IMG/VR virus record: IMGVR_UViG_3300044796_000657
Location: 248,001 to 312,000 of that record
Strand: one strand, 5' to 3'
DNA: 64,000 bases
The notes under the pieces were generated by a model. That model was not told the origin of the DNA. It was given only the letters and a program-made list of their open reading frames with translations, and did not search any database. Shown here one piece after another: positions 1 to 64,000 of the stretch (position 1 is the first letter of the stretch; each line of letters starts with the position of its first letter). A program made the position numbers and the translations under genes.

Positions 1-862
1 ATTTGCCAGCCAAACACGATATGCCATGTTCACGAATATTCATCAATTTGATTCGCCCGCTTTGAGTACCAGTATCTATTGCCCTAAGAAGTATGATATT
101 CTTTTCAACATCAGGAGAACAATTCATTGTTACCTCTGAATCCAAGGCACCAACATATGCTTTCATAGGTTTATCGCCCACACAGTTTTCCAACGTGTAA
201 CGACCAATGCCCTTCGGATGATCAATATTAACAAATTCATGAAACGCTTCGCCGAATATCCAACTGTAATTTGCCGATATTTGAAACGAGAAAACCCTAC
301 CCGATGGCATAAATGTCACTGATACGGTTCTTGTGGGTGTGTATTCAGCTTTTTTGAATGAAAACGCACATACCGTATAATCAGTATCATCAAATACTCG
401 CTCTTCAAATACCTTACAATCCAAAATGTCGTATTGTTCAAAAAAGATGCTTCTAATTTCGGCGGATGTTTCTGCTGAAAGAAAGTTAACGGGAACGATC
501 AAAATGCCACCTTCACAACCCATCATGGATCTGATGGAACACTTGTAAAGATCGTCCAAATCATATTTGTCGTATATTGTTTTATCGGGATTTTTATTGC
601 GTGCCAAATATGGTGGATTGGTTATTATCCACTTCCCTTGATAATCAATGGGATTTAATAAAGAGTCATTTGTTATCCAAGGAAGAGTCGGATCAACATC
701 ATAACCGGTAACTGTTTGTGCGTTCCATGCCCAAGGCAAAAGATCGCCAGCACCAGCAAAAGGATCGACAACATCCTTCCCCATTAGAAAGTCTTCAAAT
801 CCCTTCAAAATGTAGTCTTTACGAGTTGTATTAAATTGACCGAGCTGTTTTTTAATTTCCAT
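1..862 (-). CDS. DNA adenine methyltransferase (possibly type IIG-like MTase-nuclease); runs off the left edge
   Basis: Not in the ORF track. Manual translation from ATG at 862: MEIKKQLGQFNTTRKDYIL...VVDPFAGAGDLL (SAM motif I)...WIITNPPYLARN (motif IV). Frame stays open to the window edge. Confidence 0.8.
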   Translation of the reverse strand, partial: MEIKKQLGQFNTTRKDYILKGFEDFLMGKDVVDPFAGAGDLLPWAWNAQTVTGYDVDPTLPWITNDSLLNPIDYQGKWIITNPPYLARNKNPDKTIYDKYDLDDLYKCSIRSMMGCEGGILIVPVNFLSAETSAEIRSIFFEQYDILDCKVFEERVFDDTDYTVCAFSFKKAEYTPTRTVSVTFMPSGRVFSFQISANYSWIFGEAFHEFVNIDHPKGIGRYTLENCVGDKPMKAYVGALDSEVTMNCSPDVEKNIILLRAIDTGTQSGRIKLMNIREHGISCLAGK

Positions 863-875
863 ACCATTAAAAAGT

Positions 876-901
876 AACAGGATCGCAAAAGCGATCCTGT
901 T
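876..901 (-). terminator. Intrinsic terminator hairpin
   Basis: Perfect inverted repeat AACAGGATCGC-AAAA-GCGATCCTGTT with a T-tract on the minus strand, downstream of 930..2231. Confidence 0.7.
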
Positions 902-929
902 CGTGATTATTAATTATTTTATCCTGTCT

Positions 930-2231
930 TTATCCACCACCACTAGAAACATTCACCACTCCACCATTATTCCAGAGTTGACCGGGATTCACAGGATCAG
1001 AAGTTGGCAAGCCTGAAAACATAACAATGCCGGATGTTGCTGCCACAGAAGCCGCAACCAAATTACCACTGTTATCAACAGTTAGATTAGACATACCAAC
1101 AATAAATGTTGATACCGCAACCTGTGCCCCACTATTTAGACTGCCATCAGTACCAATATTAAGGGCGCCGGATGCAAAACTTGCACTGCCATCGGCGCCT
1201 ATCGTAGCTGCGCCACCACCTACACCCAAACTTCCAGTTGTCGTAATTCCCCAAGTGTCCGTAATACCGGTTGTGTTGATATTGGTGTTAACGTTAATTG
1301 AATAAGGATTTATTGCACCGCTGCTATCAATCGTACAACTTCCATTAGCAAATGAAGCTGTACCGTCTACATTAAGTTGAATATTACCACTACCGATACT
1401 CGTGCCCGCACCGGGAGCAATAGTAAAGGAACCCTCGTCTAACCAAACACTCCCATCACTGTTCAATTGGTGGTAGCCGGATGCAAAACTAGCACTACCA
1501 TCAGCGACTATCGTAGCGGCGCCAGAGCCAAATGAGGCCGAACCATCGGACCCTTGTAGGTGGATATTAAGGTCACCCGATGCATCAAATAGTTGTATAT
1601 CACCATCTTGAGTATAATCAGATCCACCTGATTTTAAGATCGGAGTATAAATAGAAGCAGCGAAATTAATGTCCCCAGATGCACTAATAGATAGTCCACC
1701 ATTAGCAAAACTAGCGGAACCGTCCGGCACCAGCACTACACCATCATCACCAACATTGATGTTCCCAGAGAACGTATTGTCAACATTCTTCAATGGTACG
1801 TTGGCTGATAAAACGCCATCGGGCAAACCGTGACTGCCTGTTAATTGGGCTGCTGGAACACTTGTAAGTCCCGATGCTGCTCCTTGGAATGTTCCAGCTT
1901 GTACAATACCTGTTACGTTCAAAGCTCCCGTTAATGCATTACTTGAAGCATTCTTCAGCGGAACATTTGAACTCAACCTAGCATCAGCTACTGTACCACT
2001 GCTGATATTACTACCATTCAAAGAAGTAAGGCTTGCACCTGATCCTGAAAATAATGTAGCAGTAGCCGTTCCCGTGACGGTTAATGGGCCTGCCATTGTT
2101 TGTAATGCTGTTTCTACGATATTAACACAAGAAACCAAAAAGTCTCTAATGTCTTGTGGTGTAATGTCACCACTTGTGTTATCTACTAAAATTGCTTTTA
2201 ACGCAGCAATATTGCGTGCCGTATCTGCCAT
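930..2231 (-). CDS. Gly/Ser/Ala-rich fibre-like virion protein
   Basis: 433 aa, low complexity, about 5 DG(S/T)ASF repeats and a duplicated NVPLKN motif. Confidence 0.5.
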   Translation of the reverse strand: MADTARNIAALKAILVDNTSGDITPQDIRDFLVSCVNIVETALQTMAGPLTVTGTATATLFSGSGASLTSLNGSNISSGTVADARLSSNVPLKNASSNALTGALNVTGIVQAGTFQGAASGLTSVPAAQLTGSHGLPDGVLSANVPLKNVDNTFSGNINVGDDGVVLVPDGSASFANGGLSISASGDINFAASIYTPILKSGGSDYTQDGDIQLFDASGDLNIHLQGSDGSASFGSGAATIVADGSASFASGYHQLNSDGSVWLDEGSFTIAPGAGTSIGSGNIQLNVDGTASFANGSCTIDSSGAINPYSINVNTNINTTGITDTWGITTTGSLGVGGGAATIGADGSASFASGALNIGTDGSLNSGAQVAVSTFIVGMSNLTVDNSGNLVAASVAATSGIVMFSGLPTSDPVNPGQLWNNGGVVNVSSGGG

Positions 2232-2280
2232 ATTATTATCCTTAGATGAGTGTCCTCTATATATTATCTTTTAAATAAAA

Positions 2281-2307
2281 AAACAAGATCGTAAAACGAT
2301 CTTGTTT
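2281..2307 (-). terminator. Intrinsic terminator hairpin related to 876..901
   Basis: AAACAAGATCGT-AAA-ACGATCTTGTTT with a minus-strand T-tract, downstream of 2328..2714. Confidence 0.7.
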
Positions 2308-2327
2308 GCTTATCTGCGATTAATATA

Positions 2328-2714
2328 TCACTGCATATCAATCATCTTTTCAAATTCATCCCAATTGATCAATCCATCACCATCAGTATCCATAACATTA
2401 ATAATTTGAATTGCTATAGCCCATCGTGACAACGACATCCCAACACCAGACTTAGCCAAAATTACACACAATTCATCTTGATTAACTTTGCCGTCATTAT
2501 CTGTATCTTCGGTGTCAAAAGCCTTCTTCCAATCACCATCATATTTATCTTTTACAAACGCTGTTACTTTATCAATGACTTCTTTTTTTGTACTCATAGA
2601 TTCTTGAATTATTCCAGTGCCATTACACTTTGGGCAATCAACATATTGTGATTCGCAATTTCCAGCATTTGGATTAGACACTCTTCCAGTACCTTTACAA
2701 TTTTTGCATTTCAC
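2328..2714 (-). CDS. DnaJ-type zinc finger fused to two EF-hands
   Basis: CKNCKGTG...CPKCNGTG; loops DTDNDGKVNQDE and DTDGDGLINWDE; GTG start with GGAGG SD. Confidence 0.75.
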   Translation of the reverse strand: MKCKNCKGTGRVSNPNAGNCESQYVDCPKCNGTGIIQESMSTKKEVIDKVTAFVKDKYDGDWKKAFDTEDTDNDGKVNQDELCVILAKSGVGMSLSRWAIAIQIINVMDTDGDGLINWDEFEKMIDMQ

Positions 2715-2887
2715 GTGACATCAACCTCCAAAAAAAAGCATGGCCCATAGACCACGCTTTTATCGCCACTCGCATATCTAAAGTATAAGGCAAAGTAACG
2801 TGTTTTTGTTAACCCGTCGTTTGCTTCATCCGCTTGTCTTTACTAGGGAAGGCGGCTTATTAATTTTTCGTCTCAAGGAGGTCATAC

Positions 2888-2995
2888 ATGACCAATCCAA
2901 AGCCGAAGGTGCGCATAGCTAAATATATATGCCGTATCTTCAAATTTCTGAAGTGGCTTTCAGAACACATAATCATTCCTCTACTAATTCCTTAA
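2888..2995 (+). CDS. 35-aa basic/hydrophobic peptide
   Basis: Below the ORF-track cutoff: MTNPKPKVRIAKYICRIFKFLKWLSEHIIIPLLIP. Preceded by AAGGAGG SD, followed by the 3000..3031 terminator. Confidence 0.6.
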   Translation: MTNPKPKVRIAKYICRIFKFLKWLSEHIIIPLLIP

Positions 2996-2999
2996 ACCG

Positions 3000-3031
3000 A
3001 AAAAAGCCGCCCATATGGGCGGCTTTTTTTT
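3000..3031. terminator. Bidirectional intrinsic terminator
   Basis: AAAAAAGCCGCCCATATGGGCGGCTTTTTTTT between convergent genes. Confidence 0.85.
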
Positions 3032-3032
3032 G

Positions 3033-4655
3033 TTACATACCAGAACTAGAACTAGAACTAGAACTAGAACTAGAACTACAAGTCGGCTTGACAAGTGCCT
3101 CTTTATAAGCAAGCCATGCTTTACCAACTTCTATTATCTTCGCTTCAATTGACGACAAATAAGCCAAAATCTTATTGAAATAGTCGTTCATTTTATCGCC
3201 ATTACAGGAAGCTGAACTACATGTTAAATTTCGCATATCTTGATAGACTTTCGAAATATCTTTCATATAAGATAATCGACTACTAATCAAAGATGTTACG
3301 TAGTCAAGGATTTTACCCCATGCCGCATAGCACGCATCGTCATTTTTAGCCTTAGCATCAGCCATTCCTGCTTTTGCTTCTTTTTTCAATTGATCCATCG
3401 CATATTCGGCTTTGGACACTTTAACTGTTCCATCATTCTGTCGTGTAAAGACAAAATTGCCGCCGGGGAAATAAGTTTTATCTCTCTGCCAAAGAAATGT
3501 AATTTTATCGTCAATTGATTTTTTGATTTTAACACACTCAGGATCAGCAGGTTGCTTTAAACACCAACAAGCCTGAGCCATAGTCGTTATCTTATCAACA
3601 ATTTGAACACACAGCGTTGTATATCCATCCAGATCAAGTTCTTCATCTGGATTAGCAAGTTTTTTATTTCCATCACATGCTTTTTGCGCAGCGGCTTTTA
3701 ATAAATTAGTTACATCGTTTTGTGCGTTATCTATATCGTTAGCAGTAGCAAGAGGCAATGTGGGAACCAATGCTTGTCGCCATCTATTATCAAAACCGTT
3801 AATGTTCAACATGTGTACTCTATCGTTCAATCTGATAAATTCTAACATTTGATCATTTGCTTCATCTTGACTATATCCACAGTCTGCGAATATTGACCTC
3901 ATACAATCTCTAAAAGGTCTTTCTGATCGATATTTTTGAACACGCCCGGCCAATTCATCAATAACACCATAAACGAATAATGCGGTACCGGCAACATTCA
4001 AAGCAGTACCTAAAAAATTTGTCGGCGGTGTTGGAACCGGATTTGTTGGTCGTAGTGCAGTACCTGGTATTGTTTGCGTTCTAAAAGGGTTAAAACTATT
4101 AGGATCGACAGGAACACTCGGCGGTGGCTCAAGAAGAGGATTAGGTACACCCGGATAAGGAATCGTTCTCGAAGGGTTAAACGCAGGATCGACAGTAACA
4201 GCCGGTGGCTCAGGTACACCCGGATTGAATGGCCCTCTAGGCGTTATAGAAGGATCTGGTGCCATAACAGGAGGTGTTGGAGTCGTTGGAGTAGTTGGTG
4301 GTGGAGTCGGAGGTGGAGTCATTGGCGACTGAGGTCTTATATTAAATCTTTCTGTTGGTGGGCCTTCCGGAGCAGCAGGTTGCCCCTCCAAATAATCAAA
4401 GATAGACCCTTCTAATGGTCTAATTTGACGACTATCTGGTCCATAAGTCGGCAATCTTGGCATTGTTCGTGGCTCTATATGAGGTCGCAAATCTGGTACA
4501 GTCCCCGCTGGAGGCCGTGGTGGCCCTGCTGATGCGGGGCCGGGTGGTCCAAGATTTGGCCTAGTTAAACCACCGCTGCGAGTTGGTCCAGGTTGTCCTT
4601 GTTGTCCGGGGATATATACCCAAGGTTGTGGTGGTGTGCCGGGTGGATTAGCCAT
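3033..4655 (-). CDS. Pro-rich N-terminus / Cys-rich helical C-terminus protein, probable paralog of 55636..57135
   Basis: 540 aa; starts MANPPGTPP, ends in poly-Ser; hydrophobic linker in the middle. Confidence 0.6.
   Translation of the reverse strand: MANPPGTPPQPWVYIPGQQGQPGPTRSGGLTRPNLGPPGPASAGPPRPPAGTVPDLRPHIEPRTMPRLPTYGPDSRQIRPLEGSIFDYLEGQPAAPEGPPTERFNIRPQSPMTPPPTPPPTTPTTPTPPVMAPDPSITPRGPFNPGVPEPPAVTVDPAFNPSRTIPYPGVPNPLLEPPPSVPVDPNSFNPFRTQTIPGTALRPTNPVPTPPTNFLGTALNVAGTALFVYGVIDELAGRVQKYRSERPFRDCMRSIFADCGYSQDEANDQMLEFIRLNDRVHMLNINGFDNRWRQALVPTLPLATANDIDNAQNDVTNLLKAAAQKACDGNKKLANPDEELDLDGYTTLCVQIVDKITTMAQACWCLKQPADPECVKIKKSIDDKITFLWQRDKTYFPGGNFVFTRQNDGTVKVSKAEYAMDQLKKEAKAGMADAKAKNDDACYAAWGKILDYVTSLISSRLSYMKDISKVYQDMRNLTCSSASCNGDKMNDYFNKILAYLSSIEAKIIEVGKAWLAYKEALVKPTCSSSSSSSSSSSSGM
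3042..3077. repeat. (AGAACT)6 tandem hexamer encoding the poly-Ser tail
   Basis: Six perfect copies read directly; AGT TCT codons on the minus strand. Confidence 0.9.
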
Positions 4656-4698
4656 ATTTTTTCTTTAAAAAGAGATTGATAACTTAATTAGTCATAAC

Positions 4699-4732
4699 AA
4701 AAAAAAAGCCGCCCATATGGGCGGCTTTTTTT
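4699..4732. terminator. Bidirectional terminator with the same core as 3000..3031
   Basis: AAAAAAAAAGCCGCCCATATGGGCGGCTTTTTTT. Confidence 0.85.
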
Positions 4733-4743
4733 ATCAATCTCTT

Positions 4744-5316
4744 TTACGTAACATCTACTTCTGGTTCTTTGTTCATCTTTTCGCACAATTTACCAATGCG
4801 ATCACGGAGACTTTCCAATTCTTTGAGAATACCACCACCGCCTTGAGCTTCCGAGTCGTGGTGTTTGCGTTCCATTGCCTCAACCTTACGCTTTAACTCG
4901 TCCAATTCCCGTAATTCAGGGCCATCGGAAAAGTTCTTCGTAACTCTGACATGACCATCAGGACCGACACCATCTGGGCCGGTACTTGATTGCTGAGTAG
5001 GGTTTGTTTTGGTAGGAGTAAACGCACCGAAATTGGCCTTTGGCTTAGTTTCACCATTGTCCCAATCGACAATCAAGTCGTGCATACTAACGGAACGAGC
5101 GTAAATGTCGGCCCATGACGGATCGACTTCCGGCTCTTTTTCAGAACCAGTGCTGTTGAAGGGCTTGTTAGGTGCGAAATAGCTAACCGCTCTTGGCTGT
5201 TCAGGCTGAATATTGGCAGTTAACTCAGACGTAGATTCTTTGGCGAACTGTTCAGCAGCGACATCCCATTTGGCAAGCCACTTGTTAAACTCTTCATTGG
5301 TCGTTGTATCTCTCAT
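4744..5316 (-). CDS. Hypothetical protein with C-terminal coiled coil; probable late gene
   Basis: 190-aa ORF; TAAATA 6 nt upstream of ATG. Confidence 0.5.
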   Translation of the reverse strand: MRDTTTNEEFNKWLAKWDVAAEQFAKESTSELTANIQPEQPRAVSYFAPNKPFNSTGSEKEPEVDPSWADIYARSVSMHDLIVDWDNGETKPKANFGAFTPTKTNPTQQSSTGPDGVGPDGHVRVTKNFSDGPELRELDELKRKVEAMERKHHDSEAQGGGGILKELESLRDRIGKLCEKMNKEPEVDVT

Positions 5317-5322
5317 AACCTT

Positions 5323-5328
5323 TATTTA
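5323..5328 (-). promoter_or_regulatory. TAAATA late-promoter-like box
   Basis: TAAATA-aaggtt-ATG(5316). Confidence 0.5.
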
Positions 5329-5354
5329 GGGCTATGATCGCAATTTCTTCAAAG

Positions 5355-5606
5355 TCACTCTTTTTTCATAGCATCTTTATATTGCTTTGTTCTCTTGCAA
5401 CTAGAACACGTAACGGCACTAGCCAAACAACTGTGCTGAATAAGATTGCCGTGCTTACGGAAATCGTTATAGCTTGACATGTCCGGAGCCGTATAGATCG
5501 TGTCACCGCAAATAAAAGTCCCACAAGCTGTAAAATCAGATAAAGCGTAATGGACTGTAATTTTTGGTTCGATTGCTGCCTTCTTAACCTTCATAATAAT
5601 TCTCAC
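5355..5606 (-). CDS. Hypothetical Cys/His-containing protein
   Basis: 83-aa ORF coupled to the tyrS stop. Confidence 0.45.
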   Translation of the reverse strand: MRIIMKVKKAAIEPKITVHYALSDFTACGTFICGDTIYTAPDMSSYNDFRKHGNLIQHSCLASAVTCSSCKRTKQYKDAMKKE

Positions 5607-6760
5607 TGGAATACAATTGCGTACTTTCTGCCTACCCGTAAACGGCGACTAATGCCACCCGTCTCCATCTTAATTGCCAAGAATGGATCAATCACTTTTT
5701 CGCCGTCCAAATCCACGGCACCCTGAATAACCAAGCGACGGGCTTCATTGTTGCTAGTAGTCAAACCAGCAGCACAAATCAGCCTCATAAGCGTGGTGTC
5801 ATTCACCAAAACCTTAACTTCGGGAATGTCATCAGGCTCTTTGCGAAGACTGAATTGGTTAACCCATTGAACAGCCGCCGCCGCAGCCTTATCTGTACCA
5901 TGCATTGATTCTACAATACGAAGCGCAAGGGACTTTTTACTATCCAAAGGTGCGATCCAATCAATGCCATTCGTGAGCAAATCCACCCACTCTTGCATAA
6001 GTGTATCAGGAATGCTCATCACTTTACAGTACATTTCAAAAGGCTCTTCATCTACACCGATGTAGTTTCCGAGACTTTTGCCCATTTTCTTAACGCCGTC
6101 CATGCCCCGCAAGATCGGCAAAGTGATACAAACTTGCTGTTCCATACCAGCAAGTTTCTGCATATCACGGCCAAAATTCAAGTTAAACATCTGTTCTGTG
6201 CCGCCAAGTTCAACATCGGCAGCAACCATCACACTGTCGTACCCTTGTAGCATCGGGTACATCAACTCACTCACCTGAATAGGTTGTTCGGCTTTAAATC
6301 GATTGTTGAAATCCTCACGATCCAATATCTGACTGACTGTGAAGGTCTTAAGTTGCTCTAATGTCCATCGCAAATCGCATTTATTCAGCCAAGTACTGTT
6401 AAGATTGACTTCTGCCTTCTTGATGTCTACAACTTTACCAATTTGCTTCAAGTACTTCCGAGCATTATCCTTGGCTTCGTCAGGGGTGATTGAAGTGCTT
6501 CGAAGTTCATTTCTGCCTGTGGGATCGCCGATTGATGCCGTGAAGTCGCCCATAATGAGTACGGCAATATGTCCTTCATCTTGAAACGCCTTCATTAACC
6601 TCAATGGAACAGTATGTCCCAAGTGTACGTGCGGAGTGGTAGGATCAATGCCGTACTTGACACGCAAGGGACGACCCTTCTTCAGCTTCGCTTCCAAGGC
6701 GGGAACTTTTGAAGGGTCAAATTGCTTAACTTTTTCAAGTACCTTGCTCATATCATTCAT
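5603..6760 (-). CDS. tyrS: Tyrosyl-tRNA synthetase
   Basis: YGIDPTTPHVHLGH (HIGH), ELGGTEQMFN, KMGKSLGN (KMSKS) and a C-terminal S4 domain. Confidence 0.95.
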   Translation of the reverse strand: MNDMSKVLEKVKQFDPSKVPALEAKLKKGRPLRVKYGIDPTTPHVHLGHTVPLRLMKAFQDEGHIAVLIMGDFTASIGDPTGRNELRSTSITPDEAKDNARKYLKQIGKVVDIKKAEVNLNSTWLNKCDLRWTLEQLKTFTVSQILDREDFNNRFKAEQPIQVSELMYPMLQGYDSVMVAADVELGGTEQMFNLNFGRDMQKLAGMEQQVCITLPILRGMDGVKKMGKSLGNYIGVDEEPFEMYCKVMSIPDTLMQEWVDLLTNGIDWIAPLDSKKSLALRIVESMHGTDKAAAAAVQWVNQFSLRKEPDDIPEVKVLVNDTTLMRLICAAGLTTSNNEARRLVIQGAVDLDGEKVIDPFLAIKMETGGISRRLRVGRKYAIVFQ

Positions 6761-7715
6761 CTTTCAATTCTTTGGCCTGTTCCTTGAAATAATCCCATGC
6801 TTCCACTAATGCGGCTTCGGCTTTTTTGTCCGTCTGGGAAATCGCCTGTACATTGGTGATACCGAAATTTTTCTTCATCGCTTCCTGAAAGTACGTCATC
6901 GTGTGAGGAGCATTCGGATAACTCCCGGCACTGCCTAAGTCCTTAAACTTATGGGGAAGAGTCTCTTTGTAAATCGACTCGTTGTACGGTCTGGTATATC
7001 CGAAGCCTTCTGCCCACGTGCCGCCAGAAGTCTTAATGGGCTTCTGCGCTGCCAACCTACGAGGATCAGCAGAATGGGTTCTTGATAAAAGAATATCCGC
7101 TTTCGGATTCCAGTTAGGTCTAGAGCCACCGTAAATGCTGTGGTGAGCAAAGCCACCGAGACGCATCAAGGAATAGAACACCGTTGGATCAGTATTCATG
7201 TTAGTTAATATGAAATAACTATCCTTGAAAATGATCGTCTTTTTGTTGCCGAATGCTGCTACCCACGGGGATTCCGCCGAAAAGATGAATTCGTAATACG
7301 GCAGCTTGAAAACATCCTTGGTACTCGGACGGCAGCATCCAATGTAAATGATGTCACCTTCGGGGAACGGCACATAAATATCCCTTGGAAAGTAGGGATT
7401 CATGAAGTGCTTCTCACCGTGCGAATCACGATACTTAACAAGACCACCCAAACACGGCATTGAGTGCCGCCAATAGGTGAAAAATTCGCCATCTTTGAAA
7501 GTCGTGACTGTGTACGTCAACCCTTTCGGCTGACCTAACAAAAACTCCGTCGCTGCAAGAGCCTCTTCCTTGGTTTTGCTGCGTACGAACTCATCGTCAC
7601 GATAAACATTCTTGTTCTGAACCGGCTCTGCCCATTTCCACTTAACGGTTTCTACAGTAAATTTGCCGCTGACTTTGGTTTTGACTTCTTTGGCTTTTGA
7701 CACGATCAATCTCAC
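6753..7715 (-). CDS. Hypothetical protein
   Basis: 320-aa ORF in operon-like arrangement; no motif recognised. Confidence 0.5.
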   Translation of the reverse strand: MRLIVSKAKEVKTKVSGKFTVETVKWKWAEPVQNKNVYRDDEFVRSKTKEEALAATEFLLGQPKGLTYTVTTFKDGEFFTYWRHSMPCLGGLVKYRDSHGEKHFMNPYFPRDIYVPFPEGDIIYIGCCRPSTKDVFKLPYYEFIFSAESPWVAAFGNKKTIIFKDSYFILTNMNTDPTVFYSLMRLGGFAHHSIYGGSRPNWNPKADILLSRTHSADPRRLAAQKPIKTSGGTWAEGFGYTRPYNESIYKETLPHKFKDLGSAGSYPNAPHTMTYFQEAMKKNFGITNVQAISQTDKKAEAALVEAWDYFKEQAKELKDE

Positions 7716-7779
7716 TTGAGTGGTCTAATAAAGGGTGCAGCCGTCATTGGTTACATATTACCCTATAAAACCCGTGATT

Positions 7780-8373
7780 TCAAACCGTATTGGAATAACC
7801 ATAACGGTTAAAATCTTCGTAAAAAACAGAGTAGACCTTATCAATCGTGACGGGGTTGGCATAATAAAGACGCCAATTCCCATACCCGTCACCGCCACTC
7901 TGTTTGCCGACTTGCTTCTCAGGCAGTTTACCTACTAAATTAAAAAATTTCAATCTTTCCCATTCACTGTTAAGATTTTCGTACGTAATAATTTTGATTG
8001 GCTTGTTAAAGTGCTTTTGTGCTTCATCAATCACCGACGATTGTACAGATAAATGAAACTTGTTATATCCACAACCACTCGCCCCCGCCCGCAACCCTTC
8101 AACGTACGCATCGAATGCTTGATGCCGAAAATCTACATCTCCGGTATCTATGTGTTTAAATACCTCAAACCACTTACTAACAGTTCGTGAAAAAGGGTTA
8201 CGAACAACAGCAAAGGCAAAATAGCCCCGCATATCACCCGTTGGCGGTTGGATACTATGATGCCCCATACCTTCGGTGCTGCCGCCGATTTTCTTTAATG
8301 TACTGGATACGGTACGGGATGCGTTTTTAGGGAGAGCCAGAAACGCTATTTTGTGTTTGCGAACAATATGCAT
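7780..8373 (-). CDS. Sulfotransferase-family protein
   Basis: LPKNASRTV (5'-PSB-like) and FAVVRNPFSRTVSKW (3'-PB-like). Confidence 0.7.
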   Translation of the reverse strand: MHIVRKHKIAFLALPKNASRTVSSTLKKIGGSTEGMGHHSIQPPTGDMRGYFAFAVVRNPFSRTVSKWFEVFKHIDTGDVDFRHQAFDAYVEGLRAGASGCGYNKFHLSVQSSVIDEAQKHFNKPIKIITYENLNSEWERLKFFNLVGKLPEKQVGKQSGGDGYGNWRLYYANPVTIDKVYSVFYEDFNRYGYSNTV

Positions 8374-8945
8374 CAGTGATATTTCTTCTTGATAATGCTG
8401 TGTTCTCTATTTATTGTCGGGCCTTTAACCTTCAAAGCATCAAGAAGTGAAACAGTATAACTGATATTGCCAAGTTTTTTGTTTGAAAATCTCTTATCGT
8501 CTATAGGTACGATAAAAATCAAATTTTCCAAGACGAGATGAGGAACCAAAATTGGGGCTTTTTGTCCCGGCGGAAGTTCAATTTCTGCTACGCCGAAATA
8601 ATTGTGTCTGCCGTGTTTGAAGAAATCAACTTCCCAACCTTCGTGGATATAGCGGGTTTTGGTAACTTGATTGGTACCCTTAGACCACAACTTGTTAAAG
8701 TCATCAACATCAATAGACGACTCTATTTCCACAACTTCGCCGGGCGTTCCACAATCCTGCTTAAATGTGAAGTAATAGCTTTTTTCACCATTAAGTTTGG
8801 ATGATCGAACACGGGCAGAGATACCACGCTCCGTTACGAGATACCTCTGTTCAATAAGAAGGATTTGCTCAGACGCTTCGGCAAACTTGCGTTCTACCTT
8901 GTCAGTTTCGTGAATGACATATTTACGTTCGTTTTCAATAGGAAT
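8373..8945 (-). CDS. CYTH-domain (triphosphate tunnel) protein, probable ATT start
   Basis: The ExERKY motif (IENERKYV) lies 71 codons upstream of the first canonical start (GTG 8732), in frame. GGAGG-7nt-ATT CCT ATT GAA gives MPIENERKY. Also KTRY, WEVDFF and AEIEL motifs. Confidence 0.8.
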   Translation of the reverse strand: MPIENERKYVIHETDKVERKFAEASEQILLIEQRYLVTERGISARVRSSKLNGEKSYYFTFKQDCGTPGEVVEIESSIDVDDFNKLWSKGTNQVTKTRYIHEGWEVDFFKHGRHNYFGVAEIELPPGQKAPILVPHLVLENLIFIVPIDDKRFSNKKLGNISYTVSLLDALKVKGPTINREHSIIKKKYH

Positions 8946-8990
8946 GGCAAGCCCTCCAAATTTAGAAGTCTCAATCGTCTTATAGTTATG

Positions 8991-9644
8991 TTAGCGAGCA
9001 GAAATTCGTCTCTTAACTGCTAGACGTTTTTCGTCATATTCACTTTGTACGAGTTTGTGAATTCCTACTCCCATCTCCCCATTATGACCAGCGAATTCAT
9101 CCACCCATCCGCCAAAATCACGAATATCAATTTTCGTATTTCCATTCATGAACTTGCGAAATGCGTCCCATGTATTATACAAATAATCGTTTTTGCGAGC
9201 TGCTTTCCAGAAATATCCATTATCGTCAGTACGACCATTATATCTTCCCTTGCGATCAACACGATAAAGTCTACCTGCCCGCAATAGAATAGTTAACAAT
9301 GTAAGTCGATTGCCTGTGCCCCAAAATTTACCGGGAACCACAGCGAGGACATACCTGTTATTCGATTTGATAAAGCGGCAACGATACTTGTAGCCAACAT
9401 GAAGAATTCTTTCGGCGTGTCGTACAAAGCCGATAATCGCTCTACGACTGTGAATATGACCAAAAGGCTTTCCTTCAGCATCTTGGTGTGCCAAAGCGTG
9501 TACGAGCCTTTTAGGTCTTGGGCAATTGGTATGGAATTGCTCACGACAAGAATGCCAAATAAGCATTTTGACGCTATTAAAGTAACCAAAATCACCACCG
9601 TTAATGCCATAAAAGCACTTCGGAATTCTGACAATTGGCTTCAT
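8991..9644 (-). CDS. Hypothetical protein, tandem paralog of 9641..10300
   Basis: Shared blocks G(D/N)FG, CRExFH, TILLRA, TWDAF..FM.G.TK, GWV..F. Confidence 0.6.
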   Translation of the reverse strand: MKPIVRIPKCFYGINGGDFGYFNSVKMLIWHSCREQFHTNCPRPKRLVHALAHQDAEGKPFGHIHSRRAIIGFVRHAERILHVGYKYRCRFIKSNNRYVLAVVPGKFWGTGNRLTLLTILLRAGRLYRVDRKGRYNGRTDDNGYFWKAARKNDYLYNTWDAFRKFMNGNTKIDIRDFGGWVDEFAGHNGEMGVGIHKLVQSEYDEKRLAVKRRISAR

Positions 9645-10300
9645 GACTTTGCTCGTTTTTTAGGAAAACAAAGATCGAAATTCGTAGAACACTTATCTCT
9701 GAATCGATGATTAACGAAATCACATACCCACCCTAAAAACTTATTAGCATAAAAACGATTTGTGACTTTTGTTTGGCCGCTCATGAATGCCTCAAAAGCA
9801 TCCCAAGTTTCTTTTAGGTAAGGCTCATGACGACAAACCGCCCAAAAATCATCACCACGATATTTGTGAAACCTCTGCGCAGCCCGCAAGAGAATAGTAA
9901 ATAAATTACTGCAGACTCTTTCGCACCAAAACTTACCCAACTCTATCGCCAAAACGTTGCGATGGTTTGTCCGTATAAAGGTACAACGCTCCGTAGACTT
10001 TAACTTCAAAATCTTTTCGGCGCAACGAATAAAAGCCTTAATGTGACGGTTTTGACGGTTTTGACATTCTTCCTCAAAATTATCACATGAAAGGGTTGCG
10101 AACAGAATTATTTGTTTGGGTTTATGACTGGCAACACATTTGCCTTTTTTATTGAATGTTAAATCAATGTACGAATGGAAGATTTCACGACACGTGTACC
10201 AATTGGTAACAGGACGAAGACCTCTCTCCGCAACAATCACCCCAAAGTTCCCCATTTGAAACTTATACGGGGATTTTGGGACTTTGATGATACGTGGCAT
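9641..10300 (-). CDS. Hypothetical protein, tandem paralog of 8991..9644
   Basis: Same shared blocks as 8991..9644. Confidence 0.6.
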   Translation of the reverse strand: MPRIIKVPKSPYKFQMGNFGVIVAERGLRPVTNWYTCREIFHSYIDLTFNKKGKCVASHKPKQIILFATLSCDNFEEECQNRQNRHIKAFIRCAEKILKLKSTERCTFIRTNHRNVLAIELGKFWCERVCSNLFTILLRAAQRFHKYRGDDFWAVCRHEPYLKETWDAFEAFMSGQTKVTNRFYANKFLGWVCDFVNHRFRDKCSTNFDLCFPKKRAKS

Positions 10301-10319
10301 GTCGCACCAATTGATTTAC

Positions 10320-10778
10320 TTAACTCGTCACTGCTTCACTGTAAGCGACTTTGATCTGCTTATCAAGCTCTGGCGACAATAACTCAATCTTGCTCCAATG
10401 TAAATCGTCTGGAATATTTTCTGCTTCTGTCCAAAAGAAGAACTCAATAATCATCTGGTATTCCGTGGCAGCAACTTCCTCAACAGTTTTGCCTTCCATG
10501 AAATCGTCCGTAATATTTAACGCTACTCTTAAAGCGTCTTCATAAATCGCACCACACAAATTCCTCAAAACCTTAATGGCCATCTCTGCGCCGGTATCCT
10601 TATTCTTAAGGAGCATATCCATAACATTCCGCTTCACCCAAGCATCGACAAAATGAGCCGTAGCACGATAGCGAGCTAAGACCTGTCCGGGTTGAGGTTT
10701 GTTTTTGCGAACATCAAAGAAGTTCTTACCGAACCAAACCTTGAATTCTTCATCAGTCATTTCATTCGGCGTCGACAT
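10320..10778 (-). CDS. Hypothetical protein
   Basis: ORF track gives 10320..10793; ATG at 10778 (MSTPNEM) preferred, following an AGGA SD. Confidence 0.5.
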   Translation of the reverse strand: MSTPNEMTDEEFKVWFGKNFFDVRKNKPQPGQVLARYRATAHFVDAWVKRNVMDMLLKNKDTGAEMAIKVLRNLCGAIYEDALRVALNITDDFMEGKTVEEVAATEYQMIIEFFFWTEAENIPDDLHWSKIELLSPELDKQIKVAYSEAVTS

Positions 10779-11055
10779 GGAATTCCTCCGCAATCTTGGC
10801 TTGCTCTGCCTTTACTTTAGCAAAATGCTCATCCAACTTGTCTTTGTTCTGCTCCTTGAACTCCATATCCTTTACCAACTGCTCTGCCATTGCTTTCAAT
10901 TTCCGATTATTGATATACAAAGCCGTATTGTAAGGGTTCACAATCGGCTTTTGCTTTGGCGGTCTTTCTAACTTGTTAACTTTTTTGATATTCTGCAAAG
11001 CCTCTCTCTGCTTCTTCAACTTTTCCTTAACTCGTTCTGCCCTCTTCTTCGCCAT
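10762..11055 (-). CDS. Basic coiled-coil hypothetical protein
   Basis: 97 aa, Lys-rich, overlaps its neighbours. Confidence 0.5.
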   Translation of the reverse strand: MAKKRAERVKEKLKKQREALQNIKKVNKLERPPKQKPIVNPYNTALYINNRKLKAMAEQLVKDMEFKEQNKDKLDEHFAKVKAEQAKIAEEFHVDAE

Positions 11056-11834
11056 TACATTCTCCTGTTTCTGATAAGTGCCGCATCTTGTGCAGCGATA
11101 ATTGAATCAATGCCACCACTTCCACCACCAATAGGCGCAGTATCAACATAACTCAACCGGCCTTCTGATACCGGCAACTGCGGATCATTCAAACCAATAC
11201 CAACCAATCCTCTTCGCATCGGCTCAAAGAACAACGAACTTACCTCAATCTTTGCACCTTGATCATCCGACACCTGATAAAAGATAGGTTCCATAGCACT
11301 GCGAACAACTTCCTTGAACACAGGATAAGGCTTATTCAAAGTCAACCTCACACCCTGTCGGCCAAGTACACCCAAATCTTCACGATTAGGACGGAACACC
11401 TCATGACGCAACGGGCCAGCCGCAATCGTCGGGCCATTAGACGTAGCAACACGACGATCCGAGAATTGTATCGGAACATTCGACGGCAATGATGGCATCA
11501 TACCATTAGAAACACTAACTGCCGGTTCTAAAACTTCCTGCGACGTAAATTCACCCTGAAGCTGGTCGTATTGGAACTTACGATTTTTGATAATACAGCC
11601 ACCTTTTGTTTCCTTGAAGGCGATTTCCCTTCTAGCAAACTCAAAAACCTCTACATTAACAATCAGGATGTCACGACGGGTCATTTCACCCATAATAGCA
11701 GCAGCAACCTTTTCCAAGGGTACTTCTTCGGTTTTACGCTTGCCAATCACTTTAGCAAAAGTTTCGGTTTCTTCAGTGTTATATTTACCATCCTCTTGTC
11801 TTGGATGATAGTGGAACAAAATTTCATATGCCAT
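11055..11834 (-). CDS. Hypothetical protein
   Basis: 259 aa, GAGGAG SD. Confidence 0.55.
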   Translation of the reverse strand: MAYEILFHYHPRQEDGKYNTEETETFAKVIGKRKTEEVPLEKVAAAIMGEMTRRDILIVNVEVFEFARREIAFKETKGGCIIKNRKFQYDQLQGEFTSQEVLEPAVSVSNGMMPSLPSNVPIQFSDRRVATSNGPTIAAGPLRHEVFRPNREDLGVLGRQGVRLTLNKPYPVFKEVVRSAMEPIFYQVSDDQGAKIEVSSLFFEPMRRGLVGIGLNDPQLPVSEGRLSYVDTAPIGGGSGGIDSIIAAQDAALIRNRRM

Positions 11835-11853
11835 TATTATTCTCCTCTTGCCT

Positions 11854-12033
11854 TTAAATAGCGAAGCCCCACCAAGTCTTTTTAGGTTCAGGGTGGATTA
11901 TCGCCTTAAGGCTTTCTTTCTTTTGTTTCGTCAATGGCATGTCTATAAATCTGACATCCAATTCCAATCTTTCACAAACCTTTTTCAGTTGTTCATATTG
12001 TTGTTTGACGATCTCTAAATCCGATGGGGTCAT
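11854..12033 (-). CDS. 59-aa hypothetical protein
   Basis: Manual translation MTPSDLEIVKQQYEQLKK...KKTWWGFAI; fills the gap in a co-oriented run. Confidence 0.45.
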   Translation of the reverse strand: MTPSDLEIVKQQYEQLKKVCERLELDVRFIDMPLTKQKKESLKAIIHPEPKKTWWGFAI

Positions 12034-12041
12034 GCATTTAG

Positions 12042-12524
12042 TTATCCTTCGCCATAAATATCTTTCAGCTTACTTTCCATATCCGACTGAGTAGAAGGCG
12101 ACGACATGACATTCTTTCCATAAAGACTGTCCATTTCCTTACGCATGTTGTAACAAAGCTCTTTTGCCGTACTATGAGCATAATCCATAGACTTCAAAAA
12201 GCCGTAAAGTTCATCCTTAACATACTCGGCCATTCTCACCCGTTCCAACAAAGCACCAACTTCTTCATCCGATTTGGCTGATGCTTCTGCCATCTTATCA
12301 CTCAAATTATGCGTTACCTTGTATTCACGCAACTTGGAATTGAATAAGACCGTATGCTGGTCGTTCAATCTCTTAGCAATAAAAGAAGCATCATTGTGCT
12401 TGTTTTGATAATACCTATGTAACGAAGCGTACTTGGTAAGAAAGTCATTGATATTCTCTTGCGAAAACTCCAATGCCTTGTCATCAAGATTAACGTCTTC
12501 TTTGCCGACTTTGACCATTCCCAT
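12042..12524 (-). CDS. UvsY-like recombination mediator
   Basis: 160-aa helical protein resembling T4 UvsY in size and pattern; next to the helicase. Confidence 0.55.
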   Translation of the reverse strand: MGMVKVGKEDVNLDDKALEFSQENINDFLTKYASLHRYYQNKHNDASFIAKRLNDQHTVLFNSKLREYKVTHNLSDKMAEASAKSDEEVGALLERVRMAEYVKDELYGFLKSMDYAHSTAKELCYNMRKEMDSLYGKNVMSSPSTQSDMESKLKDIYGEG

Positions 12525-13528
12525 TATTGTGCCTTTATTTGAAGAAACTCTTTTATCAAATCATCAATATTGTTAATATCTGAGTAGTGGATAATCAACA
12601 ATGGAATCTTTTTATCTTTAGCCCATCTACTTTTTATATGATCTCGTTTTTTTATAGCCGCCAAATTATCAATAGCATCATCACAACTTATTGTGTTAGA
12701 CCAATATACAGGAACATAATGTTGTATGCCATTATATTCAATAAGAAATTGATTTTCCTTAATGTTAACTAAAAAATCAAATGGCAACCTGTTGACACTA
12801 ATGCAATCTTCAAATGTGGCTTGCCTAATAAAAGTTAAATTTTGTTGAGACAAAAATTCAACAATCTTTTTTTCACCTCTTGATTCACAGCAAAAAGGAC
12901 AACCTCTGCCGCCAGATCGATTACATATCATCGCTTCCCATTGGTGTTCTTTAACAAAAGAACATTGCCACCAAACCTTTTTATGACTTCCTGCTGTCAC
13001 TTCATACGGCGTTATTTGATTTATGGAATGCCACTCTTGTGACAGAATTGGATGCGTTGTCGCCAAACAATTTGATTGTACAATTTTATGCGTACGACCG
13101 ACACTGCGGCAACAAGGACATCCTCTACCAGCAAGTCTTTTTACTGGACTTGCAAACCATTCGTGATCTTCAGCAACGAAACATTTCCACCAAACTTTAA
13201 TACCGCTACCAATAGTCAAATCAAACGGTGAAAAACTATTTTTCAGATGCCACTGTTTTGCTAACTCTGGCTCTTTTGTCGCAATACAATTAGACAGAGA
13301 TACTTTTTGCCCAGCACAAAAAGGACATTTCGTTTTTTCAATAACTCGTTTATTAACGGTAGTTTGCCACTCATGATCTTCGGCAGTTGAACATTTCCAC
13401 CATATTTTTTTATGACTTCCAAAGCTAATTTCAAAAGGATTTATGCCCAAATTTTTAGTCGGATGCCATTCTTTAACTATTTCTGGGTACAATTTACCGA
13501 AGCAGTTTTTATTCGTGACTTTTTTCAT
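12524..13528 (-). CDS. Zinc-ribbon-repeat protein with C-terminal PD-(D/E)xK/Vsr-like endonuclease; probable free-standing homing endonuclease
   Basis: Three KxWWxC...HEW...CP(F/C)C repeats, then SRGEKKI, LPFDF, IEYNGIQHY and IPLLII. Confidence 0.75.
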   Translation of the reverse strand: MKKVTNKNCFGKLYPEIVKEWHPTKNLGINPFEISFGSHKKIWWKCSTAEDHEWQTTVNKRVIEKTKCPFCAGQKVSLSNCIATKEPELAKQWHLKNSFSPFDLTIGSGIKVWWKCFVAEDHEWFASPVKRLAGRGCPCCRSVGRTHKIVQSNCLATTHPILSQEWHSINQITPYEVTAGSHKKVWWQCSFVKEHQWEAMICNRSGGRGCPFCCESRGEKKIVEFLSQQNLTFIRQATFEDCISVNRLPFDFLVNIKENQFLIEYNGIQHYVPVYWSNTISCDDAIDNLAAIKKRDHIKSRWAKDKKIPLLIIHYSDINNIDDLIKEFLQIKAQ

Positions 13529-14964
13529 TGAATTTCAATTTTTTTAGGCTCTACATTACCCGCTTTAGCTTTTCTATAATTGGTTAAGTGCATTTGCATT
13601 TCCTCTTTGGGAATTTCCGACATTAACAAAGTACCCGTATTCATCTTATAGTGAATTTCTTGCCTACTAATGCCGTCTCTATGTTTGATAGCAAACAAAC
13701 TACCAACATTACAACCAGATTCAGGTTTATTCAAAGACCAAATAGCATCCATCGGTCGAGCTTGACCAAAACTGTCGGCCATTGCATCATCATCGATATG
13801 CCCTTCAAAGTCCTGCGCCTCACGACCCTTGCGGTTAGCCTGAATAGCCGTCAATGTACAATGTAGCTCTTCCTGTCCAAAGGCACGCATTTCACGAACC
13901 AGCAATTGACGACTCTCGTAAGTCTTCATGCCGTGGATGTCTTTCAATTCACCGACGTAATCCACGCAAATCAAATCAGGCTTGAAACCATACAATCCCA
14001 ACTGAGAAACATACGCCCGGAAAGTATTAATGTCGGCAGAACCACCCGGATAATGCTTGATAATCAACTGACGAGTATCTTCATCATGCTTAACGTGCTC
14101 AAGAATTGCCTGCTTGACAATATTTTGATCCTGCAAAAGCATCTTGAATTCAGTATTGGAAAGCAAGGAGTCAAATCGTTTGGCGATCTTGTCTTGGCTC
14201 ATTTCCAACGTGATATACAAAACTTTCTTACTCAAAAGAAGGTTAGATGCTGCGGCGTTAATAAGGGCAATGGACTTACCGGCACCCGACAAACCTACGA
14301 AACAGCCGATTTCACCACGGGATAAACCCTTGGACGTAAGCATTTGATCGATGCCCTTGAAGCCGGAAGTAAAGATTTCCTTACCTGCCAACTCTTCTTG
14401 CATCCGCTGGTAACGTTCATCGAGGGTATTGAAATAATCCAATCCCAAGTCTTGACTCTTTTCGGTAGTTAACGCACTTCGCCACAAATCCCAAATCTTT
14501 CCATAAGGATCTTTGTCAGCTTTAATGAGATCGATGGTTTGGTGAACTGCGATCTTGATGGCTTGCTTCTTGGCGAAGTCGCAAACCTTGTCCATCAAGT
14601 AGTCACGGGTTAACGACCCCGGAACATAAGACATCAAAATCGCTTCCAATTCACCTAAGTGCAGGAAGAGGTGTTCTTTGTTCTTGCAACGTTCTTTGAG
14701 TTCTTGTTGTACGTAGGCTTTGTTTGGAAGTTGTTTGTATTGTCCGAAGAAATCAAAGACGATCTTACAAATGAGTTCGTGGGATAAGTCGCCGAAATAA
14801 GTCGGCTTCAACAAACTGAGACATTGAACCAGAAAGTGTCTGTCAGTTAACAGAACCGCAACGATTTGTTTGTCTATCTCGTAAGAATGGTCAAAATGGG
14901 CTTCTTCTTTTTTTTCCTGTATCAAACTATGAACTAACGCCTTGTCTTTATCACTAATCTGCAT
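13525..14964 (-). CDS. Replicative SF4 helicase, T4 gp41/DnaB-like
   Basis: Walker A GLSGAGKS, YITLEMS, Walker B ICVDY, TAIQANR, ADSFG, KHRDG. Confidence 0.9.
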   Translation of the reverse strand: MQISDKDKALVHSLIQEKKEEAHFDHSYEIDKQIVAVLLTDRHFLVQCLSLLKPTYFGDLSHELICKIVFDFFGQYKQLPNKAYVQQELKERCKNKEHLFLHLGELEAILMSYVPGSLTRDYLMDKVCDFAKKQAIKIAVHQTIDLIKADKDPYGKIWDLWRSALTTEKSQDLGLDYFNTLDERYQRMQEELAGKEIFTSGFKGIDQMLTSKGLSRGEIGCFVGLSGAGKSIALINAAASNLLLSKKVLYITLEMSQDKIAKRFDSLLSNTEFKMLLQDQNIVKQAILEHVKHDEDTRQLIIKHYPGGSADINTFRAYVSQLGLYGFKPDLICVDYVGELKDIHGMKTYESRQLLVREMRAFGQEELHCTLTAIQANRKGREAQDFEGHIDDDAMADSFGQARPMDAIWSLNKPESGCNVGSLFAIKHRDGISRQEIHYKMNTGTLLMSEIPKEEMQMHLTNYRKAKAGNVEPKKIEIQ

Positions 14965-14967
14965 AAT

Positions 14968-15213
14968 TTATTTTTCTACTAGGGTAAGCTGAATTACTAA
15001 ACCGAATTTATCTAACTGTGGGACGATCATATATTTGTTCAATCCTGCTTGAACGAGTATATCGTTAAAATATATGGTGTCAATCAATTCTTCATACGAC
15101 CGTTTCCACTCGTAAGGAGTTGACAAAGTAAACAAGTATTCATCATTGAGCAGTTGCTGCACCAAGTTGACAGCTTCACGGACTCTGACTTGAGTAGACC
15201 AATAGTTGTACAT
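14968..15213 (-). CDS. Hypothetical protein, possible paralog of 15229..15477
   Basis: N-terminus NYWSTQVRVREAV versus NNWLYEIRIREVV. Confidence 0.45.
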   Translation of the reverse strand: MYNYWSTQVRVREAVNLVQQLLNDEYLFTLSTPYEWKRSYEELIDTIYFNDILVQAGLNKYMIVPQLDKFGLVIQLTLVEK

Positions 15214-15217
15214 GTCA

Positions 15218-15223
15218 TATATA
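15218..15223 (-). promoter_or_regulatory. TATATA box variant
   Basis: TATATA-tgac-ATG(15213). Confidence 0.35.
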
Positions 15224-15228
15224 GCAGC

Positions 15229-15477
15229 TCAAATCGTCCATGCATGCTGATTGAAACCAATCTCTACAATTTTTCCTTGATCGTACATCATATCCAAATG
15301 ATACTTATAAGCGATCACCTGTTGTACATATAATGGTTCAACTGCCAATGTCAAATTAACAAAATCAGCACACACCATCGGTTCTACTTCTGAACCAAGA
15401 AAATGCTCATTAATGCGAAGATTGATCGTTTTGACCACTTCACGGATACGAATTTCATAAAGCCAATTATTTTTCAT
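15229..15477 (-). CDS. Hypothetical protein
   Basis: 82-aa ORF, GGAG SD. Confidence 0.45.
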   Translation of the reverse strand: MKNNWLYEIRIREVVKTINLRINEHFLGSEVEPMVCADFVNLTLAVEPLYVQQVIAYKYHLDMMYDQGKIVEIGFNQHAWTI

Positions 15478-15488
15478 TTTGGTGCTCC

Positions 15489-16070
15489 TTAGATTTTGTC
15501 GCCACTATTACCCATGAAATCAAATTCTGATAATGATACAGCGCCACTTCTAACGGCACGTTCCCGGCTGATCTTTCTACCTAAGCTCTTTTGCTCATTC
15601 CAAGTAATAGACTTACAATAAGTGATGAACTTCTTATCAAAAACCAACGGGCGTTGCGGATCGGGTTTGAACTCTGCGGGCACAACTCGTCCAACGATAT
15701 AGTTTAACAATTCTTCTTGATGCTTGCCGAATTTCTGCTTATTGGCTCCATGCTTGGTACGATTTTTCCACAAACCAACCAATTCGTCCACCACGTTTTT
15801 CATGAACTCGTCTTTGGCATACTCTTGGGCTTTTTCCAAACAGTCCTCAATATAAATCTGACGTTTGTAATAGCGACCTGCCCTGATGATTGCCATATGC
15901 AATCTCTGCATAATGTCTTCAATATCTTCCGTATGATTGTTTTTGACATTCTTTCTCATGAGTTGCCAAGATGCGAAATAGCAGAGATCGGTAAATTGCT
16001 TTTGCAACAGTTGATATTCCGATTCAGTCACAGCAAATACATCTATAGCTGACTTTTCTTTTACTTTCAT
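15489..16070 (-). CDS. Putative sigma-70 region-2-like factor lacking region 4 (gp55-like role?)
   Basis: EDIEDIMQ..HMAIIRA..YY and KFITYCKSITWNEQ resemble regions 2.2-2.4; VSLSEF resembles SLD; no C-terminal HTH. Confidence 0.4.
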   Translation of the reverse strand: MKVKEKSAIDVFAVTESEYQLLQKQFTDLCYFASWQLMRKNVKNNHTEDIEDIMQRLHMAIIRAGRYYKRQIYIEDCLEKAQEYAKDEFMKNVVDELVGLWKNRTKHGANKQKFGKHQEELLNYIVGRVVPAEFKPDPQRPLVFDKKFITYCKSITWNEQKSLGRKISRERAVRSGAVSLSEFDFMGNSGDKI

Positions 16071-16078
16071 TGATTGCC

Positions 16079-17386
16079 TTAAATTAGATTTTGAACTTCA
16101 TGCCATTTTGGGCCAACCTTGGCAACTGCCTTCAAAAACAAGCCCGGTGCCAGTTTGGATTCCGTTTCCAATACCTCTCGGCAACAAACACCAATCTTGT
16201 CAATTAACTTCTCATCCGCAATGCCGACATAAGCATCATGGATACTCGCCACCAACTTCAAATCGCTCATTCTGGCTTCGTACAATTCCACCAGCTTCTC
16301 CAAACACACCAAAGCGCCTACACCTTGAATGATCGCATTGCGGGCCTTGTACGGCTCTCTATCGCTAAACGGATACTTCCTGCCAAGCTTATCTGTAATG
16401 AACCCTGATTTGGCTTCTTCTTGAATAGCGTCCATAAAAGCGAACGCCTGTGGATATGATTGCTTTAACTTGTCGATAATGGATTGTGCGGCCTTTGGCG
16501 ATAATCCCAATGACTCAGAAAGACTATTTGCCCCACAACCGTACGCAACCGGCAGAAGGATCTTCTTCATCCAGTCTCTATTGGACTGATTACACTTAGA
16601 AGCCCCGGAAATCAATTTGTACGTTGCGGCATAAGCATCCTCGCCTGAGTCTATAATACCCTTCAAGGTTTCGTCGCCACTCATCCACTGCCATACGCTA
16701 ATTTCCATATGAGCGTAATCCAAAATCAGAAAAGACTTGCCCTCACCCGGCAAGAATTCCGACTTGATTTCATCTGTCATGTTGTGAGGATTGAAAGCAC
16801 CATCAAAAGCCAATCGGCAACTCATCCGGCCATTCAAAGCACCATCAATCATATAAGATGAATAACGGCGTGTCGTACTTGACTCCGAACTAATCAAACC
16901 ACTCGTTTCAATCGTCGGCAATACTTCCAAAGACAGCGGTGAGAAAACTTTATTGTTAACTTTTGCGAGTTTTGGATTTTGTAATTGAACACTCAACCGA
17001 GTTAACGCTTCCTTGAAAGATTCCGGTCTATTAGTTTTCAATTCGCCGTTAAATGCCTCACATACCCTCAAATCGAAGACTTTGGCTTTAACGGTCATTG
17101 GCTGGAACGGATAGTGAAATTGGAACCACGAAAACAATTCTTTGATATTCCAAGAAACGATGGTGTGATTGCCATCGAATAAAGCAACGCTCAAAAAGCC
17201 TATTACTGTTCCGAGTCGTTCATCGTTGGAAATAGTGATTTCTACGGATTGGCTTCGACTGTAGATTTTGATCTTGGGCGATTTGTTGTTACGAAAGTCC
17301 GTCAAATCATTTTCTAAAGAAAGATAGAATATATCTTCCCCTTCCAATAACGGAATCAGCTCCGATGAGATTTCCTGCCTAGTCAT
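16079..17386 (-). CDS. Minimal family A DNA polymerase
   Basis: NGRMSC (motif 2), LDYAHMEI (motif A), RDWMKKILLPVAYG (motif B), NAIIQG, SIHDAYV (motif C). Confidence 0.85.
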   Translation of the reverse strand: MTRQEISSELIPLLEGEDIFYLSLENDLTDFRNNKSPKIKIYSRSQSVEITISNDERLGTVIGFLSVALFDGNHTIVSWNIKELFSWFQFHYPFQPMTVKAKVFDLRVCEAFNGELKTNRPESFKEALTRLSVQLQNPKLAKVNNKVFSPLSLEVLPTIETSGLISSESSTTRRYSSYMIDGALNGRMSCRLAFDGAFNPHNMTDEIKSEFLPGEGKSFLILDYAHMEISVWQWMSGDETLKGIIDSGEDAYAATYKLISGASKCNQSNRDWMKKILLPVAYGCGANSLSESLGLSPKAAQSIIDKLKQSYPQAFAFMDAIQEEAKSGFITDKLGRKYPFSDREPYKARNAIIQGVGALVCLEKLVELYEARMSDLKLVASIHDAYVGIADEKLIDKIGVCCREVLETESKLAPGLFLKAVAKVGPKWHEVQNLI

Positions 17387-17417
17387 AGTTAAACATTAAC
17401 CTATAGTTATAATGGTG

Positions 17418-17693
17418 TCAAGAGATTATTCCAACAATCTTACCAATACCTACAATCCCACTTCCTTCACGAATTGTAAAGTGGCTTCCGACTTCTATTG
17501 CTGAATAATCAATGTGTTCATAGAGACATTCAAATGATACTTCATTAATTCCGAAATTCATAGGGTCACAAAATTTAATTCCCAGATAATCGGCTTGGTC
17601 GTAAAGAACAAGATGTGGGCGATAACCTGCAACTGTTGGCGTTCTTCTTCCGCCAATCTCTAGTAATTCTATTGCGGCTTTATACTTTGGCAT
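17418..17693 (-). CDS. Stand-alone EF-Tu domain III-like protein
   Basis: GGRRTP..AGYRPH and FTIREGSGIVGIGKI match EF-Tu C-terminal GGRHTPF..GYRPQ and FAIREGGRTVGAGVV. Confidence 0.75.
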   Translation of the reverse strand: MPKYKAAIELLEIGGRRTPTVAGYRPHLVLYDQADYLGIKFCDPMNFGINEVSFECLYEHIDYSAIEVGSHFTIREGSGIVGIGKIVGIIS

Positions 17694-17723
17694 ATTTTTC
17701 CTTCGTTCAGATTATTCGAAAAG

Positions 17724-17836
17724 ACCCCCTGGGACCAAAGATTAAAGTACTATAGGTTAAGTACCTTTAACTGGCTTTAGAGTATTTGTGAGCACTTGTT
17801 GAATATCTTAGAACTAAAGCTCTGGTCCCGTGGGGT
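17724..17836. other. Structured non-coding element within a 390-bp divergent intergenic region
   Basis: Long stem ACCCCCTGGGACCAAAG / CTCTGGTCCCGTGGGGT enclosing two inner hairpins (TTAAAG..CTTTAA and GCTTTAG..CTAAAGC). Confidence 0.5.
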
Positions 17837-18071
17837 GTAAGCCGTAGATGACTCGATATAGCGAACTCGGAATGGGGTCAGGTTTCCGGGGAGGCCCGCA
17901 AAGTGAAGCGGTCGCCGTTTTTCTCAATCAATCACAGAGAGCGAATGCTGGCTTGTGGCTGAAAGGAATCTAGGTGATTCATACCTGTTGCTAAAGTGTC
18001 TTTAGAAAGTTAGAATGTGCATCTGGTGAGGTGGTAGTTCATTAGTCAATAGTTCGTGGAAGTACGGAAAG

Positions 18072-18077
18072 TATATA
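18072..18077 (+). promoter_or_regulatory. TATATA box variant
   Basis: TATATA-aaacaa-ATG(18084). Confidence 0.35.
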
Positions 18078-18083
18078 AAACAA

Positions 18084-18776
18084 ATGATAGACAAACAACT
18101 GCAATTGATTTTGGAATGGAAAGATCCTGTCTGGACACAAGACATGGTGTTGGCATTCCGATTGGGACAAATATACATGGAACTAGAGAAGAAATATTTC
18201 CCAACAGAAAGTAGGGCAAAATACCCGAAAAAAGGTGATCCACGTACAAGCGAATTATTCCGTCTTTGTTACAAGATGGTGAATGATAACAAAGATAAGC
18301 TAAAACCGCAAGAATATCGTTTGTTCATGCAGGCGCAATTGTCAATCCTGAAAAACATCAAAGCTGGCCCCGCAAGCCAATTGTTTTACGGCCCACGTTG
18401 CTTGATCGGTGATCCTGCTTGGGGACGTTGGGTGGTATGGAGCAAATATGCCAAAGCCCAAAAGGTTGTTGAATCGTCGTCTCCTGAACCTGTTGAAAAC
18501 TACACTGAAGACCTACTCAAGACAAAAACTCTTTTAGAAAACAAACTCAAACCCTTGAACAAAGATACGATGAATGCTGCGCTGGTCTCTGGTCAAATAT
18601 TCCGATTAGCAATGTTGAAAGTCATTTCTCCAATATTTTTGCGGGCGTGCCCATTGGTGCAGAAATATATCTCATCCCATCCCGAAGTAAGTCGATTGTA
18701 TGATGTTAAAATAACAGAACCACTTCCGAAAGAAGTGGTTCTAAAATATGACGAATTATTCGCTTGTTTGAATTAA
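18084..18776 (+). CDS. Hypothetical protein
   Basis: 230-aa ORF divergent from the replication operon. Confidence 0.55.
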   Translation: MIDKQLQLILEWKDPVWTQDMVLAFRLGQIYMELEKKYFPTESRAKYPKKGDPRTSELFRLCYKMVNDNKDKLKPQEYRLFMQAQLSILKNIKAGPASQLFYGPRCLIGDPAWGRWVVWSKYAKAQKVVESSSPEPVENYTEDLLKTKTLLENKLKPLNKDTMNAALVSGQIFRLAMLKVISPIFLRACPLVQKYISSHPEVSRLYDVKITEPLPKEVVLKYDELFACLN

Positions 18777-19360
18777 AATGTATCAAAAAACTGAACATCA
18801 ATCATTCTTTTGGCAATATATTTGACAACTTGTTTCTCGGCTTTTTTGGCGCTGGTAAACTTCATCAAAGTCGCCCATAAGTCTTCAATAGAGCTATACG
18901 TAATATGGGTTGCGTATTTGCTGCAATACAAATAAACACCCTTGAACTTAAACACATATCTCGCATTGTTGTAACTGCGATATTTCTTAACGGCTTTATT
19001 CAATCGTTTGATAAACCGTTCTTTGGGGAACGGTTGCATCTCTGGGAACAATTTAGTCAAACATTCATTGAAATTCGCTGGAATGATATTGGGTTCAAGT
19101 TTGCCACCTTCCATGAACTTTGCTTTTTCTTCTTCGGAATAAGCGTCATGTTTGTGCTTTTCCCATAATATCATTCCACGAAGCTGGTCTTCTGTTACTT
19201 CTCTCTTTTCGTAGTATGCCAACAATTTATCGGCATTCCAATCTTTTCGAAAATCAGAATTGAGCGTGTGAGCCAACGAGTAATCAACTATTAACTGTTC
19301 TTGATATTCTTCTAGGCATTTTTTCAAAGTTTCAATTGCCTCTAATTCATTGTTTTCCAT
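18773..19360 (-). CDS. Hypothetical protein
   Basis: ORF track starts at 19411; ATG at 19360 (MENNELE) overlaps the upstream gene end and follows AAGGA. Confidence 0.5.
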   Translation of the reverse strand: MENNELEAIETLKKCLEEYQEQLIVDYSLAHTLNSDFRKDWNADKLLAYYEKREVTEDQLRGMILWEKHKHDAYSEEEKAKFMEGGKLEPNIIPANFNECLTKLFPEMQPFPKERFIKRLNKAVKKYRSYNNARYVFKFKGVYLYCSKYATHITYSSIEDLWATLMKFTSAKKAEKQVVKYIAKRMIDVQFFDTF

Positions 19361-19799
19361 CGGTTCCTTCAAAAAGTGAATAGAAAGCGTGATGGAAGGT
19401 GAAAATTGCATTCACGCCATCAGCCGCTTCTTGTAAATCTGTCACCCTCAATCCGTGCATCACCCACGATTCGGTTTGTTCACCGTGTTTATCGTACGTA
19501 CGCAAAATACCGGCAAAATTACCATCGATTTCCAACAAGCGAATTTGAGACTTGCTTTCTAAAAATTTGGGGTCGGTGTAAGTCATGTTAACTTTTTCCC
19601 ACACGACACAAACCGGTTTCCAAACTTTCTTGCCGTTTTCAACAACTTCCAATTGTTCAACAATCTTGACGGAGGGTCTTTCGTCAAGGTGTACGACTGT
19701 TTCTGGTAAAATACTCAAGTGATTCTTGTCGTAGATTTCGAACGTCTGAAATTCTACACCTTTAGCGAGAATCTTGTCTACTAGCCATTTATTTTTCAT
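19347..19799 (-). CDS. Hypothetical protein
   Basis: 150 aa, GGAG SD. Confidence 0.5.
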   Translation of the reverse strand: MKNKWLVDKILAKGVEFQTFEIYDKNHLSILPETVVHLDERPSVKIVEQLEVVENGKKVWKPVCVVWEKVNMTYTDPKFLESKSQIRLLEIDGNFAGILRTYDKHGEQTESWVMHGLRVTDLQEAADGVNAIFTFHHAFYSLFEGTDGKQ

Positions 19800-19808
19800 A
19801 ATTGCTCC

Positions 19809-20612
19809 TTAGAAGTATTTTAGTGATGTAATCACAGTATCGATAATTTCATCTTTGTCTTGCGTTGGTGTGAAGAACGCATCCAAATACGGAATATCAA
19901 TTTCCCAATCGCCACCATCTTGTCCAATTGATACGGTGGACACAATCACGTGAATTAATCCACGTTTTTTATCGAAGTTAACATCTATTGTCGCTTCGGG
20001 TGTTTGTGTAACATTTCTAGTTCTACTTGCCAATTTTCCTACGCCCATGCCTCTAAGATTGAAATAAATGACGAAATAGTCTTTTCGTACTTCTTTGATG
20101 TCTTGAAAAATGTATAAATCGGGTGCGTGTGCCCTTACTCTTGCGCTCATCCTCTTAGCCAGATTGATGACTTCGCATTTCTCGGTTGCTACTTCTAATT
20201 GATCAAAATAAATTTTTTCTACTTGCTTGAAAACGTCGTCCGCTACAAACTCTTCTTTCCCTGCGTAATCTTTCAATTTTGGTTTGAATACGTTTTTGAG
20301 AATCCAAGTCGACGTACCTTCTAGGTCGGTAATGCGTCTTTCAACGAAAATGGTGATATTTGGCGTTAATTTAACTCTTACGGCTCCGGCATCTTTGCCG
20401 CCCCATACGACTTGATCTAAAAATGCATGACTTGAACGTATGCGATTGCCGATTTTCTTGTGTGCGAGAGTCCCCATCAGCCATTCGACGCTAAAGGGCT
20501 TGACCGGCATTTCGTCTTCTGCCGTATCATCCTCTGCGGCTAATACTTTCTTAGCTTCAAGATCATCGAAGCCAAATATGTCGCTTTCAAAATAACTCTT
20601 AAATACACCCAT
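19809..20612 (-). CDS. Hypothetical protein with capsid-targeting-like N-terminus
   Basis: MGVFKSYFE; TAAATA 6 nt upstream. Confidence 0.55.
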   Translation of the reverse strand: MGVFKSYFESDIFGFDDLEAKKVLAAEDDTAEDEMPVKPFSVEWLMGTLAHKKIGNRIRSSHAFLDQVVWGGKDAGAVRVKLTPNITIFVERRITDLEGTSTWILKNVFKPKLKDYAGKEEFVADDVFKQVEKIYFDQLEVATEKCEVINLAKRMSARVRAHAPDLYIFQDIKEVRKDYFVIYFNLRGMGVGKLASRTRNVTQTPEATIDVNFDKKRGLIHVIVSTVSIGQDGGDWEIDIPYLDAFFTPTQDKDEIIDTVITSLKYF

Positions 20613-20618
20613 CCTATA

Positions 20619-20624
20619 TATTTA
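20619..20624 (-). promoter_or_regulatory. TAAATA late-promoter-like box
   Basis: TAAATA-tatagg-ATG(20612). Confidence 0.5.
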
Positions 20625-20667
20625 CTCCTAATGGTTCATTTCTATGTACACATCGTAAAGGCTAAAA

Positions 20668-20952
20668 ATGAAATTCCGTGATTTTGTAAGGTTAAAAGAA
20701 GGCGTTGATTTATCAGACATCCGTGATATGATTTTGAGAGCGATAGGCGGCAACCCCGAAAGTCACGAGGCGTTTAATGCTCCGCTCACTCAGTTTGTAG
20801 AACCGGGGGATTTGGTCAACCGACTTAATTCACTAAAGGGACTCGCTGACCTAATCAAAGATAATGCTTCGGCAATTGATGCGATACAGAACGCACAGAC
20901 CAACAATTTAACTGTTGGACAATTGGCCGTGATTTTGACACGACAAGGATAA
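20668..20952 (+). CDS. Small protein with capsid-targeting-like N-terminus
   Basis: MKFRDFVRLKE. Confidence 0.55.
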   Translation: MKFRDFVRLKEGVDLSDIRDMILRAIGGNPESHEAFNAPLTQFVEPGDLVNRLNSLKGLADLIKDNASAIDAIQNAQTNNLTVGQLAVILTRQG

Positions 20953-20955
20953 CAA

Positions 20956-21189
20956 ATGCTCAATTCCGAACTTTCATTGTACGAAGGTATGCACGTGAAA
21001 ATTCAAGCGACTAATTATGGAATCGGACCTGAAACCATTGTTAAGGGAAAGTTGCGGTTTTCGGGTTCTACAAAACGTTGGTTCGTTGAAAGAACGGGCG
21101 TCTACGCCAATTTTACGTCGATGGAAATCAGCAAAATTGATCTTTGGACTCCCCAATACGAAGTTGAGATATTAAAGGAGACTCACTAA
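20956..21189 (+). CDS. Array paralog 1 of 6 (small beta-rich, Sm/SH3-like?)
   Basis: MLNSEL..Y.G..VKI...GKLRF...YEVEIL. Confidence 0.65.
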   Translation: MLNSELSLYEGMHVKIQATNYGIGPETIVKGKLRFSGSTKRWFVERTGVYANFTSMEISKIDLWTPQYEVEILKETH

Positions 21190-21407
21190 TGACCAATGCA
21201 GAATTGAAAATACTTCGCAATAAACGGGTCGAAGTTAAGTTTAGCGACCGAAGTAGTGCTGCCGGTACTACTCGCAAGGGTCTTTTGACGTACAATTATG
21301 ATCGTGAGCGATGGATGGTCGGTTCAAAATCGTTCTATCTCGACGACATTGAAACCGTTGTCAAAATACAGCCGTACGTAGTGGAGATTCTTGATGAAGC
21401 CAATTAG
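21189..21407 (+). CDS. Array paralog 2 of 6
   Basis: NKRVEV...GLLTY...VVEILD. Confidence 0.65.
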   Translation: MTNAELKILRNKRVEVKFSDRSSAAGTTRKGLLTYNYDRERWMVGSKSFYLDDIETVVKIQPYVVEILDEAN

Positions 21408-21618
21408 CCTCAAACCATTTCTCAATAAGCGAGTTGAAATTACGAGAATTCCATTAACGGTGGATGATCCTCGCACTGTTAGAGGCCGATTAAGCTACAA
21501 GAAGTCCGATCCTTATGGGTATTTTCGCATAGACAACACAGCATATTGCTCGTTCCGAGTCACTTCTATCAAACTAGCACCGGCAATTAGCGTGGAGATT
21601 CTCGATGCTCAAGAGTGA
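21394..21618 (+). CDS. Array paralog 3 of 6
   Basis: ATG at 21394 after GGAG-7nt; NKRVEI...GRLSY...SVEILD. Confidence 0.65.
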   Translation: MKPISLKPFLNKRVEITRIPLTVDDPRTVRGRLSYKKSDPYGYFRIDNTAYCSFRVTSIKLAPAISVEILDAQE

Positions 21619-21832
21619 GTTCAAGCCATATGTTGGCAAAAAAGTTATTCTCCATAGAGGCGTGTTCAATGGTGTCCAATTGCCGCCTTCTACTGGTGTA
21701 ATAACTACCACAAAGATTCAACTTATCAATTATTATTACATCAATGGAATGGCCTTTAATGTTTCCAATGTAACAAGTGTTGAAGTTGTCAAACCAAAGC
21801 TAACTGTGGAGATCCTTGATGTATACCAGTGA
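21605..21832 (+). CDS. Array paralog 4 of 6
   Basis: GKKVIL...GVIT...TVEILD. Confidence 0.65.
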   Translation: MLKSEFKPYVGKKVILHRGVFNGVQLPPSTGVITTTKIQLINYYYINGMAFNVSNVTSVEVVKPKLTVEILDVYQ

Positions 21833-22031
21833 AATAATACCCTACTTGAATAAAAAGGTAGCTATCGTTTGCTATAAATTTGGCATACCTATGAATTACA
21901 CGGGCGTATTGACAATGAGCGACGACTCTTATGGCTATTGTCACATTGATAAGTCTCCCCACTGCATCAAATACATCACTCAAATTAAGTTAAAATCATC
22001 CATCAAAGTAGAGATTCTCGATGTTGATTAA
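21819..22031 (+). CDS. Array paralog 5 of 6
   Basis: ATG at 21819; NKKVAI...GVLTM...KVEILD. Confidence 0.65.
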   Translation: MYTSEIIPYLNKKVAIVCYKFGIPMNYTGVLTMSDDSYGYCHIDKSPHCIKYITQIKLKSSIKVEILDVD

Positions 22032-22269
22032 CGAAATTATTCCTTTTAGCGGCCAAAAAGTCATAGTGACATGTATTAAGTATAAAGTTTCAGGTATCAT
22101 GCAGCAACCTTACAAGCTTTATGGTACCGAATACGTTGTAGTACAAAAAGACAATTTGTTCCACTATAACTTGCGTTTAGGAAATATAGTTTCCATTGAA
22201 CCACAACCATCAAAATACAAAGTGGAGATTTTAGATGAATCTCAATACGCTGCCAATCAGCATAGTTAA
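22021..22269 (+). CDS. Array paralog 6 of 6
   Basis: GQKVIV...GIM...KVEILD; its 3' end overlaps the PheRS start. Confidence 0.65.
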   Translation: MLINEIIPFSGQKVIVTCIKYKVSGIMQQPYKLYGTEYVVVQKDNLFHYNLRLGNIVSIEPQPSKYKVEILDESQYAANQHS

Positions 22270-23260
22270 CAAGATGGGAAAGAACCTTCATCAAAAAAAG
22301 GATCACCCATTACAAAAACTCCAAAAACGTATCACAAGTCTCTTCACAGACTTCAAAATCTTTGATCAAGTTTATCCAGTAGTATCGGTTGAGGATAACT
22401 TCGACCGCCTTTTGGTACCACACAATCACCCGTCACGCAGCCCTAGCGACACTTACTATCTGGACAATAAAGAAGTCCTTCGTACTCATACTTCAGCACA
22501 CCAACACCAGTTGCTTCGCCGTGGAAACAAAAAGTTCCTAGTGGTGGGTGATGTTTACCGCAAGGATGAAATCGATAGGAACCATTATCCCGTCTTTCAC
22601 CAGATTGAAGGCGTTTGCATCTATCCGGATGATGAGCGGGAAGTTGAAGAAAAACTCCATCATCATATTTACGATGTTATGAGTGATTTGTTCCCCAACA
22701 TGCCAACACGTCGATTAAAAAGCAGTTTCCCCTTCACTCATCCGTCGTGGGAATACGAGGTTTTCTTTAAGCAGAACTGGTTAGAGATTTTGGGTTGTGG
22801 TATCATCCAGCCAGAAATTTTGAAATCTGCCGAAGTTAAAGGTAAAGGTTGGGCATTCGGCATGGGATTGGAACGCCTAGCGATGGCATTGTATGACATT
22901 CCCGATATTCGTTACTTCTGGTCAGATGATCCGAGAACCACAGACCAGTTCAAGGATATGGGCGACGACTTCAAATTCAAACCGTACAGCCTCCATCCAT
23001 CATGCTATAAGGATATTGCGTTTTGGCTTAAGGGGGAATTTAATACGGGCGAATTCTTTCAAATGATACGTGATGAAGGCCAAGACCTTATCGAAAGAGT
23101 TGTCAAAACGGACACCTACACCAGAGAAGACGGCAAAACAAGTATATGTTACCGTATCTTCTACTGCTCAATGGATAGGACGCTGACAAACGAAGAGATT
23201 GATACTATCCAATTCAGAATACGCAAAAGAATGAGCGATTTTAACGTGGAGCTAAGATGA
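22235..23260 (+). CDS. pheS: Monomeric (organellar-type) phenylalanyl-tRNA synthetase: catalytic domain plus FDX-ACB
   Basis: HPSR..SDTYY, VLRTHTSAHQ, GDVYRKDEIDRNHYPVFHQIEG, FPFTHPSWE, WLEILGCG, GWAFGMGLERLAM; C-terminal YKDIAFW...SICYRI.Y...RTLTNEEI. Confidence 0.92.
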   Translation: MNLNTLPISIVNKMGKNLHQKKDHPLQKLQKRITSLFTDFKIFDQVYPVVSVEDNFDRLLVPHNHPSRSPSDTYYLDNKEVLRTHTSAHQHQLLRRGNKKFLVVGDVYRKDEIDRNHYPVFHQIEGVCIYPDDEREVEEKLHHHIYDVMSDLFPNMPTRRLKSSFPFTHPSWEYEVFFKQNWLEILGCGIIQPEILKSAEVKGKGWAFGMGLERLAMALYDIPDIRYFWSDDPRTTDQFKDMGDDFKFKPYSLHPSCYKDIAFWLKGEFNTGEFFQMIRDEGQDLIERVVKTDTYTREDGKTSICYRIFYCSMDRTLTNEEIDTIQFRIRKRMSDFNVELR

Positions 23261-23439
23261 ACTGCAAACTCTGCGATGGACTTGGCATGGTCGCCCGCCC
23301 CTATGACGAAACATTGGGGTTTTGGGAGGACTGCCCATTATGCATCAAACCAGTTAAGGTTCAAAGGCCGCCTTATGGCTTGTTAATATTTTTCTTTGTC
23401 GTTATTGTTACGATTTTCTTGTACAGCATGGGGAAATGA
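23257..23439 (+). CDS. Small CxxC zinc-finger protein with C-terminal TM helix
   Basis: CKLCDGLG...CPLC followed by a hydrophobic tail. Confidence 0.5.
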   Translation: MNCKLCDGLGMVARPYDETLGFWEDCPLCIKPVKVQRPPYGLLIFFFVVIVTIFLYSMGK

Positions 23440-23672
23440 TCATGATCGATGCATTCGGCCAACCAATCGGCCTTATAACACTTTGCTGCCGAGGCACCAA
23501 AGGAAGCGGCGGCACGGTTTACAATGGAGGGGTGGTAATTAAAGTGTTTGAGCAGACACACACAAGCCCAGACAGAGTTACTGTTGAAGTCAAACAAACA
23601 AGTGCTCGTCATGGAATAACGCCTTCAAACCCAATCCTTTACGCAAGTAATGTTGTTGTTTTACCGCAATAA
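23436..23672 (+). CDS. Hypothetical protein
   Basis: 78 aa, coupled by ATGA overlap. Confidence 0.45.
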   Translation: MIMIDAFGQPIGLITLCCRGTKGSGGTVYNGGVVIKVFEQTHTSPDRVTVEVKQTSARHGITPSNPILYASNVVVLPQ

Positions 23673-23693
23673 TAAACATTAAGGTGTTTTACA

Positions 23694-25043
23694 ATGGAAC
23701 TGCAAAACCTCCTTGGAAGCAACCAGTTTTTCTCTGGTGGCTTAGTGTTAATGGTGTTAGGTGGGCTACTCGCCTACTTCAGACACCTTCCAGCCAAGCT
23801 CTACGCCTTCTTTGAACGATTCTTCATCTTGAAGATTGACATTCAAGACGAAGACGAAGCCTATCAATGGATGCAGGTTTGGCTTGCTGACAGGCTCAAA
23901 CACGCACTTTCTATCTCCGTTATTACCAAACGAAAAAACGAACTTCGAGACTTTTCCGAAGACGAGTACATCACCAAACCCAAGTCGCAAATCTACTTCG
24001 TTCCGGCAGTAGGTACCTACTTCTTCTGGTATAAGAATAGGTTCGTTACACTTAACAGATCCCGTCAAGAGAATACCACCGGCGGAAACATGTTAAGTTC
24101 CACTGGTACTGGACTCACTAGCGCCAGAGCAAAAGAGTCCTTCACATTCAGAGTTTTTTCCCGCAACAAAGAGATTGCTACGTCGCTCATTACCGAAGCC
24201 CGTGACATGGCCGTACCAGAAGACGGCAAACTGGAAATCCGTGTCGCTTCATGGGCACAATGGCGTACCGGTACCAGAATCAAACCGAGAGACTTGGAGT
24301 CTGTCATTTTGGCGGGCGATAAGGTCGTGGAAATCGCTGCGGTCATCAAGGAATTCTTGGATAGTCGTGACTGGTACGAAAAAGTCGGTGTTCCTTACCG
24401 TCTATCCTTCTTGTTCAAAGGCCCGCCCGGTAATGGCAAGACAACTGCCGCCAAAGCCTTGGGTGGCTACTTCGGCATGAACATCCACGTTCTCGTTTTA
24501 TCTGATCCAGATTTGAACGACAACAAAATCACCGAGCTTCTCTCTAACGTACCCGAAGGCAGTATCGTATTGTTGGAGGATATTGATTGTGCTTTCAATC
24601 AACGTAATAGGGTTGGGAAAGATGGCGGCTTAACATTCAGCGGATTGTTAAATGCTATTGATGGTGTGGCGAGTAGTGAAGGTCGTATTCTCATTATGAC
24701 GACTAATCACGTTGAGAATCTTGATTCTGCCCTCATCCGTCCCGGCAGAGCTGACAAACACTATACGTTCGGCAATGCTACGGGGGAACAGGCTACCAAG
24801 CTCTACAATCGTTTCTTCCCCGGCAACGTCAAGATGGGGGAAGAGTTTGGAAAATTGGTACCAAATGAAGTCTATAGTATGGCCGTACTTCAATGTTACT
24901 TGATGTCATATCGCCATCAACCGTATGAAGCGGTTGTTAACATTGCTAAAATTGCGGATATACAAGCGAACATGATTCCATTACCACCCGAATCACCGCC
25001 TGAACCTGACTCGGTGTCATTGTCGGAAAAATCGGAAGACTAA
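23694..25043 (+). CDS. BCS1-like membrane-anchored AAA+ ATPase
   Basis: N-terminal TM (NQFFSGGLVLMVLG), AYQWMQVWL, FVPAVGTYFFWYKNR, WY..VGVPYR, GPPGNGKT, LLEDIDCAF, LTFSGLLNAIDGV.S.EGRI, ALIRPGRAD. Confidence 0.88.
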   Translation: MELQNLLGSNQFFSGGLVLMVLGGLLAYFRHLPAKLYAFFERFFILKIDIQDEDEAYQWMQVWLADRLKHALSISVITKRKNELRDFSEDEYITKPKSQIYFVPAVGTYFFWYKNRFVTLNRSRQENTTGGNMLSSTGTGLTSARAKESFTFRVFSRNKEIATSLITEARDMAVPEDGKLEIRVASWAQWRTGTRIKPRDLESVILAGDKVVEIAAVIKEFLDSRDWYEKVGVPYRLSFLFKGPPGNGKTTAAKALGGYFGMNIHVLVLSDPDLNDNKITELLSNVPEGSIVLLEDIDCAFNQRNRVGKDGGLTFSGLLNAIDGVASSEGRILIMTTNHVENLDSALIRPGRADKHYTFGNATGEQATKLYNRFFPGNVKMGEEFGKLVPNEVYSMAVLQCYLMSYRHQPYEAVVNIAKIADIQANMIPLPPESPPEPDSVSLSEKSED

Positions 25044-26064
25044 TGAGTTTGTCTTTTAAGTCGAAAGCAACCGGGGTATGAGTACCCATATACATTGTCG
25101 TGCTTCCGATGAGGTTTGGATAATGGTATCCGTAAGCGATACTGTTTTTGTTAAGATCACTCGCTAACTGATTTCTTTCTTCGAGGGATTCACATTTGAA
25201 TTCGTAGAGGTGATAAATGTGTCGGCTATTGGGTTGTTGGACAGGACAACGCCCAATGCCGAATATTTCATTGTACAAGTTGGCAATCGCACGTCTTCTA
25301 TCATTCCAATTATCCAATCTGTCCAGCGCATGAAAGAGTTGCGCAGCCACGATACTGTCTAATCGATAATTCCCGCCAAGACAAATATGCTCGTATTTTT
25401 CAATGCTGCCCTGATTGGCAATAATGCGAATTCTTTTTGCTAATGCTGAATCGTTGGTGATAACAGCACCACCTTGACCGCAACCGCCAAGGTTTTTCGC
25501 TGGATAGAACGAAGTTGATGCTGCGTGAGAGTAATATCCTACCGACTTCTTTTGGTACGTTGCGCCAATGGATTGCGCCGCATCCTCCAACAGATAAACC
25601 TTATGTTTCTGGCAAAGTTCGTACAGTGCTTCCATGTTCGGCATTTGGCCATACAAGTTAACTGCTAAGACTGCTTTGATATGATGTCGTTTGTTATTCT
25701 TGAGTTTTTCTTCTACGGCATCGTAATCAATGAGATAGGTGTAAGGATTGACATCAACTAGGACTGGTTTGGCTCCGGCTCTTGATACACCGAATGCCGA
25801 AGCGATAAACGAATTATTAGGGACTATGACAGAATCACCCTTACCTATGTCCAAACCCTCGCAAATCAATTGTATCGCATCTGTACCGTTACTGACGCCG
25901 ACTACGTGATCGATGTCTAAATAGTTTGCTAAGGATCTTTCAAATCTATCTAGGAAATGTCCACCAACGTAACTTCCGTGTCTCAAAACGTGTAAAACAT
26001 CACGCTCTACACCATCGGCAATTTCAGCGTGTTGTCCGGATAGGTCTACAAAAGGTACGCTCAT
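24946..26064 (-). CDS. DegT/DnrJ/EryC1/StrS PLP aminotransferase (WbpE/WlbC-like)
   Basis: VPFVDL, SNGTDAI, LLEDAAQSIGA, SFYPAKNLGGCGQGG, GGNYRLD, ISLPIFP. Confidence 0.92.
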   Translation of the reverse strand: MSVPFVDLSGQHAEIADGVERDVLHVLRHGSYVGGHFLDRFERSLANYLDIDHVVGVSNGTDAIQLICEGLDIGKGDSVIVPNNSFIASAFGVSRAGAKPVLVDVNPYTYLIDYDAVEEKLKNNKRHHIKAVLAVNLYGQMPNMEALYELCQKHKVYLLEDAAQSIGATYQKKSVGYYSHAASTSFYPAKNLGGCGQGGAVITNDSALAKRIRIIANQGSIEKYEHICLGGNYRLDSIVAAQLFHALDRLDNWNDRRRAIANLYNEIFGIGRCPVQQPNSRHIYHLYEFKCESLEERNQLASDLNKNSIAYGYHYPNLIGSTTMYMGTHTPVAFDLKDKLISLPIFPTMTPSQVQAVIRVVMESCSLVYPQF

Positions 26065-26999
26065 GTTTTTGCTTCTTTACTGTAAGTATCCTCTATTATT
26101 TTGACGACTTCCGCACCGACTTGTCCGTTGGATATGAAGGGTGTGTTATTGTTTAACGAGTCACGGAATTCTTCAAAGAGAACTTGGAGTGGTTCACGGC
26201 ACTCGCCTTGGTATTCTGACACCCAATTGAACGAATGCAGCCAAGCTTTTTCGCTTTTGGATGCTTTCTTGTCGTAAATTTTGATTGGTTTATCGGCCAA
26301 CATATCGTACTCGATCATACCTTCCGTTCCGATAACGGTTGTAGTTCTCACTTTTTTCGGGTATAACCAACTCATGCTGATAGCGTAAGTGGAATCCTTA
26401 TACTTGAGTTCTACTGCCGCCGTATCTATCACGTTCTTATCTAAGTGTCGCAAAAATTTAACTGATTCGACAGTTGGTATATCGTTCATTAGATAATTAG
26501 CCATTGCGATGTCGTGGGGCATCAAATCCCAGACTACCCCGCTATCCTGAAACTTGCCCAAGTTCTGACGGAAGCTATCAATGCGGAGTACTTTTCCGAT
26601 CTTGCCTTGTTCAATCAATGCTCTAATGGTTCTAATATGATCAGAAAATAAAAATGTATGGTCGACGCCGATTTTTATGTTATAATCCTTAGATGCTTGA
26701 TTGAGTAATACAGCTTCTTCGGAATTAACCGTCATCGGCTTTTCAATAAGAACGTGTTTATGGGCTTTGATAGCCTCCATTGCCAGATCGTAATGGGTAC
26801 TCGGCGGCGTTGCGATCACAACGACATCGCAATACGTCCAAGCATCTGATAATTTGTTGAAGGTTGGAATTGGTACATCTGAACGCTCGGCGTCGATATC
26901 GACACGTGCTGTCAGTTTGATGCCATCAACTTTGGAAATGGCACGAACGAGATTTTGTGCCCAATAACCTTTGAACCCAACCAAGCATATATTGATCAT
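26061..26999 (-). CDS. Gfo/Idh/MocA NAD-dependent oxidoreductase (WbpB/WlbA-like)
   Basis: LVGFKGYWAQN, VIATPPSTH, HVLIEKPMT, VWDLMPHDI. Confidence 0.9.
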   Translation of the reverse strand: MINICLVGFKGYWAQNLVRAISKVDGIKLTARVDIDAERSDVPIPTFNKLSDAWTYCDVVVIATPPSTHYDLAMEAIKAHKHVLIEKPMTVNSEEAVLLNQASKDYNIKIGVDHTFLFSDHIRTIRALIEQGKIGKVLRIDSFRQNLGKFQDSGVVWDLMPHDIAMANYLMNDIPTVESVKFLRHLDKNVIDTAAVELKYKDSTYAISMSWLYPKKVRTTTVIGTEGMIEYDMLADKPIKIYDKKASKSEKAWLHSFNWVSEYQGECREPLQVLFEEFRDSLNNNTPFISNGQVGAEVVKIIEDTYSKEAKT

Positions 27000-27124
27000 T
27001 TAATAATCTAATGAAATTACGAAAATTATTTTATCAAGTTTCAACTTTTGAGTCGTTCGTTCCGTAATACTATTGTGAACAAATCGTTCGCATAACATTA
27101 CAAACTTTATAGGAAACCATACAA

Positions 27125-28060
27125 ATGGCTATTGACTTAGGTACTTTACAACAAGAATTCACGAGAATTGGCACACAAGGCGGCGGTTCATCTAACTTTT
27201 TAGATAACTTCGTTCCGATGCCAGAAGGCGAAGGCAGTATCGTTCTGCGATTACTTCCCCCCACAGAAGGTCTTAACGGCTTACCCTGTGCTAGAACTCG
27301 CACTCACAAATTGAATAATAAGACATTTCACTCACCTCTCCAACTTGTAAATGGTAAATGGCTCGGCAACTGCCCCATTAACAATTACTATCGTTCGCTG
27401 TGGAAGCAATCAGAAACTGCATCTGCCGAAGAAGCTAAGGCACTCCAAGCGGAAGCCCGAAGCATCAAGCCCGTAGAACGCTATTACTTCAATGCGATTA
27501 TTCGTTCAGCGACGAGCAAGAGCGGCGAAACCCTTCACAATGTCGGCCCGAAGATTTACTCTTGTGGCAAGCAAGTTTGGGAAAAGATTCTCCGTGCGAT
27601 TATCGGTGCTCCTGAAGTAGATGAACCGGGATTGGGCGATATTACCGATCTGCATACTGGTCGGGACTTCAAGATCATCAAGAGATTAGTTAAGAGTGGT
27701 TCGGAAGCATATCCAAACTACACCGAATCTAAGTTCTTGGCTCCTTCGGCTGCTGGTACGGAAGCCGACATTGCTGCTTGGATGGCAAATCGCCACAACC
27801 TCGCATCCTTGATTACGGTCAAGACCTTCGATGAATTGGCCAAAGAAGTCAGAGTTCACCGTGGATTGGAAAAAGATCCTGATCTGGCTTTTGATGGTGG
27901 TACGCCAACGCCTGTCGTTGAAACCCGTGCCCAACCACAAGCTCCACGGAACGTAGCTCCTCAGCGTCCAGTAGTCGCCCCTCAACCGGTTGCTGCTGTT
28001 AACGATGATGAAGACTTCGGTGTCGGTGATGAATTCTTCCAGAAGCTAAGGAACCTGTAA
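27125..28060 (+). CDS. T4 gp32-like single-stranded DNA-binding protein
   Basis: VLRLLPP, CPI.NYY..LWK, RYYFNAI, KIYSCGKQVWEKI, GRDFKIIK, YPNY.ES.F and an acidic tail. Confidence 0.85.
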   Translation: MAIDLGTLQQEFTRIGTQGGGSSNFLDNFVPMPEGEGSIVLRLLPPTEGLNGLPCARTRTHKLNNKTFHSPLQLVNGKWLGNCPINNYYRSLWKQSETASAEEAKALQAEARSIKPVERYYFNAIIRSATSKSGETLHNVGPKIYSCGKQVWEKILRAIIGAPEVDEPGLGDITDLHTGRDFKIIKRLVKSGSEAYPNYTESKFLAPSAAGTEADIAAWMANRHNLASLITVKTFDELAKEVRVHRGLEKDPDLAFDGGTPTPVVETRAQPQAPRNVAPQRPVVAPQPVAAVNDDEDFGVGDEFFQKLRNL

Positions 28061-28061
28061 G

Positions 28062-28460
28062 ATGAAGTTGAGCTACACAATATTGGTAGACTCATCAATC
28101 ATCAAGGACGAAACCAACAAAAATACCGCTGTTGAAGTTACTGCTCAATTAAGTGCAACTCCCGATAGAACATGGACTAGCTTGTTTGCGGGAGAAGCTT
28201 CACGACTTTTGAGTTATGACAAACATACACATGGTTTTGTGGGTAATGATGGTCTAATCATTTTGACATTGCCTCTTACGGATCGTTGGCTTGATAATGT
28301 GAATGATTATCTTTCAAAGGTGATCAACACTACCAACAGTGCTTATGCGGCTTGGCAAACGGAAGCTAATAGAATAATTGCTGCCGTCAAACAAATTACG
28401 AATGAAAATCGCAAAATGTTTGAAGTAGGCAAATCTTCCCGAAAAAATATTAATGATTAA
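28062..28460 (+). CDS. Hypothetical protein
   Basis: 132-aa ORF in operon. Confidence 0.5.
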   Translation: MKLSYTILVDSSIIKDETNKNTAVEVTAQLSATPDRTWTSLFAGEASRLLSYDKHTHGFVGNDGLIILTLPLTDRWLDNVNDYLSKVINTTNSAYAAWQTEANRIIAAVKQITNENRKMFEVGKSSRKNIND

Positions 28461-29298
28461 ACACTGCGATGTATTGGAAGGATTACGGGAATTGCCGCAT
28501 CGTAGCGCAGACATTGTATTGGTAGATCCGCCATACAATATCGGAAAAGATTTCGGTACAACTAAAGACAAGCTGGACATTGACGAGTATGTCAATTGGT
28601 GTTCCCTATGGCTCTCTGAATGCGATAGGATACTTAAGCCGTCTGGCACGCTTTACGTTTACGGATTTCCTGAAATACTTGCTCACTTATCAGTTAAGTT
28701 CCCGATGCAACATCGGTGGCTGATATGGCATTATAAAAACAAAACCACACCGACATTCAAGTTTTGGCAACGAAGTTTTGAAGCAATCTTATGCGGGTGG
28801 AAAGACGACAAAGAACGCATCTTCAATCTGGACGACGTAAGGGAACCATATACGGAAACCTTTTTGAAGAATGCAGCCGGTAAAACCCGAAAAGGCACAG
28901 CAGGCAGGTTCGGAAGCGATAAGGAAACCGTGTACACCGCTCACAGTGGCGGTGCTTTACCGAGAGATATGATTGAGTGTCCCGCACTGGCCGGTGGTGC
29001 GGGATTGGCAGAAAGATGGTTTTATTGTAAGACTTGCGACGACGCTTTTCCAAATCCAGCTAAGGCTGATCATGAAAGCCACGAAACGATTCAGCATCCT
29101 ACACAAAAACCATCTTGTATCACCAGAAAATTATTAACAGCCGCCAAACCACCGAAAGATGGTTTGGTGGTTATTCCGTTTATCGGCTCCGGAGCGGAAT
29201 GTGTAATAGCCAAGCAATTAGGCATGAGTTATTACGGATTTGACATCAACGAAGATTACATCAAGTTGGCAACTAAATTTTTACAACACGCAGTTTAA
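28453..29298 (+). CDS. DNA methyltransferase (N4-C/N6-A, beta class)
   Basis: VLVDPPYNIGK precedes HPTQKP and the motif I variant IPFIGSG. Confidence 0.88.
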   Translation: MIKHCDVLEGLRELPHRSADIVLVDPPYNIGKDFGTTKDKLDIDEYVNWCSLWLSECDRILKPSGTLYVYGFPEILAHLSVKFPMQHRWLIWHYKNKTTPTFKFWQRSFEAILCGWKDDKERIFNLDDVREPYTETFLKNAAGKTRKGTAGRFGSDKETVYTAHSGGALPRDMIECPALAGGAGLAERWFYCKTCDDAFPNPAKADHESHETIQHPTQKPSCITRKLLTAAKPPKDGLVVIPFIGSGAECVIAKQLGMSYYGFDINEDYIKLATKFLQHAV

Positions 29299-29300
29299 CT

Positions 29301-29879
29301 ATGAGCAATTTATTCGCAAAATACGATCATTTGAATTTCAAAGAACGACTAGATCGTGGCAAGAAATTTGAAGAGATTATTGACTCGGTTCTCTTACCAA
29401 TGAACCGCAAAATCAAGCAGTCTACTCTCAACGAAGACATGCACGAGAAGATCGACCGCATCGAAGAACTTCCTGACGGTACAACAAGAAAACTCGCCTA
29501 CAAAGCCAGAACATCGGGTGACGACATCCTCTTGGATTTGTATGAACCATTCTATGGCATCGACAATACAGCAACTCGTCCCGGTCGTGACCTCATATCC
29601 CCTTATGATAGATATTTTTGCTTAGAGCGTGGTGGTGGCAACCTGCGAGAAATCGATGGCGCTGTCCAGAAAATGCGTATCAAGGAAGTCTTAACTGAAT
29701 GGGCTGATTGTAGCTACTTTTTGAGCCGTGGATGGTTCAACAGTGTCAGAGTCCCAGGTATCAGCTTAAAGTATCACGTCGATAAGAGCAACGATAGGCC
29801 GAAGATCATAATGTTCATCAAGCCAAGCGTCTACAAAGAAAACGAAGAAATCTGGTATTATAAGGTTAATAATGAGTGA
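29301..29879 (+). CDS. Putative PD-(D/E)xK nuclease
   Basis: RGKKFEEII...D.HEKIDRI...LAYKAR pattern; lies between two MTases. Confidence 0.45.
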   Translation: MSNLFAKYDHLNFKERLDRGKKFEEIIDSVLLPMNRKIKQSTLNEDMHEKIDRIEELPDGTTRKLAYKARTSGDDILLDLYEPFYGIDNTATRPGRDLISPYDRYFCLERGGGNLREIDGAVQKMRIKEVLTEWADCSYFLSRGWFNSVRVPGISLKYHVDKSNDRPKIIMFIKPSVYKENEEIWYYKVNNE

Positions 29880-31032
29880 ATTGCGACAGAAGACTTTGAA
29901 CATCATGGGACAATTGAAGATCGAAGATAGAAAAAGACTCGGCCAGTATTTCACACCAGAACATATCCGCCATGTTGCTTTCAATACACTCCCACAATAT
30001 GACTTCAAAAAGATATTAGAGCCTTCGTTTGGTACTGGCGAATTCCTAGAGGATTTAGCCTTACGATACCCGGACTCGGCCATAGATGGTTATGAAATCG
30101 ATCCCGCACTATTCAACGAGATGGCATGGGATAAGGGTACGTTAACTCTCGGTGATTTCTTGAAGAACGATATTCCCGACGACACCTACGATTTGGTCAT
30201 CGGGAATCCTCCGTACTTCCAAGTACAAGAATACGATCAAAAGTTTAATACCGTAGTCAACGGTCGGCCCAACATATTCTCATTCTTCTTTCAAGAAGGC
30301 ATCAGAGTATTGAGGGACGGCGGTTGGCTTGTTTACGTTATCCCTACCAGTATGTGCACAGGGAAATACTTTCTTAATTTAAGAAAGCACATCGAGGAGT
30401 ATTGTGGTGTCAAAGCCATCGTTAACTTTGATGACAGTGAGTTTGAAAATGCTCTACAGTCTGTAATTGTTCTAACACTTCAAAAAGGGTTTGAAAGTCA
30501 GAAGAATTTGGTGTATGGTGATGACTTCAAATTCAATTACAACGGTGACGACATCATAGAGAAATCCCAGAGTGGCAAAACCTTAAACCAATTAGGGTTT
30601 CATGTCAAAACGGGTAATCTCGTCTGGAACCAGCATAAAGAAGAATTGACCGATGTAGCCGAAGACAACATTAAGTTGCTTTGGTCACACAATGTCAGCA
30701 AGGAAAATATCCTTACCGATCAAACCAAAAAACCGCAGTACGTGCTAAACAGGATGCGTGACAAGATTACGCCTTACCAAGCACCGGCAATTGTTGCCAA
30801 GCGGACATTGGGAGCAGTCGGTAAGGGTACTCTCAACGCTTGTTTGATTGAAAGCGGCGAGTTTTATGCTGAAAATCATTTGAATGTTATAACTCACAAA
30901 GACCATACACAACTGCCAGTGCTATTGAACGAATTAACTAAGCCATCAACTTCCGAACTAGCTAGAAGGATCACGGGAAACACCCAATTATCGAAAACGG
31001 AATTGATGTACTTACTTCCATTGGCATTATGA
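29872..31032 (+). CDS. N6-adenine DNA methyltransferase (gamma class with C-terminal TRD)
   Basis: LGQYFTP, ILEPSFGTGEF, VIGNPPY, FHVKTGNLVWNQ, FYAENHL. Confidence 0.9.
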   Translation: MSELRQKTLNIMGQLKIEDRKRLGQYFTPEHIRHVAFNTLPQYDFKKILEPSFGTGEFLEDLALRYPDSAIDGYEIDPALFNEMAWDKGTLTLGDFLKNDIPDDTYDLVIGNPPYFQVQEYDQKFNTVVNGRPNIFSFFFQEGIRVLRDGGWLVYVIPTSMCTGKYFLNLRKHIEEYCGVKAIVNFDDSEFENALQSVIVLTLQKGFESQKNLVYGDDFKFNYNGDDIIEKSQSGKTLNQLGFHVKTGNLVWNQHKEELTDVAEDNIKLLWSHNVSKENILTDQTKKPQYVLNRMRDKITPYQAPAIVAKRTLGAVGKGTLNACLIESGEFYAENHLNVITHKDHTQLPVLLNELTKPSTSELARRITGNTQLSKTELMYLLPLAL

Positions 31033-31613
31033 TCGAAAAAATACTGAACGTTTTTGAGACTTATGTTTCAAGGAACGACAAATTGAGCGGTACCTACCAA
31101 ACCAAAGATACCGATCAGGAAAAAGAAATTTGCGACCTGCTATTGAGATCCGGCGTTCCTTATCTGGGCCACGGAAGTCAAGAGTACAAGAAAAGCAATC
31201 CGATGACGGACGGTTTTTATACGCAACCACATGGCACCCAAAACAATCCCGATATTGTCATACATCATCAGGGTAAAAGTTTAGGTATTAGTTGTAAATC
31301 GGCGAAAGATACGATCTGCTTCAATAGCACTCGACCGAATCCCGATGTGGTTTATGTGATTGACAATGGCAATCATCGATGTGTTCAAACTGGCAGTGAA
31401 ATCGTTTCGGAAGCAGAAGATTTAATATTTAAAGAGTACGAGAATGAATTGAAAGAACTTTGCGGCAAAATCAAAGATCGTCTCAAAGAGGTGAAATCCA
31501 AAATAGTTGTATATGAGCGCAAAGCATATTACGCTAATACGAAATTGAAAACCACCAATTTGAACACCATACAAAACCACTTAAAGAATAAACTTAAAGG
31601 AAATAATGACTAA
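31029..31613 (+). CDS. Putative type II restriction endonuclease
   Basis: QPHGTQNNPDIVI...LGISCKS resembles PD..(E)xK with S at the E position; coupled to the MTase. Confidence 0.5.
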   Translation: MIEKILNVFETYVSRNDKLSGTYQTKDTDQEKEICDLLLRSGVPYLGHGSQEYKKSNPMTDGFYTQPHGTQNNPDIVIHHQGKSLGISCKSAKDTICFNSTRPNPDVVYVIDNGNHRCVQTGSEIVSEAEDLIFKEYENELKELCGKIKDRLKEVKSKIVVYERKAYYANTKLKTTNLNTIQNHLKNKLKGNND

Positions 31614-32802
31614 AAAGAAAAAGAATGAAGACAACGCAGAACTCCACGCCAATTTGTTTGCGGAAATCAGTAAGGGTATCGGGGGCGAACTCCTAGAAGA
31701 TCGTGATAAGAACGCTTGGGGATTCATCGATACCGGCATCTTGGGACTTAACTACATCTTATCCGGTAAATTCATCGGCGGCGGCGTTCAAGCCGGTGCC
31801 TGTGTTGAAATCCTCGGAAACAGCTCGTCCTGTAAATCCCTCTTGGGAACCAATATTCTCCGTGGCGTACAGACCGCTAATGGCATTCCTGTGATGTTGG
31901 ATGCCGAACGGACAATCAGTAAGGACTTCGCCAAAAAGGCCAGCAGAATCGATCCTAATCGCTTTATCGTGGTGGAAGCCGATACGCTGGAAATGTGCTT
32001 TAACAAGATCCATACAACCATCCGCAATGTCCGTGATACGATGAAGGTACCGATGCGGTCGCCTTTGGCTATTGTCTATGACAGTATTGCCGTATCGCCG
32101 TCTGAAAGAGAATTTGCCGAAACGGACTTGGATCTAGAGCATGCAACCGAAGCCGAAAAGAAAGCAGCGGGAGCCGGTGCTGATAAGCCGGGTGAACGTG
32201 CCAAGATTTGTTCCAAGGAACTTCGCAAGATTCCGCCAATTCTCAGTGCTAACAACTGTTTGCTGGTTATTATCAATCAGTTGCGTACTAAGATCGGCGT
32301 AATGTATGGCGATCCCGATACGGCTGCTGGTGGTGGTCGTGCCTTGGAATACTACACGAGCGCAAGATTGAAGACGTTTAGCAGCAAACAGATCAAAGAT
32401 GGTTTGGGCAAGGTTATTGGGATCAATTTAAACGTTAAGTGTATCAAGAATAAGTGTCACATGCCATTCGGTCAAGTTAACGCTTTGAGAGTGTTCTTTA
32501 ACAAGGGCATCGATCCATTCGGTGGATTGTTGGAATTGTTGCAACAGAATGGTCGTATTGTTGCTTGTAAGCCTGCTGGAACTTATCAAATTGCCGAACC
32601 GTTTGCTGGCGGTAAGGAGATTAAGTTCAAGAGTTCCAAGGAACGTAATGATGTACCGGCTTCGGTATTGTTGGAATGCCCTGCTGTTGTGGACGCAGAT
32701 TCCCCAGAACAAGTGCAGTACTATATCGATATGTTTGGCGAAGCACTCAGCGCTGTTGAGAATGACATGGGTTCGGAAGTGGATATGCCAGTTGAGGAAT
32801 AA
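31606..32802 (+). CDS. recA: RecA/UvsX-like recombinase
   Basis: IDTG...LNY, P-loop GNSSSCKS, LDAE, IVYDSIA, IINQLRTKIGVMYGDP.T..GGRALEYY.S.RL, KNK..MPF. Confidence 0.9.
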   Translation: MTKKKKNEDNAELHANLFAEISKGIGGELLEDRDKNAWGFIDTGILGLNYILSGKFIGGGVQAGACVEILGNSSSCKSLLGTNILRGVQTANGIPVMLDAERTISKDFAKKASRIDPNRFIVVEADTLEMCFNKIHTTIRNVRDTMKVPMRSPLAIVYDSIAVSPSEREFAETDLDLEHATEAEKKAAGAGADKPGERAKICSKELRKIPPILSANNCLLVIINQLRTKIGVMYGDPDTAAGGGRALEYYTSARLKTFSSKQIKDGLGKVIGINLNVKCIKNKCHMPFGQVNALRVFFNKGIDPFGGLLELLQQNGRIVACKPAGTYQIAEPFAGGKEIKFKSSKERNDVPASVLLECPAVVDADSPEQVQYYIDMFGEALSAVENDMGSEVDMPVEE

Positions 32803-32805
32803 TAA

Positions 32806-33123
32806 ATGACAAAAAATGATATGATTGAAGTGGCTGGAATTCTTGAAACTATCAAAGACGGTCGAAAATATCAGCCGGGGATGAGACAAGCAGGAATTCA
32901 AGTTGACGATGGGCATGGAACAGGATTAGTTAAATGGAATACTAGAAATTCTGCCTTTTGTGTTCTTGATTTGTATTGGGACTCGATGTCAGAAAGACCA
33001 AAAAACATCAAGGATTTGATTGGCAAAACTGCTGTCATTAAAGATGATTTGCCGATTTCACAAGGTATTATAGAATTGAGTCATCATGCCAAAAATGGAT
33101 TGTGGTTGAGATTCAAAAAGTGA
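32806..33123 (+). CDS. Hypothetical protein
   Basis: 105-aa ORF, GAGG SD. Confidence 0.5.
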   Translation: MTKNDMIEVAGILETIKDGRKYQPGMRQAGIQVDDGHGTGLVKWNTRNSAFCVLDLYWDSMSERPKNIKDLIGKTAVIKDDLPISQGIIELSHHAKNGLWLRFKK

Positions 33124-33128
33124 ATAAT

Positions 33129-33158
33129 AAAAACGCCGGTCAATGACCGGCGTTTTTT
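33129..33158. terminator. Intrinsic terminator
   Basis: AAAAACGCCGGTC-AAT-GACCGGCGTTTTTT after the gp32-RecA operon. Confidence 0.85.
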
Positions 33159-33176
33159 GTTTTAAATCATTAAGTC

Positions 33177-33182
33177 TAAATA
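33177..33182 (+). promoter_or_regulatory. TAAATA late-promoter-like box
   Basis: TAAATA-tcttc-ATG(33188). Confidence 0.5.
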
Positions 33183-33187
33183 TCTTC

Positions 33188-34663
33188 ATGAATGTGCTGA
33201 ATGAAGCTGTTAAGGGTATTCAAGACCTCCTAAAAACTCACAATATTATACATATTGGTGTTATGGGTATGTGGGATACGTATTATGCCTCATCACCTAA
33301 ACCCGGTGAACAACCAACCGGAAAAGTTGTACAAGGCAAGCCTAATCCGTTAATATTACAGAAGCTCAATTCAATTACGACGGAAGCGGCACAACGATTG
33401 GGCAGTGTTGGTTTCCGTAGTCAGCGGGCGATATTGTGTATTGTTGATCAGAAGGAAATGCGAACCAATCATATCACTGGATCTACTGGTTGGGGTGGCT
33501 ATGCCAGTAGATCAAACCACTTTATGGTTTTGGATTTACAGAGAATTGATACCGAAGGTTTGGTACATGAACATGCTCACATGTATTGGTTCATGATGTC
33601 CAAACCTGCCAAGGAAATCTTTGAAAACTGGTACAGAAAAACAGTTAATGCCAACAAAGAAGATTTTGCCAAAACTCAAAACAAGTTAACACCCGAAGAT
33701 CAGAACAAGGCAAAAGAAGATTTCATGAAGAGGGCGGGAAGCTTTGCCCGATCTGTCATTGAAACTTTGGCAATGGATACGCACAATTCCAGTCCTGATC
33801 ATTATTTCAACTTGGCGGCGGCTCATGAATCGGGTGACGAACAAGCAATGTTGCGACGGGCATTGATGACAAGACATAGTGCCAATGTTTATGGAACACT
33901 GCTTAAGCCTCTGGCAGTTGGTGATACGTCTTACGGATATGCAACACAGCGACTTGAACCCGGCGAAAAAGTTAAGATTGGGTATTATGGCGGCAAGTAT
34001 ATTATCATGTGGTATCCGCCAAACGACAAATATAGAAGTTTAGAACACCCAAAATCGTTTACTGACGATCAAATGAGCGAATTAGTGAAGATTGATCCCA
34101 AGTCATTAACACCTGAACAAAAAGAAGCATATAAAAAGAATGTTGCTTTGGCCAAGAAGCCGCCCGTATCGTTCTTTGCGTCACCTGCGATGAAGAAAAA
34201 GGTAGAGGAAGTATTCACAAAGGAATTCAATAATTTTCTCAATAACTATGGCCACAACCAAATGAAATATTCTGCTCGTTTGAGTGTTTCTGGAATTTTT
34301 AGTTCGTTCATGTCAAAGTTGAGGATGCGAAAAGCTAAACTCAAAACTTTAACCGATGTTGAAGATGTTTTGATTGAAGTGATGAAGGCCAAGTTCTACG
34401 CTGGTACAATCGATTTCGCCGATGAAACATCAAAGGAAAGATACGGCCAAGAAAAGAGCAAGGTGGCTATTCAAGGTGTAAGTAAACCAGAAGGGGCCGG
34501 GTTCAGAGATTATATGCATCGTAACAGCAATTTGCCGTCTTCTTACGCAGCGGCTAACGTTGATGAATTGTGGGCTGAGACGGTGGATTTTGCGACTAGA
34601 AACATTCGTGGGATAAATCCGGAATTACGTTCTATGTTGATGAAAGTTCTTTCGATGAGATAA
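33188..34663 (+). CDS. Putative zincin-like metallopeptidase
   Basis: LVHEHAHMYW (HExxH) and C-terminal SYAAANVDELWAE; the track start at 33143 lies inside the terminator. Confidence 0.55.
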   Translation: MNVLNEAVKGIQDLLKTHNIIHIGVMGMWDTYYASSPKPGEQPTGKVVQGKPNPLILQKLNSITTEAAQRLGSVGFRSQRAILCIVDQKEMRTNHITGSTGWGGYASRSNHFMVLDLQRIDTEGLVHEHAHMYWFMMSKPAKEIFENWYRKTVNANKEDFAKTQNKLTPEDQNKAKEDFMKRAGSFARSVIETLAMDTHNSSPDHYFNLAAAHESGDEQAMLRRALMTRHSANVYGTLLKPLAVGDTSYGYATQRLEPGEKVKIGYYGGKYIIMWYPPNDKYRSLEHPKSFTDDQMSELVKIDPKSLTPEQKEAYKKNVALAKKPPVSFFASPAMKKKVEEVFTKEFNNFLNNYGHNQMKYSARLSVSGIFSSFMSKLRMRKAKLKTLTDVEDVLIEVMKAKFYAGTIDFADETSKERYGQEKSKVAIQGVSKPEGAGFRDYMHRNSNLPSSYAAANVDELWAETVDFATRNIRGINPELRSMLMKVLSMR

Positions 34664-34675
34664 CTCAATTATTTC

Positions 34676-35485
34676 ATGCAAAGAACCATCTTCGATTATA
34701 TCGACGTTAAGCGTCTCCCTAAGTGCCTTTGTGTCATTCCCTTTTACGGCGGCAGTTCCGACGCCGTCCATGCCAGTCGTGTCACCAACCCGATCTACTA
34801 CCTGAAAACCTTATTCAGTATGAAGAGGTATTTTGACCGCATTGTATCCTTCGTTAACAATGAACGTGATAAGAAGTTCCTAGAAAATCTGCCGGGTAGC
34901 TCAGAAGTCATTCAAATTGAATGTAACCCAATCCACTTGCCAGTTTCGGCAATGGGACACATTCAAACCCACGGTGATGATTTCCCCTTCGAGAGCATCT
35001 TCTACACCGAAGCCGACCAAATCCTCTATTGTACAGACCTTCCCGGTGTACTGGACAAGTGCGATGATACAACCTACGTGGTGCCTCACCGGTTCGTTAA
35101 GCTCCCTATTGCCGATAGACCGATGTTTACAACCAAGAAGTACGATTTAGAGTCGCCGATTGTAATGTTTGATGGACGACCTTTTGAAATTCGCCATTAC
35201 GTCGGAAGGGACAATCCAGAAAAAGAGCGGTTCTATCAGGTTAAGAATAAATGGAGGGCATTTGGTGGTACATGGATTGCCAAACGCAATTTGTTCATGA
35301 AAACCAAGTTCAAGTTCGTGGATTACCAGCCGATTGAGGAAGCTTGTTTTTCAATGTTTACAGATGATAGAAAGATGTATCGGACTTACGATCCTTATGA
35401 TTTGTTCGTAGATCATTTGAGTGGATTTGAGCAGATAGCTAGGGATTGTGGGATGGACATTTTGACATTGCCGGGAGGTTGGTAA
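34676..35485 (+). CDS. Possible glycosyltransferase-like protein
   Basis: CVIPFY N-terminal strand and FYTEADQIL (DxD-like); weak. Confidence 0.35.
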   Translation: MQRTIFDYIDVKRLPKCLCVIPFYGGSSDAVHASRVTNPIYYLKTLFSMKRYFDRIVSFVNNERDKKFLENLPGSSEVIQIECNPIHLPVSAMGHIQTHGDDFPFESIFYTEADQILYCTDLPGVLDKCDDTTYVVPHRFVKLPIADRPMFTTKKYDLESPIVMFDGRPFEIRHYVGRDNPEKERFYQVKNKWRAFGGTWIAKRNLFMKTKFKFVDYQPIEEACFSMFTDDRKMYRTYDPYDLFVDHLSGFEQIARDCGMDILTLPGGW

Positions 35486-36189
35486 TGTACTCTGATTACG
35501 TCAAAAAATTAACTGCTGCTTGTGAAAAACGAAACTGGAAATTAGACGGACAATATGAATTTCTGTCTATTAGGATCAATGAAGGGGCTAAAAAATCCGT
35601 TTGTTTTGCTGCTGGCATTCATGGGGACGAACCTGCCGGGCCTGAAGCTATACTGAAATTTGTCAAAGAGGGTTCGGTACCTGATGATGTGTTTGTGATG
35701 TTGATGCCCGTGATCAACTCTTGGGGATATGCCAAAGGTACTCGCAGGAACGCTGCTAGGAAAGACATCAATAGACGATTTTGTGATAAGGTGTTAACTG
35801 GCGAAGCGGCTATTGTCAGTGATCTACTTAAAGAACATCCTGTATCAATGTTGTGTTCTATGCATGAGTGGCCCGGACAGAATGGGTTTTACATGTACGC
35901 TTCTGACAAAGAGAAGAAAGAAGCGATATTGGGCATTCCGAAGATAGCCAGCGAATGGTTCAGGATTATCAATAATCGTAAAATTAACGATGAGTTTGTT
36001 GAGAATGGTATTATTTGGCATCCTGAAAAGAAGTACCGAAACAATAAGAGCAAATCGACATTAGAAAACAGGGTATTTCTTGATAAAACGCATTATGTTT
36101 GTTTGGAAACGCCGAGTGAGACGGATTTAGGCAAACGTTGCACTTGCCAATTCACCATCATGGAATATATAATCAAAGGAATTCTCTGA
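35485..36189 (+). CDS. M14 zinc carboxypeptidase / succinylglutamate desuccinylase-like
   Basis: AAGIHGDEPAG, PVINSWGY...RRNA...DINR, SMHE; ATG at 35485 after GGGAGG. Confidence 0.8.
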   Translation: MYSDYVKKLTAACEKRNWKLDGQYEFLSIRINEGAKKSVCFAAGIHGDEPAGPEAILKFVKEGSVPDDVFVMLMPVINSWGYAKGTRRNAARKDINRRFCDKVLTGEAAIVSDLLKEHPVSMLCSMHEWPGQNGFYMYASDKEKKEAILGIPKIASEWFRIINNRKINDEFVENGIIWHPEKKYRNNKSKSTLENRVFLDKTHYVCLETPSETDLGKRCTCQFTIMEYIIKGIL

Positions 36190-36200
36190 AGGAAAAAATT

Positions 36201-36509
36201 ATGTTAGAACTTACCGAAGATACGTTTAAGGCCGAAATAGAAAACCATGCAGGTTTAGCAATTGTAGATTTTTACACGCCTGCTTGTGCTCCGTGTCGTG
36301 TACTCGCACCGGTGTTCAAGGCATCGGCAGATAAGCATGTCGCAATCAAGCACGCCAAAATTGAACCTAGCAATGCACAGACTACCTTTGTGAATTTCGG
36401 CGTTAACTATGTGCCGACCTTGATTTTGTTCAAGGACGGTAAAGAACTTGCCCGCAAGGGATTTATGAACGCTGCTGAATTGGATGCTTGGTTGGAGCAA
36501 GCTCATTAA
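36201..36509 (+). CDS. Thioredoxin
   Basis: VDFYTPACAPC, VPTLILFKDGKE. Confidence 0.85.
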   Translation: MLELTEDTFKAEIENHAGLAIVDFYTPACAPCRVLAPVFKASADKHVAIKHAKIEPSNAQTTFVNFGVNYVPTLILFKDGKELARKGFMNAAELDAWLEQAH

Positions 36510-37074
36510 GTTCAAGTGTATTGTTGCTGATCCACCGTGGCCTTATAAATCAAGCGATTTGAAATCTTCCCCCGAACATAGACCCAATAGTTGGAATACA
36601 CCATTGGGTAGTGTTAGCTCGATATATCGTTATGGTTCCATGTCTTTGAAGGAATTGGGTGAATTGGCGGTCAAGAGCAAGGCGGAAGATAATGCCCATT
36701 TGTATTTGTGGGTTACGAACAGTTTTATGGTTGAAGCACATCAATTGGCCCGTCAGTGGGGCTTTGAGCCGAAGACGATTATTACTTGGGTTAAGAAGAA
36801 AGCGGATGGTACCCCGTCTATGAAGATGGGGTATTATTATCGTGGGGCTACTGAACACGCTTTGTTTTGCGTACGAGGCAGTTTGAGGTTAAAAGGCCCG
36901 CCACATCCTACAGCGTTTGAGACGCCTAGATTGCCGCACAGCATGAAACCTGATTACTTTTATGAAATGGTAGAGAAACAATCCGAGGGACCGTACCTCG
37001 AATTGTTCTCACGCAAGAAGAGAGAGAGATGGGCAATTTGGGGAAATGAATTGCCCAATGATGTTCAAGTTTAA
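36484..37074 (+). CDS. MT-A70-family adenine methyltransferase (alternative ATT start at 36505)
   Basis: IVADPPW, HLYLWVTN, WGF..KT.ITWVK, TEHALF, HSMKPD, YLELFSR. Confidence 0.9.
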   Translation: MLGWSKLIKFKCIVADPPWPYKSSDLKSSPEHRPNSWNTPLGSVSSIYRYGSMSLKELGELAVKSKAEDNAHLYLWVTNSFMVEAHQLARQWGFEPKTIITWVKKKADGTPSMKMGYYYRGATEHALFCVRGSLRLKGPPHPTAFETPRLPHSMKPDYFYEMVEKQSEGPYLELFSRKKRERWAIWGNELPNDVQV

Positions 37075-37688
37075 GTAATTGGTTTTCCGTCTGGCGTTTG
37101 ACGACCAAAGTAGATTTCCCAAGACTTAATCTTGTGGTTGTTGCCCAACACTTCCATTCCCGGCTTCCTTGGAATCTTTATCAAATGCATGCCAGATTGC
37201 TGCAAGGTCTTATCGGCCTTTTTCTGGTTGCATTTGTAGCAAGCCGTTACACAGTTTTCCCAAGTCGATCCACCACCTTTAGAGCGGGGGATAACGTGGT
37301 CGATGGACAGGTCGCCACGTGGAGGGTGACAACCGCAGTATTGGCATTCATCGCAATCCCGTCTGAACACGTTTTTCCTGTTAAAGTTTAACTGGTTCTT
37401 TGGGATACGACCGTAGCGGCTCACGATGATGATTTCGGGAGCACGGTACACCTTTTCGCCGCACCCGTGGATGATGCCTTCATCCGGTCGGGTAGGCAAT
37501 TCGATCCATTCATCGAAGTCGTATGTACGGCTTTCGTAAACGTCCAAAATTTGGGCTTTGGTGTGTTTTTTATTGCGTTCATCGAACCAATCGTTAGAAA
37601 CCATCGTCAAGGCCCGGCGAACCGAAACCGTGTTAATTGGTATCCAGTAACGATTGAGAACGAGAGTAGGTTGGGTCAAGATGCTCAT
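37071..37688 (-). CDS. HNH endonuclease (McrA-like)
   Basis: LVLNR..IPI, RDCDECQYCG, IDHVIPRSKGG.STWENCVTACYKCNQKK. Confidence 0.9.
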   Translation of the reverse strand: MSILTQPTLVLNRYWIPINTVSVRRALTMVSNDWFDERNKKHTKAQILDVYESRTYDFDEWIELPTRPDEGIIHGCGEKVYRAPEIIIVSRYGRIPKNQLNFNRKNVFRRDCDECQYCGCHPPRGDLSIDHVIPRSKGGGSTWENCVTACYKCNQKKADKTLQQSGMHLIKIPRKPGMEVLGNNHKIKSWEIYFGRQTPDGKPIT

Positions 37689-37693
37689 GGTAA

Positions 37694-38206
37694 TTAATTA
37701 GTTTGGACTTCAAAACCTTTGAGTGAGTAAACGCCACGTTTGAGTTTAACAATGACTTTGCCTTCGCTAATCAGTTGTTTTTTGACACGTGCAAGGTGAT
37801 TGCAAAGTGCCGGTTTGGATAATGAGAAGTCTTTGAATTTATTTTCTAAATCCAAAAGCGATACTTCTCGTCCTGCTAGGAACTCTTGTCGTACGTGTGA
37901 CGAAAGGATGTCTGCTTGCGCAAGAATCTTCCGTCTCGTTCTTGAAGAAGAGTTGATTTCTCCTACGGGAGAGAGTTTAATTTCCACAACCTCATAGGAA
38001 CCCTTGTTGGGATTGCCATGATGATCGCAAATGGATCGAGCCAATTCTTGAAGACTTTGAATCTTGACGTTATTGGCTTTGACCACAGAGATTTCAGCCG
38101 AACAAGTACGAGCGAATTCAACCAATTGGGCGAAATGTGCTGCTTGTGTGAAGAATTCCCTGCTGTCGGCGGTTTTGAGCATTAGACAATTAATTGTTTC
38201 TGACAT
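37694..38206 (-). CDS. Hypothetical protein, possible C-terminal winged HTH
   Basis: C-terminus LSKPALCNHLARVKKQL...IVKLKRGVYSL. Confidence 0.4.
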   Translation of the reverse strand: MSETINCLMLKTADSREFFTQAAHFAQLVEFARTCSAEISVVKANNVKIQSLQELARSICDHHGNPNKGSYEVVEIKLSPVGEINSSSRTRRKILAQADILSSHVRQEFLAGREVSLLDLENKFKDFSLSKPALCNHLARVKKQLISEGKVIVKLKRGVYSLKGFEVQTN

Positions 38207-38326
38207 TGGTTACTCTAAATTATTGATGTGCCCTTATTATAAGGTGACAACCGCCAGATAAAAAGTGCTCTTCGTAATTTGTTTTGATTTGGTAATATCA
38301 GTAAGTGAATTCACGATACATCGGAG

Positions 38327-39373
38327 ATGGTTATGGGAGCGCCTGTGAACAAATTGCCTTACCTGTCGTTTTGCTCGGATCGCCGTTTCGGCATCGAGCT
38401 GGAGATTAACGCCTACGACGGGAAAAATCGTCCCGACCAAGGCCAAAAGGTCGCCGGGATTGACGACGTAGCTATGGTGGTTGCTGCCAGTAGCACGGAG
38501 GCGGTCGAAATTCGTGAGTGGGAACACACCCACAACAATGAAGTCTGGGTACTGAAACCCGACTCGTCTTGCGGCATGGAAGTTTGTACGCCCATCTACA
38601 AAGGGTGGCCGGGACTTCGCAAGGTCGTTCAAGTCGTGGAAGCCTTCAACAAATACCCCAAAGTTAAGGTCGATAATCGCTGTTCGGTACACGTCCACGT
38701 TGAAGTGGCCGATCTTACCACCGAACAAATCGGCAGCATTATCGCCCACTGGTTTAAAGTGGAACCCGTGTTTATGGACTCTGTGCCGCCTCACCGCAAG
38801 CGGAACCGGTATTGCCAATACATGGGCTTCAACAACCTCGTACAGACGGAAACCAAGCTCAACGCTGCCGATCTGATGAAGAAAGTGGGGAATGTTAAGT
38901 ATTATTCCCTCAACACCAACCAGATGATGAAAAACGGTCGCAAAACCGTTGAATTCCGCATCGTGGAAGGTGACGGCTGCAAAGACCCGTTCCTCATCAA
39001 GAATTGGACTCGCCTCCTGCTCCAATTCATTGAAATGGCAGCACGCCGTCCGCTACCTCCTGAATATGAAGAAGGTAATCCGTGGTCGTCGCTCTGCTGG
39101 TTGGAACCTTCGGACACATTCAAATTGCTCGGCTTTGATCCGAGTGAGTACGAATTGTCTCCCGGTCTCCAACAGACCCGCAACTGGTTCTTGGCTCGCC
39201 TTCAAAAGAACATGTCTCCGGACATTGGCGAAGGTTTCCGTCAATACGCCTACGAAAACCTACAGAAGATGCTGGCCGATTACAAAGAAATGGGTGTTGT
39301 TATTTGTCCCGAAAAGCACTTGTCGCCTACGGACTTGAAAGAAGCATTATACAAAGAAGAGTTAAGGGTATAA
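38327..39373 (+). CDS. Putative amidoligase (COOH-NH2 ligase)
   Basis: RFGIELE, WVLKPDSSC.MEVCTP, CSVHVHV, KYYSLN, TVEFR. Confidence 0.85.
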   Translation: MVMGAPVNKLPYLSFCSDRRFGIELEINAYDGKNRPDQGQKVAGIDDVAMVVAASSTEAVEIREWEHTHNNEVWVLKPDSSCGMEVCTPIYKGWPGLRKVVQVVEAFNKYPKVKVDNRCSVHVHVEVADLTTEQIGSIIAHWFKVEPVFMDSVPPHRKRNRYCQYMGFNNLVQTETKLNAADLMKKVGNVKYYSLNTNQMMKNGRKTVEFRIVEGDGCKDPFLIKNWTRLLLQFIEMAARRPLPPEYEEGNPWSSLCWLEPSDTFKLLGFDPSEYELSPGLQQTRNWFLARLQKNMSPDIGEGFRQYAYENLQKMLADYKEMGVVICPEKHLSPTDLKEALYKEELRV

Positions 39374-39376
39374 GGT

Positions 39377-39625
39377 ATGCAGAGAAATGTTTATGGCGAA
39401 GCATTTGTTATAATAATGGCAATTGCTATCATCGTTGATCTTTTGTTGGTAGGGTTGGGTCTTTCCAGTATTTCATGGCGAACATGGATGGCTACTCAGC
39501 ATCACCCCACATTAATTGCTGCTGGTACGCTGGCAACTGTGGGTATTTGCTACTTGATCAGATACTCATGGAAGTATGTGATGTTCATGGGGATTATGGG
39601 TGGTCATTTGTTTGTCCACTGGTAA
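39377..39625 (+). CDS. Small membrane protein
   Basis: Two to three hydrophobic segments in 82 aa. Confidence 0.5.
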   Translation: MQRNVYGEAFVIIMAIAIIVDLLLVGLGLSSISWRTWMATQHHPTLIAAGTLATVGICYLIRYSWKYVMFMGIMGGHLFVHW

Positions 39626-39640
39626 TTAACTTCTTGTGAG

Positions 39641-40231
39641 ATGATTATGTACGCTCTTCGTGATACACGCTCCGGAAGATTTCTAAAGAATTTTTCCGGA
39701 AGCTTCAGCAGATTTGAATGGTACGCCGGATACACTCTTGAGAAGGATTTGGGTCGAAAGCCCACCGTTGAAGAGTTGCATTCTACCTTGTGGTGCCAAG
39801 ATACGCCCAATGATGCAAAACTCTACAAAACGATTGGGGGAGTTAAGACAGCTCACCATAGCGTACGCAAAAACCCAATTGAAGGCAAGTCACCACGATA
39901 TGTGACGGTTCCACTCAATGAATCCTGTCCTTGGATGGAAATTGTGAAAGTGGAAGTTGCTGTTAAGCCCACTTCAAAAGATGCGTTTCTTTTGAAGGTT
40001 TTGGATGAAGCATGGAGCACCGTTACCAGTAACATAGTCCAAGATGGCTTGGCAGGGGCACATGACCGCATTGGGGGCATGACTTCCGAAGAAGTTAAGG
40101 TTCATTATCCCAAATACAATGAATCCTTTGATCCCAATCTCGTTGGCGATGATTTTAACGATGATGTCGCCGACCAAGTGATGAAAGATGTTGGCGATTT
40201 GTTGGAACGATTAAGGAAAGAAGCAGAATGA
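39641..40231 (+). CDS. Hypothetical protein
   Basis: 196-aa ORF. Confidence 0.5.
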   Translation: MIMYALRDTRSGRFLKNFSGSFSRFEWYAGYTLEKDLGRKPTVEELHSTLWCQDTPNDAKLYKTIGGVKTAHHSVRKNPIEGKSPRYVTVPLNESCPWMEIVKVEVAVKPTSKDAFLLKVLDEAWSTVTSNIVQDGLAGAHDRIGGMTSEEVKVHYPKYNESFDPNLVGDDFNDDVADQVMKDVGDLLERLRKEAE

Positions 40232-40689
40232 TTGATCTAAAAGAAACTGTGAGAGAGATGAAAGAGGTTGCGAAAAACCTCGTCTCTCGCAGTTTTCCTC
40301 TTGTTACGAGGGAAGAAGAAGTTGCTATTGCTGAGCTCAAAAAGAGAAAAGTGGTAGTTAATGGTTATCATATCGGATTGTATTACAACGAATGCCAGTA
40401 TGGAAAGTATTTGTTGAATTCGCTACAAGTTTTCGGTAGATCCCATCCTTATTTGCCGTTTGATCTAGTAACTGACGTAGCGGTTAGGTTTTTAGGCAAG
40501 CACAAACTTTCGCTCATAGAAGTTCCATACGAAGGTAAAAGTTCGACTAGAAAAATTTATGTTTGGACGGTATATTATGGTACCGAGTCAGTGGCGGTTG
40601 ATAATCCTTTTCATACAACATCCACCCCCGGTTCGTATGGCGACATCAAGTTTAATAAAATAAACTCACATGATGTTAAGTTTTTCTAA
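40228..40689 (+). CDS. Hypothetical protein
   Basis: 153 aa, ATGA coupling. Confidence 0.5.
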   Translation: MIDLKETVREMKEVAKNLVSRSFPLVTREEEVAIAELKKRKVVVNGYHIGLYYNECQYGKYLLNSLQVFGRSHPYLPFDLVTDVAVRFLGKHKLSLIEVPYEGKSSTRKIYVWTVYYGTESVAVDNPFHTTSTPGSYGDIKFNKINSHDVKFF

Positions 40690-41054
40690 TACAGGTCAGT
40701 GTATTTTTTGGATTTGACGACTACACCGGCAAAATCATTAACAATAGTTTTTCCGTCAAGCGTCAAAATTAATTCCAAGGTACCGGCAATATAAGAGTCT
40801 GTTTGAGGGACTGTGAAATTTACTAAAATTTCTAAACCTGAAGGATGCAAATTGGCTGTACCGACCTTGATACTCACTGCTCTCCTATGGTAAGATATGT
40901 CATCGATTTCCGTTTCGGAAAAGTTCTTATTTTTTACAAATTCTTTCACGAAATTGGTGAGAAGATGCACATCAATGAAGTCGGTCCAATTTTTGACTAA
41001 GAGTTTCCCCAAGTTATCACGTAGAAGCATAGGCGGTTTCCATGAAGGGCACAA
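40686..41054 (-). CDS. Hypothetical protein
   Basis: 122-aa ORF filling the gap. Confidence 0.4.
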   Translation of the reverse strand: MCPSWKPPMLLRDNLGKLLVKNWTDFIDVHLLTNFVKEFVKNKNFSETEIDDISYHRRAVSIKVGTANLHPSGLEILVNFTVPQTDSYIAGTLELILTLDGKTIVNDFAGVVVKSKKYTDLY

Positions 41055-41329
41055 AATTTACAGAAGTAGTTAAAGAGTACGGTCGCAAATTATCTGATGC
41101 GGATCTTCGTTATTTACTACAGAGATTTCATCAAAGAATCGGTGAAGACGTAGCCGAAGCAGTTGAATTTCTCCAAAAGAGCAGCGATATTGATAGTTGG
41201 TTGAGTACGGCAAAATCTGCTAATGATTTTTTCGACATGACTGATACAATTGATAATATCCTACAAGGCGAGTCACGCAAGAGGTTTAATTCTTATGACT
41301 CAAAGGACAAATACCGCTTGGGTACCTGA
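41042..41329 (+). CDS. Hypothetical protein
   Basis: 95-aa ORF. Confidence 0.5.
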   Translation: MKGTKFTEVVKEYGRKLSDADLRYLLQRFHQRIGEDVAEAVEFLQKSSDIDSWLSTAKSANDFFDMTDTIDNILQGESRKRFNSYDSKDKYRLGT

Positions 41330-42182
41330 GTTTATTGCTTGTACCTGTGGTATTGCGTATAAAATGAATACAGGTGCACACAAGTGTATGTGTGGTGTAC
41401 GAGTCTATACCGGGGACAAACCAGTGTTCAAGTGCTGCCCAGAATGCTCCAACCCTAAATACATTGCAGAGCGCAAATTTCATTGGTGCGGTGATGAAAC
41501 CAAGCAATGTACGACTTGTGGTTACGATTTAACCAAACGTCCAAAAATCATCAGTGAAGACGCCAGAATCAGCGGTAAGATTTCGTTGCCATTTAGCTTC
41601 AAAGGCTCGGATGGCAAGGCATACGAATTTCTAGGATGGGAAAAGAACGATCCGGAAACCAAACGGCTCGTTATCGTAGCAGCCGATGAAACTAAAACGG
41701 TTCTTAATCAAAAAAGTTCATCGGAATTGTTAAGTAGACTCAAGATCAATCCTTACACTGTTCCGATCAAACACAAACCACAACAACGCAAAATGTCCCC
41801 CAAAGAATGGGGCGAATATGAAAGATTCAAAGACACTCGCAGTCGTCTGGAAGACATGACGGGCGAGTTGTTGTTGTGTTGGCGCAACCACTTGGAATAC
41901 ATCAGGGATGAACTTGGTCATTACGATGAAGATGAAACCATCGATGAAATGACGGAAATGTGTCGTACTCTGCCACGACTAATGATGTTTATTAGAACAT
42001 CGCATTTTCCAGCGATGGAAATGGATGACGACGAATTTACGGATCGCCAACGAATGTACGACGAGGATGACATCGAAAGTCGTACACAATACTATCACGC
42101 TTATAAACCAACCGAATACATAGAACAAAAACCCAAGAAGGTTCATGTGACTATACAGGATATTTCGGACGGGCAACTTTAA
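41295..42182 (+). CDS. Protein with N-terminal Cys-rich zinc ribbons and an acidic C-terminus
   Basis: CTCG, CMCG, CPEC, CTTCG; start uncertain (ORF track gives 41250). Confidence 0.5.
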   Translation: MTQRTNTAWVPEFIACTCGIAYKMNTGAHKCMCGVRVYTGDKPVFKCCPECSNPKYIAERKFHWCGDETKQCTTCGYDLTKRPKIISEDARISGKISLPFSFKGSDGKAYEFLGWEKNDPETKRLVIVAADETKTVLNQKSSSELLSRLKINPYTVPIKHKPQQRKMSPKEWGEYERFKDTRSRLEDMTGELLLCWRNHLEYIRDELGHYDEDETIDEMTEMCRTLPRLMMFIRTSHFPAMEMDDDEFTDRQRMYDEDDIESRTQYYHAYKPTEYIEQKPKKVHVTIQDISDGQL

Positions 42183-42197
42183 CAACCTGAAAGTAAA

Positions 42198-42224
42198 GAG
42201 CGGATTTTATCCGCTCATTTTTTT
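42198..42224 (+). terminator. Intrinsic terminator
   Basis: GAGCGGAT-TTT-ATCCGCTC followed by a T-tract. Confidence 0.7.
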
Positions 42225-42226
42225 AC

Positions 42227-44251
42227 ATGACAATCAAAAAATCTCTTGAATATATCTACGAATCGTCCGATCTCAAGCTGACAGCAGATTATCCTTACGC
42301 TAAATTTCCTTTTGAGAAGTTTAATCCTGTTCAAACCGGATTGCTGAAAACTTACGAACAAGATACCAACTGTATCGTAGCTGCTTCAACATCTGCCGGT
42401 AAAACCGTTTGCTTTGAAATCTACGCCAGTCACACCATCCGAAAACACGGTAAGAAGGCCATCTACCTATCACCGTTAAAGTCCCTCTCACAAGAGAAGT
42501 ACGACGATTGGACAGATCCAAGCCACCATTTCTCGGACTTGAAAGTTGCTATCTGTACAGGTGATTACCGAATGACACCGGCACGGAAGCAAGAGTTGGA
42601 TGAAGCAAATATCATCATCATGACGAGCGAAATGCTTAATTCAATGTCCCGTAACTTCTTCTCAGAAAAGAACAAGTTTTTGTCGGATGTCGGATTGGTA
42701 GGAATTGACGAATCCCACTTGTTGGGCGTTGTCGGTCGGGGCGGTCACTTGGAATCGGGAATTATTAAGTTCACGGAATCCAACCCCGAAGCCAGACTCC
42801 TTCTCCTTAGCGCCACCATGCCCAATGTTGATGAAATAGGTAAGTGGATCAATAGCCTTAACGATAAAACAACGTTATTGTTGGAATCAGATTATCGTCC
42901 CTGTAAGTTGAATATCCACTACGAACGATACTACAACTTAAATTATGGATATGATGCAGGCGAAGAACAGAAGGTTGCTTTAACGATTAAACTTCTCAAA
43001 AAGTATCCCAACGACAAATTCATTTGCTTTGTTCACACAAAGAGAACAGGCGAACTTTTACAGGGCAAACTCAATGCGGCCAAGATCAGCAACCATTTTC
43101 ACAATGCCAATTTAGAAAAAAATGAGCGAGTGAAAATTGAGCGGCAGTTTAGAGAAAATCCCGATTTGCGGGTGATTGTAGCTACGAGTGGTTTGGCTCA
43201 AGGTTTGAACATGCCAGCCCGTAGAATTGTGATCGTTGGCATCCACAGAGGTATGACCGAAGTGGATACCCATGAGATTGTACAGGAATGCGGTCGTGCT
43301 GGTCGTCCGCAATACGATCCCGAAGGCGATGCTTATGTACTCGTACCATCTTCGCATTTCGCCGAACACGTAGCCCGTTTGACTGAGCCTCAATTGATCA
43401 AGAGTCAAATGCAGGATTTCAAGACTTTGGCCTTCCACCTTGTCAGCGAAATCCACCACAAGAGCATTACGAACATGGATGATGTTCACAAGTGGTACAG
43501 TCGTACATTGGCCCACTTCCAACAAAAAGACCTTGATGAAGAAGATGTTCGTGGTATAATTAAAAACTTAGTGATGTGCGGTTGCGTGAGGGAAGAAGAT
43601 GGACAATACGTTACTACGACTGCCGGTACAGTTGCCAGCATGTTCTACTATTCGCCTTATGACGTTGCCGATCTAAGTCGCAATTTCACAAGACTCTTCC
43701 AAAACAATCTAGCCGATAACGATGTCGCTGTTTGTATGGCATTGGCTAATTTGGACGGATACAGAAATGGAATTGTTAATAAGGCCGAACAGTATGAAAT
43801 GGAAACGTTCGGGAGATTGATAACCGGCTCAATTACTAGAGCACTTTCTCCGAAGGTTGATTTTACCCCGGCAACAATCAAAACGGCTTATTGTTACCAT
43901 CTCCTCATGAAAGGGGAGCATTCGGTAGCAATGAACAATACGATGCGAACCCTTCAAATGGACTTCGGTCGTGCTTCGGAAGTTTTGTCGGCGCTGGATA
44001 GCATGGGCAGCAAGTGGGATGAAGCGGAATTCTTTAAGCTCATGAAATTGCGTGTGTCTTACGGTGTGCCTATTGAGATGGTGGAATTGTGTCAGATCAA
44101 GGGAATTGGAAAAGCCAAGGCGAAGAAGTTGTACGCTATGGGAATGCGGACACCGAATGAAGTCAACGATGTGGTTAAGGTTATTAAGGCTTTGAATTGT
44201 TCAAAGAAGGTTGCGGAAGATACCATAGCAAACGCTAAAACAATCAAATAA
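42227..44251 (+). CDS. Ski2/Hel308-like SF2 helicase
   Basis: FNPVQ, ASTSAGKT, SPLKSLSQEKY, IDESH, LSATMPN, YRPCKL, GLNMPA, QECGRAGRPQYD, HhH IKGIGKAKAKKLY. Confidence 0.9.
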   Translation: MTIKKSLEYIYESSDLKLTADYPYAKFPFEKFNPVQTGLLKTYEQDTNCIVAASTSAGKTVCFEIYASHTIRKHGKKAIYLSPLKSLSQEKYDDWTDPSHHFSDLKVAICTGDYRMTPARKQELDEANIIIMTSEMLNSMSRNFFSEKNKFLSDVGLVGIDESHLLGVVGRGGHLESGIIKFTESNPEARLLLLSATMPNVDEIGKWINSLNDKTTLLLESDYRPCKLNIHYERYYNLNYGYDAGEEQKVALTIKLLKKYPNDKFICFVHTKRTGELLQGKLNAAKISNHFHNANLEKNERVKIERQFRENPDLRVIVATSGLAQGLNMPARRIVIVGIHRGMTEVDTHEIVQECGRAGRPQYDPEGDAYVLVPSSHFAEHVARLTEPQLIKSQMQDFKTLAFHLVSEIHHKSITNMDDVHKWYSRTLAHFQQKDLDEEDVRGIIKNLVMCGCVREEDGQYVTTTAGTVASMFYYSPYDVADLSRNFTRLFQNNLADNDVAVCMALANLDGYRNGIVNKAEQYEMETFGRLITGSITRALSPKVDFTPATIKTAYCYHLLMKGEHSVAMNNTMRTLQMDFGRASEVLSALDSMGSKWDEAEFFKLMKLRVSYGVPIEMVELCQIKGIGKAKAKKLYAMGMRTPNEVNDVVKVIKALNCSKKVAEDTIANAKTIK

Positions 44252-44262
44252 GGATTATACCA

Positions 44263-44487
44263 ATGAATTCGATCAAACCGTGCAAGTGTGAAACGAACGC
44301 CATCATTTTCCAATTGGATCGTGAAATTAACACGATGGTGTGTTTGCGGTGTAAGACGCCGTACAAAATCAAACAAACAGAACCCTTTAGTATGCAAATG
44401 CCGATAAGGGTACAGATGAATTTCAGACACGAAGCTGAAATCGTCCCGAAGTATTCAGTAAATCAATTGACAAAGGAACCTCATTAA
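44263..44487 (+). CDS. Small zinc-ribbon protein
   Basis: CKC...CLRC. Confidence 0.45.
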   Translation: MNSIKPCKCETNAIIFQLDREINTMVCLRCKTPYKIKQTEPFSMQMPIRVQMNFRHEAEIVPKYSVNQLTKEPH

Positions 44488-44499
44488 AGGTATACTGCT

Positions 44500-44763
44500 A
44501 TGAGTAAGCACATAGGACGCAAGGAACGATGGGTTAATGGGGGCAACTGCCACACGACCTTTAATGGATACATCCAAAGGAATTATCGTGGTTGGTGGAA
44601 TGGATACGCAGTTTATCAAAAGAGGATGAAAAAGAATTCCACCCTTGTTAAACAATATGACATGGTCGGTGAGTTCAAGCGACCGGAACAAGCCAAGATG
44701 GTTGTTGAAGATCGTTTGAAGTTGCTGAGAGCCACTATCAAGCCAACCATGATTCTTTTCTAG
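44500..44763 (+). CDS. Hypothetical protein
   Basis: 87-aa ORF. Confidence 0.45.
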   Translation: MSKHIGRKERWVNGGNCHTTFNGYIQRNYRGWWNGYAVYQKRMKKNSTLVKQYDMVGEFKRPEQAKMVVEDRLKLLRATIKPTMILF

Positions 44764-44764
44764 G

Positions 44765-45001
44765 ATGAATGTAATGAAGGAACTACCTCTCAAAGATGTT
44801 GCTTCTTTTGTTCTATCAGACCTAGAAGTAGTACAAAGAGAATTGGATAAGCTGCGTAGTTTTATCAAAGAAGCAGGAGCTTATGAATTTCCAAAAGATT
44901 CCCCGGAAATAATGTCCTACAGGGCAAATTTGTCCGGGCTTTTGGAGACTTCGCACGCAATTAAAGGTCTTCATCAAATTCTTTTCAAAGGGAACAGATG
45001 A
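44765..45001 (+). CDS. Hypothetical protein
   Basis: 78-aa ORF, coupled. Confidence 0.45.
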   Translation: MNVMKELPLKDVASFVLSDLEVVQRELDKLRSFIKEAGAYEFPKDSPEIMSYRANLSGLLETSHAIKGLHQILFKGNR

Positions 45002-45558
45002 TCAAGATTGACAAGCATTTGATGGTGTCACAGGAGTGGCTTCGCAATACCAGTCAAATAGTCAATATGGTTAACTTCGTTAAAGACGGCGGATTTTGGA
45101 CGAAAGAGGCTTTGAAGGAATGGGCGGCTGTTAATAAACTCTCCCGTGTCAGTCCTCTCATCCAAATCACCCAATTTCCTGACGAGCAAAGAATGATACA
45201 AGACGGCCACCACCGTCTTGTATCCACCGTCATCGCCGGTCGTGACTACATCAAAGACGAAGAATTTGAAATCCAGTACTGGACTTATGATGAGTATCTG
45301 GAAATCAACATTGCCAATGGTTGGTACACTCCTTACGATCCCTGTAAGGAAGTCAGACTTAACGACATAGGTGCCTTTAAGGCCGAGGTTCGTCGTTTAC
45401 TGCAGATCGCACGGGACAAAAAAGAATCGGCTTATCTGCTGAAAGCCCTAAATTACATCGATCAAAACCGATCCATGTACGCTATTCCTAGACGCATTAC
45501 AACCGTCCAAGAATTGTGTGCGGAAATTCTGAAATCATCCAAGGAGTTGTTAAAGTGA
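44998..45558 (+). CDS. ParB/Srx-like domain protein
   Basis: PLIQI......MIQDGHHRL. Confidence 0.55.
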   Translation: MIKIDKHLMVSQEWLRNTSQIVNMVNFVKDGGFWTKEALKEWAAVNKLSRVSPLIQITQFPDEQRMIQDGHHRLVSTVIAGRDYIKDEEFEIQYWTYDEYLEINIANGWYTPYDPCKEVRLNDIGAFKAEVRRLLQIARDKKESAYLLKALNYIDQNRSMYAIPRRITTVQELCAEILKSSKELLK

Positions 45559-46226
45559 AAAAGCTTCCCGAAAAATACGTGCTTGAAGTTACCCCGCAAG
45601 GTTGCGGTCAACTGTTCGACGAACATGGTATTCCTACCATTCAGGAAGGCCGATTGAAGGAATTTCCTGAAACCATCGCCCTCGTTGTGTTCACAGGCGG
45701 GCATGATGTTTCGCCATCGCTTTACGGTGAACCCACAGGCCGGTACACTCACGCAAGTATGGCTCGTGACATCCACGAAGGCAAGATGTTCGATCTCGCC
45801 CTGAAACATAAGATTCCGATGGTTGGGATTTGTCGGGGCAGTCAATTTCTCTGTGTGAAAGCAGGCGGAAAGCTCGCCCAAGACATTAACAACCACAGCG
45901 GTGTTCATACCTTCCGAACCAACGATGGGCGACTTCTCAAGTGTAACAGTTCCCACCACCAAATGCAATTGCCGCCAAAAGATGCGATCCCGCTCGGTTG
46001 GGCAGAACCCCGCATCAGCTATGATCGGATTACCGAAAAGCTGCACTATCTCAACGGCCACAATCAGCAAATCGAAGTTCCGGAAGAATACGAAGTCGTA
46101 TACTACCCGAACATTAACGCCGTTGGGGTGCAATTCCACCCTGAGTGGAGCTCCTGTCCGGCAACTGGTATCGAATTTGCGAAAGAAGTGGTGAACAAGT
46201 ACCTCTTCAACATGGATAAAAAATGA
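45555..46226 (+). CDS. Class I glutamine amidotransferase / peptidase C26
   Basis: FTGGHDVSPSLYGE, GICRGSQ, NSSHHQ, GVQFHPE; GTG start after AAGGAG. Confidence 0.9.
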   Translation: MKKLPEKYVLEVTPQGCGQLFDEHGIPTIQEGRLKEFPETIALVVFTGGHDVSPSLYGEPTGRYTHASMARDIHEGKMFDLALKHKIPMVGICRGSQFLCVKAGGKLAQDINNHSGVHTFRTNDGRLLKCNSSHHQMQLPPKDAIPLGWAEPRISYDRITEKLHYLNGHNQQIEVPEEYEVVYYPNINAVGVQFHPEWSSCPATGIEFAKEVVNKYLFNMDKK

Positions 46227-46261
46227 GAGACGTTTACTTCAACCGTTTATAGGGGCTAGTC

Positions 46262-46582
46262 ATGCGACGTTTAACGGCACTACTATTCGTTGGTTTTTGT
46301 TTGTTTCTCATGGGTACGATGTACCGGGCGAGTCTTCACGATGCGACTCCATCTGCAAACCAACTAATAATGCCTACAATCAAATCCGAACATCAAGCTT
46401 ATGCGGAACGGACGGAAGAAAAGTTGAAGGCATTGCCGCCGAATGCTGAGTTGTTGAAAAGCGGTGATTTCGATTGGTGGGAAATTGAAATTGAAGGAAA
46501 TCGGTATTTGGCCCGTTGGAGAACTGTGTATGGCACTCGCTTTGGCGATTGGGAATTGACGCCATTTCCGAAGAAGGACTGA
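46262..46582 (+). CDS. Secreted or membrane-anchored hypothetical protein
   Basis: MRR plus a hydrophobic N-terminal helix. Confidence 0.5.
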   Translation: MRRLTALLFVGFCLFLMGTMYRASLHDATPSANQLIMPTIKSEHQAYAERTEEKLKALPPNAELLKSGDFDWWEIEIEGNRYLARWRTVYGTRFGDWELTPFPKKD

Positions 46583-46701
46583 GGTCGCTTTGCCTATATA
46601 TGGGTATCGTACAGCGGACTTGCCGACTATTGCTATCTAAACAAGCAAAATATATCATAAGTCCTCAGTCAAGAAATTTAAAAAAATGATTATCTTAGCA
46701 G

Positions 46702-48234
46702 ATGAAGCAATTTGATGAGATGTTGGCAAGTTTTGAAAACAGCAATTCCGAACAATTTAAGAAGCAAACGGGGGTTGTTTATACACCCCCTTTTGTCGTT
46801 AAATACATTCTTGATAAAACCCTCACTTCGCTTTCCGTAGATACCAAGATTATCGACCCCGCTTGTGGGGGCGGTATATTCATTCTGTACGCAATAGAAT
46901 ACCTACGACACGTCACAGGCAAAGCGATAGATGAAATCATCGCAAACAACGTGTACGGCATCGACAACGACCCTAATGCCGTCGCTCTTGCCCATGAGGT
47001 TTTGACTCAATATAGCCAAGTCGCTTGCGGCAAAAAGCCATCTAAGATCAACATATATCATGGCGATTCTACCGACATTGAATTCCTGTCATCGTTGGGC
47101 AAATTCGACTACGTTGTCGGCAATCCTCCTTATGTCCGTATCCAGAACATTCCCGAAGATAAGCGGCAGTATTTGAAATCTTGGAGTATGGTTAATGGTG
47201 ATAGTGATCTGTATATTGCCTTTATTGAACTAGCCTTTTTTCTCTTGAAGTCAGACGGAAGATTGGGCTTCATCACGCCGAATTCTTATCTGAAAAACAA
47301 GTCAACGATCAATCTTTTGAATTGGCTGATCGATAACAGAAAGATCGTTGAGCTTATAGACTTTGAAGGTTATCAGATATTCGGTAAGAAGGCCACAACT
47401 TATACTAGCATTCTTATTGCTTCCAATGAAGAACAAAAATCCATGACCATGCGAAAATTAACTGGTATGGATGAAAATCTGGATAAGGTTTTATCAACGG
47501 ATGTCAAGTCTTATGAAGTTGTCAAATCCAAGAGTATTCTAATTCCTAGCAATAAGATCAATCGCTTGAACAAGTTTGAGAATGTTGGAACAAAGCTCAA
47601 AAACCTAGTTAAGATCAAGGTAGGATTGGCAACACTCGCTGATTCAATCTTTTATACGGATACTGACTTGGAATTGGTCAAACCGTGCGTCAAAGTCAGT
47701 AAGATCAAAAACCAATCTGACATTGTCAAACATACCAAGTCCGTCATTTATCCCTACCAAATCGTCAATGGTAAGGCTGTTCCTTATAGCGAACAAGAGT
47801 TGTCGCAATTCCCAAAGACGTATGAGTATTTGTTGAGTCGCAAGGAGGAATTGATGAAAAGGGATCGTGGCAAGATTGCTTTGTGGTACACTTATGGTAG
47901 AACGCAAGGGTTGACGAGCTTGTTTGGGCGGAAGATGTTAATGCCACCGATGATACAGGATGCTAAGTTTGTTATCTCAGAAGATCCAGATTTGTTGTAT
48001 TTGTCTGGTTATGCGATATTTGGTGATAGGCTTGAGATGTTAAAGATTGTCTTGGAGTCAGATATTTTCAATGAATACATTGCTTTGACGGCGAAGGATT
48101 TTCGTGGTGGATGGAAGGCATGTACCAAGCACGGTATAGAAAACTTTTCTATTCCAGATATTGACGATAATGAGATGGATGAGTTGAAAAATGATACAAA
48201 TGCTTTTTTGAACAGAAAGTATGGTCTGACATAA
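46702..48234 (+). CDS. Eco57I/TaqI-like N6-adenine DNA methyltransferase
   Basis: GVVYTP, IIDPACGGGIF, VVGNPPYVRIQ, DLYIAFIE, VKIKVGLATLADSIF. Confidence 0.9.
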   Translation: MKQFDEMLASFENSNSEQFKKQTGVVYTPPFVVKYILDKTLTSLSVDTKIIDPACGGGIFILYAIEYLRHVTGKAIDEIIANNVYGIDNDPNAVALAHEVLTQYSQVACGKKPSKINIYHGDSTDIEFLSSLGKFDYVVGNPPYVRIQNIPEDKRQYLKSWSMVNGDSDLYIAFIELAFFLLKSDGRLGFITPNSYLKNKSTINLLNWLIDNRKIVELIDFEGYQIFGKKATTYTSILIASNEEQKSMTMRKLTGMDENLDKVLSTDVKSYEVVKSKSILIPSNKINRLNKFENVGTKLKNLVKIKVGLATLADSIFYTDTDLELVKPCVKVSKIKNQSDIVKHTKSVIYPYQIVNGKAVPYSEQELSQFPKTYEYLLSRKEELMKRDRGKIALWYTYGRTQGLTSLFGRKMLMPPMIQDAKFVISEDPDLLYLSGYAIFGDRLEMLKIVLESDIFNEYIALTAKDFRGGWKACTKHGIENFSIPDIDDNEMDELKNDTNAFLNRKYGLT

Positions 48235-48237
48235 ATA
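48231..48237 (+). promoter_or_regulatory. ATAAATA late-promoter-like box
   Basis: ATAAATA-agat-ATG(48242). Confidence 0.55.
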
Positions 48238-48241
48238 AGAT

Positions 48242-49051
48242 ATGGATTCTTTTAGTCGTTTTATTATTAGCGAAGGTGTCAATATCACGGCATCACCTGA
48301 GTTAGCAGATCAAATTCCTCAAGCGAAAAAAGCGTTGATGCTATATTTGCAGCGATATGGCGATAAGCAAGAACTCAAAGCGAGTATGGCACGCTTCAAG
48401 TATACTTTAACAAAAGTTCGTCAAGACGACTGGAACAATGAAGTAACATATCATTTCACAAATGATACGATTGACAAAGGCAAAGGTCGGGATGAGATTA
48501 TTAGCGACAAATCAGATGATCGGTATGAGTATTATCCAAATTGGGATGGTCGCACGGGGAAAAGGGTTTATAAGAGTCCCAAGGATGCTATTGATTCCAT
48601 TCCGAATGATGAGAATTTAGCTTATCGTGGTATGAGTTGGGAAGAGTGGCGAAGTATTCAGAAAACGGGCATTATCCAGAGTAAAGGTCAACATAATTTC
48701 AGCAATCAAGGATCGTTAACATTTTTCGGCCCCAAGTCTTCAACGGGTGAAAGTTATGCGGGCGGTTTTGCGCCGAATGCTTATTCACCTACGCCTGTTC
48801 GTCCGGGTGTTGTGATTGCGGTTCCCAAGAATCTTCTCAAAACACCAAAAGACAATCCTAATATTCCTCAAGGCGAGTTGGCTTTTGAGGGAACGATGGA
48901 TGCCAAGAATATTGTGAATGCTTGGATGTTGGTTGCCACGAAGACGAAACCGGGGAAATTTGATGTTGTTTTTAACTTAAAAACCAACCAAGTGCGTGAA
49001 GGTTCGAGAATGTCTATCAGTGTGTCGTATTCAATTCGTCAAATCAAGTAA
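48242..49051 (+). CDS. Putative ADP-ribosyltransferase-fold protein with capsid-targeting-like N-terminus
   Basis: MDSFSRFIISE; LAYRGMS.EE...I..TG; LTFFGPKSSTGESYA; QGELAF. Confidence 0.45.
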   Translation: MDSFSRFIISEGVNITASPELADQIPQAKKALMLYLQRYGDKQELKASMARFKYTLTKVRQDDWNNEVTYHFTNDTIDKGKGRDEIISDKSDDRYEYYPNWDGRTGKRVYKSPKDAIDSIPNDENLAYRGMSWEEWRSIQKTGIIQSKGQHNFSNQGSLTFFGPKSSTGESYAGGFAPNAYSPTPVRPGVVIAVPKNLLKTPKDNPNIPQGELAFEGTMDAKNIVNAWMLVATKTKPGKFDVVFNLKTNQVREGSRMSISVSYSIRQIK

Positions 49052-49058
49052 GTCTATC

Positions 49059-49065
49059 ATAAATA
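49059..49065 (+). promoter_or_regulatory. ATAAATA late-promoter-like box
   Basis: ATAAATA-caat-ATG(49070). Confidence 0.55.
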
Positions 49066-49069
49066 CAAT

Positions 49070-49282
49070 ATGACAGAATACGAGTTAACGTGGGTTCGTC
49101 CCAATTTGACAAAATCTTATGATAGATTGGCAGAATTGGAACGCAAGTTGGCTTTTTTCGAAGCAATGGAATCGATAGCTGCTCTTACACCCAGAACTTA
49201 TACCTTATCAAAAAATTCTTCATTGTCGGATTTGTATGCCGAAGTTGATAGGTTAACTGAAATCAAACAAAGGTTGCTATGA
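49070..49282 (+). CDS. Hypothetical protein
   Basis: 70-aa ORF. Confidence 0.45.
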   Translation: MTEYELTWVRPNLTKSYDRLAELERKLAFFEAMESIAALTPRTYTLSKNSSLSDLYAEVDRLTEIKQRLL

Positions 49283-49605
49283 ATTTTACATATGTTGCAA
49301 CTGGCGTAGTTAAGACTCACGGTTGTTTTGACATGGAGTTTGATTTTTTCTTTGTCGCCCTCTATCCAGTGGGATCGGTAGCGTACGATAAAATATCTGC
49401 CAAACGTGGCAGGATGGAAGCCGTTTCAATTAAGAGGGTGGAATTTGTAGGTTGCGACCACCACCCACTTTATACCGATAATCTGAATACCGTTTATACA
49501 GAAAGTGATTTGGTTTCTCATGACGAGGCCAAAAATTTAGCGATTGCTTATTACAATCGCTTGATCAATCAAGCCAATAATGCTATTGAGTTGCGGAATT
49601 GTTAA
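49279..49605 (+). CDS. Hypothetical protein
   Basis: 108-aa ORF, coupled. Confidence 0.5.
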   Translation: MNFTYVATGVVKTHGCFDMEFDFFFVALYPVGSVAYDKISAKRGRMEAVSIKRVEFVGCDHHPLYTDNLNTVYTESDLVSHDEAKNLAIAYYNRLINQANNAIELRNC

Positions 49606-49813
49606 CAGCGTTTGGGCTTTGAGTGACGTTGGGGTTTTGAAATTCAACGCTGATAATGCAGTTGGAGGTGGCCGGAAAGGCGTGCTTTGTAAGGCCGTCT
49701 TGTAGATATTTGATGATTTCCAGCACGCTGCCGGAAACTTCAACCCCCCACGATGCTTGGTTAGCTTGGACTGTTTCTTGTTGGTTTTTCCATTCATCAA
49801 ATTTAATAAGCAT
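49583..49813 (-). CDS. Small protein with capsid-targeting-like N-terminus
   Basis: Internal ATG at 49813 gives MLIKFDEWKNQQE. Confidence 0.45.
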   Translation of the reverse strand: MLIKFDEWKNQQETVQANQASWGVEVSGSVLEIIKYLQDGLTKHAFPATSNCIISVEFQNPNVTQSPNAVNNSATQ

Positions 49814-49820
49814 TATATTC

Positions 49821-50087
49821 TCAATTAAAAGGGTTAGCTTCTTGTGGGGTTTCAATTCGCATTTTCTTACCATCGAGATCGTATTTGATACTGACTTGCT
49901 GTACTGGCAAAGTAGTTTCTTCACCGTCCAACATGCTCAATTCGTGTTCGATCTTCAACCAGTGGCAGCGGTCGTTGGGTTTAACTTTTAATTCCAAGTA
50001 TTCCCCTGCATGAACCACGGTTACGTTACAAACGCCTTCTTCGGCATTATACATCGCACAATTCTTACAGATTTTCTTTTTTAACAT
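49821..50087 (-). CDS. Small Cys-rich protein
   Basis: ATG at 50087; CKNC..YN...GVC...C. Confidence 0.5.
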   Translation of the reverse strand: MLKKKICKNCAMYNAEEGVCNVTVVHAGEYLELKVKPNDRCHWLKIEHELSMLDGEETTLPVQQVSIKYDLDGKKMRIETPQEANPFN

Positions 50088-50235
50088 TTTTCTTCTTCTT
50101 TTTATCATCGGACAAAATTACGGGCTTTGGATACATTCTGCCTACTGATCCGCCGATAGGTCTGGCGAAGTTGGCAATATCCCCTGTACTTGTCATAGTT
50201 TCTTCGATGTTTTTTAACCATTCTCTAAAAGTCAT
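50065..50235 (-). CDS. 56-aa protein with capsid-targeting-like N-terminus
   Basis: Not in the track: MTFREWLKNIEETMTSTGDIANFARPIGG...KKKKKNVKKENL; TAATG overlap with the upstream gene. Confidence 0.6.
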   Translation of the reverse strand: MTFREWLKNIEETMTSTGDIANFARPIGGSVGRMYPKPVILSDDKKKKKNVKKENL

Positions 50236-50708
50236 TACATTCCTCCCATTGGTGGACCGCCGCCTCCGGTCGGACCAGCCAAAGTGTTACCCTGTGATTT
50301 CCATTGTACTCCACCGGAAGCCCCGGCGAAATCTGCTCCTTGATAATTAGGCGGTTCCATCAATTTCAGGAACGTATCACGTGTCATTGTGATTGATTTT
50401 TTGCCCAAATTATCAGCCGTGTCCAAATCTAATTCATCATCAATATCGTCGCCATTACCATCTTTATCCAAAGCCGCATAGGGAATTGGTTTGATGGTAA
50501 CCGTATGACTATCAAAGTCAGTGACGTAGAAAGCCGCCGGTTGGCGAATTAAGTGTCCGCCCAACTTAACATTGCTCAATGTGATCGGCATACCGAACCA
50601 CAACTTTTTTGGAACTTTGAGTTGTTTTTTGATCGTAGAAACGTAGCTGTCAGGAGCTTCCGCTTTTTTCTCTACAAACAATTTAAACCCAACTAGCAAA
50701 TTTGACAT
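50235..50708 (-). CDS. Hypothetical protein with capsid-targeting-like N-terminus
   Basis: MSNLLVGFKLFVE; Gly/Pro/Met tail; TAAATA upstream. Confidence 0.55.
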   Translation of the reverse strand: MSNLLVGFKLFVEKKAEAPDSYVSTIKKQLKVPKKLWFGMPITLSNVKLGGHLIRQPAAFYVTDFDSHTVTIKPIPYAALDKDGNGDDIDDELDLDTADNLGKKSITMTRDTFLKLMEPPNYQGADFAGASGGVQWKSQGNTLAGPTGGGGPPMGGM

Positions 50709-50712
50709 ACTC

Positions 50713-50718
50713 TATTTA
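50713..50718 (-). promoter_or_regulatory. TAAATA late-promoter-like box
   Basis: TAAATA-gagt-ATG(50708). Confidence 0.55.
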
Positions 50719-50728
50719 CACCTTGGGT

Positions 50729-50736
50729 TATAAATA
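50729..50736 (+). promoter_or_regulatory. TATAAATA, exact T4 late promoter consensus
   Basis: TATAAATA-gact-ATG(50741). Confidence 0.6.
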
Positions 50737-50740
50737 GACT

Positions 50741-52105
50741 ATGAAATTTAAGTCTTGGATTGCGGAAACTCTGAATTTTGATTCTCCTCAAAGGGCAGGC
50801 ATGCAAACGCACCCTTTGGTTACAGGTGCTACAGTTGGTTTAGAGATAGAATTAATGACCCTCTCAATTCCTTACAAGGAATTTACACCTTTAATGTTAG
50901 CAAGGGCGTTATGGGATGCTGATGATTATAAATTTGATGTTCAACAACGAATGAGATTGAATGCTGAATCTGAATATGATGATGATGAAGATTTGGATAT
51001 GCGAGATTTGATTAACTGGGTTACGATGAATAAAAAAGAGGCTTACGATTATTTCAAACAACATCTTGAAAGTGGCCAGTTGAACTTAGGTAAAACCAGT
51101 ACGGATTGGAAAGACGAAGTTGTTAAGTATTGGTCTAAACACTTTATGAAAGCTATTGAGGCGGGAGGGTTTAAGGCTTTTTATGGTGCGCAATCTACGA
51201 AAGACTCTTGGGCTGTTGGCGATGATGGTCACGATACTATGTACCATATCCCCATCTTGGAAATGAGGAGTTCCGTTATTCCTTATGCGGCGTTGCCAAA
51301 TCTTCAAAAAGCGTTAACTGCGATTGCCGAAGTAATCAAAAACAATCCAGAAGATTTAATGGTTCAAAACAATACTGGTATCCACATTCACGTTGGTAAT
51401 GCACGGACTGGCGATTTGAATGCCAAGGGCTGGCGTGGCGATCATATGGACATGTTTAGCCGGTTAGCCGCTGCCACTCATACGGACGAAGACAGCATTT
51501 GGGATACGATGTCAAAACACGATAGGGATTTTTCTCAATTCGCTATGCTTAACAGACAGCAGGATTTTGAACAGACCCGGAGCGGGTACGGAAGTGCTCA
51601 CAATGATATTATCAACCAACTGAACAACTTAAGGTACAAGAAAGAACCGACGATAACGGTCAGCAACAAAGACTTGTGGAACCGGGTCAAGCCCGACCGT
51701 AAGAGTGGAACAAGTGTCGTTTCAGAGCATCCGACAGTAGAATACCGACACTTTACATCGCAGGTGTTGATGGAGGCTGATGGCGTAGAAAAGATTATGG
51801 CGTGGATCAAGTATTTCGTTGATAATGCCGCTTCGCAAGTCAATAAAAATAGGATCAAGTTTGAGAATGACGAAGAGCGTATTATTCTGACGAAGTTGCC
51901 AAAGGATATGGTAAGAATTGACTTCCAAGACAAAGGATCAAAAGCTAGAATTCCGCAACCCGGTATGCCAAGGGATGCGTTGATGGCGACTCCCAAGAGT
52001 GGGGTACGGGATACCGATCAAGGGTTCAAGCATTGGTGGGATAGATTAACGTGGCAGCAAAAGGCTCAGTACAGAAAAGACAAGGGCAGACCGCCTCTTG
52101 TTTAA
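50741..52105 (+). CDS. Amidoligase-like protein with capsid-targeting-like N-terminus
   Basis: MKFKSWIAE; TVGLEIE, W.VGDDG, LEMRS, NTGIHIHVG, TVEYRHF. Confidence 0.7.
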   Translation: MKFKSWIAETLNFDSPQRAGMQTHPLVTGATVGLEIELMTLSIPYKEFTPLMLARALWDADDYKFDVQQRMRLNAESEYDDDEDLDMRDLINWVTMNKKEAYDYFKQHLESGQLNLGKTSTDWKDEVVKYWSKHFMKAIEAGGFKAFYGAQSTKDSWAVGDDGHDTMYHIPILEMRSSVIPYAALPNLQKALTAIAEVIKNNPEDLMVQNNTGIHIHVGNARTGDLNAKGWRGDHMDMFSRLAAATHTDEDSIWDTMSKHDRDFSQFAMLNRQQDFEQTRSGYGSAHNDIINQLNNLRYKKEPTITVSNKDLWNRVKPDRKSGTSVVSEHPTVEYRHFTSQVLMEADGVEKIMAWIKYFVDNAASQVNKNRIKFENDEERIILTKLPKDMVRIDFQDKGSKARIPQPGMPRDALMATPKSGVRDTDQGFKHWWDRLTWQQKAQYRKDKGRPPLV

Positions 52106-52332
52106 AAGTCGCCACAACAAGGCTCAGATTCCATTTTCTTAATGGTTTCCAAGAGTATGCCGCCGTACGGATCAATATTACACGTAAACGAATCATTAAC
52201 GTCAATGTTGTAGGCTTCTAGGAACAAATGATGTACAAGTATCTGCGCCAATGGCTCAGTAGACCACGGGCAGCATACCATCAAATCGTCCAATTGCTCA
52301 GTTACGGTAAAGGTATCTTCTTGTATTGTCAT
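52102..52332 (-). CDS. Hypothetical protein
   Basis: 76-aa ORF. Confidence 0.4.
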   Translation of the reverse strand: MTIQEDTFTVTEQLDDLMVCCPWSTEPLAQILVHHLFLEAYNIDVNDSFTCNIDPYGGILLETIKKMESEPCCGDF

Positions 52333-52341
52333 TCAAGTAGT

Positions 52342-53199
52342 TTAACCAATAAAATCAGAAATTCTACTCAAGACTTCTTTCCAATTACCCAATTCTTTTT
52401 GTCGCCATATTTTCATGGTGGGATACCAAATACTGTCACCGGAACCCCATCGCCAATCATGCTGATAAGCCAAAGCCAAATGTACTGTTTTTCCCATCGC
52501 TGCTGCCAAATGAGCAACAGCCGTATCAACACTGACTACAGTATGACATTCCGCTATCAGTTTGGCTGTATCATTCAAGTCTGCCAACATTAGAGAATAA
52601 TCTTCGAATCTTAAGTCGGATTGTGTGACCATTAAACTTGTTAATTTTCTTCCATCCTTAACTAATAAACTAAAATCTTCTGCTGAGGATGACCTGATGC
52701 TGTCATCGGCGTGACCTGCAAATCCTGTCCATGCCACACCAATTCTCCCTTGGTCGTTATTGGGAATGTTAATGTACTGTTCGTTGATGATTGTTTTGAA
52801 GTGAGCGGGTAAACTGGAAACTGGAATTACAAAGTTGCAATTCGGCAAAGCATCACCACGAACTATTACGTCATAACCTTGGTTTTTCATCAAGTGAAAC
52901 AGTTCAGGTGCAACTTCCAATACGACATTTGACATTAAGTCTGTATATCGTACCCACATGATAAAATCGCCGAAACCTTGATCTTGGTAAACGAGAACTT
53001 TTCCTTGTTCACCTTTCCATGTTGGCATCGGGTAATGACTTCGTCTGTTAATTGTTGAGCGATGACCTTTGAGTCGCCATTCCAATTCAGGCCACGCTTC
53101 TTGCCATCTTCCCAAATAACCCAATACACATCCATATCGCCAATGAAGTTCGGCATCATTAGGGTTTTTGAAAATTTGATCTTCGAGATCTTTGAGCAT
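52342..53199 (-). CDS. TPR-associated GT9-like glycosyltransferase
   Basis: GRWQEAWPELEWR, DQGFGDFIMWVRY, GVAWTG, VSVDTAVAHLAAAMGK, DWRW, WYPTMKIWRQ. Confidence 0.8.
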   Translation of the reverse strand: MLKDLEDQIFKNPNDAELHWRYGCVLGYLGRWQEAWPELEWRLKGHRSTINRRSHYPMPTWKGEQGKVLVYQDQGFGDFIMWVRYTDLMSNVVLEVAPELFHLMKNQGYDVIVRGDALPNCNFVIPVSSLPAHFKTIINEQYINIPNNDQGRIGVAWTGFAGHADDSIRSSSAEDFSLLVKDGRKLTSLMVTQSDLRFEDYSLMLADLNDTAKLIAECHTVVSVDTAVAHLAAAMGKTVHLALAYQHDWRWGSGDSIWYPTMKIWRQKELGNWKEVLSRISDFIG

Positions 53200-53741
53200 T
53201 AACTATTTTTTTTACGAGTGGGCTTGTAATGAATAATAGCGTCCGAATCTGGGTATTTATTTTGCCATCCCATGCTGGCGTACCAAGCCTTCAATTTTTG
53301 TGTACTTAGTCCTTTGGGCGGCTTTTGGCCTTTAACTTTAGCGGGCGTTATTTCTTGGGGTTCGGCAACTAAAGTTATTCCCAATTTATTTGCGACACTT
53401 TGCAACCATTTCAGAGATGATGTTGCCAATCCTTTGCCACGTGCTTCTGGCTTAACAATAATTGCGGCAACTGTTAATTGTTTTGATTGCTTTGGGTCAT
53501 ATCCGGCAACCATTACCCTATTCTGATAAAGGTATAGGTCGTATTCTGATAATGCAATCTTCACATTTCCGTCTGGACTAACGATTGTAGGGTAATTTGT
53601 GCCACCCAATGAGACGACTTCGGGATTAGTACCCGGAATTAATCGATTAGATGGTGCTTCCCACCGCCAACCTTGTTTTTCAATTTCAGAACGCAAACTG
53701 ACAAATGGGTGTGCGGCTTCAATGAATAATCTAAAACTCAT
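53199..53741 (-). CDS. GNAT acetyltransferase with capsid-targeting-like N-terminus
   Basis: MSFRLFIE; IIVKPEARGKGLAT (motif A); LKAWYASMGW. Confidence 0.75.
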   Translation of the reverse strand: MSFRLFIEAAHPFVSLRSEIEKQGWRWEAPSNRLIPGTNPEVVSLGGTNYPTIVSPDGNVKIALSEYDLYLYQNRVMVAGYDPKQSKQLTVAAIIVKPEARGKGLATSSLKWLQSVANKLGITLVAEPQEITPAKVKGQKPPKGLSTQKLKAWYASMGWQNKYPDSDAIIHYKPTRKKNS

Positions 53742-53745
53742 CTTC

Positions 53746-53751
53746 TATATA
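53746..53751 (-). promoter_or_regulatory. TATATA box variant
   Basis: TATATA-gaag-ATG(53741). Confidence 0.4.
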
Positions 53752-53856
53752 TTGCTCGTAAAAATTAACTTTTACTTCAAGTTCCATCAAAAAGACGGAT
53801 AAAAATTTTTTGGTCGAGACTAACTATTACGTTATCTATAAAGTGAGGGTAGTACC

Positions 53857-54399
53857 ATTCCGATTTTATCCACTGATCTTTTGTTCAAATACTCAACAAC
53901 GACTGGGTCTGCCGGAAATACGACGGCTCAAGGCAATCCTAATAATGCGCTCGGAAAATATATTTCTACAACGCAATGGACGGGTGGTACCTTAAATGAC
54001 TTGTTTGACGACATTACGGGTGATGAAAACGCCAACTCGATTGTTGATTACCGCTGTATTTTCCTTCATAACAACCACGGATCGTTAACTTTGTTGAGTC
54101 CTAAGTTATGGATTGCTTCCGAAGTTTCTGGTGGTGCCAATATCGCTCTTGGTGTTGATACGACCGCCGCTTCTGTTATCGGTGCTTCGTCCGCTCAAGG
54201 TTTGACGATTGCCGATGAAACTACGGCTCCTTCCGGTGTTTCATTCAGTAGCCCAACTACCAAATCTGCTGGCCTTTCACTCGGTGACATTCCAGCCGGT
54301 CAATGTAAGGCATTCTGGTTCCGTCGCACGGCAACCAATAGTGCTGCTTTGAATAACGATGGCGTAACGGTACAAATTGAAGGCGATACGAGTGCGTAA
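53857..54399 (+). CDS. Probable virion structural protein (beta-rich), probable ATT start
   Basis: In-frame stop at 53839; GAGG-GTAGTACC-ATT gives MPILSTDLLFKYS; VDYRCIFLHN, FWFRRT. ORF track starts at TTG 53881. Confidence 0.6.
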   Translation: MPILSTDLLFKYSTTTGSAGNTTAQGNPNNALGKYISTTQWTGGTLNDLFDDITGDENANSIVDYRCIFLHNNHGSLTLLSPKLWIASEVSGGANIALGVDTTAASVIGASSAQGLTIADETTAPSGVSFSSPTTKSAGLSLGDIPAGQCKAFWFRRTATNSAALNNDGVTVQIEGDTSA

Positions 54400-54417
54400 T
54401 GAATGATTGAAACTATG

Positions 54418-54449
54418 AACAAAGCCCGCTATAATAGGCGGGCTTTGTT
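54418..54449 (+). terminator. Intrinsic terminator hairpin
   Basis: AACAAAGCCCGC-TATAATAG-GCGGGCTTTGTT. Confidence 0.75.
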
Positions 54450-54467
54450 ATTTAACGTGGAGATATT

Positions 54468-54674
54468 ATGTACTTTTACTTAAGACAGCGATCAAGTGGC
54501 ATGGTGTTGGAAAGTGATATTAATCAATCTCGTCCCATGTTAGAACCGGGTTTTATTAGATGGACGCCCGAAATTCAACACTCAATTGATATTACTCCTC
54601 AATTAATTGAACAACTACAAGTAGAGTGTGGTAATTGGGCTGCAAGACCAATTCCTACATGGTGGGAAAACTAA
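54468..54674 (+). CDS. Hypothetical protein
   Basis: 68 aa, GGAG SD. Confidence 0.45.
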   Translation: MYFYLRQRSSGMVLESDINQSRPMLEPGFIRWTPEIQHSIDITPQLIEQLQVECGNWAARPIPTWWEN

Positions 54675-54682
54675 TCACTGAT

Positions 54683-54689
54683 CTAAATA
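54683..54689 (+). promoter_or_regulatory. CTAAATA late-promoter-like box
   Basis: TAAATA-ctctcact-ATG(54698). Confidence 0.45.
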
Positions 54690-54697
54690 CTCTCACT

Positions 54698-55594
54698 ATG
54701 GACTTTAAACTTTGGTTAGAATATAGCGGGGCTAAATCGGTTCTCGTTTATCACGGTACAGATCCCAAAAACATTCCTTCTATTATGTCGCAGGGTTTGA
54801 TTCCAAATCCCAAAGCAAGAAAATGGGCTGATGATCCACATGCCAATTTCAATTCAGCAAGCCGCAAATCAATTGGTGGTATTTATTTAACCACCAATCT
54901 ACAAACGGCCTTTTCTGCTGCCCCACCGAGAACTGCTTGTATTGTTGTGGCCGAAGTACAGCCGAGAAGTATGTTGGCGGATGAAGATGATTTGATGTCA
55001 ATGGGACAAGCAAGCGATCACGAATATACTTTATTGGAATTGTTTTTTGCGATCAAAACGAATACCAATCACGAATTCGTAGAGCAAATGAAAGCCAAAT
55101 ACGAACAAAGTGTATTCGCAAGAATTACATGGAAGATTCCAAATATATCACCACAATTGAAAATTAGAGTTAAGCAAATTCTCGATGACGCATTTCCTTA
55201 CGTTGTAGACCGTCAAACAGCACACGTTCATACAGATGAATTTCGCAATAGAAAGTATTACCACAAAGAAGCCAAGGATGTTCAACAACCCAATAAGCAA
55301 GCTGCGGAAGCCGCTTATCAGAAACACCTAGATTTGGCAACCAGAGCCTTGAAGTCAATCGGCAATCCTTATAGTCGTAAAGAAAACAGTTTGTTCATGT
55401 TCGTCGGACGGCTAATGGAACCAATTAGATTCAGTGGTGCGAATAAAATTGTATGCGTTATTGAAACTTGGCTTAATGAAAAAAATAAGACAAGAGTGAA
55501 ATTGCTTTACGGAAGCGTACCAGATAAGCTCATTAAGGATTGGAACTCAGCCATTGGCCCGTGGGAAAAGGCCATTAGCGAAGAGGGCAATTAA
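54698..55594 (+). CDS. Putative ADP-ribosyltransferase (H-Y clade, PARP/Tpt1-like fold) with capsid-targeting-like N-terminus
   Basis: MDFKLWLE; LVYHGT.PKN..SI..QGL.P; GGIYLTTN...A. Confidence 0.6.
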   Translation: MDFKLWLEYSGAKSVLVYHGTDPKNIPSIMSQGLIPNPKARKWADDPHANFNSASRKSIGGIYLTTNLQTAFSAAPPRTACIVVAEVQPRSMLADEDDLMSMGQASDHEYTLLELFFAIKTNTNHEFVEQMKAKYEQSVFARITWKIPNISPQLKIRVKQILDDAFPYVVDRQTAHVHTDEFRNRKYYHKEAKDVQQPNKQAAEAAYQKHLDLATRALKSIGNPYSRKENSLFMFVGRLMEPIRFSGANKIVCVIETWLNEKNKTRVKLLYGSVPDKLIKDWNSAIGPWEKAISEEGN

Positions 55595-55596
55595 CG

Positions 55597-55629
55597 AATA
55601 AAACCCACTTATTATAAGTGGGTTTTATT
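55597..55629. terminator. Bidirectional terminator
   Basis: AATAAAACCCACTTAT-T-ATAAGTGGGTTTTATT between convergent genes. Confidence 0.8.
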
Positions 55630-55635
55630 GCGATT

Positions 55636-57135
55636 TCAATAAGACGAACTACTAGATCCGGTTTCACATGTTGAAACACGCATTCTCGGAAGATCGTACT
55701 TTAACCAATCACGATAAATCTTGGTAAAATCTCTTATCATTTTTTCAATTGATGAACATAGGTCATTCATCCCGTCAATGGTAGCCTTCCAATCACACTT
55801 ACAAGTAAACGCAAGAATAAAATCATTCAAATTTTTCAATGCATTTTGAATTGGTGTAAAATAATCTTTAACAGTAGCAAAAGAATTCAGTATTGCTGTT
55901 CCAATTTTACAACAAGCTTCACTCTTACTGCAATAAAGATTCTTAAGAGCAATCATTTCGTCATTCGTTTTATTGACTTCTTGGATGATAGCATTAGCAC
56001 TGTAAGTAATAGTATTCAAACGATTGAATACAGCTAAATTGGCAGCATCACACTGAGCTTGTCTTTCAGGAGGAGCAGCAACAGCATTTACTCTATCGCA
56101 TAAGCAACCTACAATTTGCTGTCTCAAATAAGTGCAAATGCTCTTACAGTTATCGTCTCCTCCTGCACACTGAGGAACTACGTTTTCGGGTGTATTGGTG
56201 TCAGTGAGGAGTTGTCCAAACTTGTTACAGCCTATTTCTACAACTTTGTTAAGTGCAAATTTCATCAATGCATCAATTTGCCTTCTTTCGGCTTCATCGG
56301 GGCTTATTCTTCTTGCACCTGAATCAACAGCGTATTCGTAATATAATCTTTGTGCTTCGGTAAATGTGCTTCTCGTAACACCAAACGGTGAAACTTGAAT
56401 CGTATATTTTAAAACATCCGAAGTTAAGGTGCGGGAAATACCAAACGCATCGGTATAATTAGTGGCGTCAGCACCCATTGTTTCGAATAACTTAATTACG
56501 CAAGCATCCTCTGCGGGAGTAGGAGTTGGGAAAAACAAAGCTAATGGTCCACCGCCGCCTTTTGGTCCACCTTTTGGACCACCTTTTGGGCCAAGTCCTC
56601 TTGGCCCGGTGCCCGGCGATACTGTTGCAGATGGTGCTGCAGGAACAGGAACGACTTGCGGTCTAATAATAGCCGTCGGCTTTGGAAGTTTAACTCCGGG
56701 TTGCTCGACGGAAGAGAAAGGCTCTCCTAGAGGGCCGGATATAATTGGTTGGCCATTTGACGGCACAATTGGGCTTCCTTGTGGCGGCACCGTAGTTAAC
56801 GAATATGGTCCTCTTGCACCACCAGTACTCATGCCTTTATCATAACCCATACCTTGATCGCCAACAATAAGTTGTCCGTTGCCGAGGCGTCCATTAGCAT
56901 ATGGTTGCGCTGGCATAGGTATACCAGGACCAGTAGATGGTGCTGGAGCAGGTTGCGGTCTGACCGTACCCGGAATTAATTGGCCAGTATTCCTATCAAA
57001 TTGTGCACCATCGAGTCTTTGTCCTGCTCCATATGGCATTGCACTATTTCCTTGTCCTGCCTGTGGCATTGGTGGGAATGGACCGAGAGGTCCGGGGGTG
57101 CCGGGGATTGGAGGTGTACCGGGTGGTGGTGCCAT
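55636..57135 (-). CDS. Pro/Gly-rich N-terminus / Cys-rich helical C-terminus protein, probable paralog of 3033..4655
   Basis: Starts MAPPPGTPP; ends CETGSSSSY; about 14 Cys in the C-terminal half. Confidence 0.6.
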   Translation of the reverse strand: MAPPPGTPPIPGTPGPLGPFPPMPQAGQGNSAMPYGAGQRLDGAQFDRNTGQLIPGTVRPQPAPAPSTGPGIPMPAQPYANGRLGNGQLIVGDQGMGYDKGMSTGGARGPYSLTTVPPQGSPIVPSNGQPIISGPLGEPFSSVEQPGVKLPKPTAIIRPQVVPVPAAPSATVSPGTGPRGLGPKGGPKGGPKGGGGPLALFFPTPTPAEDACVIKLFETMGADATNYTDAFGISRTLTSDVLKYTIQVSPFGVTRSTFTEAQRLYYEYAVDSGARRISPDEAERRQIDALMKFALNKVVEIGCNKFGQLLTDTNTPENVVPQCAGGDDNCKSICTYLRQQIVGCLCDRVNAVAAPPERQAQCDAANLAVFNRLNTITYSANAIIQEVNKTNDEMIALKNLYCSKSEACCKIGTAILNSFATVKDYFTPIQNALKNLNDFILAFTCKCDWKATIDGMNDLCSSIEKMIRDFTKIYRDWLKYDLPRMRVSTCETGSSSSSY

Positions 57136-57186
57136 AATTTCTTTCTTTCTTTTGGGCGACTGAGTGCCATTATTATATTGATGTGC

Positions 57187-58158
57187 TTATTTTTTTTTAG
57201 GCAAAACAATTGGCTTAACATTTAATTCTTGTCTCGCCTGTTCGAGTTGTTCTTCAAACTCTTTGATTTGTTCTGGAAATTCTTTGACTATAGCATTTTT
57301 TAAGTGATTCAATAATCTGAAGTGATTTCTTCTTTCATTGTCGTCGCCATGAACCATTAATGGTACTAAATTTATAGCATCTTCCCATTCCCTATCAATC
57401 ATACTAACGCCGCTTTTATCGACCAAAGTATTAAATCTACTCATATCATCTTTGAACGACCAGTCGTCTCCCTTTTGCATTTTCCCTAAATCGTAATGAT
57501 ATATTTTACCACGATAAACACCTACTTGAATTTGGTCGTTGATTGAGTATCCTGCTTTGTGAAAAGCGTTTATAGTATCCTTAACTTCGTTCAATTGTTC
57601 TTTGGTTAACTTACCCGGAATATCCACTTTCGGCCTTACCGCAAATGCTTTGTCGCCTATAATTCTAACATATGTCGGCAGAATACCGGGAACGCCTTGC
57701 TTTCTCAATTTCTCTGTTAGTCTTACATTTTCCAGCATACTTCTTGCAGCGCCAGCCGGTGTTCTATGAAAGACACTTGCATTTGTGGGTTGAAACGGTA
57801 CAGTTGTAGAAACTTTAACGATCATATCTCCAACCTCAAACGCCATACCGTCATCGCCTTTTCCTAAATACTTGGCTTGACCGTTAATGACTTTTGAAAT
57901 ATAGGGATCATCGGTTTTTTTGGATACTTCAACTTTTTTGGTTAGATCGTTGGCGAAATGTTGTACGGCAGCACGTGTCATTTTGAACGCACCGATAAGG
58001 TCATCATGTTGGAGATGTTGAGTTAGCCAAACCGAATCGCCTCTGATGTGTACGATCTTGACTTTGATGGGTGAACGGTTATCTTCCTCGGAAGCAGGAA
58101 TGTCAATGATCTGTCCAATTTTCAAGTCTACGGCTTCTAACCACAGTTTGAAATTCAC
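57187..58158 (-). CDS. Protein-kinase-like protein with capsid-targeting-like N-terminus
   Basis: MNFKLWLE; YLGKGDDGMAF (Gly loop), IVKV (Lys), YHYDLG (DFG-like); catalytic loop divergent (SINDQIQ). Confidence 0.55.
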   Translation of the reverse strand: MNFKLWLEAVDLKIGQIIDIPASEEDNRSPIKVKIVHIRGDSVWLTQHLQHDDLIGAFKMTRAAVQHFANDLTKKVEVSKKTDDPYISKVINGQAKYLGKGDDGMAFEVGDMIVKVSTTVPFQPTNASVFHRTPAGAARSMLENVRLTEKLRKQGVPGILPTYVRIIGDKAFAVRPKVDIPGKLTKEQLNEVKDTINAFHKAGYSINDQIQVGVYRGKIYHYDLGKMQKGDDWSFKDDMSRFNTLVDKSGVSMIDREWEDAINLVPLMVHGDDNERRNHFRLLNHLKNAIVKEFPEQIKEFEEQLEQARQELNVKPIVLPKKK

Positions 58159-58337
58159 TTCTTGGCATTCCTTACAACTGTAGGCTCGCCGCTATCATCA
58201 AAAGTAAATTTGACTTTCTTCTTTGGCTTGTCACCGCCAACTACAATCGGCTCACCTTCTAAATTTGAGGCTAAACGAATTTTATCGTGATGCTTTTTGG
58301 CTTCAACGAACTCTCTGAATGTTTTGAATGTTTTCAT
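58155..58337 (-). CDS. 60-aa protein with capsid-targeting-like N-terminus
   Basis: MKTFKTFREFVEA. Confidence 0.6.
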   Translation of the reverse strand: MKTFKTFREFVEAKKHHDKIRLASNLEGEPIVVGGDKPKKKVKFTFDDSGEPTVVRNAKK

Positions 58338-58342
58338 AACGT

Positions 58343-58348
58343 TATATA
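58343..58348 (-). promoter_or_regulatory. TATATA box variant
   Basis: TATATA-acgtt-ATG(58337). Confidence 0.4.
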
Positions 58349-58370
58349 GGATTTCTTTTTCGTTCCATTC

Positions 58371-58376
58371 TAAATA
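58371..58376 (+). promoter_or_regulatory. TAAATA late-promoter-like box
   Basis: TAAATA-acttc-ATG(58382). Confidence 0.55.
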
Positions 58377-58381
58377 ACTTC

Positions 58382-58765
58382 ATGTTAACTTGGCAAGATT
58401 TCCTGAAAATTCGTGAACATCAACTACACGAACCCAAAAACCACAAAGATGCTGTCAAGGAAGCCAAGAAGGTTAAGTTGGAATTTTTCGAAAAACGAAA
58501 ACAAGGAGCGGCTAAGATTGCTGCCGAAGCACGATCAAAAGGTGGCCCGTCAATGTTAACAGCTTGGCATTTCGCTGCCAAAGCCCAACCTTACAATGAT
58601 GTATTGTCTGCCATTCGTACTGATAAAGATGAAAACTTCTTTATGCAAAAGTGTTTGTTGTTAGCCACCAAGTTGAAATTCGCCAAATTGGATGAAGAGC
58701 AATTTCAAAAACTGATGGGTCAAATTGAGGTTTGGGGCGAAGCGTTTGCCAAACTATGGCATTAA
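58382..58765 (+). CDS. Hypothetical protein with capsid-targeting-like N-terminus
   Basis: MLTWQDFLKIRE. Confidence 0.55.
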   Translation: MLTWQDFLKIREHQLHEPKNHKDAVKEAKKVKLEFFEKRKQGAAKIAAEARSKGGPSMLTAWHFAAKAQPYNDVLSAIRTDKDENFFMQKCLLLATKLKFAKLDEEQFQKLMGQIEVWGEAFAKLWH

Positions 58766-58768
58766 AGT

Positions 58769-58796
58769 AAAACGGATTGGTTTTCCAATCCGTTTT
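58769..58796. terminator. Bidirectional terminator
   Basis: AAAACGGATTGG-TTTT-CCAATCCGTTTT between convergent genes. Confidence 0.85.
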
Positions 58797-58806
58797 TTAT
58801 TTAACA

Positions 58807-61800
58807 TTAGCCCGGTGATGAGACGTTCGTAATAATACCACCAACAACTTCAACAAGCATTCCATCGCCTGATTGGAATGATCCTGTATATCCTTGAACC
58901 CCACCAATTGAAAAGTAATTTGTAGCATTGAACCACGCAGCGTTAATAATTCCAGAGGCATTAACCGCAGGGGCAATGAGATCAATAGCAGGATCTTCGC
59001 CAGTAGTTCTACATAAAACTTGGGCATCAACAGTACCCACAACTACCGAATTATCGATATTAGATGTGATGCCGAATCCGAAAGCATATTGATTTTCAGA
59101 TATGTCAGCACCTTCAATGAATGTCGGAGCAAATACATTGTTCGCCAAGGTTCCACTCAAACTTCTATTACCAGCAGCACCATAAACAGCTTGTGCCAAA
59201 GTACCAGAAGGGCCGACATTTGATTCAAGGAAAACAATAAAATGGGAACTGTAATTGGTGGTAATTTCATTATAGAAATTTTGAGAAGTAAACATAGCAC
59301 TATAACCACCATCATTAAAGATGGTGATGGGGATATTTCCACCAGACACACTTGAATTATCATCAAATTCAAAGGTGTAGACATTGCCATTGGTGTCAGT
59401 TAGCACAATAGTATCACCATCTACTACTGTTTGTGAACCAAAATTGAAAGATGCTGCTCCTTGAGCTGGTTCGTGTCCAACTGTATTATCGTTGCCAATA
59501 GTCAAATTATTATTAGTGTCTGGTCCAACAAGGAAATCACCGTCACTTAATAAAGTATGATCCACAACAGTGCCCATTGCGTCAACCGTAGTGACCATTG
59601 GGGCAAAGCCGCTTTCATCATCCCTCAGCCAAAAGAACATCTTGTGAACATCCCCTTCAACAATAGAAGGGGGAGCAGCTGCGTGTGTACCTAATGGACC
59701 AGATATTTCAAGTTGTCCATCAACGCCAAGATTCAATAAGGTTTGATGATTATCCCAAGTAGTTGCTTCTTCACCAGCATCGACACCTTGAATTTGAAGC
59801 CCATTGTATCCGGCAGTACCTTGGAATCCTAATTTGAATGCGGCATTACTCTTATTGTCAATTTCATCATTATCTGGATTGACATTATAGCCCCAAACCA
59901 ACTCGCTGTTTTCTTTTTGAATTAACCAACCGCTTTCTAGTGGTGTACTTTCGTGAAGGGTATTGTTAATTGTAATGCCTGGCGAAACATTGATGTGGGT
60001 TGCGTGTAAGTTCAGAGTATTAGTATCGCCCAAAGCTTCAATGTAGTTTGCGTCAACCCCAAATCTGGAAGAGTTATCAACACTGACAGTTAAGCCTTTA
60101 CCAAACGCAGTCATATAAGTTCCAATATCCGATCCGTCATGGAACTGAGTTTCAAATATTGTTCCAGCTAAAGTGCCAACAACTTCCGTGTTTCCACTTT
60201 CCCCTTGATAGACTTGCGTTAGAAGATTGCCACCAATATCCACATTGAATACAGCATCTTGACTTTGGTAATTGTGGGCGTTTAAGAAAGCGAATTTTGT
60301 ATTTGCGGCACTATAAGTTCCGGCAATGGCAACCTGAATACCATCGGTATGCGTTCCTACATTGGTGAAGTAGAAATTATAAACGTTTCCAGAAGTTGCC
60401 GTGAAGCCAATGGTGTCACCTTCTGTGATGGTGCCACCGATACCGAAGTCGCAAGATGCCGTCGCCCCGTTATCAACATCACCATTGGTGAATGCTGACG
60501 GGAAGAAGCCACCGTTCAAATTTCCAGTAAAAGCCGTGTTGCCTGCCGTGCCGTTGGCTTGGGTAAACAATATGGTCGTTGGTCCAGTCTGAGTAGCAGT
60601 GATTTCAAAACCGGGACCGGCTTGAAACATTTCAAAAAAGTTTGTAGTAGTGTTGTTCGCATCGTAACCGGTCGTTCCAATACGAACAATAATAGAGCCG
60701 TCAATAGAACGAACACCATTTGTGAATTCATAATTGTTAGATAGCTCAACCGCCCCGGCTTGGAAAGTGACATAATCACCATTGGAAATTGATCCAGCAG
60801 TGAAATCAAAGTTAAGAATCGCACTTGCCGCACTTCTGTTGGTGCTGTTGTTAAACCCTATAGCAACTAGATTATTTGGACCGTTAAGATTGTTGCCGCC
60901 ACCCATTTGAATGCTGGCTGATTGGACGATGAAATTGTTTGTGGTTGACATGTAAAGATCAACTCCGCCCTCACCAGACGCAATGAAGGTTGTATTGTCT
61001 TCATTGTTCAATCCAATATATGCACTGTCAAAGTGTAAAGTTCCACCAACTTCAATGAGGGAATTGTTACCATTGAATGTTAAGTTGACATCATCAATAC
61101 CTATTTTTAGGGTATTTTCTACTTGGTTATCTTGACCAGTTCCAATAGAATAAATGTTAACTAGTGGATTGAGACCGCCTGAAAAAGATGATGATCCAAA
61201 GTAATCACTACTGATTGAAGTATTGCCATCTGTGCCTGTAAAATTTTGCGTTAATTGAACAATGCTACCATCAACACCATAGCCTAATGGAACATTACCT
61301 TCGCTGAGAGCATCAAGAAAATTATTTGCTTGTGCTGAAGAACTTCCAGCAATCGTTACTGGAATATTGCCTTCTGTTACCGACATATCGTCATCAAACT
61401 CAAGAGTATAAGTGGTAGTAGCACCTGCCGCCTTGAGAACTTCGATAGTTACCGTTTGTCCATTCGTAGGAATACTCGTAAATGTTAGTGTTGCTTGTGC
61501 TGGAGTGCCGTCGCTGCCGGTTGTATTATTATCACCGAAAACAAATGTGTTCCGTCCATTAACGGTATTATCGCCAATGTCAACACGACTTGCTTTCAAT
61601 TGCATGGTATTGAAAGACGCCTCCGTTGTATCAAAATACAATAGACCATAAGTGTTGCCTTGGTCGTCTTCTTCCGAACTTAATTCAACTTCACAATAAC
61701 TATTTATGATTTCGGCATCACCGCCAATAGCTTGAACTGAAATCGTGCTACCGTTGCCATAAACTTGTGCGTAATTATTTGGATCATCATCTTGACCCAA

Positions 61801-63270
61801 GAAAAGACGACCTTCAGTAACATACAAATTGCCGTTATCCATAGTGAATTTTTCGGCATTGTTATCAATTTTTAGACATGTATCATGAGCACCAATTGTA
61901 ATTGTTTTGTTATTGACATTTAATCCGAAACCAAAACCGAATGCATTATTCGGATCATCCGTACCACCCTGAAATACCGTTCCAAAAATACAGTCAGTGC
62001 ATGAAAAATTACCTTCAATATTCGTATTTCCAAAAGCACCTTCAACATTTTGAGCAACAGAGCCAGTTGTGCCATCTTCATTAATGTTTACTGTAAACGG
62101 ACTATTGGCTTCAACGGCGATCTTAAAGTTCGTAACGGTTTCGGCAAGAGTCCCACCGATTGTTACACCATATGTTCCTCCTGTAATGCTTTCATTATTA
62201 TCAAATTCAAAGACATATTGTTCACCATTGGTATCTTGAAAACTGACGCCATAACCATCTACTACGCTTTGACGACTAAAATCAAACTCTGCCGAAGCAG
62301 GCGCAAGTGCATCACTGAAATGATTGTTGTTTCCAATCAACATAATATTGGTATAAGTGTCACCGATGACATTAACATCCTCGCCTCCGTTGAGATTGTT
62401 AATGTTGATAGCATCGAGAATATCGCCGCCGTTCATATTTAGAACACCAGCAGGGTCTTCGTCTGCCCCTTTCATGATCAAGGCACTAATATTGTGAAGA
62501 TAACTAACTCCGGCCCCGCCACACGATTCTACACCACCAACAAATGCTATGCCCGGCGTATAAATTCCCGATCCAAATTGGAATGTTTCTTGATCGGAAT
62601 TAAAACTGACTATGGACTCTTCACCCGCACCAAAAACAAGTGTGGGTGTTTGAACTAGATCAAAAGCCACTTGATCGGTCGTATTCAAACTTTGATCAAA
62701 TGAGTCCCCACCACCGCCTCCACCTGTTGCTGCCCATGAAGTTGTCGTGCCGTTAGTAGTCAAGAACTGTCCACTGTGTCCGGTTTGTGTTGGAAAAATA
62801 CCGGCAGCATCACCCGTAATATTCAAATGATGAACATCTAGTGTTCCTGTATAAGTCCCATTGTTGCCACTTAAAGTATCAGCCATCAATTGGCCATCCA
62901 CACCGGCATTATTGCTGACAACGAGATTGTTAAACGTGACGTCATCGGTTGTATTCAAATCCTGATCAAACGAACTGCCACCACCACTAATGGTTTTGAA
63001 TATGATTGTTTCACTTTCAGAATCATATGCCAAAACTCTATTGTTTGCTTTATTGGACGTATCAACGTTAATACCGTCAATGGTATTATCATCTACGGTT
63101 TTGAATTCTATCGCTTGCGTATCAGCGTTATAGAATAAGACTTTTCCGTCACCCTTGTTTGTAACATCAATCTTTATCCCTTTGATAAAATTTGCATCCG
63201 TTCTATTGGTGGATGCAAACTTAAGAGTTATAAATGGAACATAGGCGCCGTTGAGAAAATACATTGTCAT
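58807..63270 (-). CDS. Large tail-fibre/adhesin-like protein with five internal repeats
   Basis: 1487 aa, acidic and Gly/Asn/Thr-rich. FPTQTGHSGQFLTTNGTTTSW fibre-type motif, duplicated SFDQ.LNTTD, and five A..F.F...G..V.....Y..(E)F...G...I units. Confidence 0.65.
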   Translation of the reverse strand: MTMYFLNGAYVPFITLKFASTNRTDANFIKGIKIDVTNKGDGKVLFYNADTQAIEFKTVDDNTIDGINVDTSNKANNRVLAYDSESETIIFKTISGGGSSFDQDLNTTDDVTFNNLVVSNNAGVDGQLMADTLSGNNGTYTGTLDVHHLNITGDAAGIFPTQTGHSGQFLTTNGTTTSWAATGGGGGGDSFDQSLNTTDQVAFDLVQTPTLVFGAGEESIVSFNSDQETFQFGSGIYTPGIAFVGGVESCGGAGVSYLHNISALIMKGADEDPAGVLNMNGGDILDAININNLNGGEDVNVIGDTYTNIMLIGNNNHFSDALAPASAEFDFSRQSVVDGYGVSFQDTNGEQYVFEFDNNESITGGTYGVTIGGTLAETVTNFKIAVEANSPFTVNINEDGTTGSVAQNVEGAFGNTNIEGNFSCTDCIFGTVFQGGTDDPNNAFGFGFGLNVNNKTITIGAHDTCLKIDNNAEKFTMDNGNLYVTEGRLFLGQDDDPNNYAQVYGNGSTISVQAIGGDAEIINSYCEVELSSEEDDQGNTYGLLYFDTTEASFNTMQLKASRVDIGDNTVNGRNTFVFGDNNTTGSDGTPAQATLTFTSIPTNGQTVTIEVLKAAGATTTYTLEFDDDMSVTEGNIPVTIAGSSSAQANNFLDALSEGNVPLGYGVDGSIVQLTQNFTGTDGNTSISSDYFGSSSFSGGLNPLVNIYSIGTGQDNQVENTLKIGIDDVNLTFNGNNSLIEVGGTLHFDSAYIGLNNEDNTTFIASGEGGVDLYMSTTNNFIVQSASIQMGGGNNLNGPNNLVAIGFNNSTNRSAASAILNFDFTAGSISNGDYVTFQAGAVELSNNYEFTNGVRSIDGSIIVRIGTTGYDANNTTTNFFEMFQAGPGFEITATQTGPTTILFTQANGTAGNTAFTGNLNGGFFPSAFTNGDVDNGATASCDFGIGGTITEGDTIGFTATSGNVYNFYFTNVGTHTDGIQVAIAGTYSAANTKFAFLNAHNYQSQDAVFNVDIGGNLLTQVYQGESGNTEVVGTLAGTIFETQFHDGSDIGTYMTAFGKGLTVSVDNSSRFGVDANYIEALGDTNTLNLHATHINVSPGITINNTLHESTPLESGWLIQKENSELVWGYNVNPDNDEIDNKSNAAFKLGFQGTAGYNGLQIQGVDAGEEATTWDNHQTLLNLGVDGQLEISGPLGTHAAAPPSIVEGDVHKMFFWLRDDESGFAPMVTTVDAMGTVVDHTLLSDGDFLVGPDTNNNLTIGNDNTVGHEPAQGAASFNFGSQTVVDGDTIVLTDTNGNVYTFEFDDNSSVSGGNIPITIFNDGGYSAMFTSQNFYNEITTNYSSHFIVFLESNVGPSGTLAQAVYGAAGNRSLSGTLANNVFAPTFIEGADISENQYAFGFGITSNIDNSVVVGTVDAQVLCRTTGEDPAIDLIAPAVNASGIINAAWFNATNYFSIGGVQGYTGSFQSGDGMLVEVVGGIITNVSSPG

Positions 63271-63277
63271 AGTAAGA

Positions 63278-63283
63278 TATTTA
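63278..63283 (-). promoter_or_regulatory. TAAATA late-promoter-like box
   Basis: TAAATA-tcttact-ATG(63270). Confidence 0.5.
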
Positions 63284-63331
63284 CTTTTTTTTACTCAATA
63301 TCCTAGAAAAAGTTTTTTAGAGGTGTTGCCA

Positions 63332-63835
63332 ATGGATTATCTGAAAATGGGATTAGTGATGATTCCCGACTTTATCACCGAGGATGAAGAAAAAGCCATT
63401 ATGTCTCATATCATTAAGGCAAAAGCAACTAAAAGTAAAAGTCGAAATACCATTAAACGTTTCGGTTCTAGTTTGCCTTACAAAAGTAATATGGCATCTA
63501 AAGTCATCCCGCCTTTTTTAGACGCAATTGCCAGCAAGCTTTACGATCAAAACTTATTAACTGCAAAGCCCGATTCCGTAACGATCAACGAGTACTTTCC
63601 CGGCCAAGGGATTGCACCGCATATCGATAGCAAGAGCAGCGGCGACATTATTACTATTTTAAGTTTGTTGGGATCTGCTAAAATGGATTTCGTGAAAGGT
63701 GATAAAAAGTTCAGTATCGATTATCCCGCACGCTGCTTGTTGCAGATGAAAGATGAAATTCGATATTCTTGGATGCACTCAATCTTAAAAGTTAATGAAA
63801 TACGATATTCCCTTGTTTTTCGCAAGGGAACTTAA
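63332..63835 (+). CDS. AlkB-family 2OG-Fe(II) dioxygenase
   Basis: PDFITEDEE, VTINEYFPGQGIAPHIDS (HxD), RYSWMHSI, RYSLVFR; ATG at 63332 after GAGGTG. Confidence 0.88.
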   Translation: MDYLKMGLVMIPDFITEDEEKAIMSHIIKAKATKSKSRNTIKRFGSSLPYKSNMASKVIPPFLDAIASKLYDQNLLTAKPDSVTINEYFPGQGIAPHIDSKSSGDIITILSLLGSAKMDFVKGDKKFSIDYPARCLLQMKDEIRYSWMHSILKVNEIRYSLVFRKGT

Positions 63836-63836
63836 T

Positions 63837-63998
63837 TCATATTAACCATTGATGCGGTTTGGCAGCAAGTTTGGGCTTTGTTAATGTTGGCGACACTTCG
63901 GTTTGAAGGGTTGGCGTATGCTCAATGTTTGGTGTAATAATTGGCGAAGGTGTGGGTTGTTTGAATGGATCGCCGTAAATTGCACAATGCAGTACACC
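63837..63998 (-). CDS. 3' end of a gene running off the right edge (Pro/Thr-rich tail)
   Basis: Open frame GVLHCAIYGDPFKQPTPSP...HQWLI*; YGDP is often seen at the end of enzyme domains. Confidence 0.35.
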   Translation of the reverse strand, partial: GVLHCAIYGDPFKQPTPSPIITPNIEHTPTLQTEVSPTLTKPKLAAKPHQWLI

Positions 63999-64000
63999 GA

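What the first reader, a model, noticed from the sequence alone, without database searches (positions are those of the whole stretch)
5323..63283. TAAATA/TATATA box 4-8 nt before the ATG of 14 genes: near-leaderless late transcripts
Seen: TAAATA before ATGs at 5316, 20612, 33188, 48242, 49070, 50708, 50741 (full TATAAATA), 54698, 58382 and 63270; TATATA before 15213, 18084, 53741 and 58337. Nearly all lack an SD, whereas operon-internal genes often have GGAG. Known: TATAAATA is the T4 gp55 late promoter, with transcription starting a few nt downstream. Inference: transcription would start at or next to the ATG, so late/virion-cargo genes are made as leaderless or near-leaderless mRNAs. Back-to-back boxes at 50713/50729 and 58343/58371 form compact divergent promoter pairs.
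Basis: partly seen in the sequence, partly recalled or inferred. Interest (0 to 1): 0.62.

Follow-up and report, generated by a model that had tools for sequence, protein, structure and literature searches.

The report
Start-codon-hugging TANATA box in huge phages
About 6% of the genes of this 430-kb uncultured peat phage, and of its distant huge-phage relatives, carry a strict six-base TANATA box 4-5 bases before their ATG, most likely a minimal promoter that makes messenger RNAs with almost no leader, though no transcript ends have been mapped.

Summary
In the window there are 14, against 0-2 at control spacings.

Genome-wide, TAAATA four bases before an ORF-opening ATG is the most enriched of all hexamer and spacing combinations (17 seen, 0.9 expected). 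The motif sharpens to TANATA-(N4-5)-ATG. Only position 3 may vary.

Box genes mostly lack a Shine-Dalgarno. They start with ATG, usually preceded by a pyrimidine. They are 7-fold enriched at divergent junctions. Some sit just after terminators.

A 595-kb relative shows the same signal. In two gene families the box is kept before every ortholog examined, while the flanks are not conserved.

Best reading: a -10-only promoter that starts transcription at or within a few bases of the AUG (confidence about 0.6). No transcript 5' ends could be mapped.

The T4 gp55 "late promoter" label is not supported. No gp55 or gp45 homologue was found. The T4 box lies 13-34 nt from ATGs. Box genes include a primase, the DnaB-helicase operon, methyl- and glycosyltransferases, and the operon holding a phage IF3.

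A translational operator in place of an SD is the main rival.

The parts
5323..5328 (-). TAAATA box, 6 nt before ATG 5316 (190-aa ORF 4744-5316)
   Evidence: N6 spacing; AAGG lies between box and ATG, too close to act as an SD
15218..15223 (-). TATATA box, 4 nt before ATG 15213 (81-aa ORF heading the DnaB-like helicase operon 12042-15213)
18072..18077 (+). TATATA box, 6 nt before ATG 18084 (230 aa), divergent junction
20619..20624 (-). TAAATA box, 6 nt before ATG 20612 (267 aa), divergent from the gene at 20668
   Evidence: the box is kept before orthologs in LR756511, L278, L279 (TAGATA) and L280
33129..33157 (+). intrinsic terminator (13-bp stem plus T run) 20 nt upstream of the next box
33177..33182 (+). 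TAAATA box, 5 nt before ATG 33188 (491 aa); the alternative ATG 33143 lies inside the terminator hairpin
48232..48237 (+). TAAATA box, 4 nt before ATG 48242 (269 aa); its TAA is the stop codon of the upstream methylase gene
49060..49065 (+). TAAATA box, 4 nt before ATG 49070 (70 aa)
49703..49708 (+). possible extra box TAGATA, 4 nt before ATG 49713 (92 aa, inside ORF 49656-49991)
50713..50718 (-). TAAATA box, 4 nt before ATG 50708 (157 aa); half of a back-to-back pair in a 32-bp intergenic region
50729..50736 (+). TATAAATA (box 50731-50736), 4 nt before ATG 50741 (454 aa, weak amidoligase match); other half of the pair
53746..53751 (-). TATATA box, 4 nt before ATG 53741 (GNAT-like 180 aa, then a GT9-like 285 aa)
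54684..54689 (+). TAAATA box, 8 nt before ATG 54698 (298 aa); weakest member, the ORF could start at TTG 54635
58343..58348 (-). TATATA box, 5 nt before ATG 58337 (60 aa); half of a back-to-back pair in a 44-bp intergenic region
58371..58376 (+). TAAATA box, 5 nt before ATG 58382 (127 aa); other half of the pair
63278..63283 (-). TAAATA box, 7 nt before ATG 63270 (1487-aa protein with no family match)

Best explanation
TANATA is a minimal, -10-type promoter element with no -35 partner. A bacterial-type RNA polymerase holoenzyme reads it, probably host core enzyme with a phage-directed specificity factor. In this lineage of huge phages it is placed so that transcription begins at the A of the start codon or within 1-4 nt upstream of it.

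The resulting mRNAs are leaderless or nearly so. They carry no Shine-Dalgarno and must be translated through the 5'-AUG route. Most other genes in the same genome use AAGGAG-type ribosome-binding sites.

Shown here: the motif, its strict spacing, its link to transcription-unit starts, its conservation in relatives, and the lack of an SD.

Inferred: that it is read as DNA by RNA polymerase, where transcription starts, and which factor reads it. The small FliA-like sigma of 173 aa, conserved in the 595-kb relative, is only a candidate.
For: 1. Sharp spacing peak. TAAATA at N4 is 17 against 0.88 expected, the best of all hexamer and spacing combinations. In the relative LR756511, N4 and N5 each have 15 against 1.7 expected. 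In seven further relatives N5 has 14 and every other spacing has 4 or fewer.

2. An in-silico mutation scan shows five invariant positions and one free one, giving TANATA, in both genomes. That pattern fits base-specific protein recognition.

3. Association with transcription-unit starts. 21 of 38 box genes sit at divergent junctions, against 83 of 601 other genes (odds ratio 7.7, p=1.2e-8). In the relative it is 36 of 65 against 140 of 917 (p=1.4e-12). Some divergent intergenic regions are only 13-44 bp and contain little but the boxes. Some boxes lie 20-30 nt after strong terminators.

4. Start-site signature. A pyrimidine precedes the A of ATG in 30 of 38 box genes, against 57% of SD-led genes (p=0.009). 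In the relative it is 50 of 65 against 44% (p=6e-7).

5. The ATG is the real start codon. 17 of 22 TAAATA-N4-ATG copies open long ORFs, and there are almost no GTG or TTG starts. M1 is invariant in a 27-sequence alignment of one box-gene family.

6. There is no -35 and no extended -10. Sigma-70-type sites are not enriched in the region.

7. Phylogenetic footprint. Nine of nine orthologs of the 275-aa box gene and five of five orthologs of the window gene at 20612 keep TANATA about 5 nt before the ATG. Identity is 48-78% at the protein level and the flanks are unconserved.

8. Geometry. In T4 P23 the box ends at -6, so the start is the sixth base after it (PMC7892883). With N5 spacing that base is the A of ATG.

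9. The first 40 nt of box genes are slightly less structured (-3.09 against -4.19 kcal/mol, p=0.03).
Against: - No transcript 5' end was observed. The one metatranscriptome that holds this phage is available only as contigs, with flat depth. One contig runs 18 nt past ATG 50708, across its box. Another spans the whole divergent intergenic region at 53742-53880. That is either DNA carry-over or transcription from elsewhere.
- The box occupies the position an SD would (-10 to -5), so an RNA-level role fits the spacing equally well.
- Eight of 38 box genes are tightly packed operon-internal genes. In one conserved family the box lies inside or abuts the upstream gene.
- In this genome the modal spacing is N4. 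That puts the A at the fifth base after the box, closer than T4's start geometry (sixth base) and, from my own recall of E. coli start-site selection studies, closer than sigma-70 normally allows.
- Only 2 of 13 box genes with an ortholog in the 595-kb relative have a box there too.
- No factor that reads the box has been identified.
Confidence: 0.6

Rival explanations
1. TANATA is an RNA-level translation signal. It would be a non-SD ribosome-binding or operator site at -10 to -5 on ordinary leadered or polycistronic mRNAs, read by a phage protein or by a ribosome modified by phage factors. These phages encode IF3 and bS21.
For: The box sits exactly where SD hexamers peak in this genome (spacing 4-6) and replaces them. 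It is conserved at operon-internal positions, for example inside or at the stop of the upstream gene in L271 and L272. The clade encodes IF3 and bS21 next to a conserved box gene. RNA-library contigs cross two boxes.
Against: It does not predict the 7-fold enrichment at divergent junctions or the placement just after terminators. Nor does it predict back-to-back boxes filling 13-44-bp divergent spacers where no other promoter-like element is seen. Five invariant bases with a free centre look like protein-DNA (-10-type) recognition rather than rRNA pairing. No known 16S segment is complementary to the box (my own knowledge, not tested here).
Confidence: 0.2
2. It is a true T4-type late promoter system. 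A gp55-like late sigma, too diverged to detect, together with a clamp-coupled activator would drive late virion genes.
For: TAAATA is the 3' six bases of the T4 late box, and there is no -35. The terminase is of the T4 type, with about 30% identity to T4-like cyanophage terminases. The N5 spacing matches T4's box-to-start distance. The conserved 275-aa box-gene product has virion-like beta domains (Z 8-12.8). The 1487-aa box gene has weak fibre-like leads.
Against: There is no match to phrog_234 or phrog_12791 at E up to 10. phmmer finds no gp55, gp45, gp44, gp62 or gp43. The phage's small sigma is FliA-like with a region-4 remnant, and is unrelated to gp55 by BLASTP. The replisome is PolIII-alpha, DnaB and DnaG rather than T4-type. 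The T4-specific first two bases (TA) are absent, and position 3 of the hexamer is free. Box genes include a primase, the helicase operon and modification enzymes. T4 boxes are 13-34 nt from ATGs.
Confidence: 0.1
3. The box is a -10 element of the unknown host's own housekeeping or alternative sigma. Leaderless starts would then reflect a host habit rather than a phage-specific system.
For: The same box occurs in phages as different as 23-49% protein identity, whose second, phage-specific motifs differ (GTGACCATACA against AGCTGTAC). That would fit a shared host-side reader. No phage RNA polymerase was found.
Against: The last base is A where sigma-70-type elements need T at -7. The spacing to the start is shorter than in leaderless genes of known bacteria (my own knowledge). 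The host is unknown, and an aldehyde-dehydrogenase search gave no closer than 40% identity to many phyla, so this could not be tested.
Confidence: 0.1

Closest known systems
Bacteriophage T4 late promoters (TATAAATA read by gp55, with gp33 and the gp45 sliding clamp)
   Same: An A/T box at the -10 position with no -35 element. TAAATA equals the last six bases of the T4 box. With N5 spacing the A of ATG falls where T4 P23 starts, the sixth base after the box (PMC7892883, PMC2988020).
   Different: The motif is a six-base TANATA with a free third position and no conserved TA in front. No gp55, gp45 or gp44/62 homologues were found. T4 boxes lie 13-34 nt from the ATG and give leadered, SD-bearing mRNAs, and T4 has no TAAATA-N4-ATG at all. 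The gene set is not restricted to virion genes.
Leaderless mRNAs, such as lambda cI from pRM and the many leaderless genes of Mycobacterium, Deinococcus and Thermus and their phages (my own knowledge; PMC10491246 for lambda cI)
   Same: A promoter -10 element at a fixed short distance from an AUG that is both the 5' end and the start codon. No SD, and strong preference for AUG.
   Different: In those systems the -10 element is a sigma-70-type TANNNT ending 6-7 nt before the A. Here it is TANATA ending 4-5 nt before it. Here it is a minority class (about 6% of genes) inside a genome that otherwise uses strong SD sites, and it is conserved across a lineage of huge phages.
Poxvirus late promoters (TAAATG initiator overlapping the start codon; my own knowledge, a resemblance only)
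   Same: A TAAAT-type element fused to the ATG, so that transcription starts at the start codon.
   Different: That is a eukaryotic virus with its own multisubunit polymerase and slippage-made poly(A) leaders. Here the box and the ATG are separated by 4-5 nt, and no viral polymerase gene was found.
Jumbo-phage promoters read by phage multisubunit polymerases (phiKZ, AR9, 201phi2-1)
   Same: Short phage-specific promoter motifs in very large phage genomes.
   Different: No beta or beta-prime homologues were found here. For phiKZ, no leaderless transcripts were detected in early-infection dRNA-seq (PMC8244752).

Membership tests
T4-type late transcription system | 8-bp TATAAATA box | tested here: not met
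   Only 1 of the 14 window boxes is the full 8-mer. The base before the hexamer is C or G in 29 of 38 cases. The consensus is TANATA.
T4-type late transcription system | gp55 late sigma encoded by the phage | tested here: not met
   phrog_234 and phrog_12791 gave no match at E up to 10. phmmer with T4 gp55 found nothing. The 173-aa sigma against gp55 gives BLASTP E=3.2.
T4-type late transcription system | gp45 sliding clamp with gp44/62 loader, and gp33 co-activator | tested here: not met
   phmmer with gp45, gp44 and gp62 found nothing. gp33 was not tested.
T4-type late transcription system | no -35 element | tested here: met
   No information content upstream of the box. The best -35 match equals background (2.97 against 2.94).
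T4-type late transcription system | drives late (virion) genes through leadered, SD-bearing mRNAs | tested here: not met
   T4 box-to-ATG distance is 13-34 nt, against 4-5 nt here. Box genes include a primase, the helicase operon, a methyltransferase and glycosyltransferases. Timing itself is untestable here.
Leaderless mRNA | primary 5' end at the A of the AUG | not testable with these tools
   The only RNA run is held as contigs, which cannot show starts.
Leaderless mRNA | no Shine-Dalgarno, AUG start codon | tested here: met
   A loosely defined SD occurs in 7 of 38 box genes, against 462 of 601 others. At N4 there are 17 ATG, 0 GTG and 1 TTG.
Leaderless mRNA | promoter element at a fixed short distance from the start codon | tested here: met
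   Spacing peak at N4 (this genome) and N5 (relatives).
Sigma-70-type promoter | TTGACA-like -35, 16-18 bp spacer, TATAAT with T at the last position | tested here: not met
   No -35. The last base of the box is invariably A. Consensus sigma-70 sites are not enriched (38 against 41.7 expected).

The most novel reading that the evidence does not exclude
A widespread lineage of huge phages would run a dedicated leaderless-mRNA regulon. The lineage has hundreds of metagenomic contigs, some of 280-634 kb. A gp55-independent, -10-only TANATA promoter, read by an as yet unidentified factor, would fuse the transcription start to the AUG of about 6% of genes. The phage-encoded IF3 and bS21, which sit in the same conserved gene block and of which IF3 lies downstream of a box, would tune host ribosomes between SD-led and leaderless messages during infection.
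Probability: 0.25. Interest if true: 0.8.

Novelty: new variant of a known kind. Interest (0 to 1): 0.66.

Why it matters
Nothing is known experimentally about how uncultured huge phages organise transcription.

This work gives a crisp, testable cis-element, TANATA-N4/5-ATG. It has defined invariant positions, dozens of instances per genome, and conservation across distant relatives.

If it is a promoter, these phages make a class of leaderless mRNAs alongside strongly SD-dependent ones. That would give phage-encoded IF3 and bS21 a concrete job to be tested. It would also give annotators a way to place start codons and transcription units in such genomes. Gene callers currently truncate at least one of these genes.

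It also shows that a resemblance to the T4 late box does not by itself imply a gp55 system.

Tried and rejected
- **RNA evidence.** One peat metatranscriptome run holds 84% of the words of window 46001-56000. It is stored as contigs with flat depth, so it gives no usable 5' ends.
- **Close relatives in IMG/VR.** A search with the 454-aa box-gene product found none. A search for the second motif GTGACCATACACCC gave only single chance hits.
- **Nucleotide search of the phage collection.** No match.
- **Host identification.** The phage aldehyde dehydrogenase gave 30-40% identity to many phyla, so no host call was possible.
- **Families for window box genes.** PHROGs gave nothing for ten of them. 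Pfam gave only weak GNAT and amidoligase hints.
- **Phage RNA polymerase.** No match to Rpb2_6, Rpb1_1 or the T7-type family. The T7-type control rang nowhere, so that negative is weak.
- **Atlas look-ups of the giant proteins.** The 1487-aa protein scored 0.8 or below, leads only. The 1928-aa protein gave nothing.
- **Homologues of the 173-aa sigma.** The word-based search found only the protein itself, so co-occurrence with the box could not be tested.
- **Literature.** No paper links TAAATA, leaderless transcripts and phages, and none mentions LR756511.
- **Duplication as the source of the motif.** Rejected. Box genes are not paralogs and share nothing outside the hexamer.
- **General AT-richness.** Rejected because of the spacing peak and the permutation controls.
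- **Start-codon choice (ATG against GTG or TTG).** It fits leaderless translation but is not statistically decisive.
Full report
**Source**

The window is bases 248001-312000 of a single 430,229-bp virus record (43% G+C, CheckV 97% complete). A peat metagenome holds it at 100% of sampled words and may be its source. It carries 37 tRNAs and a tmRNA. It also has PolIII-alpha, DnaB-, DnaG- and PolA-type replication genes and a T4-type large terminase.

Its only clear relative among deposited phages is LR756511.1, a 595-kb uncultured phage. The two share 49% identity in a helicase and 116 reciprocal best hits out of 639 genes. It is therefore an uncultured huge phage.

**Checking the observation**

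All 14 sites are as described. In the window, TA[AT]ATA lies 4-8 nt before an ATG opening an ORF of 60 aa or more 14 times. Ten control spacing bands give 0-2.

Genome-wide results:
- TAAATA is 3-5 times more likely than any of its 14 base permutations to sit 3-9 nt before such an ATG.
- The distance histogram has a single spike at 4 nt, with 17 cases.
- Across all 4096 hexamers at spacings 0-12, TAAATA at spacing 4 (17 against 0.88 expected) beats every Shine-Dalgarno hexamer.
- Of 22 TAAATA-N4-ATG copies, 17 open long ORFs. Other triplets at that place occur 0-6 times and almost never open ORFs. The ATG is therefore the start codon and not part of the motif by accident.

**Sharpening the motif**

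I substituted each base of TAAATA in turn and counted occurrences 4-5 nt before ORF-opening ATGs.

| Hexamer | This genome (seen / expected) | LR756511 (seen / expected) |
|---|---|---|
| TAAATA | 21 / 1.8 | 30 / 3.5 |
| TACATA | 6 / 0.8 | 7 / 1.4 |
| TAGATA | 6 / 0.8 | 16 / 2.0 |
| TATATA | 6 / 0.7 | 18 / 2.2 |

Every change at positions 1, 2, 4, 5 or 6 falls to background. The element is therefore TANATA-(N4-5)-ATG.

Nothing upstream is conserved. There is no -35 and no TG extension. The base before the ATG is a pyrimidine in 30 of 38 box genes here and 50 of 65 in the relative. That is significantly more than in SD-led genes.

**Where the boxes sit**

My own gene call gave 639 genes. Of these, 38 have a box, 462 have an SD-like site and 139 have neither.

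- Box genes are at divergent junctions in 21 of 38 cases, against 83 of 601 for the rest (odds ratio 7.7, p=1.2e-8). In the relative the figures are 36 of 65 against 140 of 917 (p=1.4e-12).
- Several divergent spacers are tiny and hold little but the boxes. Examples are 32 bp at 50708/50741 and 44 bp at 58337/58382 in the window, and 13 bp at genome position 352434 outside it.
- Some co-directional cases follow strong terminators. The 13-bp-stem hairpin at 33129-33157 lies 20 nt before the box of the gene at 33188.
- Among intergenic TAAATA copies that point at a gene within 150 nt, 27 of 40 lie 3-8 nt from the ATG and none lie at 9-20 nt.
- Box genes are not paralogs. Their first 40 nt are slightly less structured than those of other genes.

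**Relatives**

The 595-kb relative shows the same enrichment: TAAATA at N4 and at N5, 15 each against 1.7 expected, and TATATA at N5, 12 against 1.1.

Boxes are often not at the same genes in the two genomes. Only 2 of 13 box genes with an ortholog keep a box in both. I followed those two families into metagenomes.

The 275-aa family (genome 226103-226930) has 591 homologues, some on contigs of 280-634 kb.
- In seven contigs fetched (51-67% identity, G+C 38-47%) every ortholog has TAAATA, TATATA or TACATA exactly 5 nt before its ATG. With this genome (N4) and LR756511 (N5), that makes 9 of 9.
- The flanks are unconserved. In two loci the box lies inside the upstream gene or at its stop codon.
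- In those 146 kb the box-to-ATG histogram peaks at N5, with 14 cases and no other spacing above 4.

The window gene at 20612 has orthologs in three further contigs. These carry TAAATA or TAGATA 5 (plus or minus 2) nt before the ATG. In L280 the divergent neighbour carries a box too.

I chose these two families because both genomes already had the box. The ten additional orthologs are therefore the independent evidence.

**Comparison with T4**

In T4 the 32 TATAAATA copies lie 13-34 nt from the next ORF-opening ATG (24 cases), and TAAATA-N4-ATG does not occur at all.

The cryo-EM study of the gp55 open complex flips the bases at -12, -9 and -8 of the P23 box. That puts the last A at -6 and the start at the sixth base after the box (PMC7892883). 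With N5 spacing, the mode in the relatives, that sixth base is the A of ATG. With N4, the mode in this genome, the A is the fifth base.

The phage has no detectable gp55, gp45, gp44/62 or gp43. It has no multisubunit or T7-type polymerase either.

It encodes two sigma-70-family proteins.
- One is 173 aa and FliA-like, with a weak region 4. It has an ortholog in the relative.
- The other is 261 aa and has no clear ortholog there.

Assigning the conserved box to the conserved sigma is only a guess.

**Which genes carry the box**

Recognisable box genes, or the operons they head, are:
- a DnaG-type primase
- a ligase-like protein
- a methyltransferase
- glycosyltransferases
- a GNAT-like protein followed by a GT9-like protein
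- the small gene heading the DnaB-like helicase operon
- the 275-aa protein, followed by a TPP enzyme and phage IF3

The 275-aa protein is an all-beta protein (model pLDDT 78). Its best structural matches are parts of phage capsids, baseplates and tail tips (Z 8-12.8 over about 80-110 residues). The 1487-aa window protein has only weak fibre-like leads. The terminase has no box.

The class is therefore functionally mixed, and "late/virion cargo" is not established.

**RNA**

One metatranscriptomic run holds the region, but only as contigs with flat depth. Contigs cross two boxes. This neither supports nor refutes start sites at the ATG.

**Interpretation**

The spacing spike, the invariant positions and the conservation show a functional signal with near certainty.

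A -10-only promoter giving leaderless or near-leaderless mRNAs is the best single explanation (about 0.6). It accounts for all of the following:
- the association with transcription-unit starts
- the placement next to terminators
- the back-to-back pairs
- the pyrimidine-purine step at the ATG
- the missing SD

The main rival is an RNA-level translation operator that replaces the SD (about 0.2). It fits the position and the operon-internal conservation but not the junction bias.

A cryptic T4-type late system and a host-sigma element each remain possible (about 0.1 each).

**Novelty**

I found no description of this element or of leaderless classes in huge phages. The clade paper reports IF3 and S21 genes and SD usage but no promoters (PMC7162821). 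It is a new variant of known things, namely minimal -10 promoters and leaderless mRNAs, in an unexplored group.

Noticed in passing
G000 4,988-172,000 (outside the window; none in window): A second, far more abundant motif, GTGACCATACA(CCC). There are 104 copies, 102 of them between 5 and 175 kb and 87 on the minus strand. About half (55 of 104) lie within 60 nt of the next called start (median 43 nt), and many of those have an SD in between. It is very dense at 28-47 kb among small ORFs. Box genes lie almost entirely (36 of 38) in the other part of the genome, 170-428 kb. This looks like a separate phage-specific promoter class. No other IMG/VR contig has more than one copy.
   Followed up: partly
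LR756511.1 (loci L005-L034): The 595-kb relative has a different abundant intergenic motif, AAGCTGTAC(T/A), with 46 intergenic copies. A subset ends about 11 nt before ATGs.
   Followed up: no
G000 223482-223730(-) and 231564-231695(-); loci L271-L277: The phage encodes IF3 and ribosomal protein bS21. Across relatives the order dCMP deaminase, 275-aa protein, TPP enzyme, IF3 is conserved, with bS21 and peptide deformylase a few kb upstream. IF3 lies downstream of a conserved box gene.
   Followed up: partly
G000 as a whole: Three of this genome's own proteins are on record on a contig of 614,480 bp. The 430-kb record is rated 97% complete and labelled 'provirus', but it may be only part of a larger genome.
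   Followed up: no
G000 399874-399948; LR756511 290614-290689: Aragorn calls a tRNA-like gene with a four-base anticodon in both genomes (ggaa here, gaaa in the relative), within the tRNA clusters.
   Followed up: no
window 23694-25043 (+): A BCS1-like AAA ATPase (BCS1_N, AAA and lid domains), a family typical of mitochondria. The same gene sits near the 20612-family gene in relatives L279 and L280.
   Followed up: no
G000 355786-356787(-): A 333-aa protein with a full-length match to Pfam Volactin (E=1e-56). It is 58% identical to its ortholog in the 595-kb relative.
   Followed up: no
G000 226103-226930(-) (L045): The 275-aa box-gene product belongs to a very large, well-conserved family (591 homologues, 50-78% identity) with no Pfam domain and a Cys-rich N-terminus with invariant cysteines. 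A public gene call truncates it to 249 aa, missing the box-adjacent ATG that is invariant in the alignment.
   Followed up: partly
window 49601-49800: This is the only stretch of window 48001-54000 with no coverage in the RNA-library contigs. It lies over the small ORFs between 49279 and 49991. A contig ends at 49279, next to the stop of the gene at 49070-49282.
   Followed up: no
G000 145223-145300 and 146852-146930 (minus-strand upstreams): Sigma-70-like -35/-10 pairs precede the Clp_N and 261-aa-sigma operon and the ClpX-like gene. This suggests a third, host-type promoter class in front of the larger phage sigma.
   Followed up: no

What the first reader, a model, noticed from the sequence alone, without database searches (positions are those of the whole stretch)
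8373..53881. Apparent ATT (AUU) start codons in two, possibly three, genes
Seen: (a) In the CYTH gene, the essential ExERKY motif lies 71 codons upstream of any ATG/GTG/TTG; GGAGG-7nt-ATT at 8945 (-) gives MPIENERKY. (b) In the gene at 53857 (+), GAGG precedes ACC-ATT CCG ATT, giving MPILSTDLLFKYS just after an in-frame stop. (c) Weaker: MT-A70 has GGAG-7nt-ATT at 36505, giving MKFKCIVADPPW and overlapping the thioredoxin stop, but an ATG exists 7 codons upstream. Cases a and b share the context CC-ATT-CC(T/G)-ATT. Known: AUU initiation is rare in bacteria (E. coli infC, pcnB) and is policed by IF3, which also disfavours leaderless mRNA. Inference: repeated AUU use plus many near-leaderless genes suggests that initiation fidelity is relaxed during infection or that the host tolerates AUU.
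Basis: partly seen in the sequence, partly recalled or inferred. Interest (0 to 1): 0.78.

Follow-up and report, generated by a model that had tools for sequence, protein, structure and literature searches.

The report
AUU start codons in phage genes
Two genes of this 430-kb phage really do have ATT where all their relatives have the start codon. One of them belongs to an enzyme family (CYTH) that has switched from ATG to ATT many separate times while staying functional, so the weak start looks like deliberate low-level expression rather than an error.

Summary
In the CYTH gene (a) and the phrog_13135 gene (b), ATT sits exactly where every homologue has its start codon. An in-frame stop lies just upstream, and a good Shine-Dalgarno (SD) lies 7 nt upstream.

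**(a) CYTH.** The ATT is also present in an independently assembled RNA-library contig from another sample, so it is not an assembly error. It is a family trait. Among 118 distinct CYTH homologues read from DNA, 15 have a near-cognate codon at the conserved start (11 ATT, 2 ATC, 1 ATA, 1 CTG).
- The switch arose at least 7-12 times.
- These members have stronger SDs than the canonical ones.
- dN/dS between pairs that both carry such a start is 0.04-0.14.
- Two control families show 0/75 and 0/39 non-canonical starts.

**(b) phrog_13135.** This is a rare case. Relatives at 80-88% identity use ATG or GTG. One other member, at 76% identity, uses ATC.

**(c) MT-A70.** This stays ambiguous. ATT sits at the family's commonest start position, but an in-frame ATG lies 7 codons upstream.

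- SD-ATT is not enriched in the genome.
- No phage tRNA looks like an AUU-reading initiator.
- The phage-encoded IF3 does not track with ATT use.

The best reading is gene-specific translational limitation of the infC/pcnB kind.

The parts
8373..8945 (-). CYTH/TTM-like gene read from the ATT start. It encodes 190 aa, and the stop TGA overlaps the ATG of the next gene.
   Evidence: Translation. 21 homologues begin MPIENERK exactly here. The family profile matches PDB 2FBL (NeuTTM) at 1.5e-8 and 3TYP at 9e-9.
8943..8945 (-). ATT at the conserved start-codon position of the CYTH gene.
   Evidence: It is identical in an independent RNA-library contig and a Logan DNA contig.
8952..8957 (-). Shine-Dalgarno GGAGGG, with 7 nt between GGAGG and the ATT.
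   Evidence: The duplex energy with the anti-SD is -9.8 kcal/mol, in the top 4% of this genome's ATG genes.
8991..8993 (-). TAA, the stop of the upstream ORF. It is in frame with CYTH and lies 45 nt before the ATT.
8991..9644 (-). Upstream ORF of 217 aa with no Pfam or PHROG match. It is a paralogue of ORF 9641..10300, and homologues precede CYTH in 4 other loci.
8730..8732 (-). First canonical in-frame start (GTG), used by the source's gene call (119 aa). That product lacks the ExExK motif and half of the domain.
   Evidence: (P0003).
53857..54399 (+). Gene of family phrog_13135 (function unknown) read from the ATT. It encodes 180 aa.
   Evidence: The PHROG profile begins at the ATT. KVP40.0353 and F86_0348 begin MPI at this codon. 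11 IMG/VR loci have ATG or GTG here.
53857..53859 (+). ATT at the conserved start-codon position of gene (b).
53845..53849 (+). Shine-Dalgarno GAGGG, 7 nt before the ATT.
   Evidence: The duplex energy is -8.3 kcal/mol, in the top 12.5% of this genome's ATG genes and typical of its family.
53839..53841 (+). In-frame TAA, 5 codons before the ATT of (b).
53881..53883 (+). Alternative canonical start TTG, used by the source's gene call (172 aa). It has no SD (-4.1 kcal/mol) and would remove the invariant I3 and D7.
   Evidence: P0169.
36484..37074 (+). MT-A70 DNA methyltransferase gene. The start is either ATG 36484 or ATT 36505.
   Evidence: Pfam PF05063 at 5e-25. Homologue N-termini.
36505..36507 (+). 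ATT at the family's commonest start position. It overlaps the thioredoxin stop (ATTAA).
   Evidence: The closest IMG/VR homologue, L019, has GTG exactly here. 25 of 117 homologues have 8 residues before DPPW, as the ATT would give.
36494..36497 (+). GGAG, 7 nt before ATT 36505. ATG 36484 has no SD (-1.0 kcal/mol).

Best explanation
The CYTH gene is translated from the AUU at 8945. Ordinary initiator tRNA reads it with a third-position mismatch, and a strong SD at optimal spacing recruits the ribosome. Ribosomes finishing the upstream ORF 45 nt away probably help as well.

The weak codon keeps the enzyme at a low level relative to its operon neighbours. It should also make synthesis sensitive to IF3, as in E. 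coli infC and pcnB.

This is a property of the gene family. Phage CYTH genes have repeatedly exchanged ATG for ATT or ATC, strengthened their SD, and stayed under purifying selection.

Gene (b) most likely also starts at its AUU (53857), as a rarer, lineage-specific case of the same kind. For the methyltransferase (c), the ATT may be a second start beside the upstream ATG.

- **Shown:** codon identity, homologue alignment, recurrence, SD compensation and selective constraint.
- **Inferred:** that fMet is inserted at AUU, that output is low, and that IF3 matters.
For: **Alignment with homologues.** The start codon of homologues falls on the ATT.
- (a).
- (b).

**The sequence is real.**

**Family census from DNA.**
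- IMG/VR, 42 distinct loci: ATT 5, ATC 1, CTG 1.
- Metagenome contigs, searched with patterns that do not touch residue 1, 75 distinct loci: ATT 4, ATA 1.
- Two genes called as truncated also qualify: L026 (ATT) and L025 (ATC).
- None has an in-frame canonical start after the upstream stop, except one TTG in L196.
- There are no second-position mutants and no broken ORFs.

**Controls.**
- Family (b): 0/75 (Fisher p=0.0005 and 0.004).
- The downstream neighbour gene in the same loci: 0/39 against 8/39 for CYTH (p=0.005).

**SD pairing.**
- -10.5 against -6.2 kcal/mol (p=0.00025).
- Replicated at -8.2 against -5.9 kcal/mol (p=0.008).
- Nearest ATG relatives have weaker SDs.

**Phylogeny.** Parsimony needs 12 changes, and at least 7 are forced by well-supported branches.

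**Retention under constraint.**
- L046, L047 and L048 are 76-92% identical. L196 and L199 are 60% identical and both carry ATT.
- dN/dS is 0.04-0.14, with dS from 0.65 to above 1.6.

**Coupling layout.**
- An upstream ORF stops 1-51 nt before the start in 9 of 10 loci.
- L048 and L057 have TGA-NNN-ATY, like the E. coli thrS-infC junction UAA GGU AUU (PMC3592434).

**Known efficiency.** In an E. coli reporter, AUU gave 6-8-fold less product than AUG or GUG (PMC3592434).
Against: - There is no protein-level or ribosome-profiling evidence for any of these genes.
- The host is unknown and nothing is cultured.
- For (b), a TTG lies 8 codons downstream. Close relatives (80-88% identical) all keep a canonical start, so a recent start-loss cannot be excluded. 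Its reads were not checked.
- For (c), an in-frame ATG is available.
- The SD and 'CC' statistics are not corrected for phylogeny.
- IMG/VR and JGI contigs overlap in part. Sequences were de-duplicated only by identity.
Confidence: 0.75

Rival explanations
1. Start-codon loss. The ATT codons are disabling mutations, and the genes are silent or make truncated products from GTG 8732 or TTG 53881.
For: - ATT is a single G-to-T step from ATG.
- The closest relatives of (b) (80-88% identical) all have canonical starts.
- The source's gene caller chose the downstream starts (P0003 and P0169).
Against: - For (a), a 119-aa product would lack ExExK and half of the domain.
- The same change recurs at least 7 times. 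Only near-cognate codons appear, and there is no nonsense or frameshift lesion in 118 sequences.
- SDs are stronger, not decayed.
- dN/dS is 0.04-0.14 between pairs that both carry such starts.
- For (b), the TTG has no SD and would delete the invariant I3 and D7.
Confidence: 0.12
2. Genome-wide relaxed start-codon fidelity. The phage's own IF3 and IF1, or its host, lets AUU be used broadly.
For: - The genome encodes IF3 (81 bits) and IF1 (88 bits).
- Three genes in one genome have ATT at the family start position.
Against: - SD-ATT is at background level.
- Only 1 of about 25 orthologue starts is non-canonical.
- Phages with ATT-start CYTH occur with and without IF3, as do ATG-start ones.
- Neighbouring genes in ATT-CYTH loci are all canonical.
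Confidence: 0.08
3. Read-through fusion. CYTH is made as a C-terminal extension of the upstream ORF by read-through of the in-frame TAA, so it needs no start codon.
For: - The upstream stop is in frame in the window.
- It is in frame in 6 of 9 non-canonical loci, against an expected one third (p=0.04).
Against: - Three loci are out of frame. One is L046, the 92%-identical sister of L048, which has the same layout with TGA inside the SD.
- A read-through fusion would not need the strengthened SD at start-codon spacing.
- Homologues are stand-alone proteins of about 180 aa.
- No suppressor tRNA was found.
Confidence: 0.04
4. Sequencing or assembly error (ATG misread as ATT).
For: The window comes from a metagenome assembly. 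Site (b) was not checked against reads.
Against: - Site (a) is identical in Logan's own assembly and in an RNA-library contig from another sample.
- The same codon recurs in many unrelated assemblies.
Confidence: 0.02

Closest known systems
E. coli infC (IF3) AUU start
   Same: - A near-cognate AUU start with an SD.
- The gene is the second cistron, placed just after the upstream stop. The thrS-infC junction is UAA GGU AUU, and L048 and L057 have TGA-NNN-ATY.
- The weak codon limits output.
   Different: - infC autoregulates because its product is IF3. Here the product is a CYTH enzyme, so any IF3 dependence would be sensing, not feedback.
- IF3 dependence was not tested.
- In the window the gap to the upstream stop is 45 nt, not 3.
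E. coli pcnB (poly(A) polymerase I) AUU start (Binns & Masters 2002, as cited in PMC3592434)
   Same: An enzyme is kept at a low level by an inefficient AUU start. This is the closest functional analogy to what is proposed for CYTH.
   Different: - pcnB is a single chromosomal case.
- Here the AUU or AUC state arose many times within one phage family, together with SD strengthening.
- Toxicity of CYTH when over-made is only inferred.
Streptomyces sigR GTC start repressed by IF3 (PMC5472188)
   Same: A non-canonical start codon is used as a translational control point.
   Different: The codon, the organism and the protein are all different. It is a regulatory sigma factor rather than a phage enzyme.
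NeuTTM / CYTH triphosphate tunnel metalloenzymes (PDB 2FBL, 3TYP)
   Same: - The N-terminal ExExK lies directly after the start codon.
- Paired R.R, ExE and K.R motifs are conserved along the alignment.
   Different: - This is a phage-specific clade that Pfam's CYTH model barely detects.
- The substrate is unknown.
- In 33 loci it sits after a ferritin-like gene, and in 39 loci before a conserved 105-aa gene.

Membership tests
Genes initiated at a near-cognate AUU (infC/pcnB kind) | No canonical start codon is available in frame at or upstream of the conserved N-terminus. | tested here: met
   - (a): no canonical start between TAA 8993 and GTG 8732.
- (b): none between TAA 53839 and TTG 53881.
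- (c): not met, because ATG 36484 exists.
Genes initiated at a near-cognate AUU (infC/pcnB kind) | The start codon of homologues aligns with the AUU. | tested here: met
   - (a).
- (b).
- (c): the closest homologue and the commonest N-terminal length agree with the ATT.
Genes initiated at a near-cognate AUU (infC/pcnB kind) | A Shine-Dalgarno lies at functional spacing. | tested here: met
   - GGAGG, GAGGG and GGAG each lie 7 nt upstream.
- Duplex energies are -9.8, -8.3 and -5.6 kcal/mol.
Genes initiated at a near-cognate AUU (infC/pcnB kind) | The protein product begins with (f)Met decoded at the AUU. | not testable with these tools
   This needs N-terminal proteomics, toeprinting or initiation profiling.
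Genes initiated at a near-cognate AUU (infC/pcnB kind) | Expression is reduced relative to AUG and is repressed by IF3. | not testable with these tools
   This is inferred from E. coli data only (PMC3592434).
CYTH / triphosphate tunnel metalloenzyme | An N-terminal ExExK signature. | tested here: met
   The sequence reads I-P-I-E-N-E-R-K. E19, E21 and K23 are invariant in 22 sequences.
CYTH / triphosphate tunnel metalloenzyme | Significant sequence match to characterised members. | tested here: met
   - The family profile matches 2FBL at 1.5e-8 and 3TYP at 9e-9 over the whole domain.
- Pfam PF01928 matches only 4 of 22 members (best E-value 1.8e-4) and not the window protein itself.
CYTH / triphosphate tunnel metalloenzyme | An eight-stranded beta-barrel tunnel fold. 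| not tested
MT-A70 methyltransferase | A Pfam MT-A70 domain with the DPPW motif. | tested here: met
   PF05063 at 5e-25, matching residues 10-189. DPPW is present.
phrog_13135 (function unknown) | A full-length profile match. | tested here: met
   E-value 3.5e-29, covering profile positions 1-182 of 182 and starting at the ATT.

The most novel reading that the evidence does not exclude
A near-cognate AUU or AUC start, together with a strengthened SD and a 'CC' at -2/-1, is a convergently evolved translational control element in phage CYTH genes. By itself it sets a low, IF3-sensitive output for an enzyme that is harmful or wasteful in excess. The CC context would be a previously unrecognised determinant of AUU initiation in bacteria.
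Probability: 0.25. Interest if true: 0.8.

Novelty: new member of a known kind. Interest (0 to 1): 0.6.

Why it matters
Natural AUU starts are very rare; E. coli has two textbook cases.

This phage enzyme family carries AUU or AUC starts in roughly 7-17% of members. They have many independent origins, compensating SDs and clear purifying selection. That makes the family a natural experiment on how start-codon strength is tuned. It also gives ready-made initiation regions for testing IF3 discrimination and sequence context.

There is a practical consequence too. Gene callers truncate these genes. In the protein database searched here, the window genome's own calls for all three genes are truncated: 119, 172 and 144 aa (P0003, P0169, P0049). 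For CYTH the call removes the catalytic motif.

Tried and rejected
- **Nucleotide search against phage records:** no match.
- **CYTH search in the closest relative's contig (G001):** the gene is absent there.
- **A phage initiator tRNA that reads AUU:** none of the three CAT tRNAs or the two Ile tRNAs has initiator features.
- **Link to phage IF3:** no association. The starts of four phage IF3 genes are ambiguous. In the window genome, GGAG lies 1 nt before an ATG and 7 nt before an ATT two codons later.
- **Avoidance of the CATG restriction site as a driver:** rejected, because 26% of ATG starts here follow a C.
- **Other SD-near-cognate candidates in the genome (17135, 66247, 95608, 147684, 341989, 116116):** none is convincing.
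- **Promoter and terminator scans around both sites:** nothing found.
- **Two MT-A70 homologues called as truncated (P0072, P0160):** both have usable GTG or ATG starts, so they give (c) no support.
- **Automatic start-column control on neighbouring families:** too noisy. It was redone by motif anchoring.
- **Structure prediction:** unavailable.
- **PDB profile search for family (b):** no match.
Full report
**Setting**

The window is bases 248001-312000 of a single 430,229-bp virus record (43% GC) from a peat metagenome. IMG/VR classes the record as a provirus, and CheckV estimates it at 97% complete. The window genome's own predicted proteins are recorded on a 614,480-bp contig.

It is a huge phage. 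It carries 37 tRNAs, a tmRNA, IF1, IF3 and a TyrRS. No annotated phage record matches it at the nucleotide level.

**The observation**

All three sites are as described.

*(a) CYTH*
- On the minus strand, the upstream ORF (8991..9644) ends with TAA at 8993-8991, in the same frame as CYTH.
- Fifteen codons later come GGAGGG (8957-8952), a spacer, and ATT (8945-8943), followed by P-I-E-N-E-R-K-Y.
- The first ATG, GTG or TTG is GTG 8732, 71 codons further on.
- In my own gene set of 661 ORFs, this gene is the one clear outlier for a long, coding-looking 5' extension without a canonical start.

*(b) phrog_13135*
- The order is TAA 53839-41, GAGGG 53845-49, seven bases, then ATT 53857-59 and P-I-L-S-T-D-L.
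- A TTG follows at 53881.

*(c) MT-A70*
- The order is GGAG, seven bases, then ATT 36505-07.
- The ATT overlaps the thioredoxin stop (ATTAA).
- ATG 36484 lies seven codons upstream in frame.

**Do homologues start there? Yes.**

*(a)*
- Sinorhizobium phage Phosso, an uncultured 595-kb phage and 21 database proteins all begin M(or V)-P-(I/V/T)-E-N-E-x-K on that codon.

*(b)*
- The PHROG profile begins on the ATT.
- The KVP40 and F86 proteins begin MPI there.
- 11 IMG/VR loci have ATG (9) or GTG (2) at that codon. These include the closest relative: 80% identical, on a syntenic 54-kb contig.

*(c)*
- The closest IMG/VR homologue has GTG with an AGGAG SD exactly on the ATT position.
- Among 117 close homologues, the commonest N-terminal length before DPPW is 8 residues (25 proteins, for example MKFKCIVADPPW). 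That is what the ATT would give.
- The length given by the ATG (15 residues) occurs 4 times.
- The ATG has no SD (-1.0 kcal/mol, against -5.6 for the ATT).
- (c) remains undecidable from sequence.

**Is the sequence right?**

Logan's own DNA contig, and a 901-nt contig from an RNA library of a different sample and study (8897..9797), match the window without any difference across both the ATT and the TAA.

**The main result: the ATT of CYTH is a family trait**

Three database homologues were called as short proteins. One is merely cut off by its contig end (L027). The other two lack a canonical start:
- L026 reads TAA-GGAGAG-six A-ATT-CCA-ATA-GAA.
- L025 reads GAGGTGA-TTT-ATC-GCT-ATA-GAA.

I then read the start position directly from DNA, independently of gene calls.

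| Source | Distinct sequences | ATG | GTG | TTG | ATT | ATC | ATA | CTG |
|---|---|---|---|---|---|---|---|---|
| IMG/VR | 42 | 31 | 3 | 1 | 5 | 1 | 0 | 1 |
| JGI/ENA metagenome contigs (search patterns did not include residue 1) | 75 | 64 | 3 | 3 | 4 | 0 | 1 | 0 |

- Adding the window, L025, L026 and the two annotated phage records gives 118 distinct sequences.
- Of these, 15 have a near-cognate start: 11 ATT, 2 ATC, 1 ATA and 1 CTG.
- None has a canonical in-frame start after the upstream stop, apart from one TTG in L196.
- No sequence has a second-position change, and none has a broken frame.

*Controls*
- Family (b), sampled the same way, gives 0 of 75. Fisher p is 0.0005 against the IMG/VR set and 0.004 against the pooled set.
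- The conserved 105-aa gene just downstream of CYTH in the same loci gives 0 of 39, although 8 of those loci have a non-canonical CYTH start (p=0.005).

The effect therefore belongs to the gene, not to the phages or their hosts.

**These starts are functional**

1. *SD pairing is stronger in the non-canonical members.*
   - It is -10.5 against -6.2 kcal/mol (p=0.00025).
   - In the independent metagenome set it is -8.2 against -5.9 (p=0.008).
   - Each ATT member has a better SD than its nearest ATG relatives.
2. *The state arose many times.* Parsimony needs 12 changes, and at least 7 are forced by well-supported branches.
3. *The state is kept over long divergence.*
   - L047, L046 and L048 are 76-92% identical and carry ATT, ATT and ATC.
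   - L196 and L199 are 60% identical and both carry ATT.
   - dN/dS is 0.04-0.14 while synonymous sites are near saturation.

A dead gene would not behave like this.

**Layout**

- In 9 of 10 non-canonical loci, an upstream same-strand ORF ends 1-51 nt before the start.
- In L048 and L057 the stop is the TGA inside GGTGA, three bases before ATY. This is the arrangement of the E. coli thrS-infC junction (UAA GGU AUU; PMC3592434).
- In that paper, AUU gave 6-8-fold less reporter than AUG or GUG, and about half of second-cistron translation came from re-initiation.
- In 33 loci the upstream gene is a ferritin-like protein. In the window it is one of two paralogous 217/219-aa ORFs without family matches.

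**What it is and how it works**

The CYTH family profile matches NeuTTM (2FBL, 1.5e-8) and 3TYP over the whole domain. The ExExK signature sits directly behind the start codon. A product starting at GTG 8732 would therefore be inactive.

I infer that the AUU, read by ordinary initiator tRNA, keeps this enzyme at a low level within its operon. It probably also makes its synthesis inversely sensitive to IF3, as in infC and pcnB. The low output and the IF3 dependence are inferred, not shown.

**Gene (b)**

- Relatives at 80-88% identity keep a canonical start.
- One member at 76% identity (L252) has AAGGAGGTG-TACC-ATC-CCA-ATA and no canonical start until 11 codons later. So (b) is not unique either, only much rarer.
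- The TTG alternative lacks an SD and would remove the invariant I3 and D7.
- I put AUU initiation at about 0.6 for (b) and about 0.85 for (a).

Genome-wide relaxed fidelity finds no support.
- SD-ATT is at background (2.9% against 2.8%, with ATG at 17.7%). 'Clean' SD-ATT sites number 3 against 1.6 expected.
- Only 1 of about 25 orthologue starts differs from canonical.
- No phage tRNA has initiator features with an AUU-reading anticodon.
- Among complete related phages, IF3 is present or absent irrespective of the CYTH start codon.

**Unexplained**

- 'CC' directly before the start occurs in 7 of 15 non-canonical CYTH genes against 5 of 103 canonical ones (p=7e-5, not corrected for phylogeny).
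- It is mostly absent from their nearest ATG relatives.
- The window's (b) and L252 have it too, but in family (b) it is common with ATG as well (13/70).
- I know of no mechanism for this.

**Literature**

Full-text searches found no report of AUU starts in phage CYTH genes.

**Verdict**

The mechanism is of a known kind (translational limitation by a near-cognate start). The family-wide, convergent pattern appears to be new.

Noticed in passing
G000:C1:223482-223730 (-) and G000:C1:94731-94928 (-), outside the window: The phage encodes a full-length IF3 (174-aa ORF, IF3_C 81 bits) and an IF1 (88 bits). At the IF3 start, GGAG lies 1 nt before an ATG and 7 nt before an in-frame ATT two codons later, so an infC-like AUU start is conceivable. 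IF3 genes of three related phages gave no clear pattern.
   Followed up: partly
G000:C1:399874-399948, outside the window: ARAGORN calls a tRNA with a four-base anticodon (ggaa) next to a run of Thr tRNAs. The genome also has 37 tRNAs, a tmRNA, and both tRNA-Ile(GAT) and tRNA-Ile(TAT).
   Followed up: no
CYTH loci L028-L247 (for example L028:173-610 and L003:2022-2336): In many phages CYTH sits in a conserved three-gene block. A ferritin-like protein (PF00210, 1.5e-14) lies upstream in 33 loci. A roughly 105-aa protein with a conserved H-x-H-P-x-R-R motif, and no Pfam or PHROG match, lies downstream in 39 loci. The window has different neighbours.
   Followed up: partly
window 8994-9644 (-) and 9641-10300 (-): Two tandem paralogous ORFs (217 and 219 aa) lie upstream of CYTH. 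They have no Pfam or PHROG match, and homologues precede CYTH in four other contigs (L032, L169, L171, L172).
   Followed up: partly
window 5603-6760 (-) and 7780-8373 (-): A phage-encoded tyrosyl-tRNA synthetase (PF00579, 6.6e-62) and a sulfotransferase-like protein (PF03567, 2.3e-12) lie just downstream of CYTH. The CYTH stop overlaps the sulfotransferase ATG (TGATG).
   Followed up: no
window 8373-8732, 53881-54399 and 36640-37074: In the protein database searched here, all three genes of this genome are recorded as truncated calls: 119 aa (P0003), 172 aa (P0169) and 144 aa (P0049). The MT-A70 call even omits the DPPW motif, although an ATG was available.
   Followed up: yes
window 7400-10400: Contigs from a metatranscriptome library of a different peat sample cover most of this stretch at 100% identity. 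Word depth is lower over CYTH (2-6) than over the upstream ORFs (15). Contig depth is a poor measure of expression, and DNA carry-over cannot be excluded.
   Followed up: partly
L252 (ENA contig k141_2512069), positions about 250-300: A second member of family (b) lacks a canonical start. It reads AAGGAGGTG-TACC-ATC-CCA-ATA, and it shares the GTACC-ATY-CC context with the window's gene (b).
   Followed up: partly

Follow-up and report, generated by a model that had tools for sequence, protein, structure and literature searches.

The window analysed here, a 64,000-nucleotide stretch of DNA, belongs to a huge uncultivated phage (the source contig is 614 kb and the IMG/VR viral contig 430 kb), and its replication genes are of the DnaB and PolA type, unlike those of T4. 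Twelve proteins encoded in the window begin with a similar short peptide, the tag (Table 1; genes are named by their start position). All 12 of these N-terminal peptides had been listed in the preliminary description as belonging to unrelated ORFs. Each was found at its start when the sequence was read, and pairwise comparison outside the tag gave no significant similarity among the 12 proteins. For the 323-aa protein encoded at 58158, family and PDB searches returned no match. A possible thirteenth tag is carried by the methyltransferase at 46702, which has methyltransferase matches in PHROG and Pfam; its N-terminus was borderline, with 16 internal positions scoring equally high, and it was not counted as a member.

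Table 1. Tagged genes and divergent control regions in the window (scores from the position matrix described in the text)
Coordinates	Strand	Feature	N-terminus	Score	Upstream region and remarks
19809..20612	-	267-aa protein, weak tag	MGVFKSYFE	2.0	TAAATATATA box 2-6 nt upstream of start, about 20615-20624
20668..20952	+	94-aa protein, strong tag	MKFRDFVRLKE	12.0	no internal position reaches this score; Shine-Dalgarno-like AAAGG, box absent
46702..48234	+	510-aa N6 DNA methyltransferase, possible 13th, degenerate tag	MKQFDEMLASFE	4.3	
48242..49051	+	269-aa protein, borderline tag, probable R-S-E-type ART fold	MDSFSRFIISE	5.1	TAAATA box 48232-48237
49583..49813	-	76-aa protein, borderline tag	MLIKFDEWKNQQE	4.8	start also picked by JGI and Logan
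50065..50235	-	56-aa basic protein, strongest tag	MTFREWLKNIEE	17.6	GGAGG Shine-Dalgarno; second gene in operon beginning at 50708
50235..50708	-	157-aa protein, tag 7 residues further in	MSNLLVGFKLFVE	8.0	TAAATA box 50713-50718, 4 nt ahead of ATG
50709..50740	.	divergent control region, 32 bp			two back-to-back TAAATA boxes; direct sequence reading
50741..52105	+	454-aa amidoligase-like protein	MKFKSWIAE	10.2	
53199..53741	-	180-aa GNAT-like protein	MSFRLFIE	9.2	TATATA box 53746-53751
54698..55594	+	298-aa PARP/Tpt1-like ADP-ribosyltransferase (modelled)	MDFKLWLE	8.6	TAAATA box 54684-54689; JGI call has same start
57187..58158	-	323-aa protein, GTG start	(M)NFKLWLE	13.2	second gene after 58337
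58155..58337	-	60-aa basic protein	MKTFKTFREFVEA	12.5	TATATA box 58343-58348
58338..58381	.	divergent control region, 44 bp			two boxes; direct sequence reading
58382..58765	+	127-aa protein	MLTWQDFLKIRE	10.9	TAAATA box 58371-58376

The consensus of the 12 window proteins was M-K/x-T/N-F-K/R-x-W/F/Y-L/I/V…E, with the hydrophobic F, W/F/Y and L/I/V at i, i+3 and i+4 and the Glu after them. The tag is short and charged and has no signal-peptide or transmembrane character; structure models predicted it, with low confidence, as a short amphipathic helix directly before the catalytic domain. Among the tagged genes, its register with respect to the ATG differs by as many as 6 codons, and synonymous codons vary as well, which argues that selection acts on the tag peptide.

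The regular expression [FWY]xx[FWY][ILVF]x0-4E matched at residues 2-8 in 9 of the 89 automatically called window genes. At internal positions it matched 11 times in about 20,000, a rate that predicts 0.35 N-terminal matches. Just one internal match in the window is anchored to a Met, and this is the alternative start of the 54698 gene. A position matrix was also built from LR756511 and IMG/VR loci, using 92 tags of these other genomes and none of the window, and nine window N-termini scored above all 18,081 internal window positions. The remaining three tags (20612, 48242 and 49813) were weaker by the matrix; 9 and 11 internal positions scored as high as the borderline tags at 48242 and 49813, respectively. 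The LR756511 orthologue of the 20612 protein (LR_397976; 23% identity, E = 6e-16) begins MKSFASWFNE. Two starts, 49813 and 54698, are internal to longer ORFs; at 50235 the ORF has its first ATG, and this gene is absent from our automatic calls. For the source contig, independent gene calls (JGI or Logan) use all three starts. The GTG start at 58158 gives the reading V/M-NFKLWLE.

The preliminary description had proposed comparing N-termini with internal positions, and the enrichment held both in the window and in independent genomes. LR756511, the complete genome of a related 595-kb phage that shares 21 of the 89 window proteins (mostly from one LR756511 region), contained 34 N-terminal tags versus 8 expected, and 35 related IMG/VR head-gene loci contained 53 versus 3. 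On an unrelated ENA contig, seven tagged genes were located within 15.6 kb. The tag was kept among orthologues at 23–49% identity. It was present in seven of the eight members of the amidoligase family (31-49% identity), with E9 invariant, and in the closest ART homologues of the 54698 protein (P0130, P0132 and P0133). In the domain family of the 48242 protein, which comprises 472 representatives, the tag was carried by only 17 of 100 small homologues and is thus modular.

A late-promoter-like box had been noted directly upstream of eight of the 12 tagged genes. This count was reproduced, as TA[AT]ATA was present 2-8 nt upstream of 8/12 tagged versus 5/78 untagged starts in the window (Fisher p = 6.6e-6). 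In LR756511, the box and the tag were likewise associated (odds ratio 23.6, p = 1e-14). The box of tagged genes is typically placed 4-6 nt before the ATG, usually without a Shine-Dalgarno sequence, a different arrangement from that of the T4 ip genes, which have AAAGGA and TAGGAAA upstream. In the control region at 50709..50740, TATAAATAGACT-ATG was read on the plus strand and GTAAATAGAGT-ATG on the minus strand, with no Shine-Dalgarno sequence on either side; at 58338..58381, CTATATAACGTT-ATG was read on the minus strand and TCTAAATAACTTC-ATG on the plus strand. Where the box is close-set, 15% of genes had a Shine-Dalgarno sequence, versus 53% of the other genes (p = 3e-10).

This box also lies ahead of the genes for the capsid, terminase, baseplate wedge and a virion structural protein. 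The T4 late promoter, TATAAATA, has no -35 element and depends on gp55, gp33 and gp45. The box described here resembles it in its core TA(A/T)ATA, often extended to (C/T)TAAATA(G/A), in its position upstream of capsid, terminase and baseplate genes, and in that no -35 element conserved with the box was found. It differs from the T4 promoter in its distance of 4-6 nt from the ATG in tagged genes, in that TATATA was counted as a variant, and in that a phmmer search of LR756511 detected no homologue of the late sigma factor gp55, so that the assignment to a ‘late’ class rests on the box held in common with structural genes. The short distance to the ATG and the usual lack of a Shine-Dalgarno sequence imply leaderless or near-leaderless late mRNAs. 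The tagged genes would then form one expression class, with late timing and a leaderless start of transcription.

Two ART-like proteins had been suggested among the cargoes; this holds for the 54698 protein, and the 48242 protein is a probable case. H19, Y63 and E96 of the 54698 protein were invariant across 13 homologues, and the top fold matches of its AF2 model (pLDDT 84), the ten best among them, were to Tpt1/KptA or to catalytic domains of PARP, with probability 0.7-1.0 and E of about 1e-2. The modelled fold is that of a PARP/Tpt1-like ART carrying an H-Y-E triad. R129, S147 and E212 were conserved in the 48242 family, and the best fold match of the AF2 model (pLDDT 91.5) was a bacterial ART toxin subunit (probability 0.97), the others being weak; the model points to a probable R-S-E-type ART. 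The amidoligase and GNAT labels given earlier both fell below threshold, and the former is backed by homologues. The 50741 protein scored 19.7 bits against PF12224 (cut-off 22 bits), and its homologues P0006 and P0008 carry this domain; the 53741 protein scored 20.0 bits against Acetyltransf_1 (cut-off 20.7) and matched a PHROG acetyltransferase with E = 4.7e-4. Several of the tagged enzymes are acidic or neutral, in contrast to the basic internal proteins of T4. In all, two ART-fold enzymes, an amidoligase-like enzyme, a GNAT-like enzyme and several small basic proteins are among the predicted cargo.

The proposed likeness of the tag to the T4 capsid-targeting sequence (CTS) was borne out against leaders read from NC_000866, where ipII and ipIII begin MKTYQEFIAEA and ipI begins MKTFKEF; the nearest to these among the 12 was the tag at 58337. 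In T4, the CTS forms an N-terminal propeptide of 10-20 residues and is sufficient to load foreign proteins, and the head proteases of T4, phiKZ and SPN3US all cut after Glu (PMC5694885; PMC3012670; 10.1101/2021.01.19.427310). Like the T4 leader, the tag spans 10-15 residues, has nearly the same consensus (MKT-F/Y-K/Q-E-F/W-I/L…E), ends in Glu and is common to unrelated proteins. The T4 site L/I-x-E is strict, whereas here the Glu is less constrained in position and context: only 5/12 tags have L/I at P3, and the remainder are aromatic-aliphatic-Glu with a varying Glu position. The predicted cargo is also larger, with 12 of about 90 window genes, and in LR756511 at least 34 and perhaps 40-45, compared with only three or four in T4, and consists mostly of enzymes, whereas the T4 internal proteins are small, basic and DNA-associated. 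T4 Alt (682 aa, annotated as in the T4 capsid) is a precedent for enzyme cargo, and it is paralleled by the ART-fold enzymes predicted here. When the regular expression was applied to the T4 proteome, it recovered IPII, IPIII, the CTS-like N-terminus of gp61.1 and three less convincing N-termini versus 1.66 expected. To our knowledge, gp61.1 has not been described as a head protein and has no reported head location, so the motif alone does not prove packaging.

Homologues of T4 gp17, gp20, gp21 and gp23 were identified in LR756511 (E = 1e-23 to 1e-36), and the clade, like T4, encodes a gp21-family protease, a gp23-type capsid protein, a portal and a terminase. The LR756511 protease belongs to PF03420 (gp21 family; 1,288 relatives). 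Relatives of the capsid protein are of gp23 type, those nearest to it from cultured phages being about 33% identical, and its L-L-E aligns with L-T-E of T4 gp23, which we take to be the T4 cleavage site. A conserved protein family of about 115 aa (24 members found) starting with MKTFxxY/F…E lies inside the head module and adjoins the protease-scaffold-capsid operon. Judged by these genes, the relatives of the window's phage appear to build T4-type heads. A search did not recover the head module, protease included, of the genome to which the window belongs, and the protease type of this phage is thus inferred from its relatives.

We consider it reasonably probable (roughly 60%) that the tag is the counterpart of the T4 CTS and that the tagged proteins are packaged, cleaved and injected. 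Considerably less probable is that the tag is a docking or sorting helix for another destination (a different phage assembly such as the tail or baseplate, a membrane, a phage-made compartment, or a common chaperone, activator or protease timing the activity of these enzymes within the infected cell), with nothing reaching the next host. The low-confidence amphipathic helix right before the catalytic domain, the strict T4 cleavage context in only 5/12 tags, the many cargo enzymes that would serve late infection and the similar N-terminus of gp61.1 are in line with a role of this kind; the specific likeness to the T4 CTS, the T4-type head and protease genes of the clade, the conserved tagged protein within the head module and the lack of signal-peptide or transmembrane character argue against it.

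It is unlikely that the tag is a by-product of expression, in which A/U-rich, unstructured first codons on leaderless or Shine-Dalgarno-less mRNAs (AAA, ACU, UUU, AAA, GAA) yield K/T/F/E-rich N-termini with no protein function. The consensus codons are indeed A/U-rich, box genes lack Shine-Dalgarno sequences, and the tag and the close-set box strongly co-occur. However, at least half of the close-set-box genes, baseplate and virion structural genes included, are untagged, while the tagged genes at 20668, 50235 and 58158 lack a box and are preceded by a Shine-Dalgarno-like sequence. Moreover, Trp (UGG) and Leu are conserved with fixed i, i+3, i+4 spacing despite the shifting register, and many other A/U-rich N-termini lack the motif. 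Although the regular expression was derived once the data had been seen, three of the 12 tags are weak and two require internal starts, an origin of the likeness in chance, hidden paralogy or cherry-picked start codons is effectively refuted by the replication in independent genomes, the exclusion of the window from matrix training, the same starts chosen by independent gene callers and the absence of pairwise similarity outside the tag: the tag is real.

The proposed packaging of many proteins under a CTS-like leader can be compared with other phages. The giant phages phiKZ, 201phi2-1 and SPN3US likewise load many head proteins and have a T4-related protease that cuts after Glu, and their N-terminal propeptides are thought to direct proteins into the prohead (PMC5694885). 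Most of these propeptides exceed 100 residues; their sites are S/A/G-x-E or A-x-E, and they share no short consensus, unlike the leader described here, which is of T4 length and has a clear consensus. The concept of enzymes preloaded and delivered with the DNA against host defence is common to the Dar system of phage P1, in which DarA, Hdf, DarB and others are head-packaged anti-restriction proteins; the methyltransferase at 46702, with its possible tag, would presumably parallel DarB. The P1 proteins are incorporated through an ordered protein hierarchy with no common short N-terminal leader, and they have no sequence relationship to the window proteins.

In the proposed mechanism, the tagged genes would be transcribed late from the TA(A/T)ATA box, together with the structural genes. 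The leader would dock unrelated proteins on the prohead scaffolding core, the capsid shell would close round them, and a gp21-family prohead protease would probably trim the leader after Glu. The mature proteins would stay inside the head and pass into the cell along with the DNA. Since a T4-like leader is present on at least a dozen unrelated proteins, the phage probably delivers a ready-made enzyme kit together with its DNA.

The N-terminal peptides reported for 12 window proteins, named here by gene start and strand (20612-, 20668+, 48242+, 49813-, 50235-, 50708-, 50741+, 53741-, 54698+, 58158-, 58337- and 58382+), were found at all 12 starts. The start codon of 58158 is GTG, and 49813 and 54698 are internal starts within longer ORFs; the starts of 49813, 54698 and 50235 were picked independently by the JGI or Logan gene callers. 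A regular expression distilled from the 12 tags, [FWY]xx[FWY][ILVF]x0-4E, was sought at residues 2-8. The proposed N-terminal enrichment was borne out, as the expression matched nine of the 89 automatically called window genes at the N-terminus versus 0.35 expected from its internal frequency, and the lone Met-anchored internal match in the window was the alternative start 54698. Because the expression had been devised after the data were seen, the test was repeated on sequence outside the window. The complete genome of LR756511.1, a 595-kb uncultured relative, gave 34 N-terminal matches versus 8 expected, and 35 IMG/VR loci (698 kb) fetched with its capsid protein gave 53 versus 3. With a position matrix built only from the 92 foreign tags of LR756511 and the IMG/VR loci, nine window N-termini outscored each of the 18,081 internal positions of the window. 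Chance was ruled out by the enrichment in these three sets and by the foreign-trained matrix. Leader strength was graded as strong in nine of the 12 proteins and weak in three (48242 and 49813 borderline, 20612 weak); the LR756511 orthologue of 20612 begins MKSFASWFNE. The N6 DNA methyltransferase 46702 (MKQFDEMLASFE) is a possible thirteenth tagged protein. Several LR756511 genes preceded by the promoter-like box (see below) and counted as untagged carry obvious near-tags (MKTFKEFAALKE, MKTFAEWMEE and MLSFREWCEQ); since these were missed by the strict expression, the real count of tagged genes there lies nearer 40-45. In the T4 control, the expression picked IPII, IPIII, gp61.1 and three unconvincing N-termini, versus 1.66 expected.

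No significant pairwise similarity was detected among the 12 proteins outside the tag, in agreement with their description as unrelated ORFs, and their paralogy was ruled out on this ground. The first aromatic residue of the tag falls anywhere between residues 3 and 8, and synonymous codons vary within the tags (TTT/TTC, AAA/AAG, AGA/CGT, TTA/CTG and GAA/GAG), which rules out a DNA or RNA element of fixed sequence across the start codon. The consensus of the foreign tags is M-(K/L)-(T/N/S)-F-(K/R/Q)-(E/Q/D)-(W/Y/F)-(L/V/I)…E. In the amidoligase family of 50741 the tag was kept in seven of eight members at 31-49% identity, with the Glu invariant; it was also kept by the nearest homologues of 54698, and an unrelated 59.6-kb ENA contig encoding an amidoligase homologue had seven tagged genes within 15.6 kb. 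The domain family of 48242 comprised 472 representatives, some of them huge multidomain proteins and some bacterial-looking. As the tag was present on only 17 of 100 small members of this family, so that the same domain occurs with and without it, the tag is an add-on rather than a part of the fold. In AF2 models of 54698 and 48242 it is modelled, with lower confidence, as a short helix at the N-terminus, immediately before the domain. Homologues of these two proteins on other contigs showed a different recurrent N-terminus (MNWY…, MNWLxKIA… or MKIIKIASxLxIE). Such N-termini were carried by P0144, P0145, P0147, P0151, P0158 and P0203 in the 48242 family and by P0135, P0140 and P0141 in the 54698 family; on one 8-kb contig with an MNWY… gene, no neighbour shared that N-terminus. 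The same cargo domains may bear different leaders in other lineages, MNWY… being one candidate for such a lineage-specific leader.

The likeness to T4 leaders held as well: the tags are short (10-20 aa) and resemble MKTYQEFIAE or MKTFKEF, the resemblance being weak in three of the 12. In the T4 genome (NC_000866), ipII and ipIII open with MKTYQEFIAEA and ipI with MKTFKEF; the 60-aa window protein 58337 opens with MKTFKTFREFVEA. The T4 capsid-targeting sequence (CTS), a propeptide of 10-20 residues, attaches cargo to the scaffolding core, is cleaved off by the protease gp21 and alone suffices to load foreign proteins; a cut after Glu is common to the T4, phiKZ and SPN3US proteases (PMC5694885, PMC3012670, 10.1101/2021.01.19.427310). 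Glu is present in all 12 tags. Only five of them have L/I at P3, the others reading aromatic-aliphatic-Glu; (L/I)-x-Glu is the site of T4 gp21 and may not be that of the clade protease. A CTS-like N-terminus also occurs in the hypothetical T4 protein gp61.1, which is not annotated as a head protein, and such an N-terminus is therefore no proof of packaging.

The T4-late-promoter-like box TA[AT]ATA was scarcer than chance across the window (59 copies versus about 77 in shuffles), and 13 copies sit 2-8 nt upstream of a start codon. Its reported presence before eight of the 12 tagged genes was confirmed and compares with five of 78 untagged genes (p = 6.6e-6). In LR756511 the association of tag and box had an odds ratio of 23.6 (p = 1e-14), and the distance from box to ATG peaked sharply at 4-5 nt. 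A Shine-Dalgarno sequence was found in 15% of genes with a close-set box versus 53% of the others (p = 3e-10). Two structural genes of LR756511, for a baseplate wedge (E = 2e-31) and a virion structural protein (E = 3e-69), have the box immediately before them; the box-next-to-ATG class of that genome includes these two and the gene of a 1,640-aa protein, and in the window the class includes a 1,487-aa protein (58807-63270). The capsid, terminase and 616-aa head genes of LR756511 have the box 24-38 nt upstream, together with a normal Shine-Dalgarno sequence. No conserved -35-like element was found, and the arrangement, a TATAAATA-like -10 element with no -35 upstream of structural genes, is that of a T4-type late promoter. 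A box 4-6 nt from the ATG with no Shine-Dalgarno sequence implies leaderless mRNAs; from this spacing we infer that transcription of tagged genes from a T4-late-type promoter would begin at or beside the ATG. In LR756511 and the window, a phmmer search with T4 gp55 gave no match at E < 0.1, a divergent homologue being possible, and T4 gp45, gp44 and gp62 likewise found no match. An origin of the tag as a by-product of codon bias or leaderless translation was rejected because half or more of the genes with a box close to the ATG have no tag, because three tagged genes have a Shine-Dalgarno-like sequence and no box, and because Trp and Leu are among the conserved residues and keep a helical spacing while the register shifts.

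LR756511 encodes homologues of T4 gp17 terminase (E = 1e-28), gp20 portal (E = 3e-34), gp21 prohead protease (E = 4e-23) and gp23 capsid protein (E = 1e-35). The protease belongs to PF03420, and its relatives number 1,288 at E <= 1e-20; both LR756511 and those IMG/VR loci that were fetched with its capsid protein have a protease of this gp21 family accompanied by gp22/gp23-type core and shell proteins. The capsid protein was conserved at 62-92% over the 188 IMG/VR loci compared, its nearest cultured relatives being of gp23 type at about 33% identity. In a short alignment, the clade capsid proteins read L-L-E where T4 gp23 has L-T-E, which we take to be the site just before its mature N-terminus. 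Within the head module, divergent from the operon of the 616-aa protein, protease, scaffold and capsid, lies a tagged family of about 115 aa with at least 24 members. In LR756511 the protease gene occupies 525953-526621 and the scaffold candidate, of 310 aa, 525018-525950. The middle of the 115-aa family is variable, and the family is well conserved only in the tag (MKTFxxY/F…E) and in a short C-terminal D/E-x-V-x-P-N-A-A stretch. In these sequence features it resembles a T4 internal or core protein, and it is a candidate for such a protein of the clade. Two further tagged genes of LR756511, encoding 165 and 1,076 aa, come after the capsid gene. The window itself contained no recognisable head gene. 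The source contig (614 kb) was absent from the best 80 IMG/VR loci obtained with the LR756511 capsid protein and a divergent one as queries, and from the best 120 of the 1,288 protease homologues; one step left of the window on this contig there were metabolic genes only and no head module.

PHROGs and Pfam returned almost nothing over threshold for the 12 tagged proteins, and PDB sequence searches were uninformative. The two ART-like proteins of the preliminary description fared differently. For 54698 (AF2 pLDDT 84), H19, Y63 and E96 are invariant and the ten best fold matches were all PARP catalytic domains or Tpt1/KptA, with Pfam PARP and PTS_2-RNA falling below their cut-offs; residues and model support an ART fold bearing the His-Tyr-Glu triad of the PARP or Tpt1-KptA-like kind. 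The 48242 protein (pLDDT 91.5; R129, S147 and E212 conserved) is only a probable R-S-E ADP-ribosyltransferase of Alt or cholera-toxin-like type, as judged from its model: one bacterial ART toxin subunit was matched at a probability of 0.97, the other fold matches were weak, those in BFVD were mostly uncharacterised phage proteins, and Pfam gave no match. Protein 50741 is likely an amidoligase on the basis of its profile score for Amidoligase_2 (PF12224; 19.7 bits, cut-off 22 bits) and of its homologues P0006 and P0008, which carry PF12224. Protein 53741 scored 20.0 bits against Pfam GNAT (cut-off 20.7) and matched a PHROG acetyltransferase at E = 4.7e-4, and 58158, put forward as kinase-like, had no family or PDB sequence match. 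The 50235, 58337 and 58382 proteins are small and basic (pI 9.4-9.9), like the T4 internal proteins.

The amidoligase-like protein 50741 is encoded on the JGI metagenome contig Ga0480561_0000004 (614,480 bp), and Logan contigs of about 70 kb from another sample carry the same phage. A 430,229-bp viral contig in IMG/VR is the same sequence with near-identical coordinates; the 184 kb by which the JGI contig exceeds it may be a concatemer, a repeat or a stretch not called viral. Megablast of 14 kb of the window against GenBank phages gave no nucleotide match, and tblastn of the 50741 protein against phages gave none either. The closest relative at the protein level is LR756511.1 (35% identity in DnaB), which has counterparts of 21 of the 89 window proteins, mostly within one region. 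The replication and metabolic genes of the window include DnaB, a PolA-type polymerase, helicases, methyltransferases and a tyrosyl-tRNA synthetase. Just outside the window, the upstream stretch of the contig (L213) encodes a Ro60/TROVE-vWA protein, RlaP, a formyltransferase and a 2OG-Fe(II) oxygenase. A Pfam Collagen protein is also present on a related ENA contig. In the run of small genes listed in the table, N-termini read MLNSELSLYEG…, MLKSEFKPYVG… and MLINEIIPFSG…, and BLAST at 1e-4 found no link among them.

Coordinates of features in the window, LR756511 and T4
Feature	Location	Strand	Remarks
EF-hand protein	window 2328-2714	-	cell-like accessory gene
Tyrosyl-tRNA synthetase	window 5603-6760	-	cell-like accessory gene
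HNH homing endonuclease	window 12524-13528	-	cell-like accessory gene beside DnaB
Large proteins with proline-rich, collagen-like N-termini	window 3033-4655 and 55636-57135	both -	MANPPGTPPQP… and MAPPPGTPPIPGTPGP…
Adjacent paralogue pair of unknown function	window 8991-9644 and 9641-10300	both -	35% identity, E = 9e-30
DNA methyltransferase-like paralogue pair	window 29872-31032 and 46702-48234	both +	22% identity, E = 1e-6
Five or six small genes, possible tandem family	window 20956-22269	+	71-82 aa, look-alike N-termini
Genes with TA[AT]ATA 4-6 nt before ATG, no Shine-Dalgarno	window starts 5316, 15213, 18084, 49070, 63270
Conserved family of about 115 aa	IMG/VR head loci L028-L101; LR756511 528598-528945	opposite strand	about 4 kb upstream of capsid gene
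T4 gene 61.1, hypothetical, 54 aa	NC_000866 18966-19130	-	starts MKTFKEFIKED

The assignment of the 12 leaders as T4-type CTSs marking head cargo is more likely right than wrong, though unproven. It accounts for the match to T4, the exclusively N-terminal position, the modularity, the conservation and the terminal Glu of the tag, as well as for the regulation that tagged genes share with structural ones, the clade's T4-type head machinery and the tagged gene in the head module. It is weakened by the L/I-x-E fit in only five tags, by T4 gp61.1 and by the protease of the phage's own genome not being found in the searches made. The tag helix could serve a different docking role instead, which we consider unlikely. 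In a more far-reaching form, the capsid-targeting reading holds that huge phages of a large uncultivated clade, worldwide in distribution and building T4-type heads, would each fill the capsid with dozens of different enzymes by means of a short CTS-like leader. Expressed from leaderless late mRNAs, these enzymes would form a ready-made arsenal for host takeover and anti-defence comprising ADP-ribosyltransferases, amidoligases, acetyltransferases and possibly DNA methyltransferases; we give this joint claim a probability of about 0.45.

The mechanism is already known in T4, whereas the scale here differs, with 12 genes in 64 kb and dozens per genome. In the literature searched, nothing joined capsid targeting with huge or jumbo phages beyond the work on long propeptides in SPN3US and phiKZ. 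The new elements are this scale, the enzyme-rich cargo, the spread over a very large uncultivated clade and the coupling to genes with no Shine-Dalgarno sequence and a box next to the ATG, a layout that points to a leaderless late regulon, unusual among phages with T4-type heads. If the capsid-targeting reading is true, a recognisable packaging barcode would go part of the way to explaining why phages hold 400-600 kb of largely uncharacterised genes. Several per cent of those genes would gain a role from sequence alone, namely delivery with the DNA and action ahead of all phage gene expression. For thousands of metagenomic phages, the set of injected proteins could then be predicted from the leader sequence alone. 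Candidates for first-strike effectors and anti-defence proteins could be listed for direct testing, new short tags would become available for putting foreign proteins into large capsids, and the T4 mechanism, with its few internal proteins, would be widened to a large and diverse enzyme arsenal.
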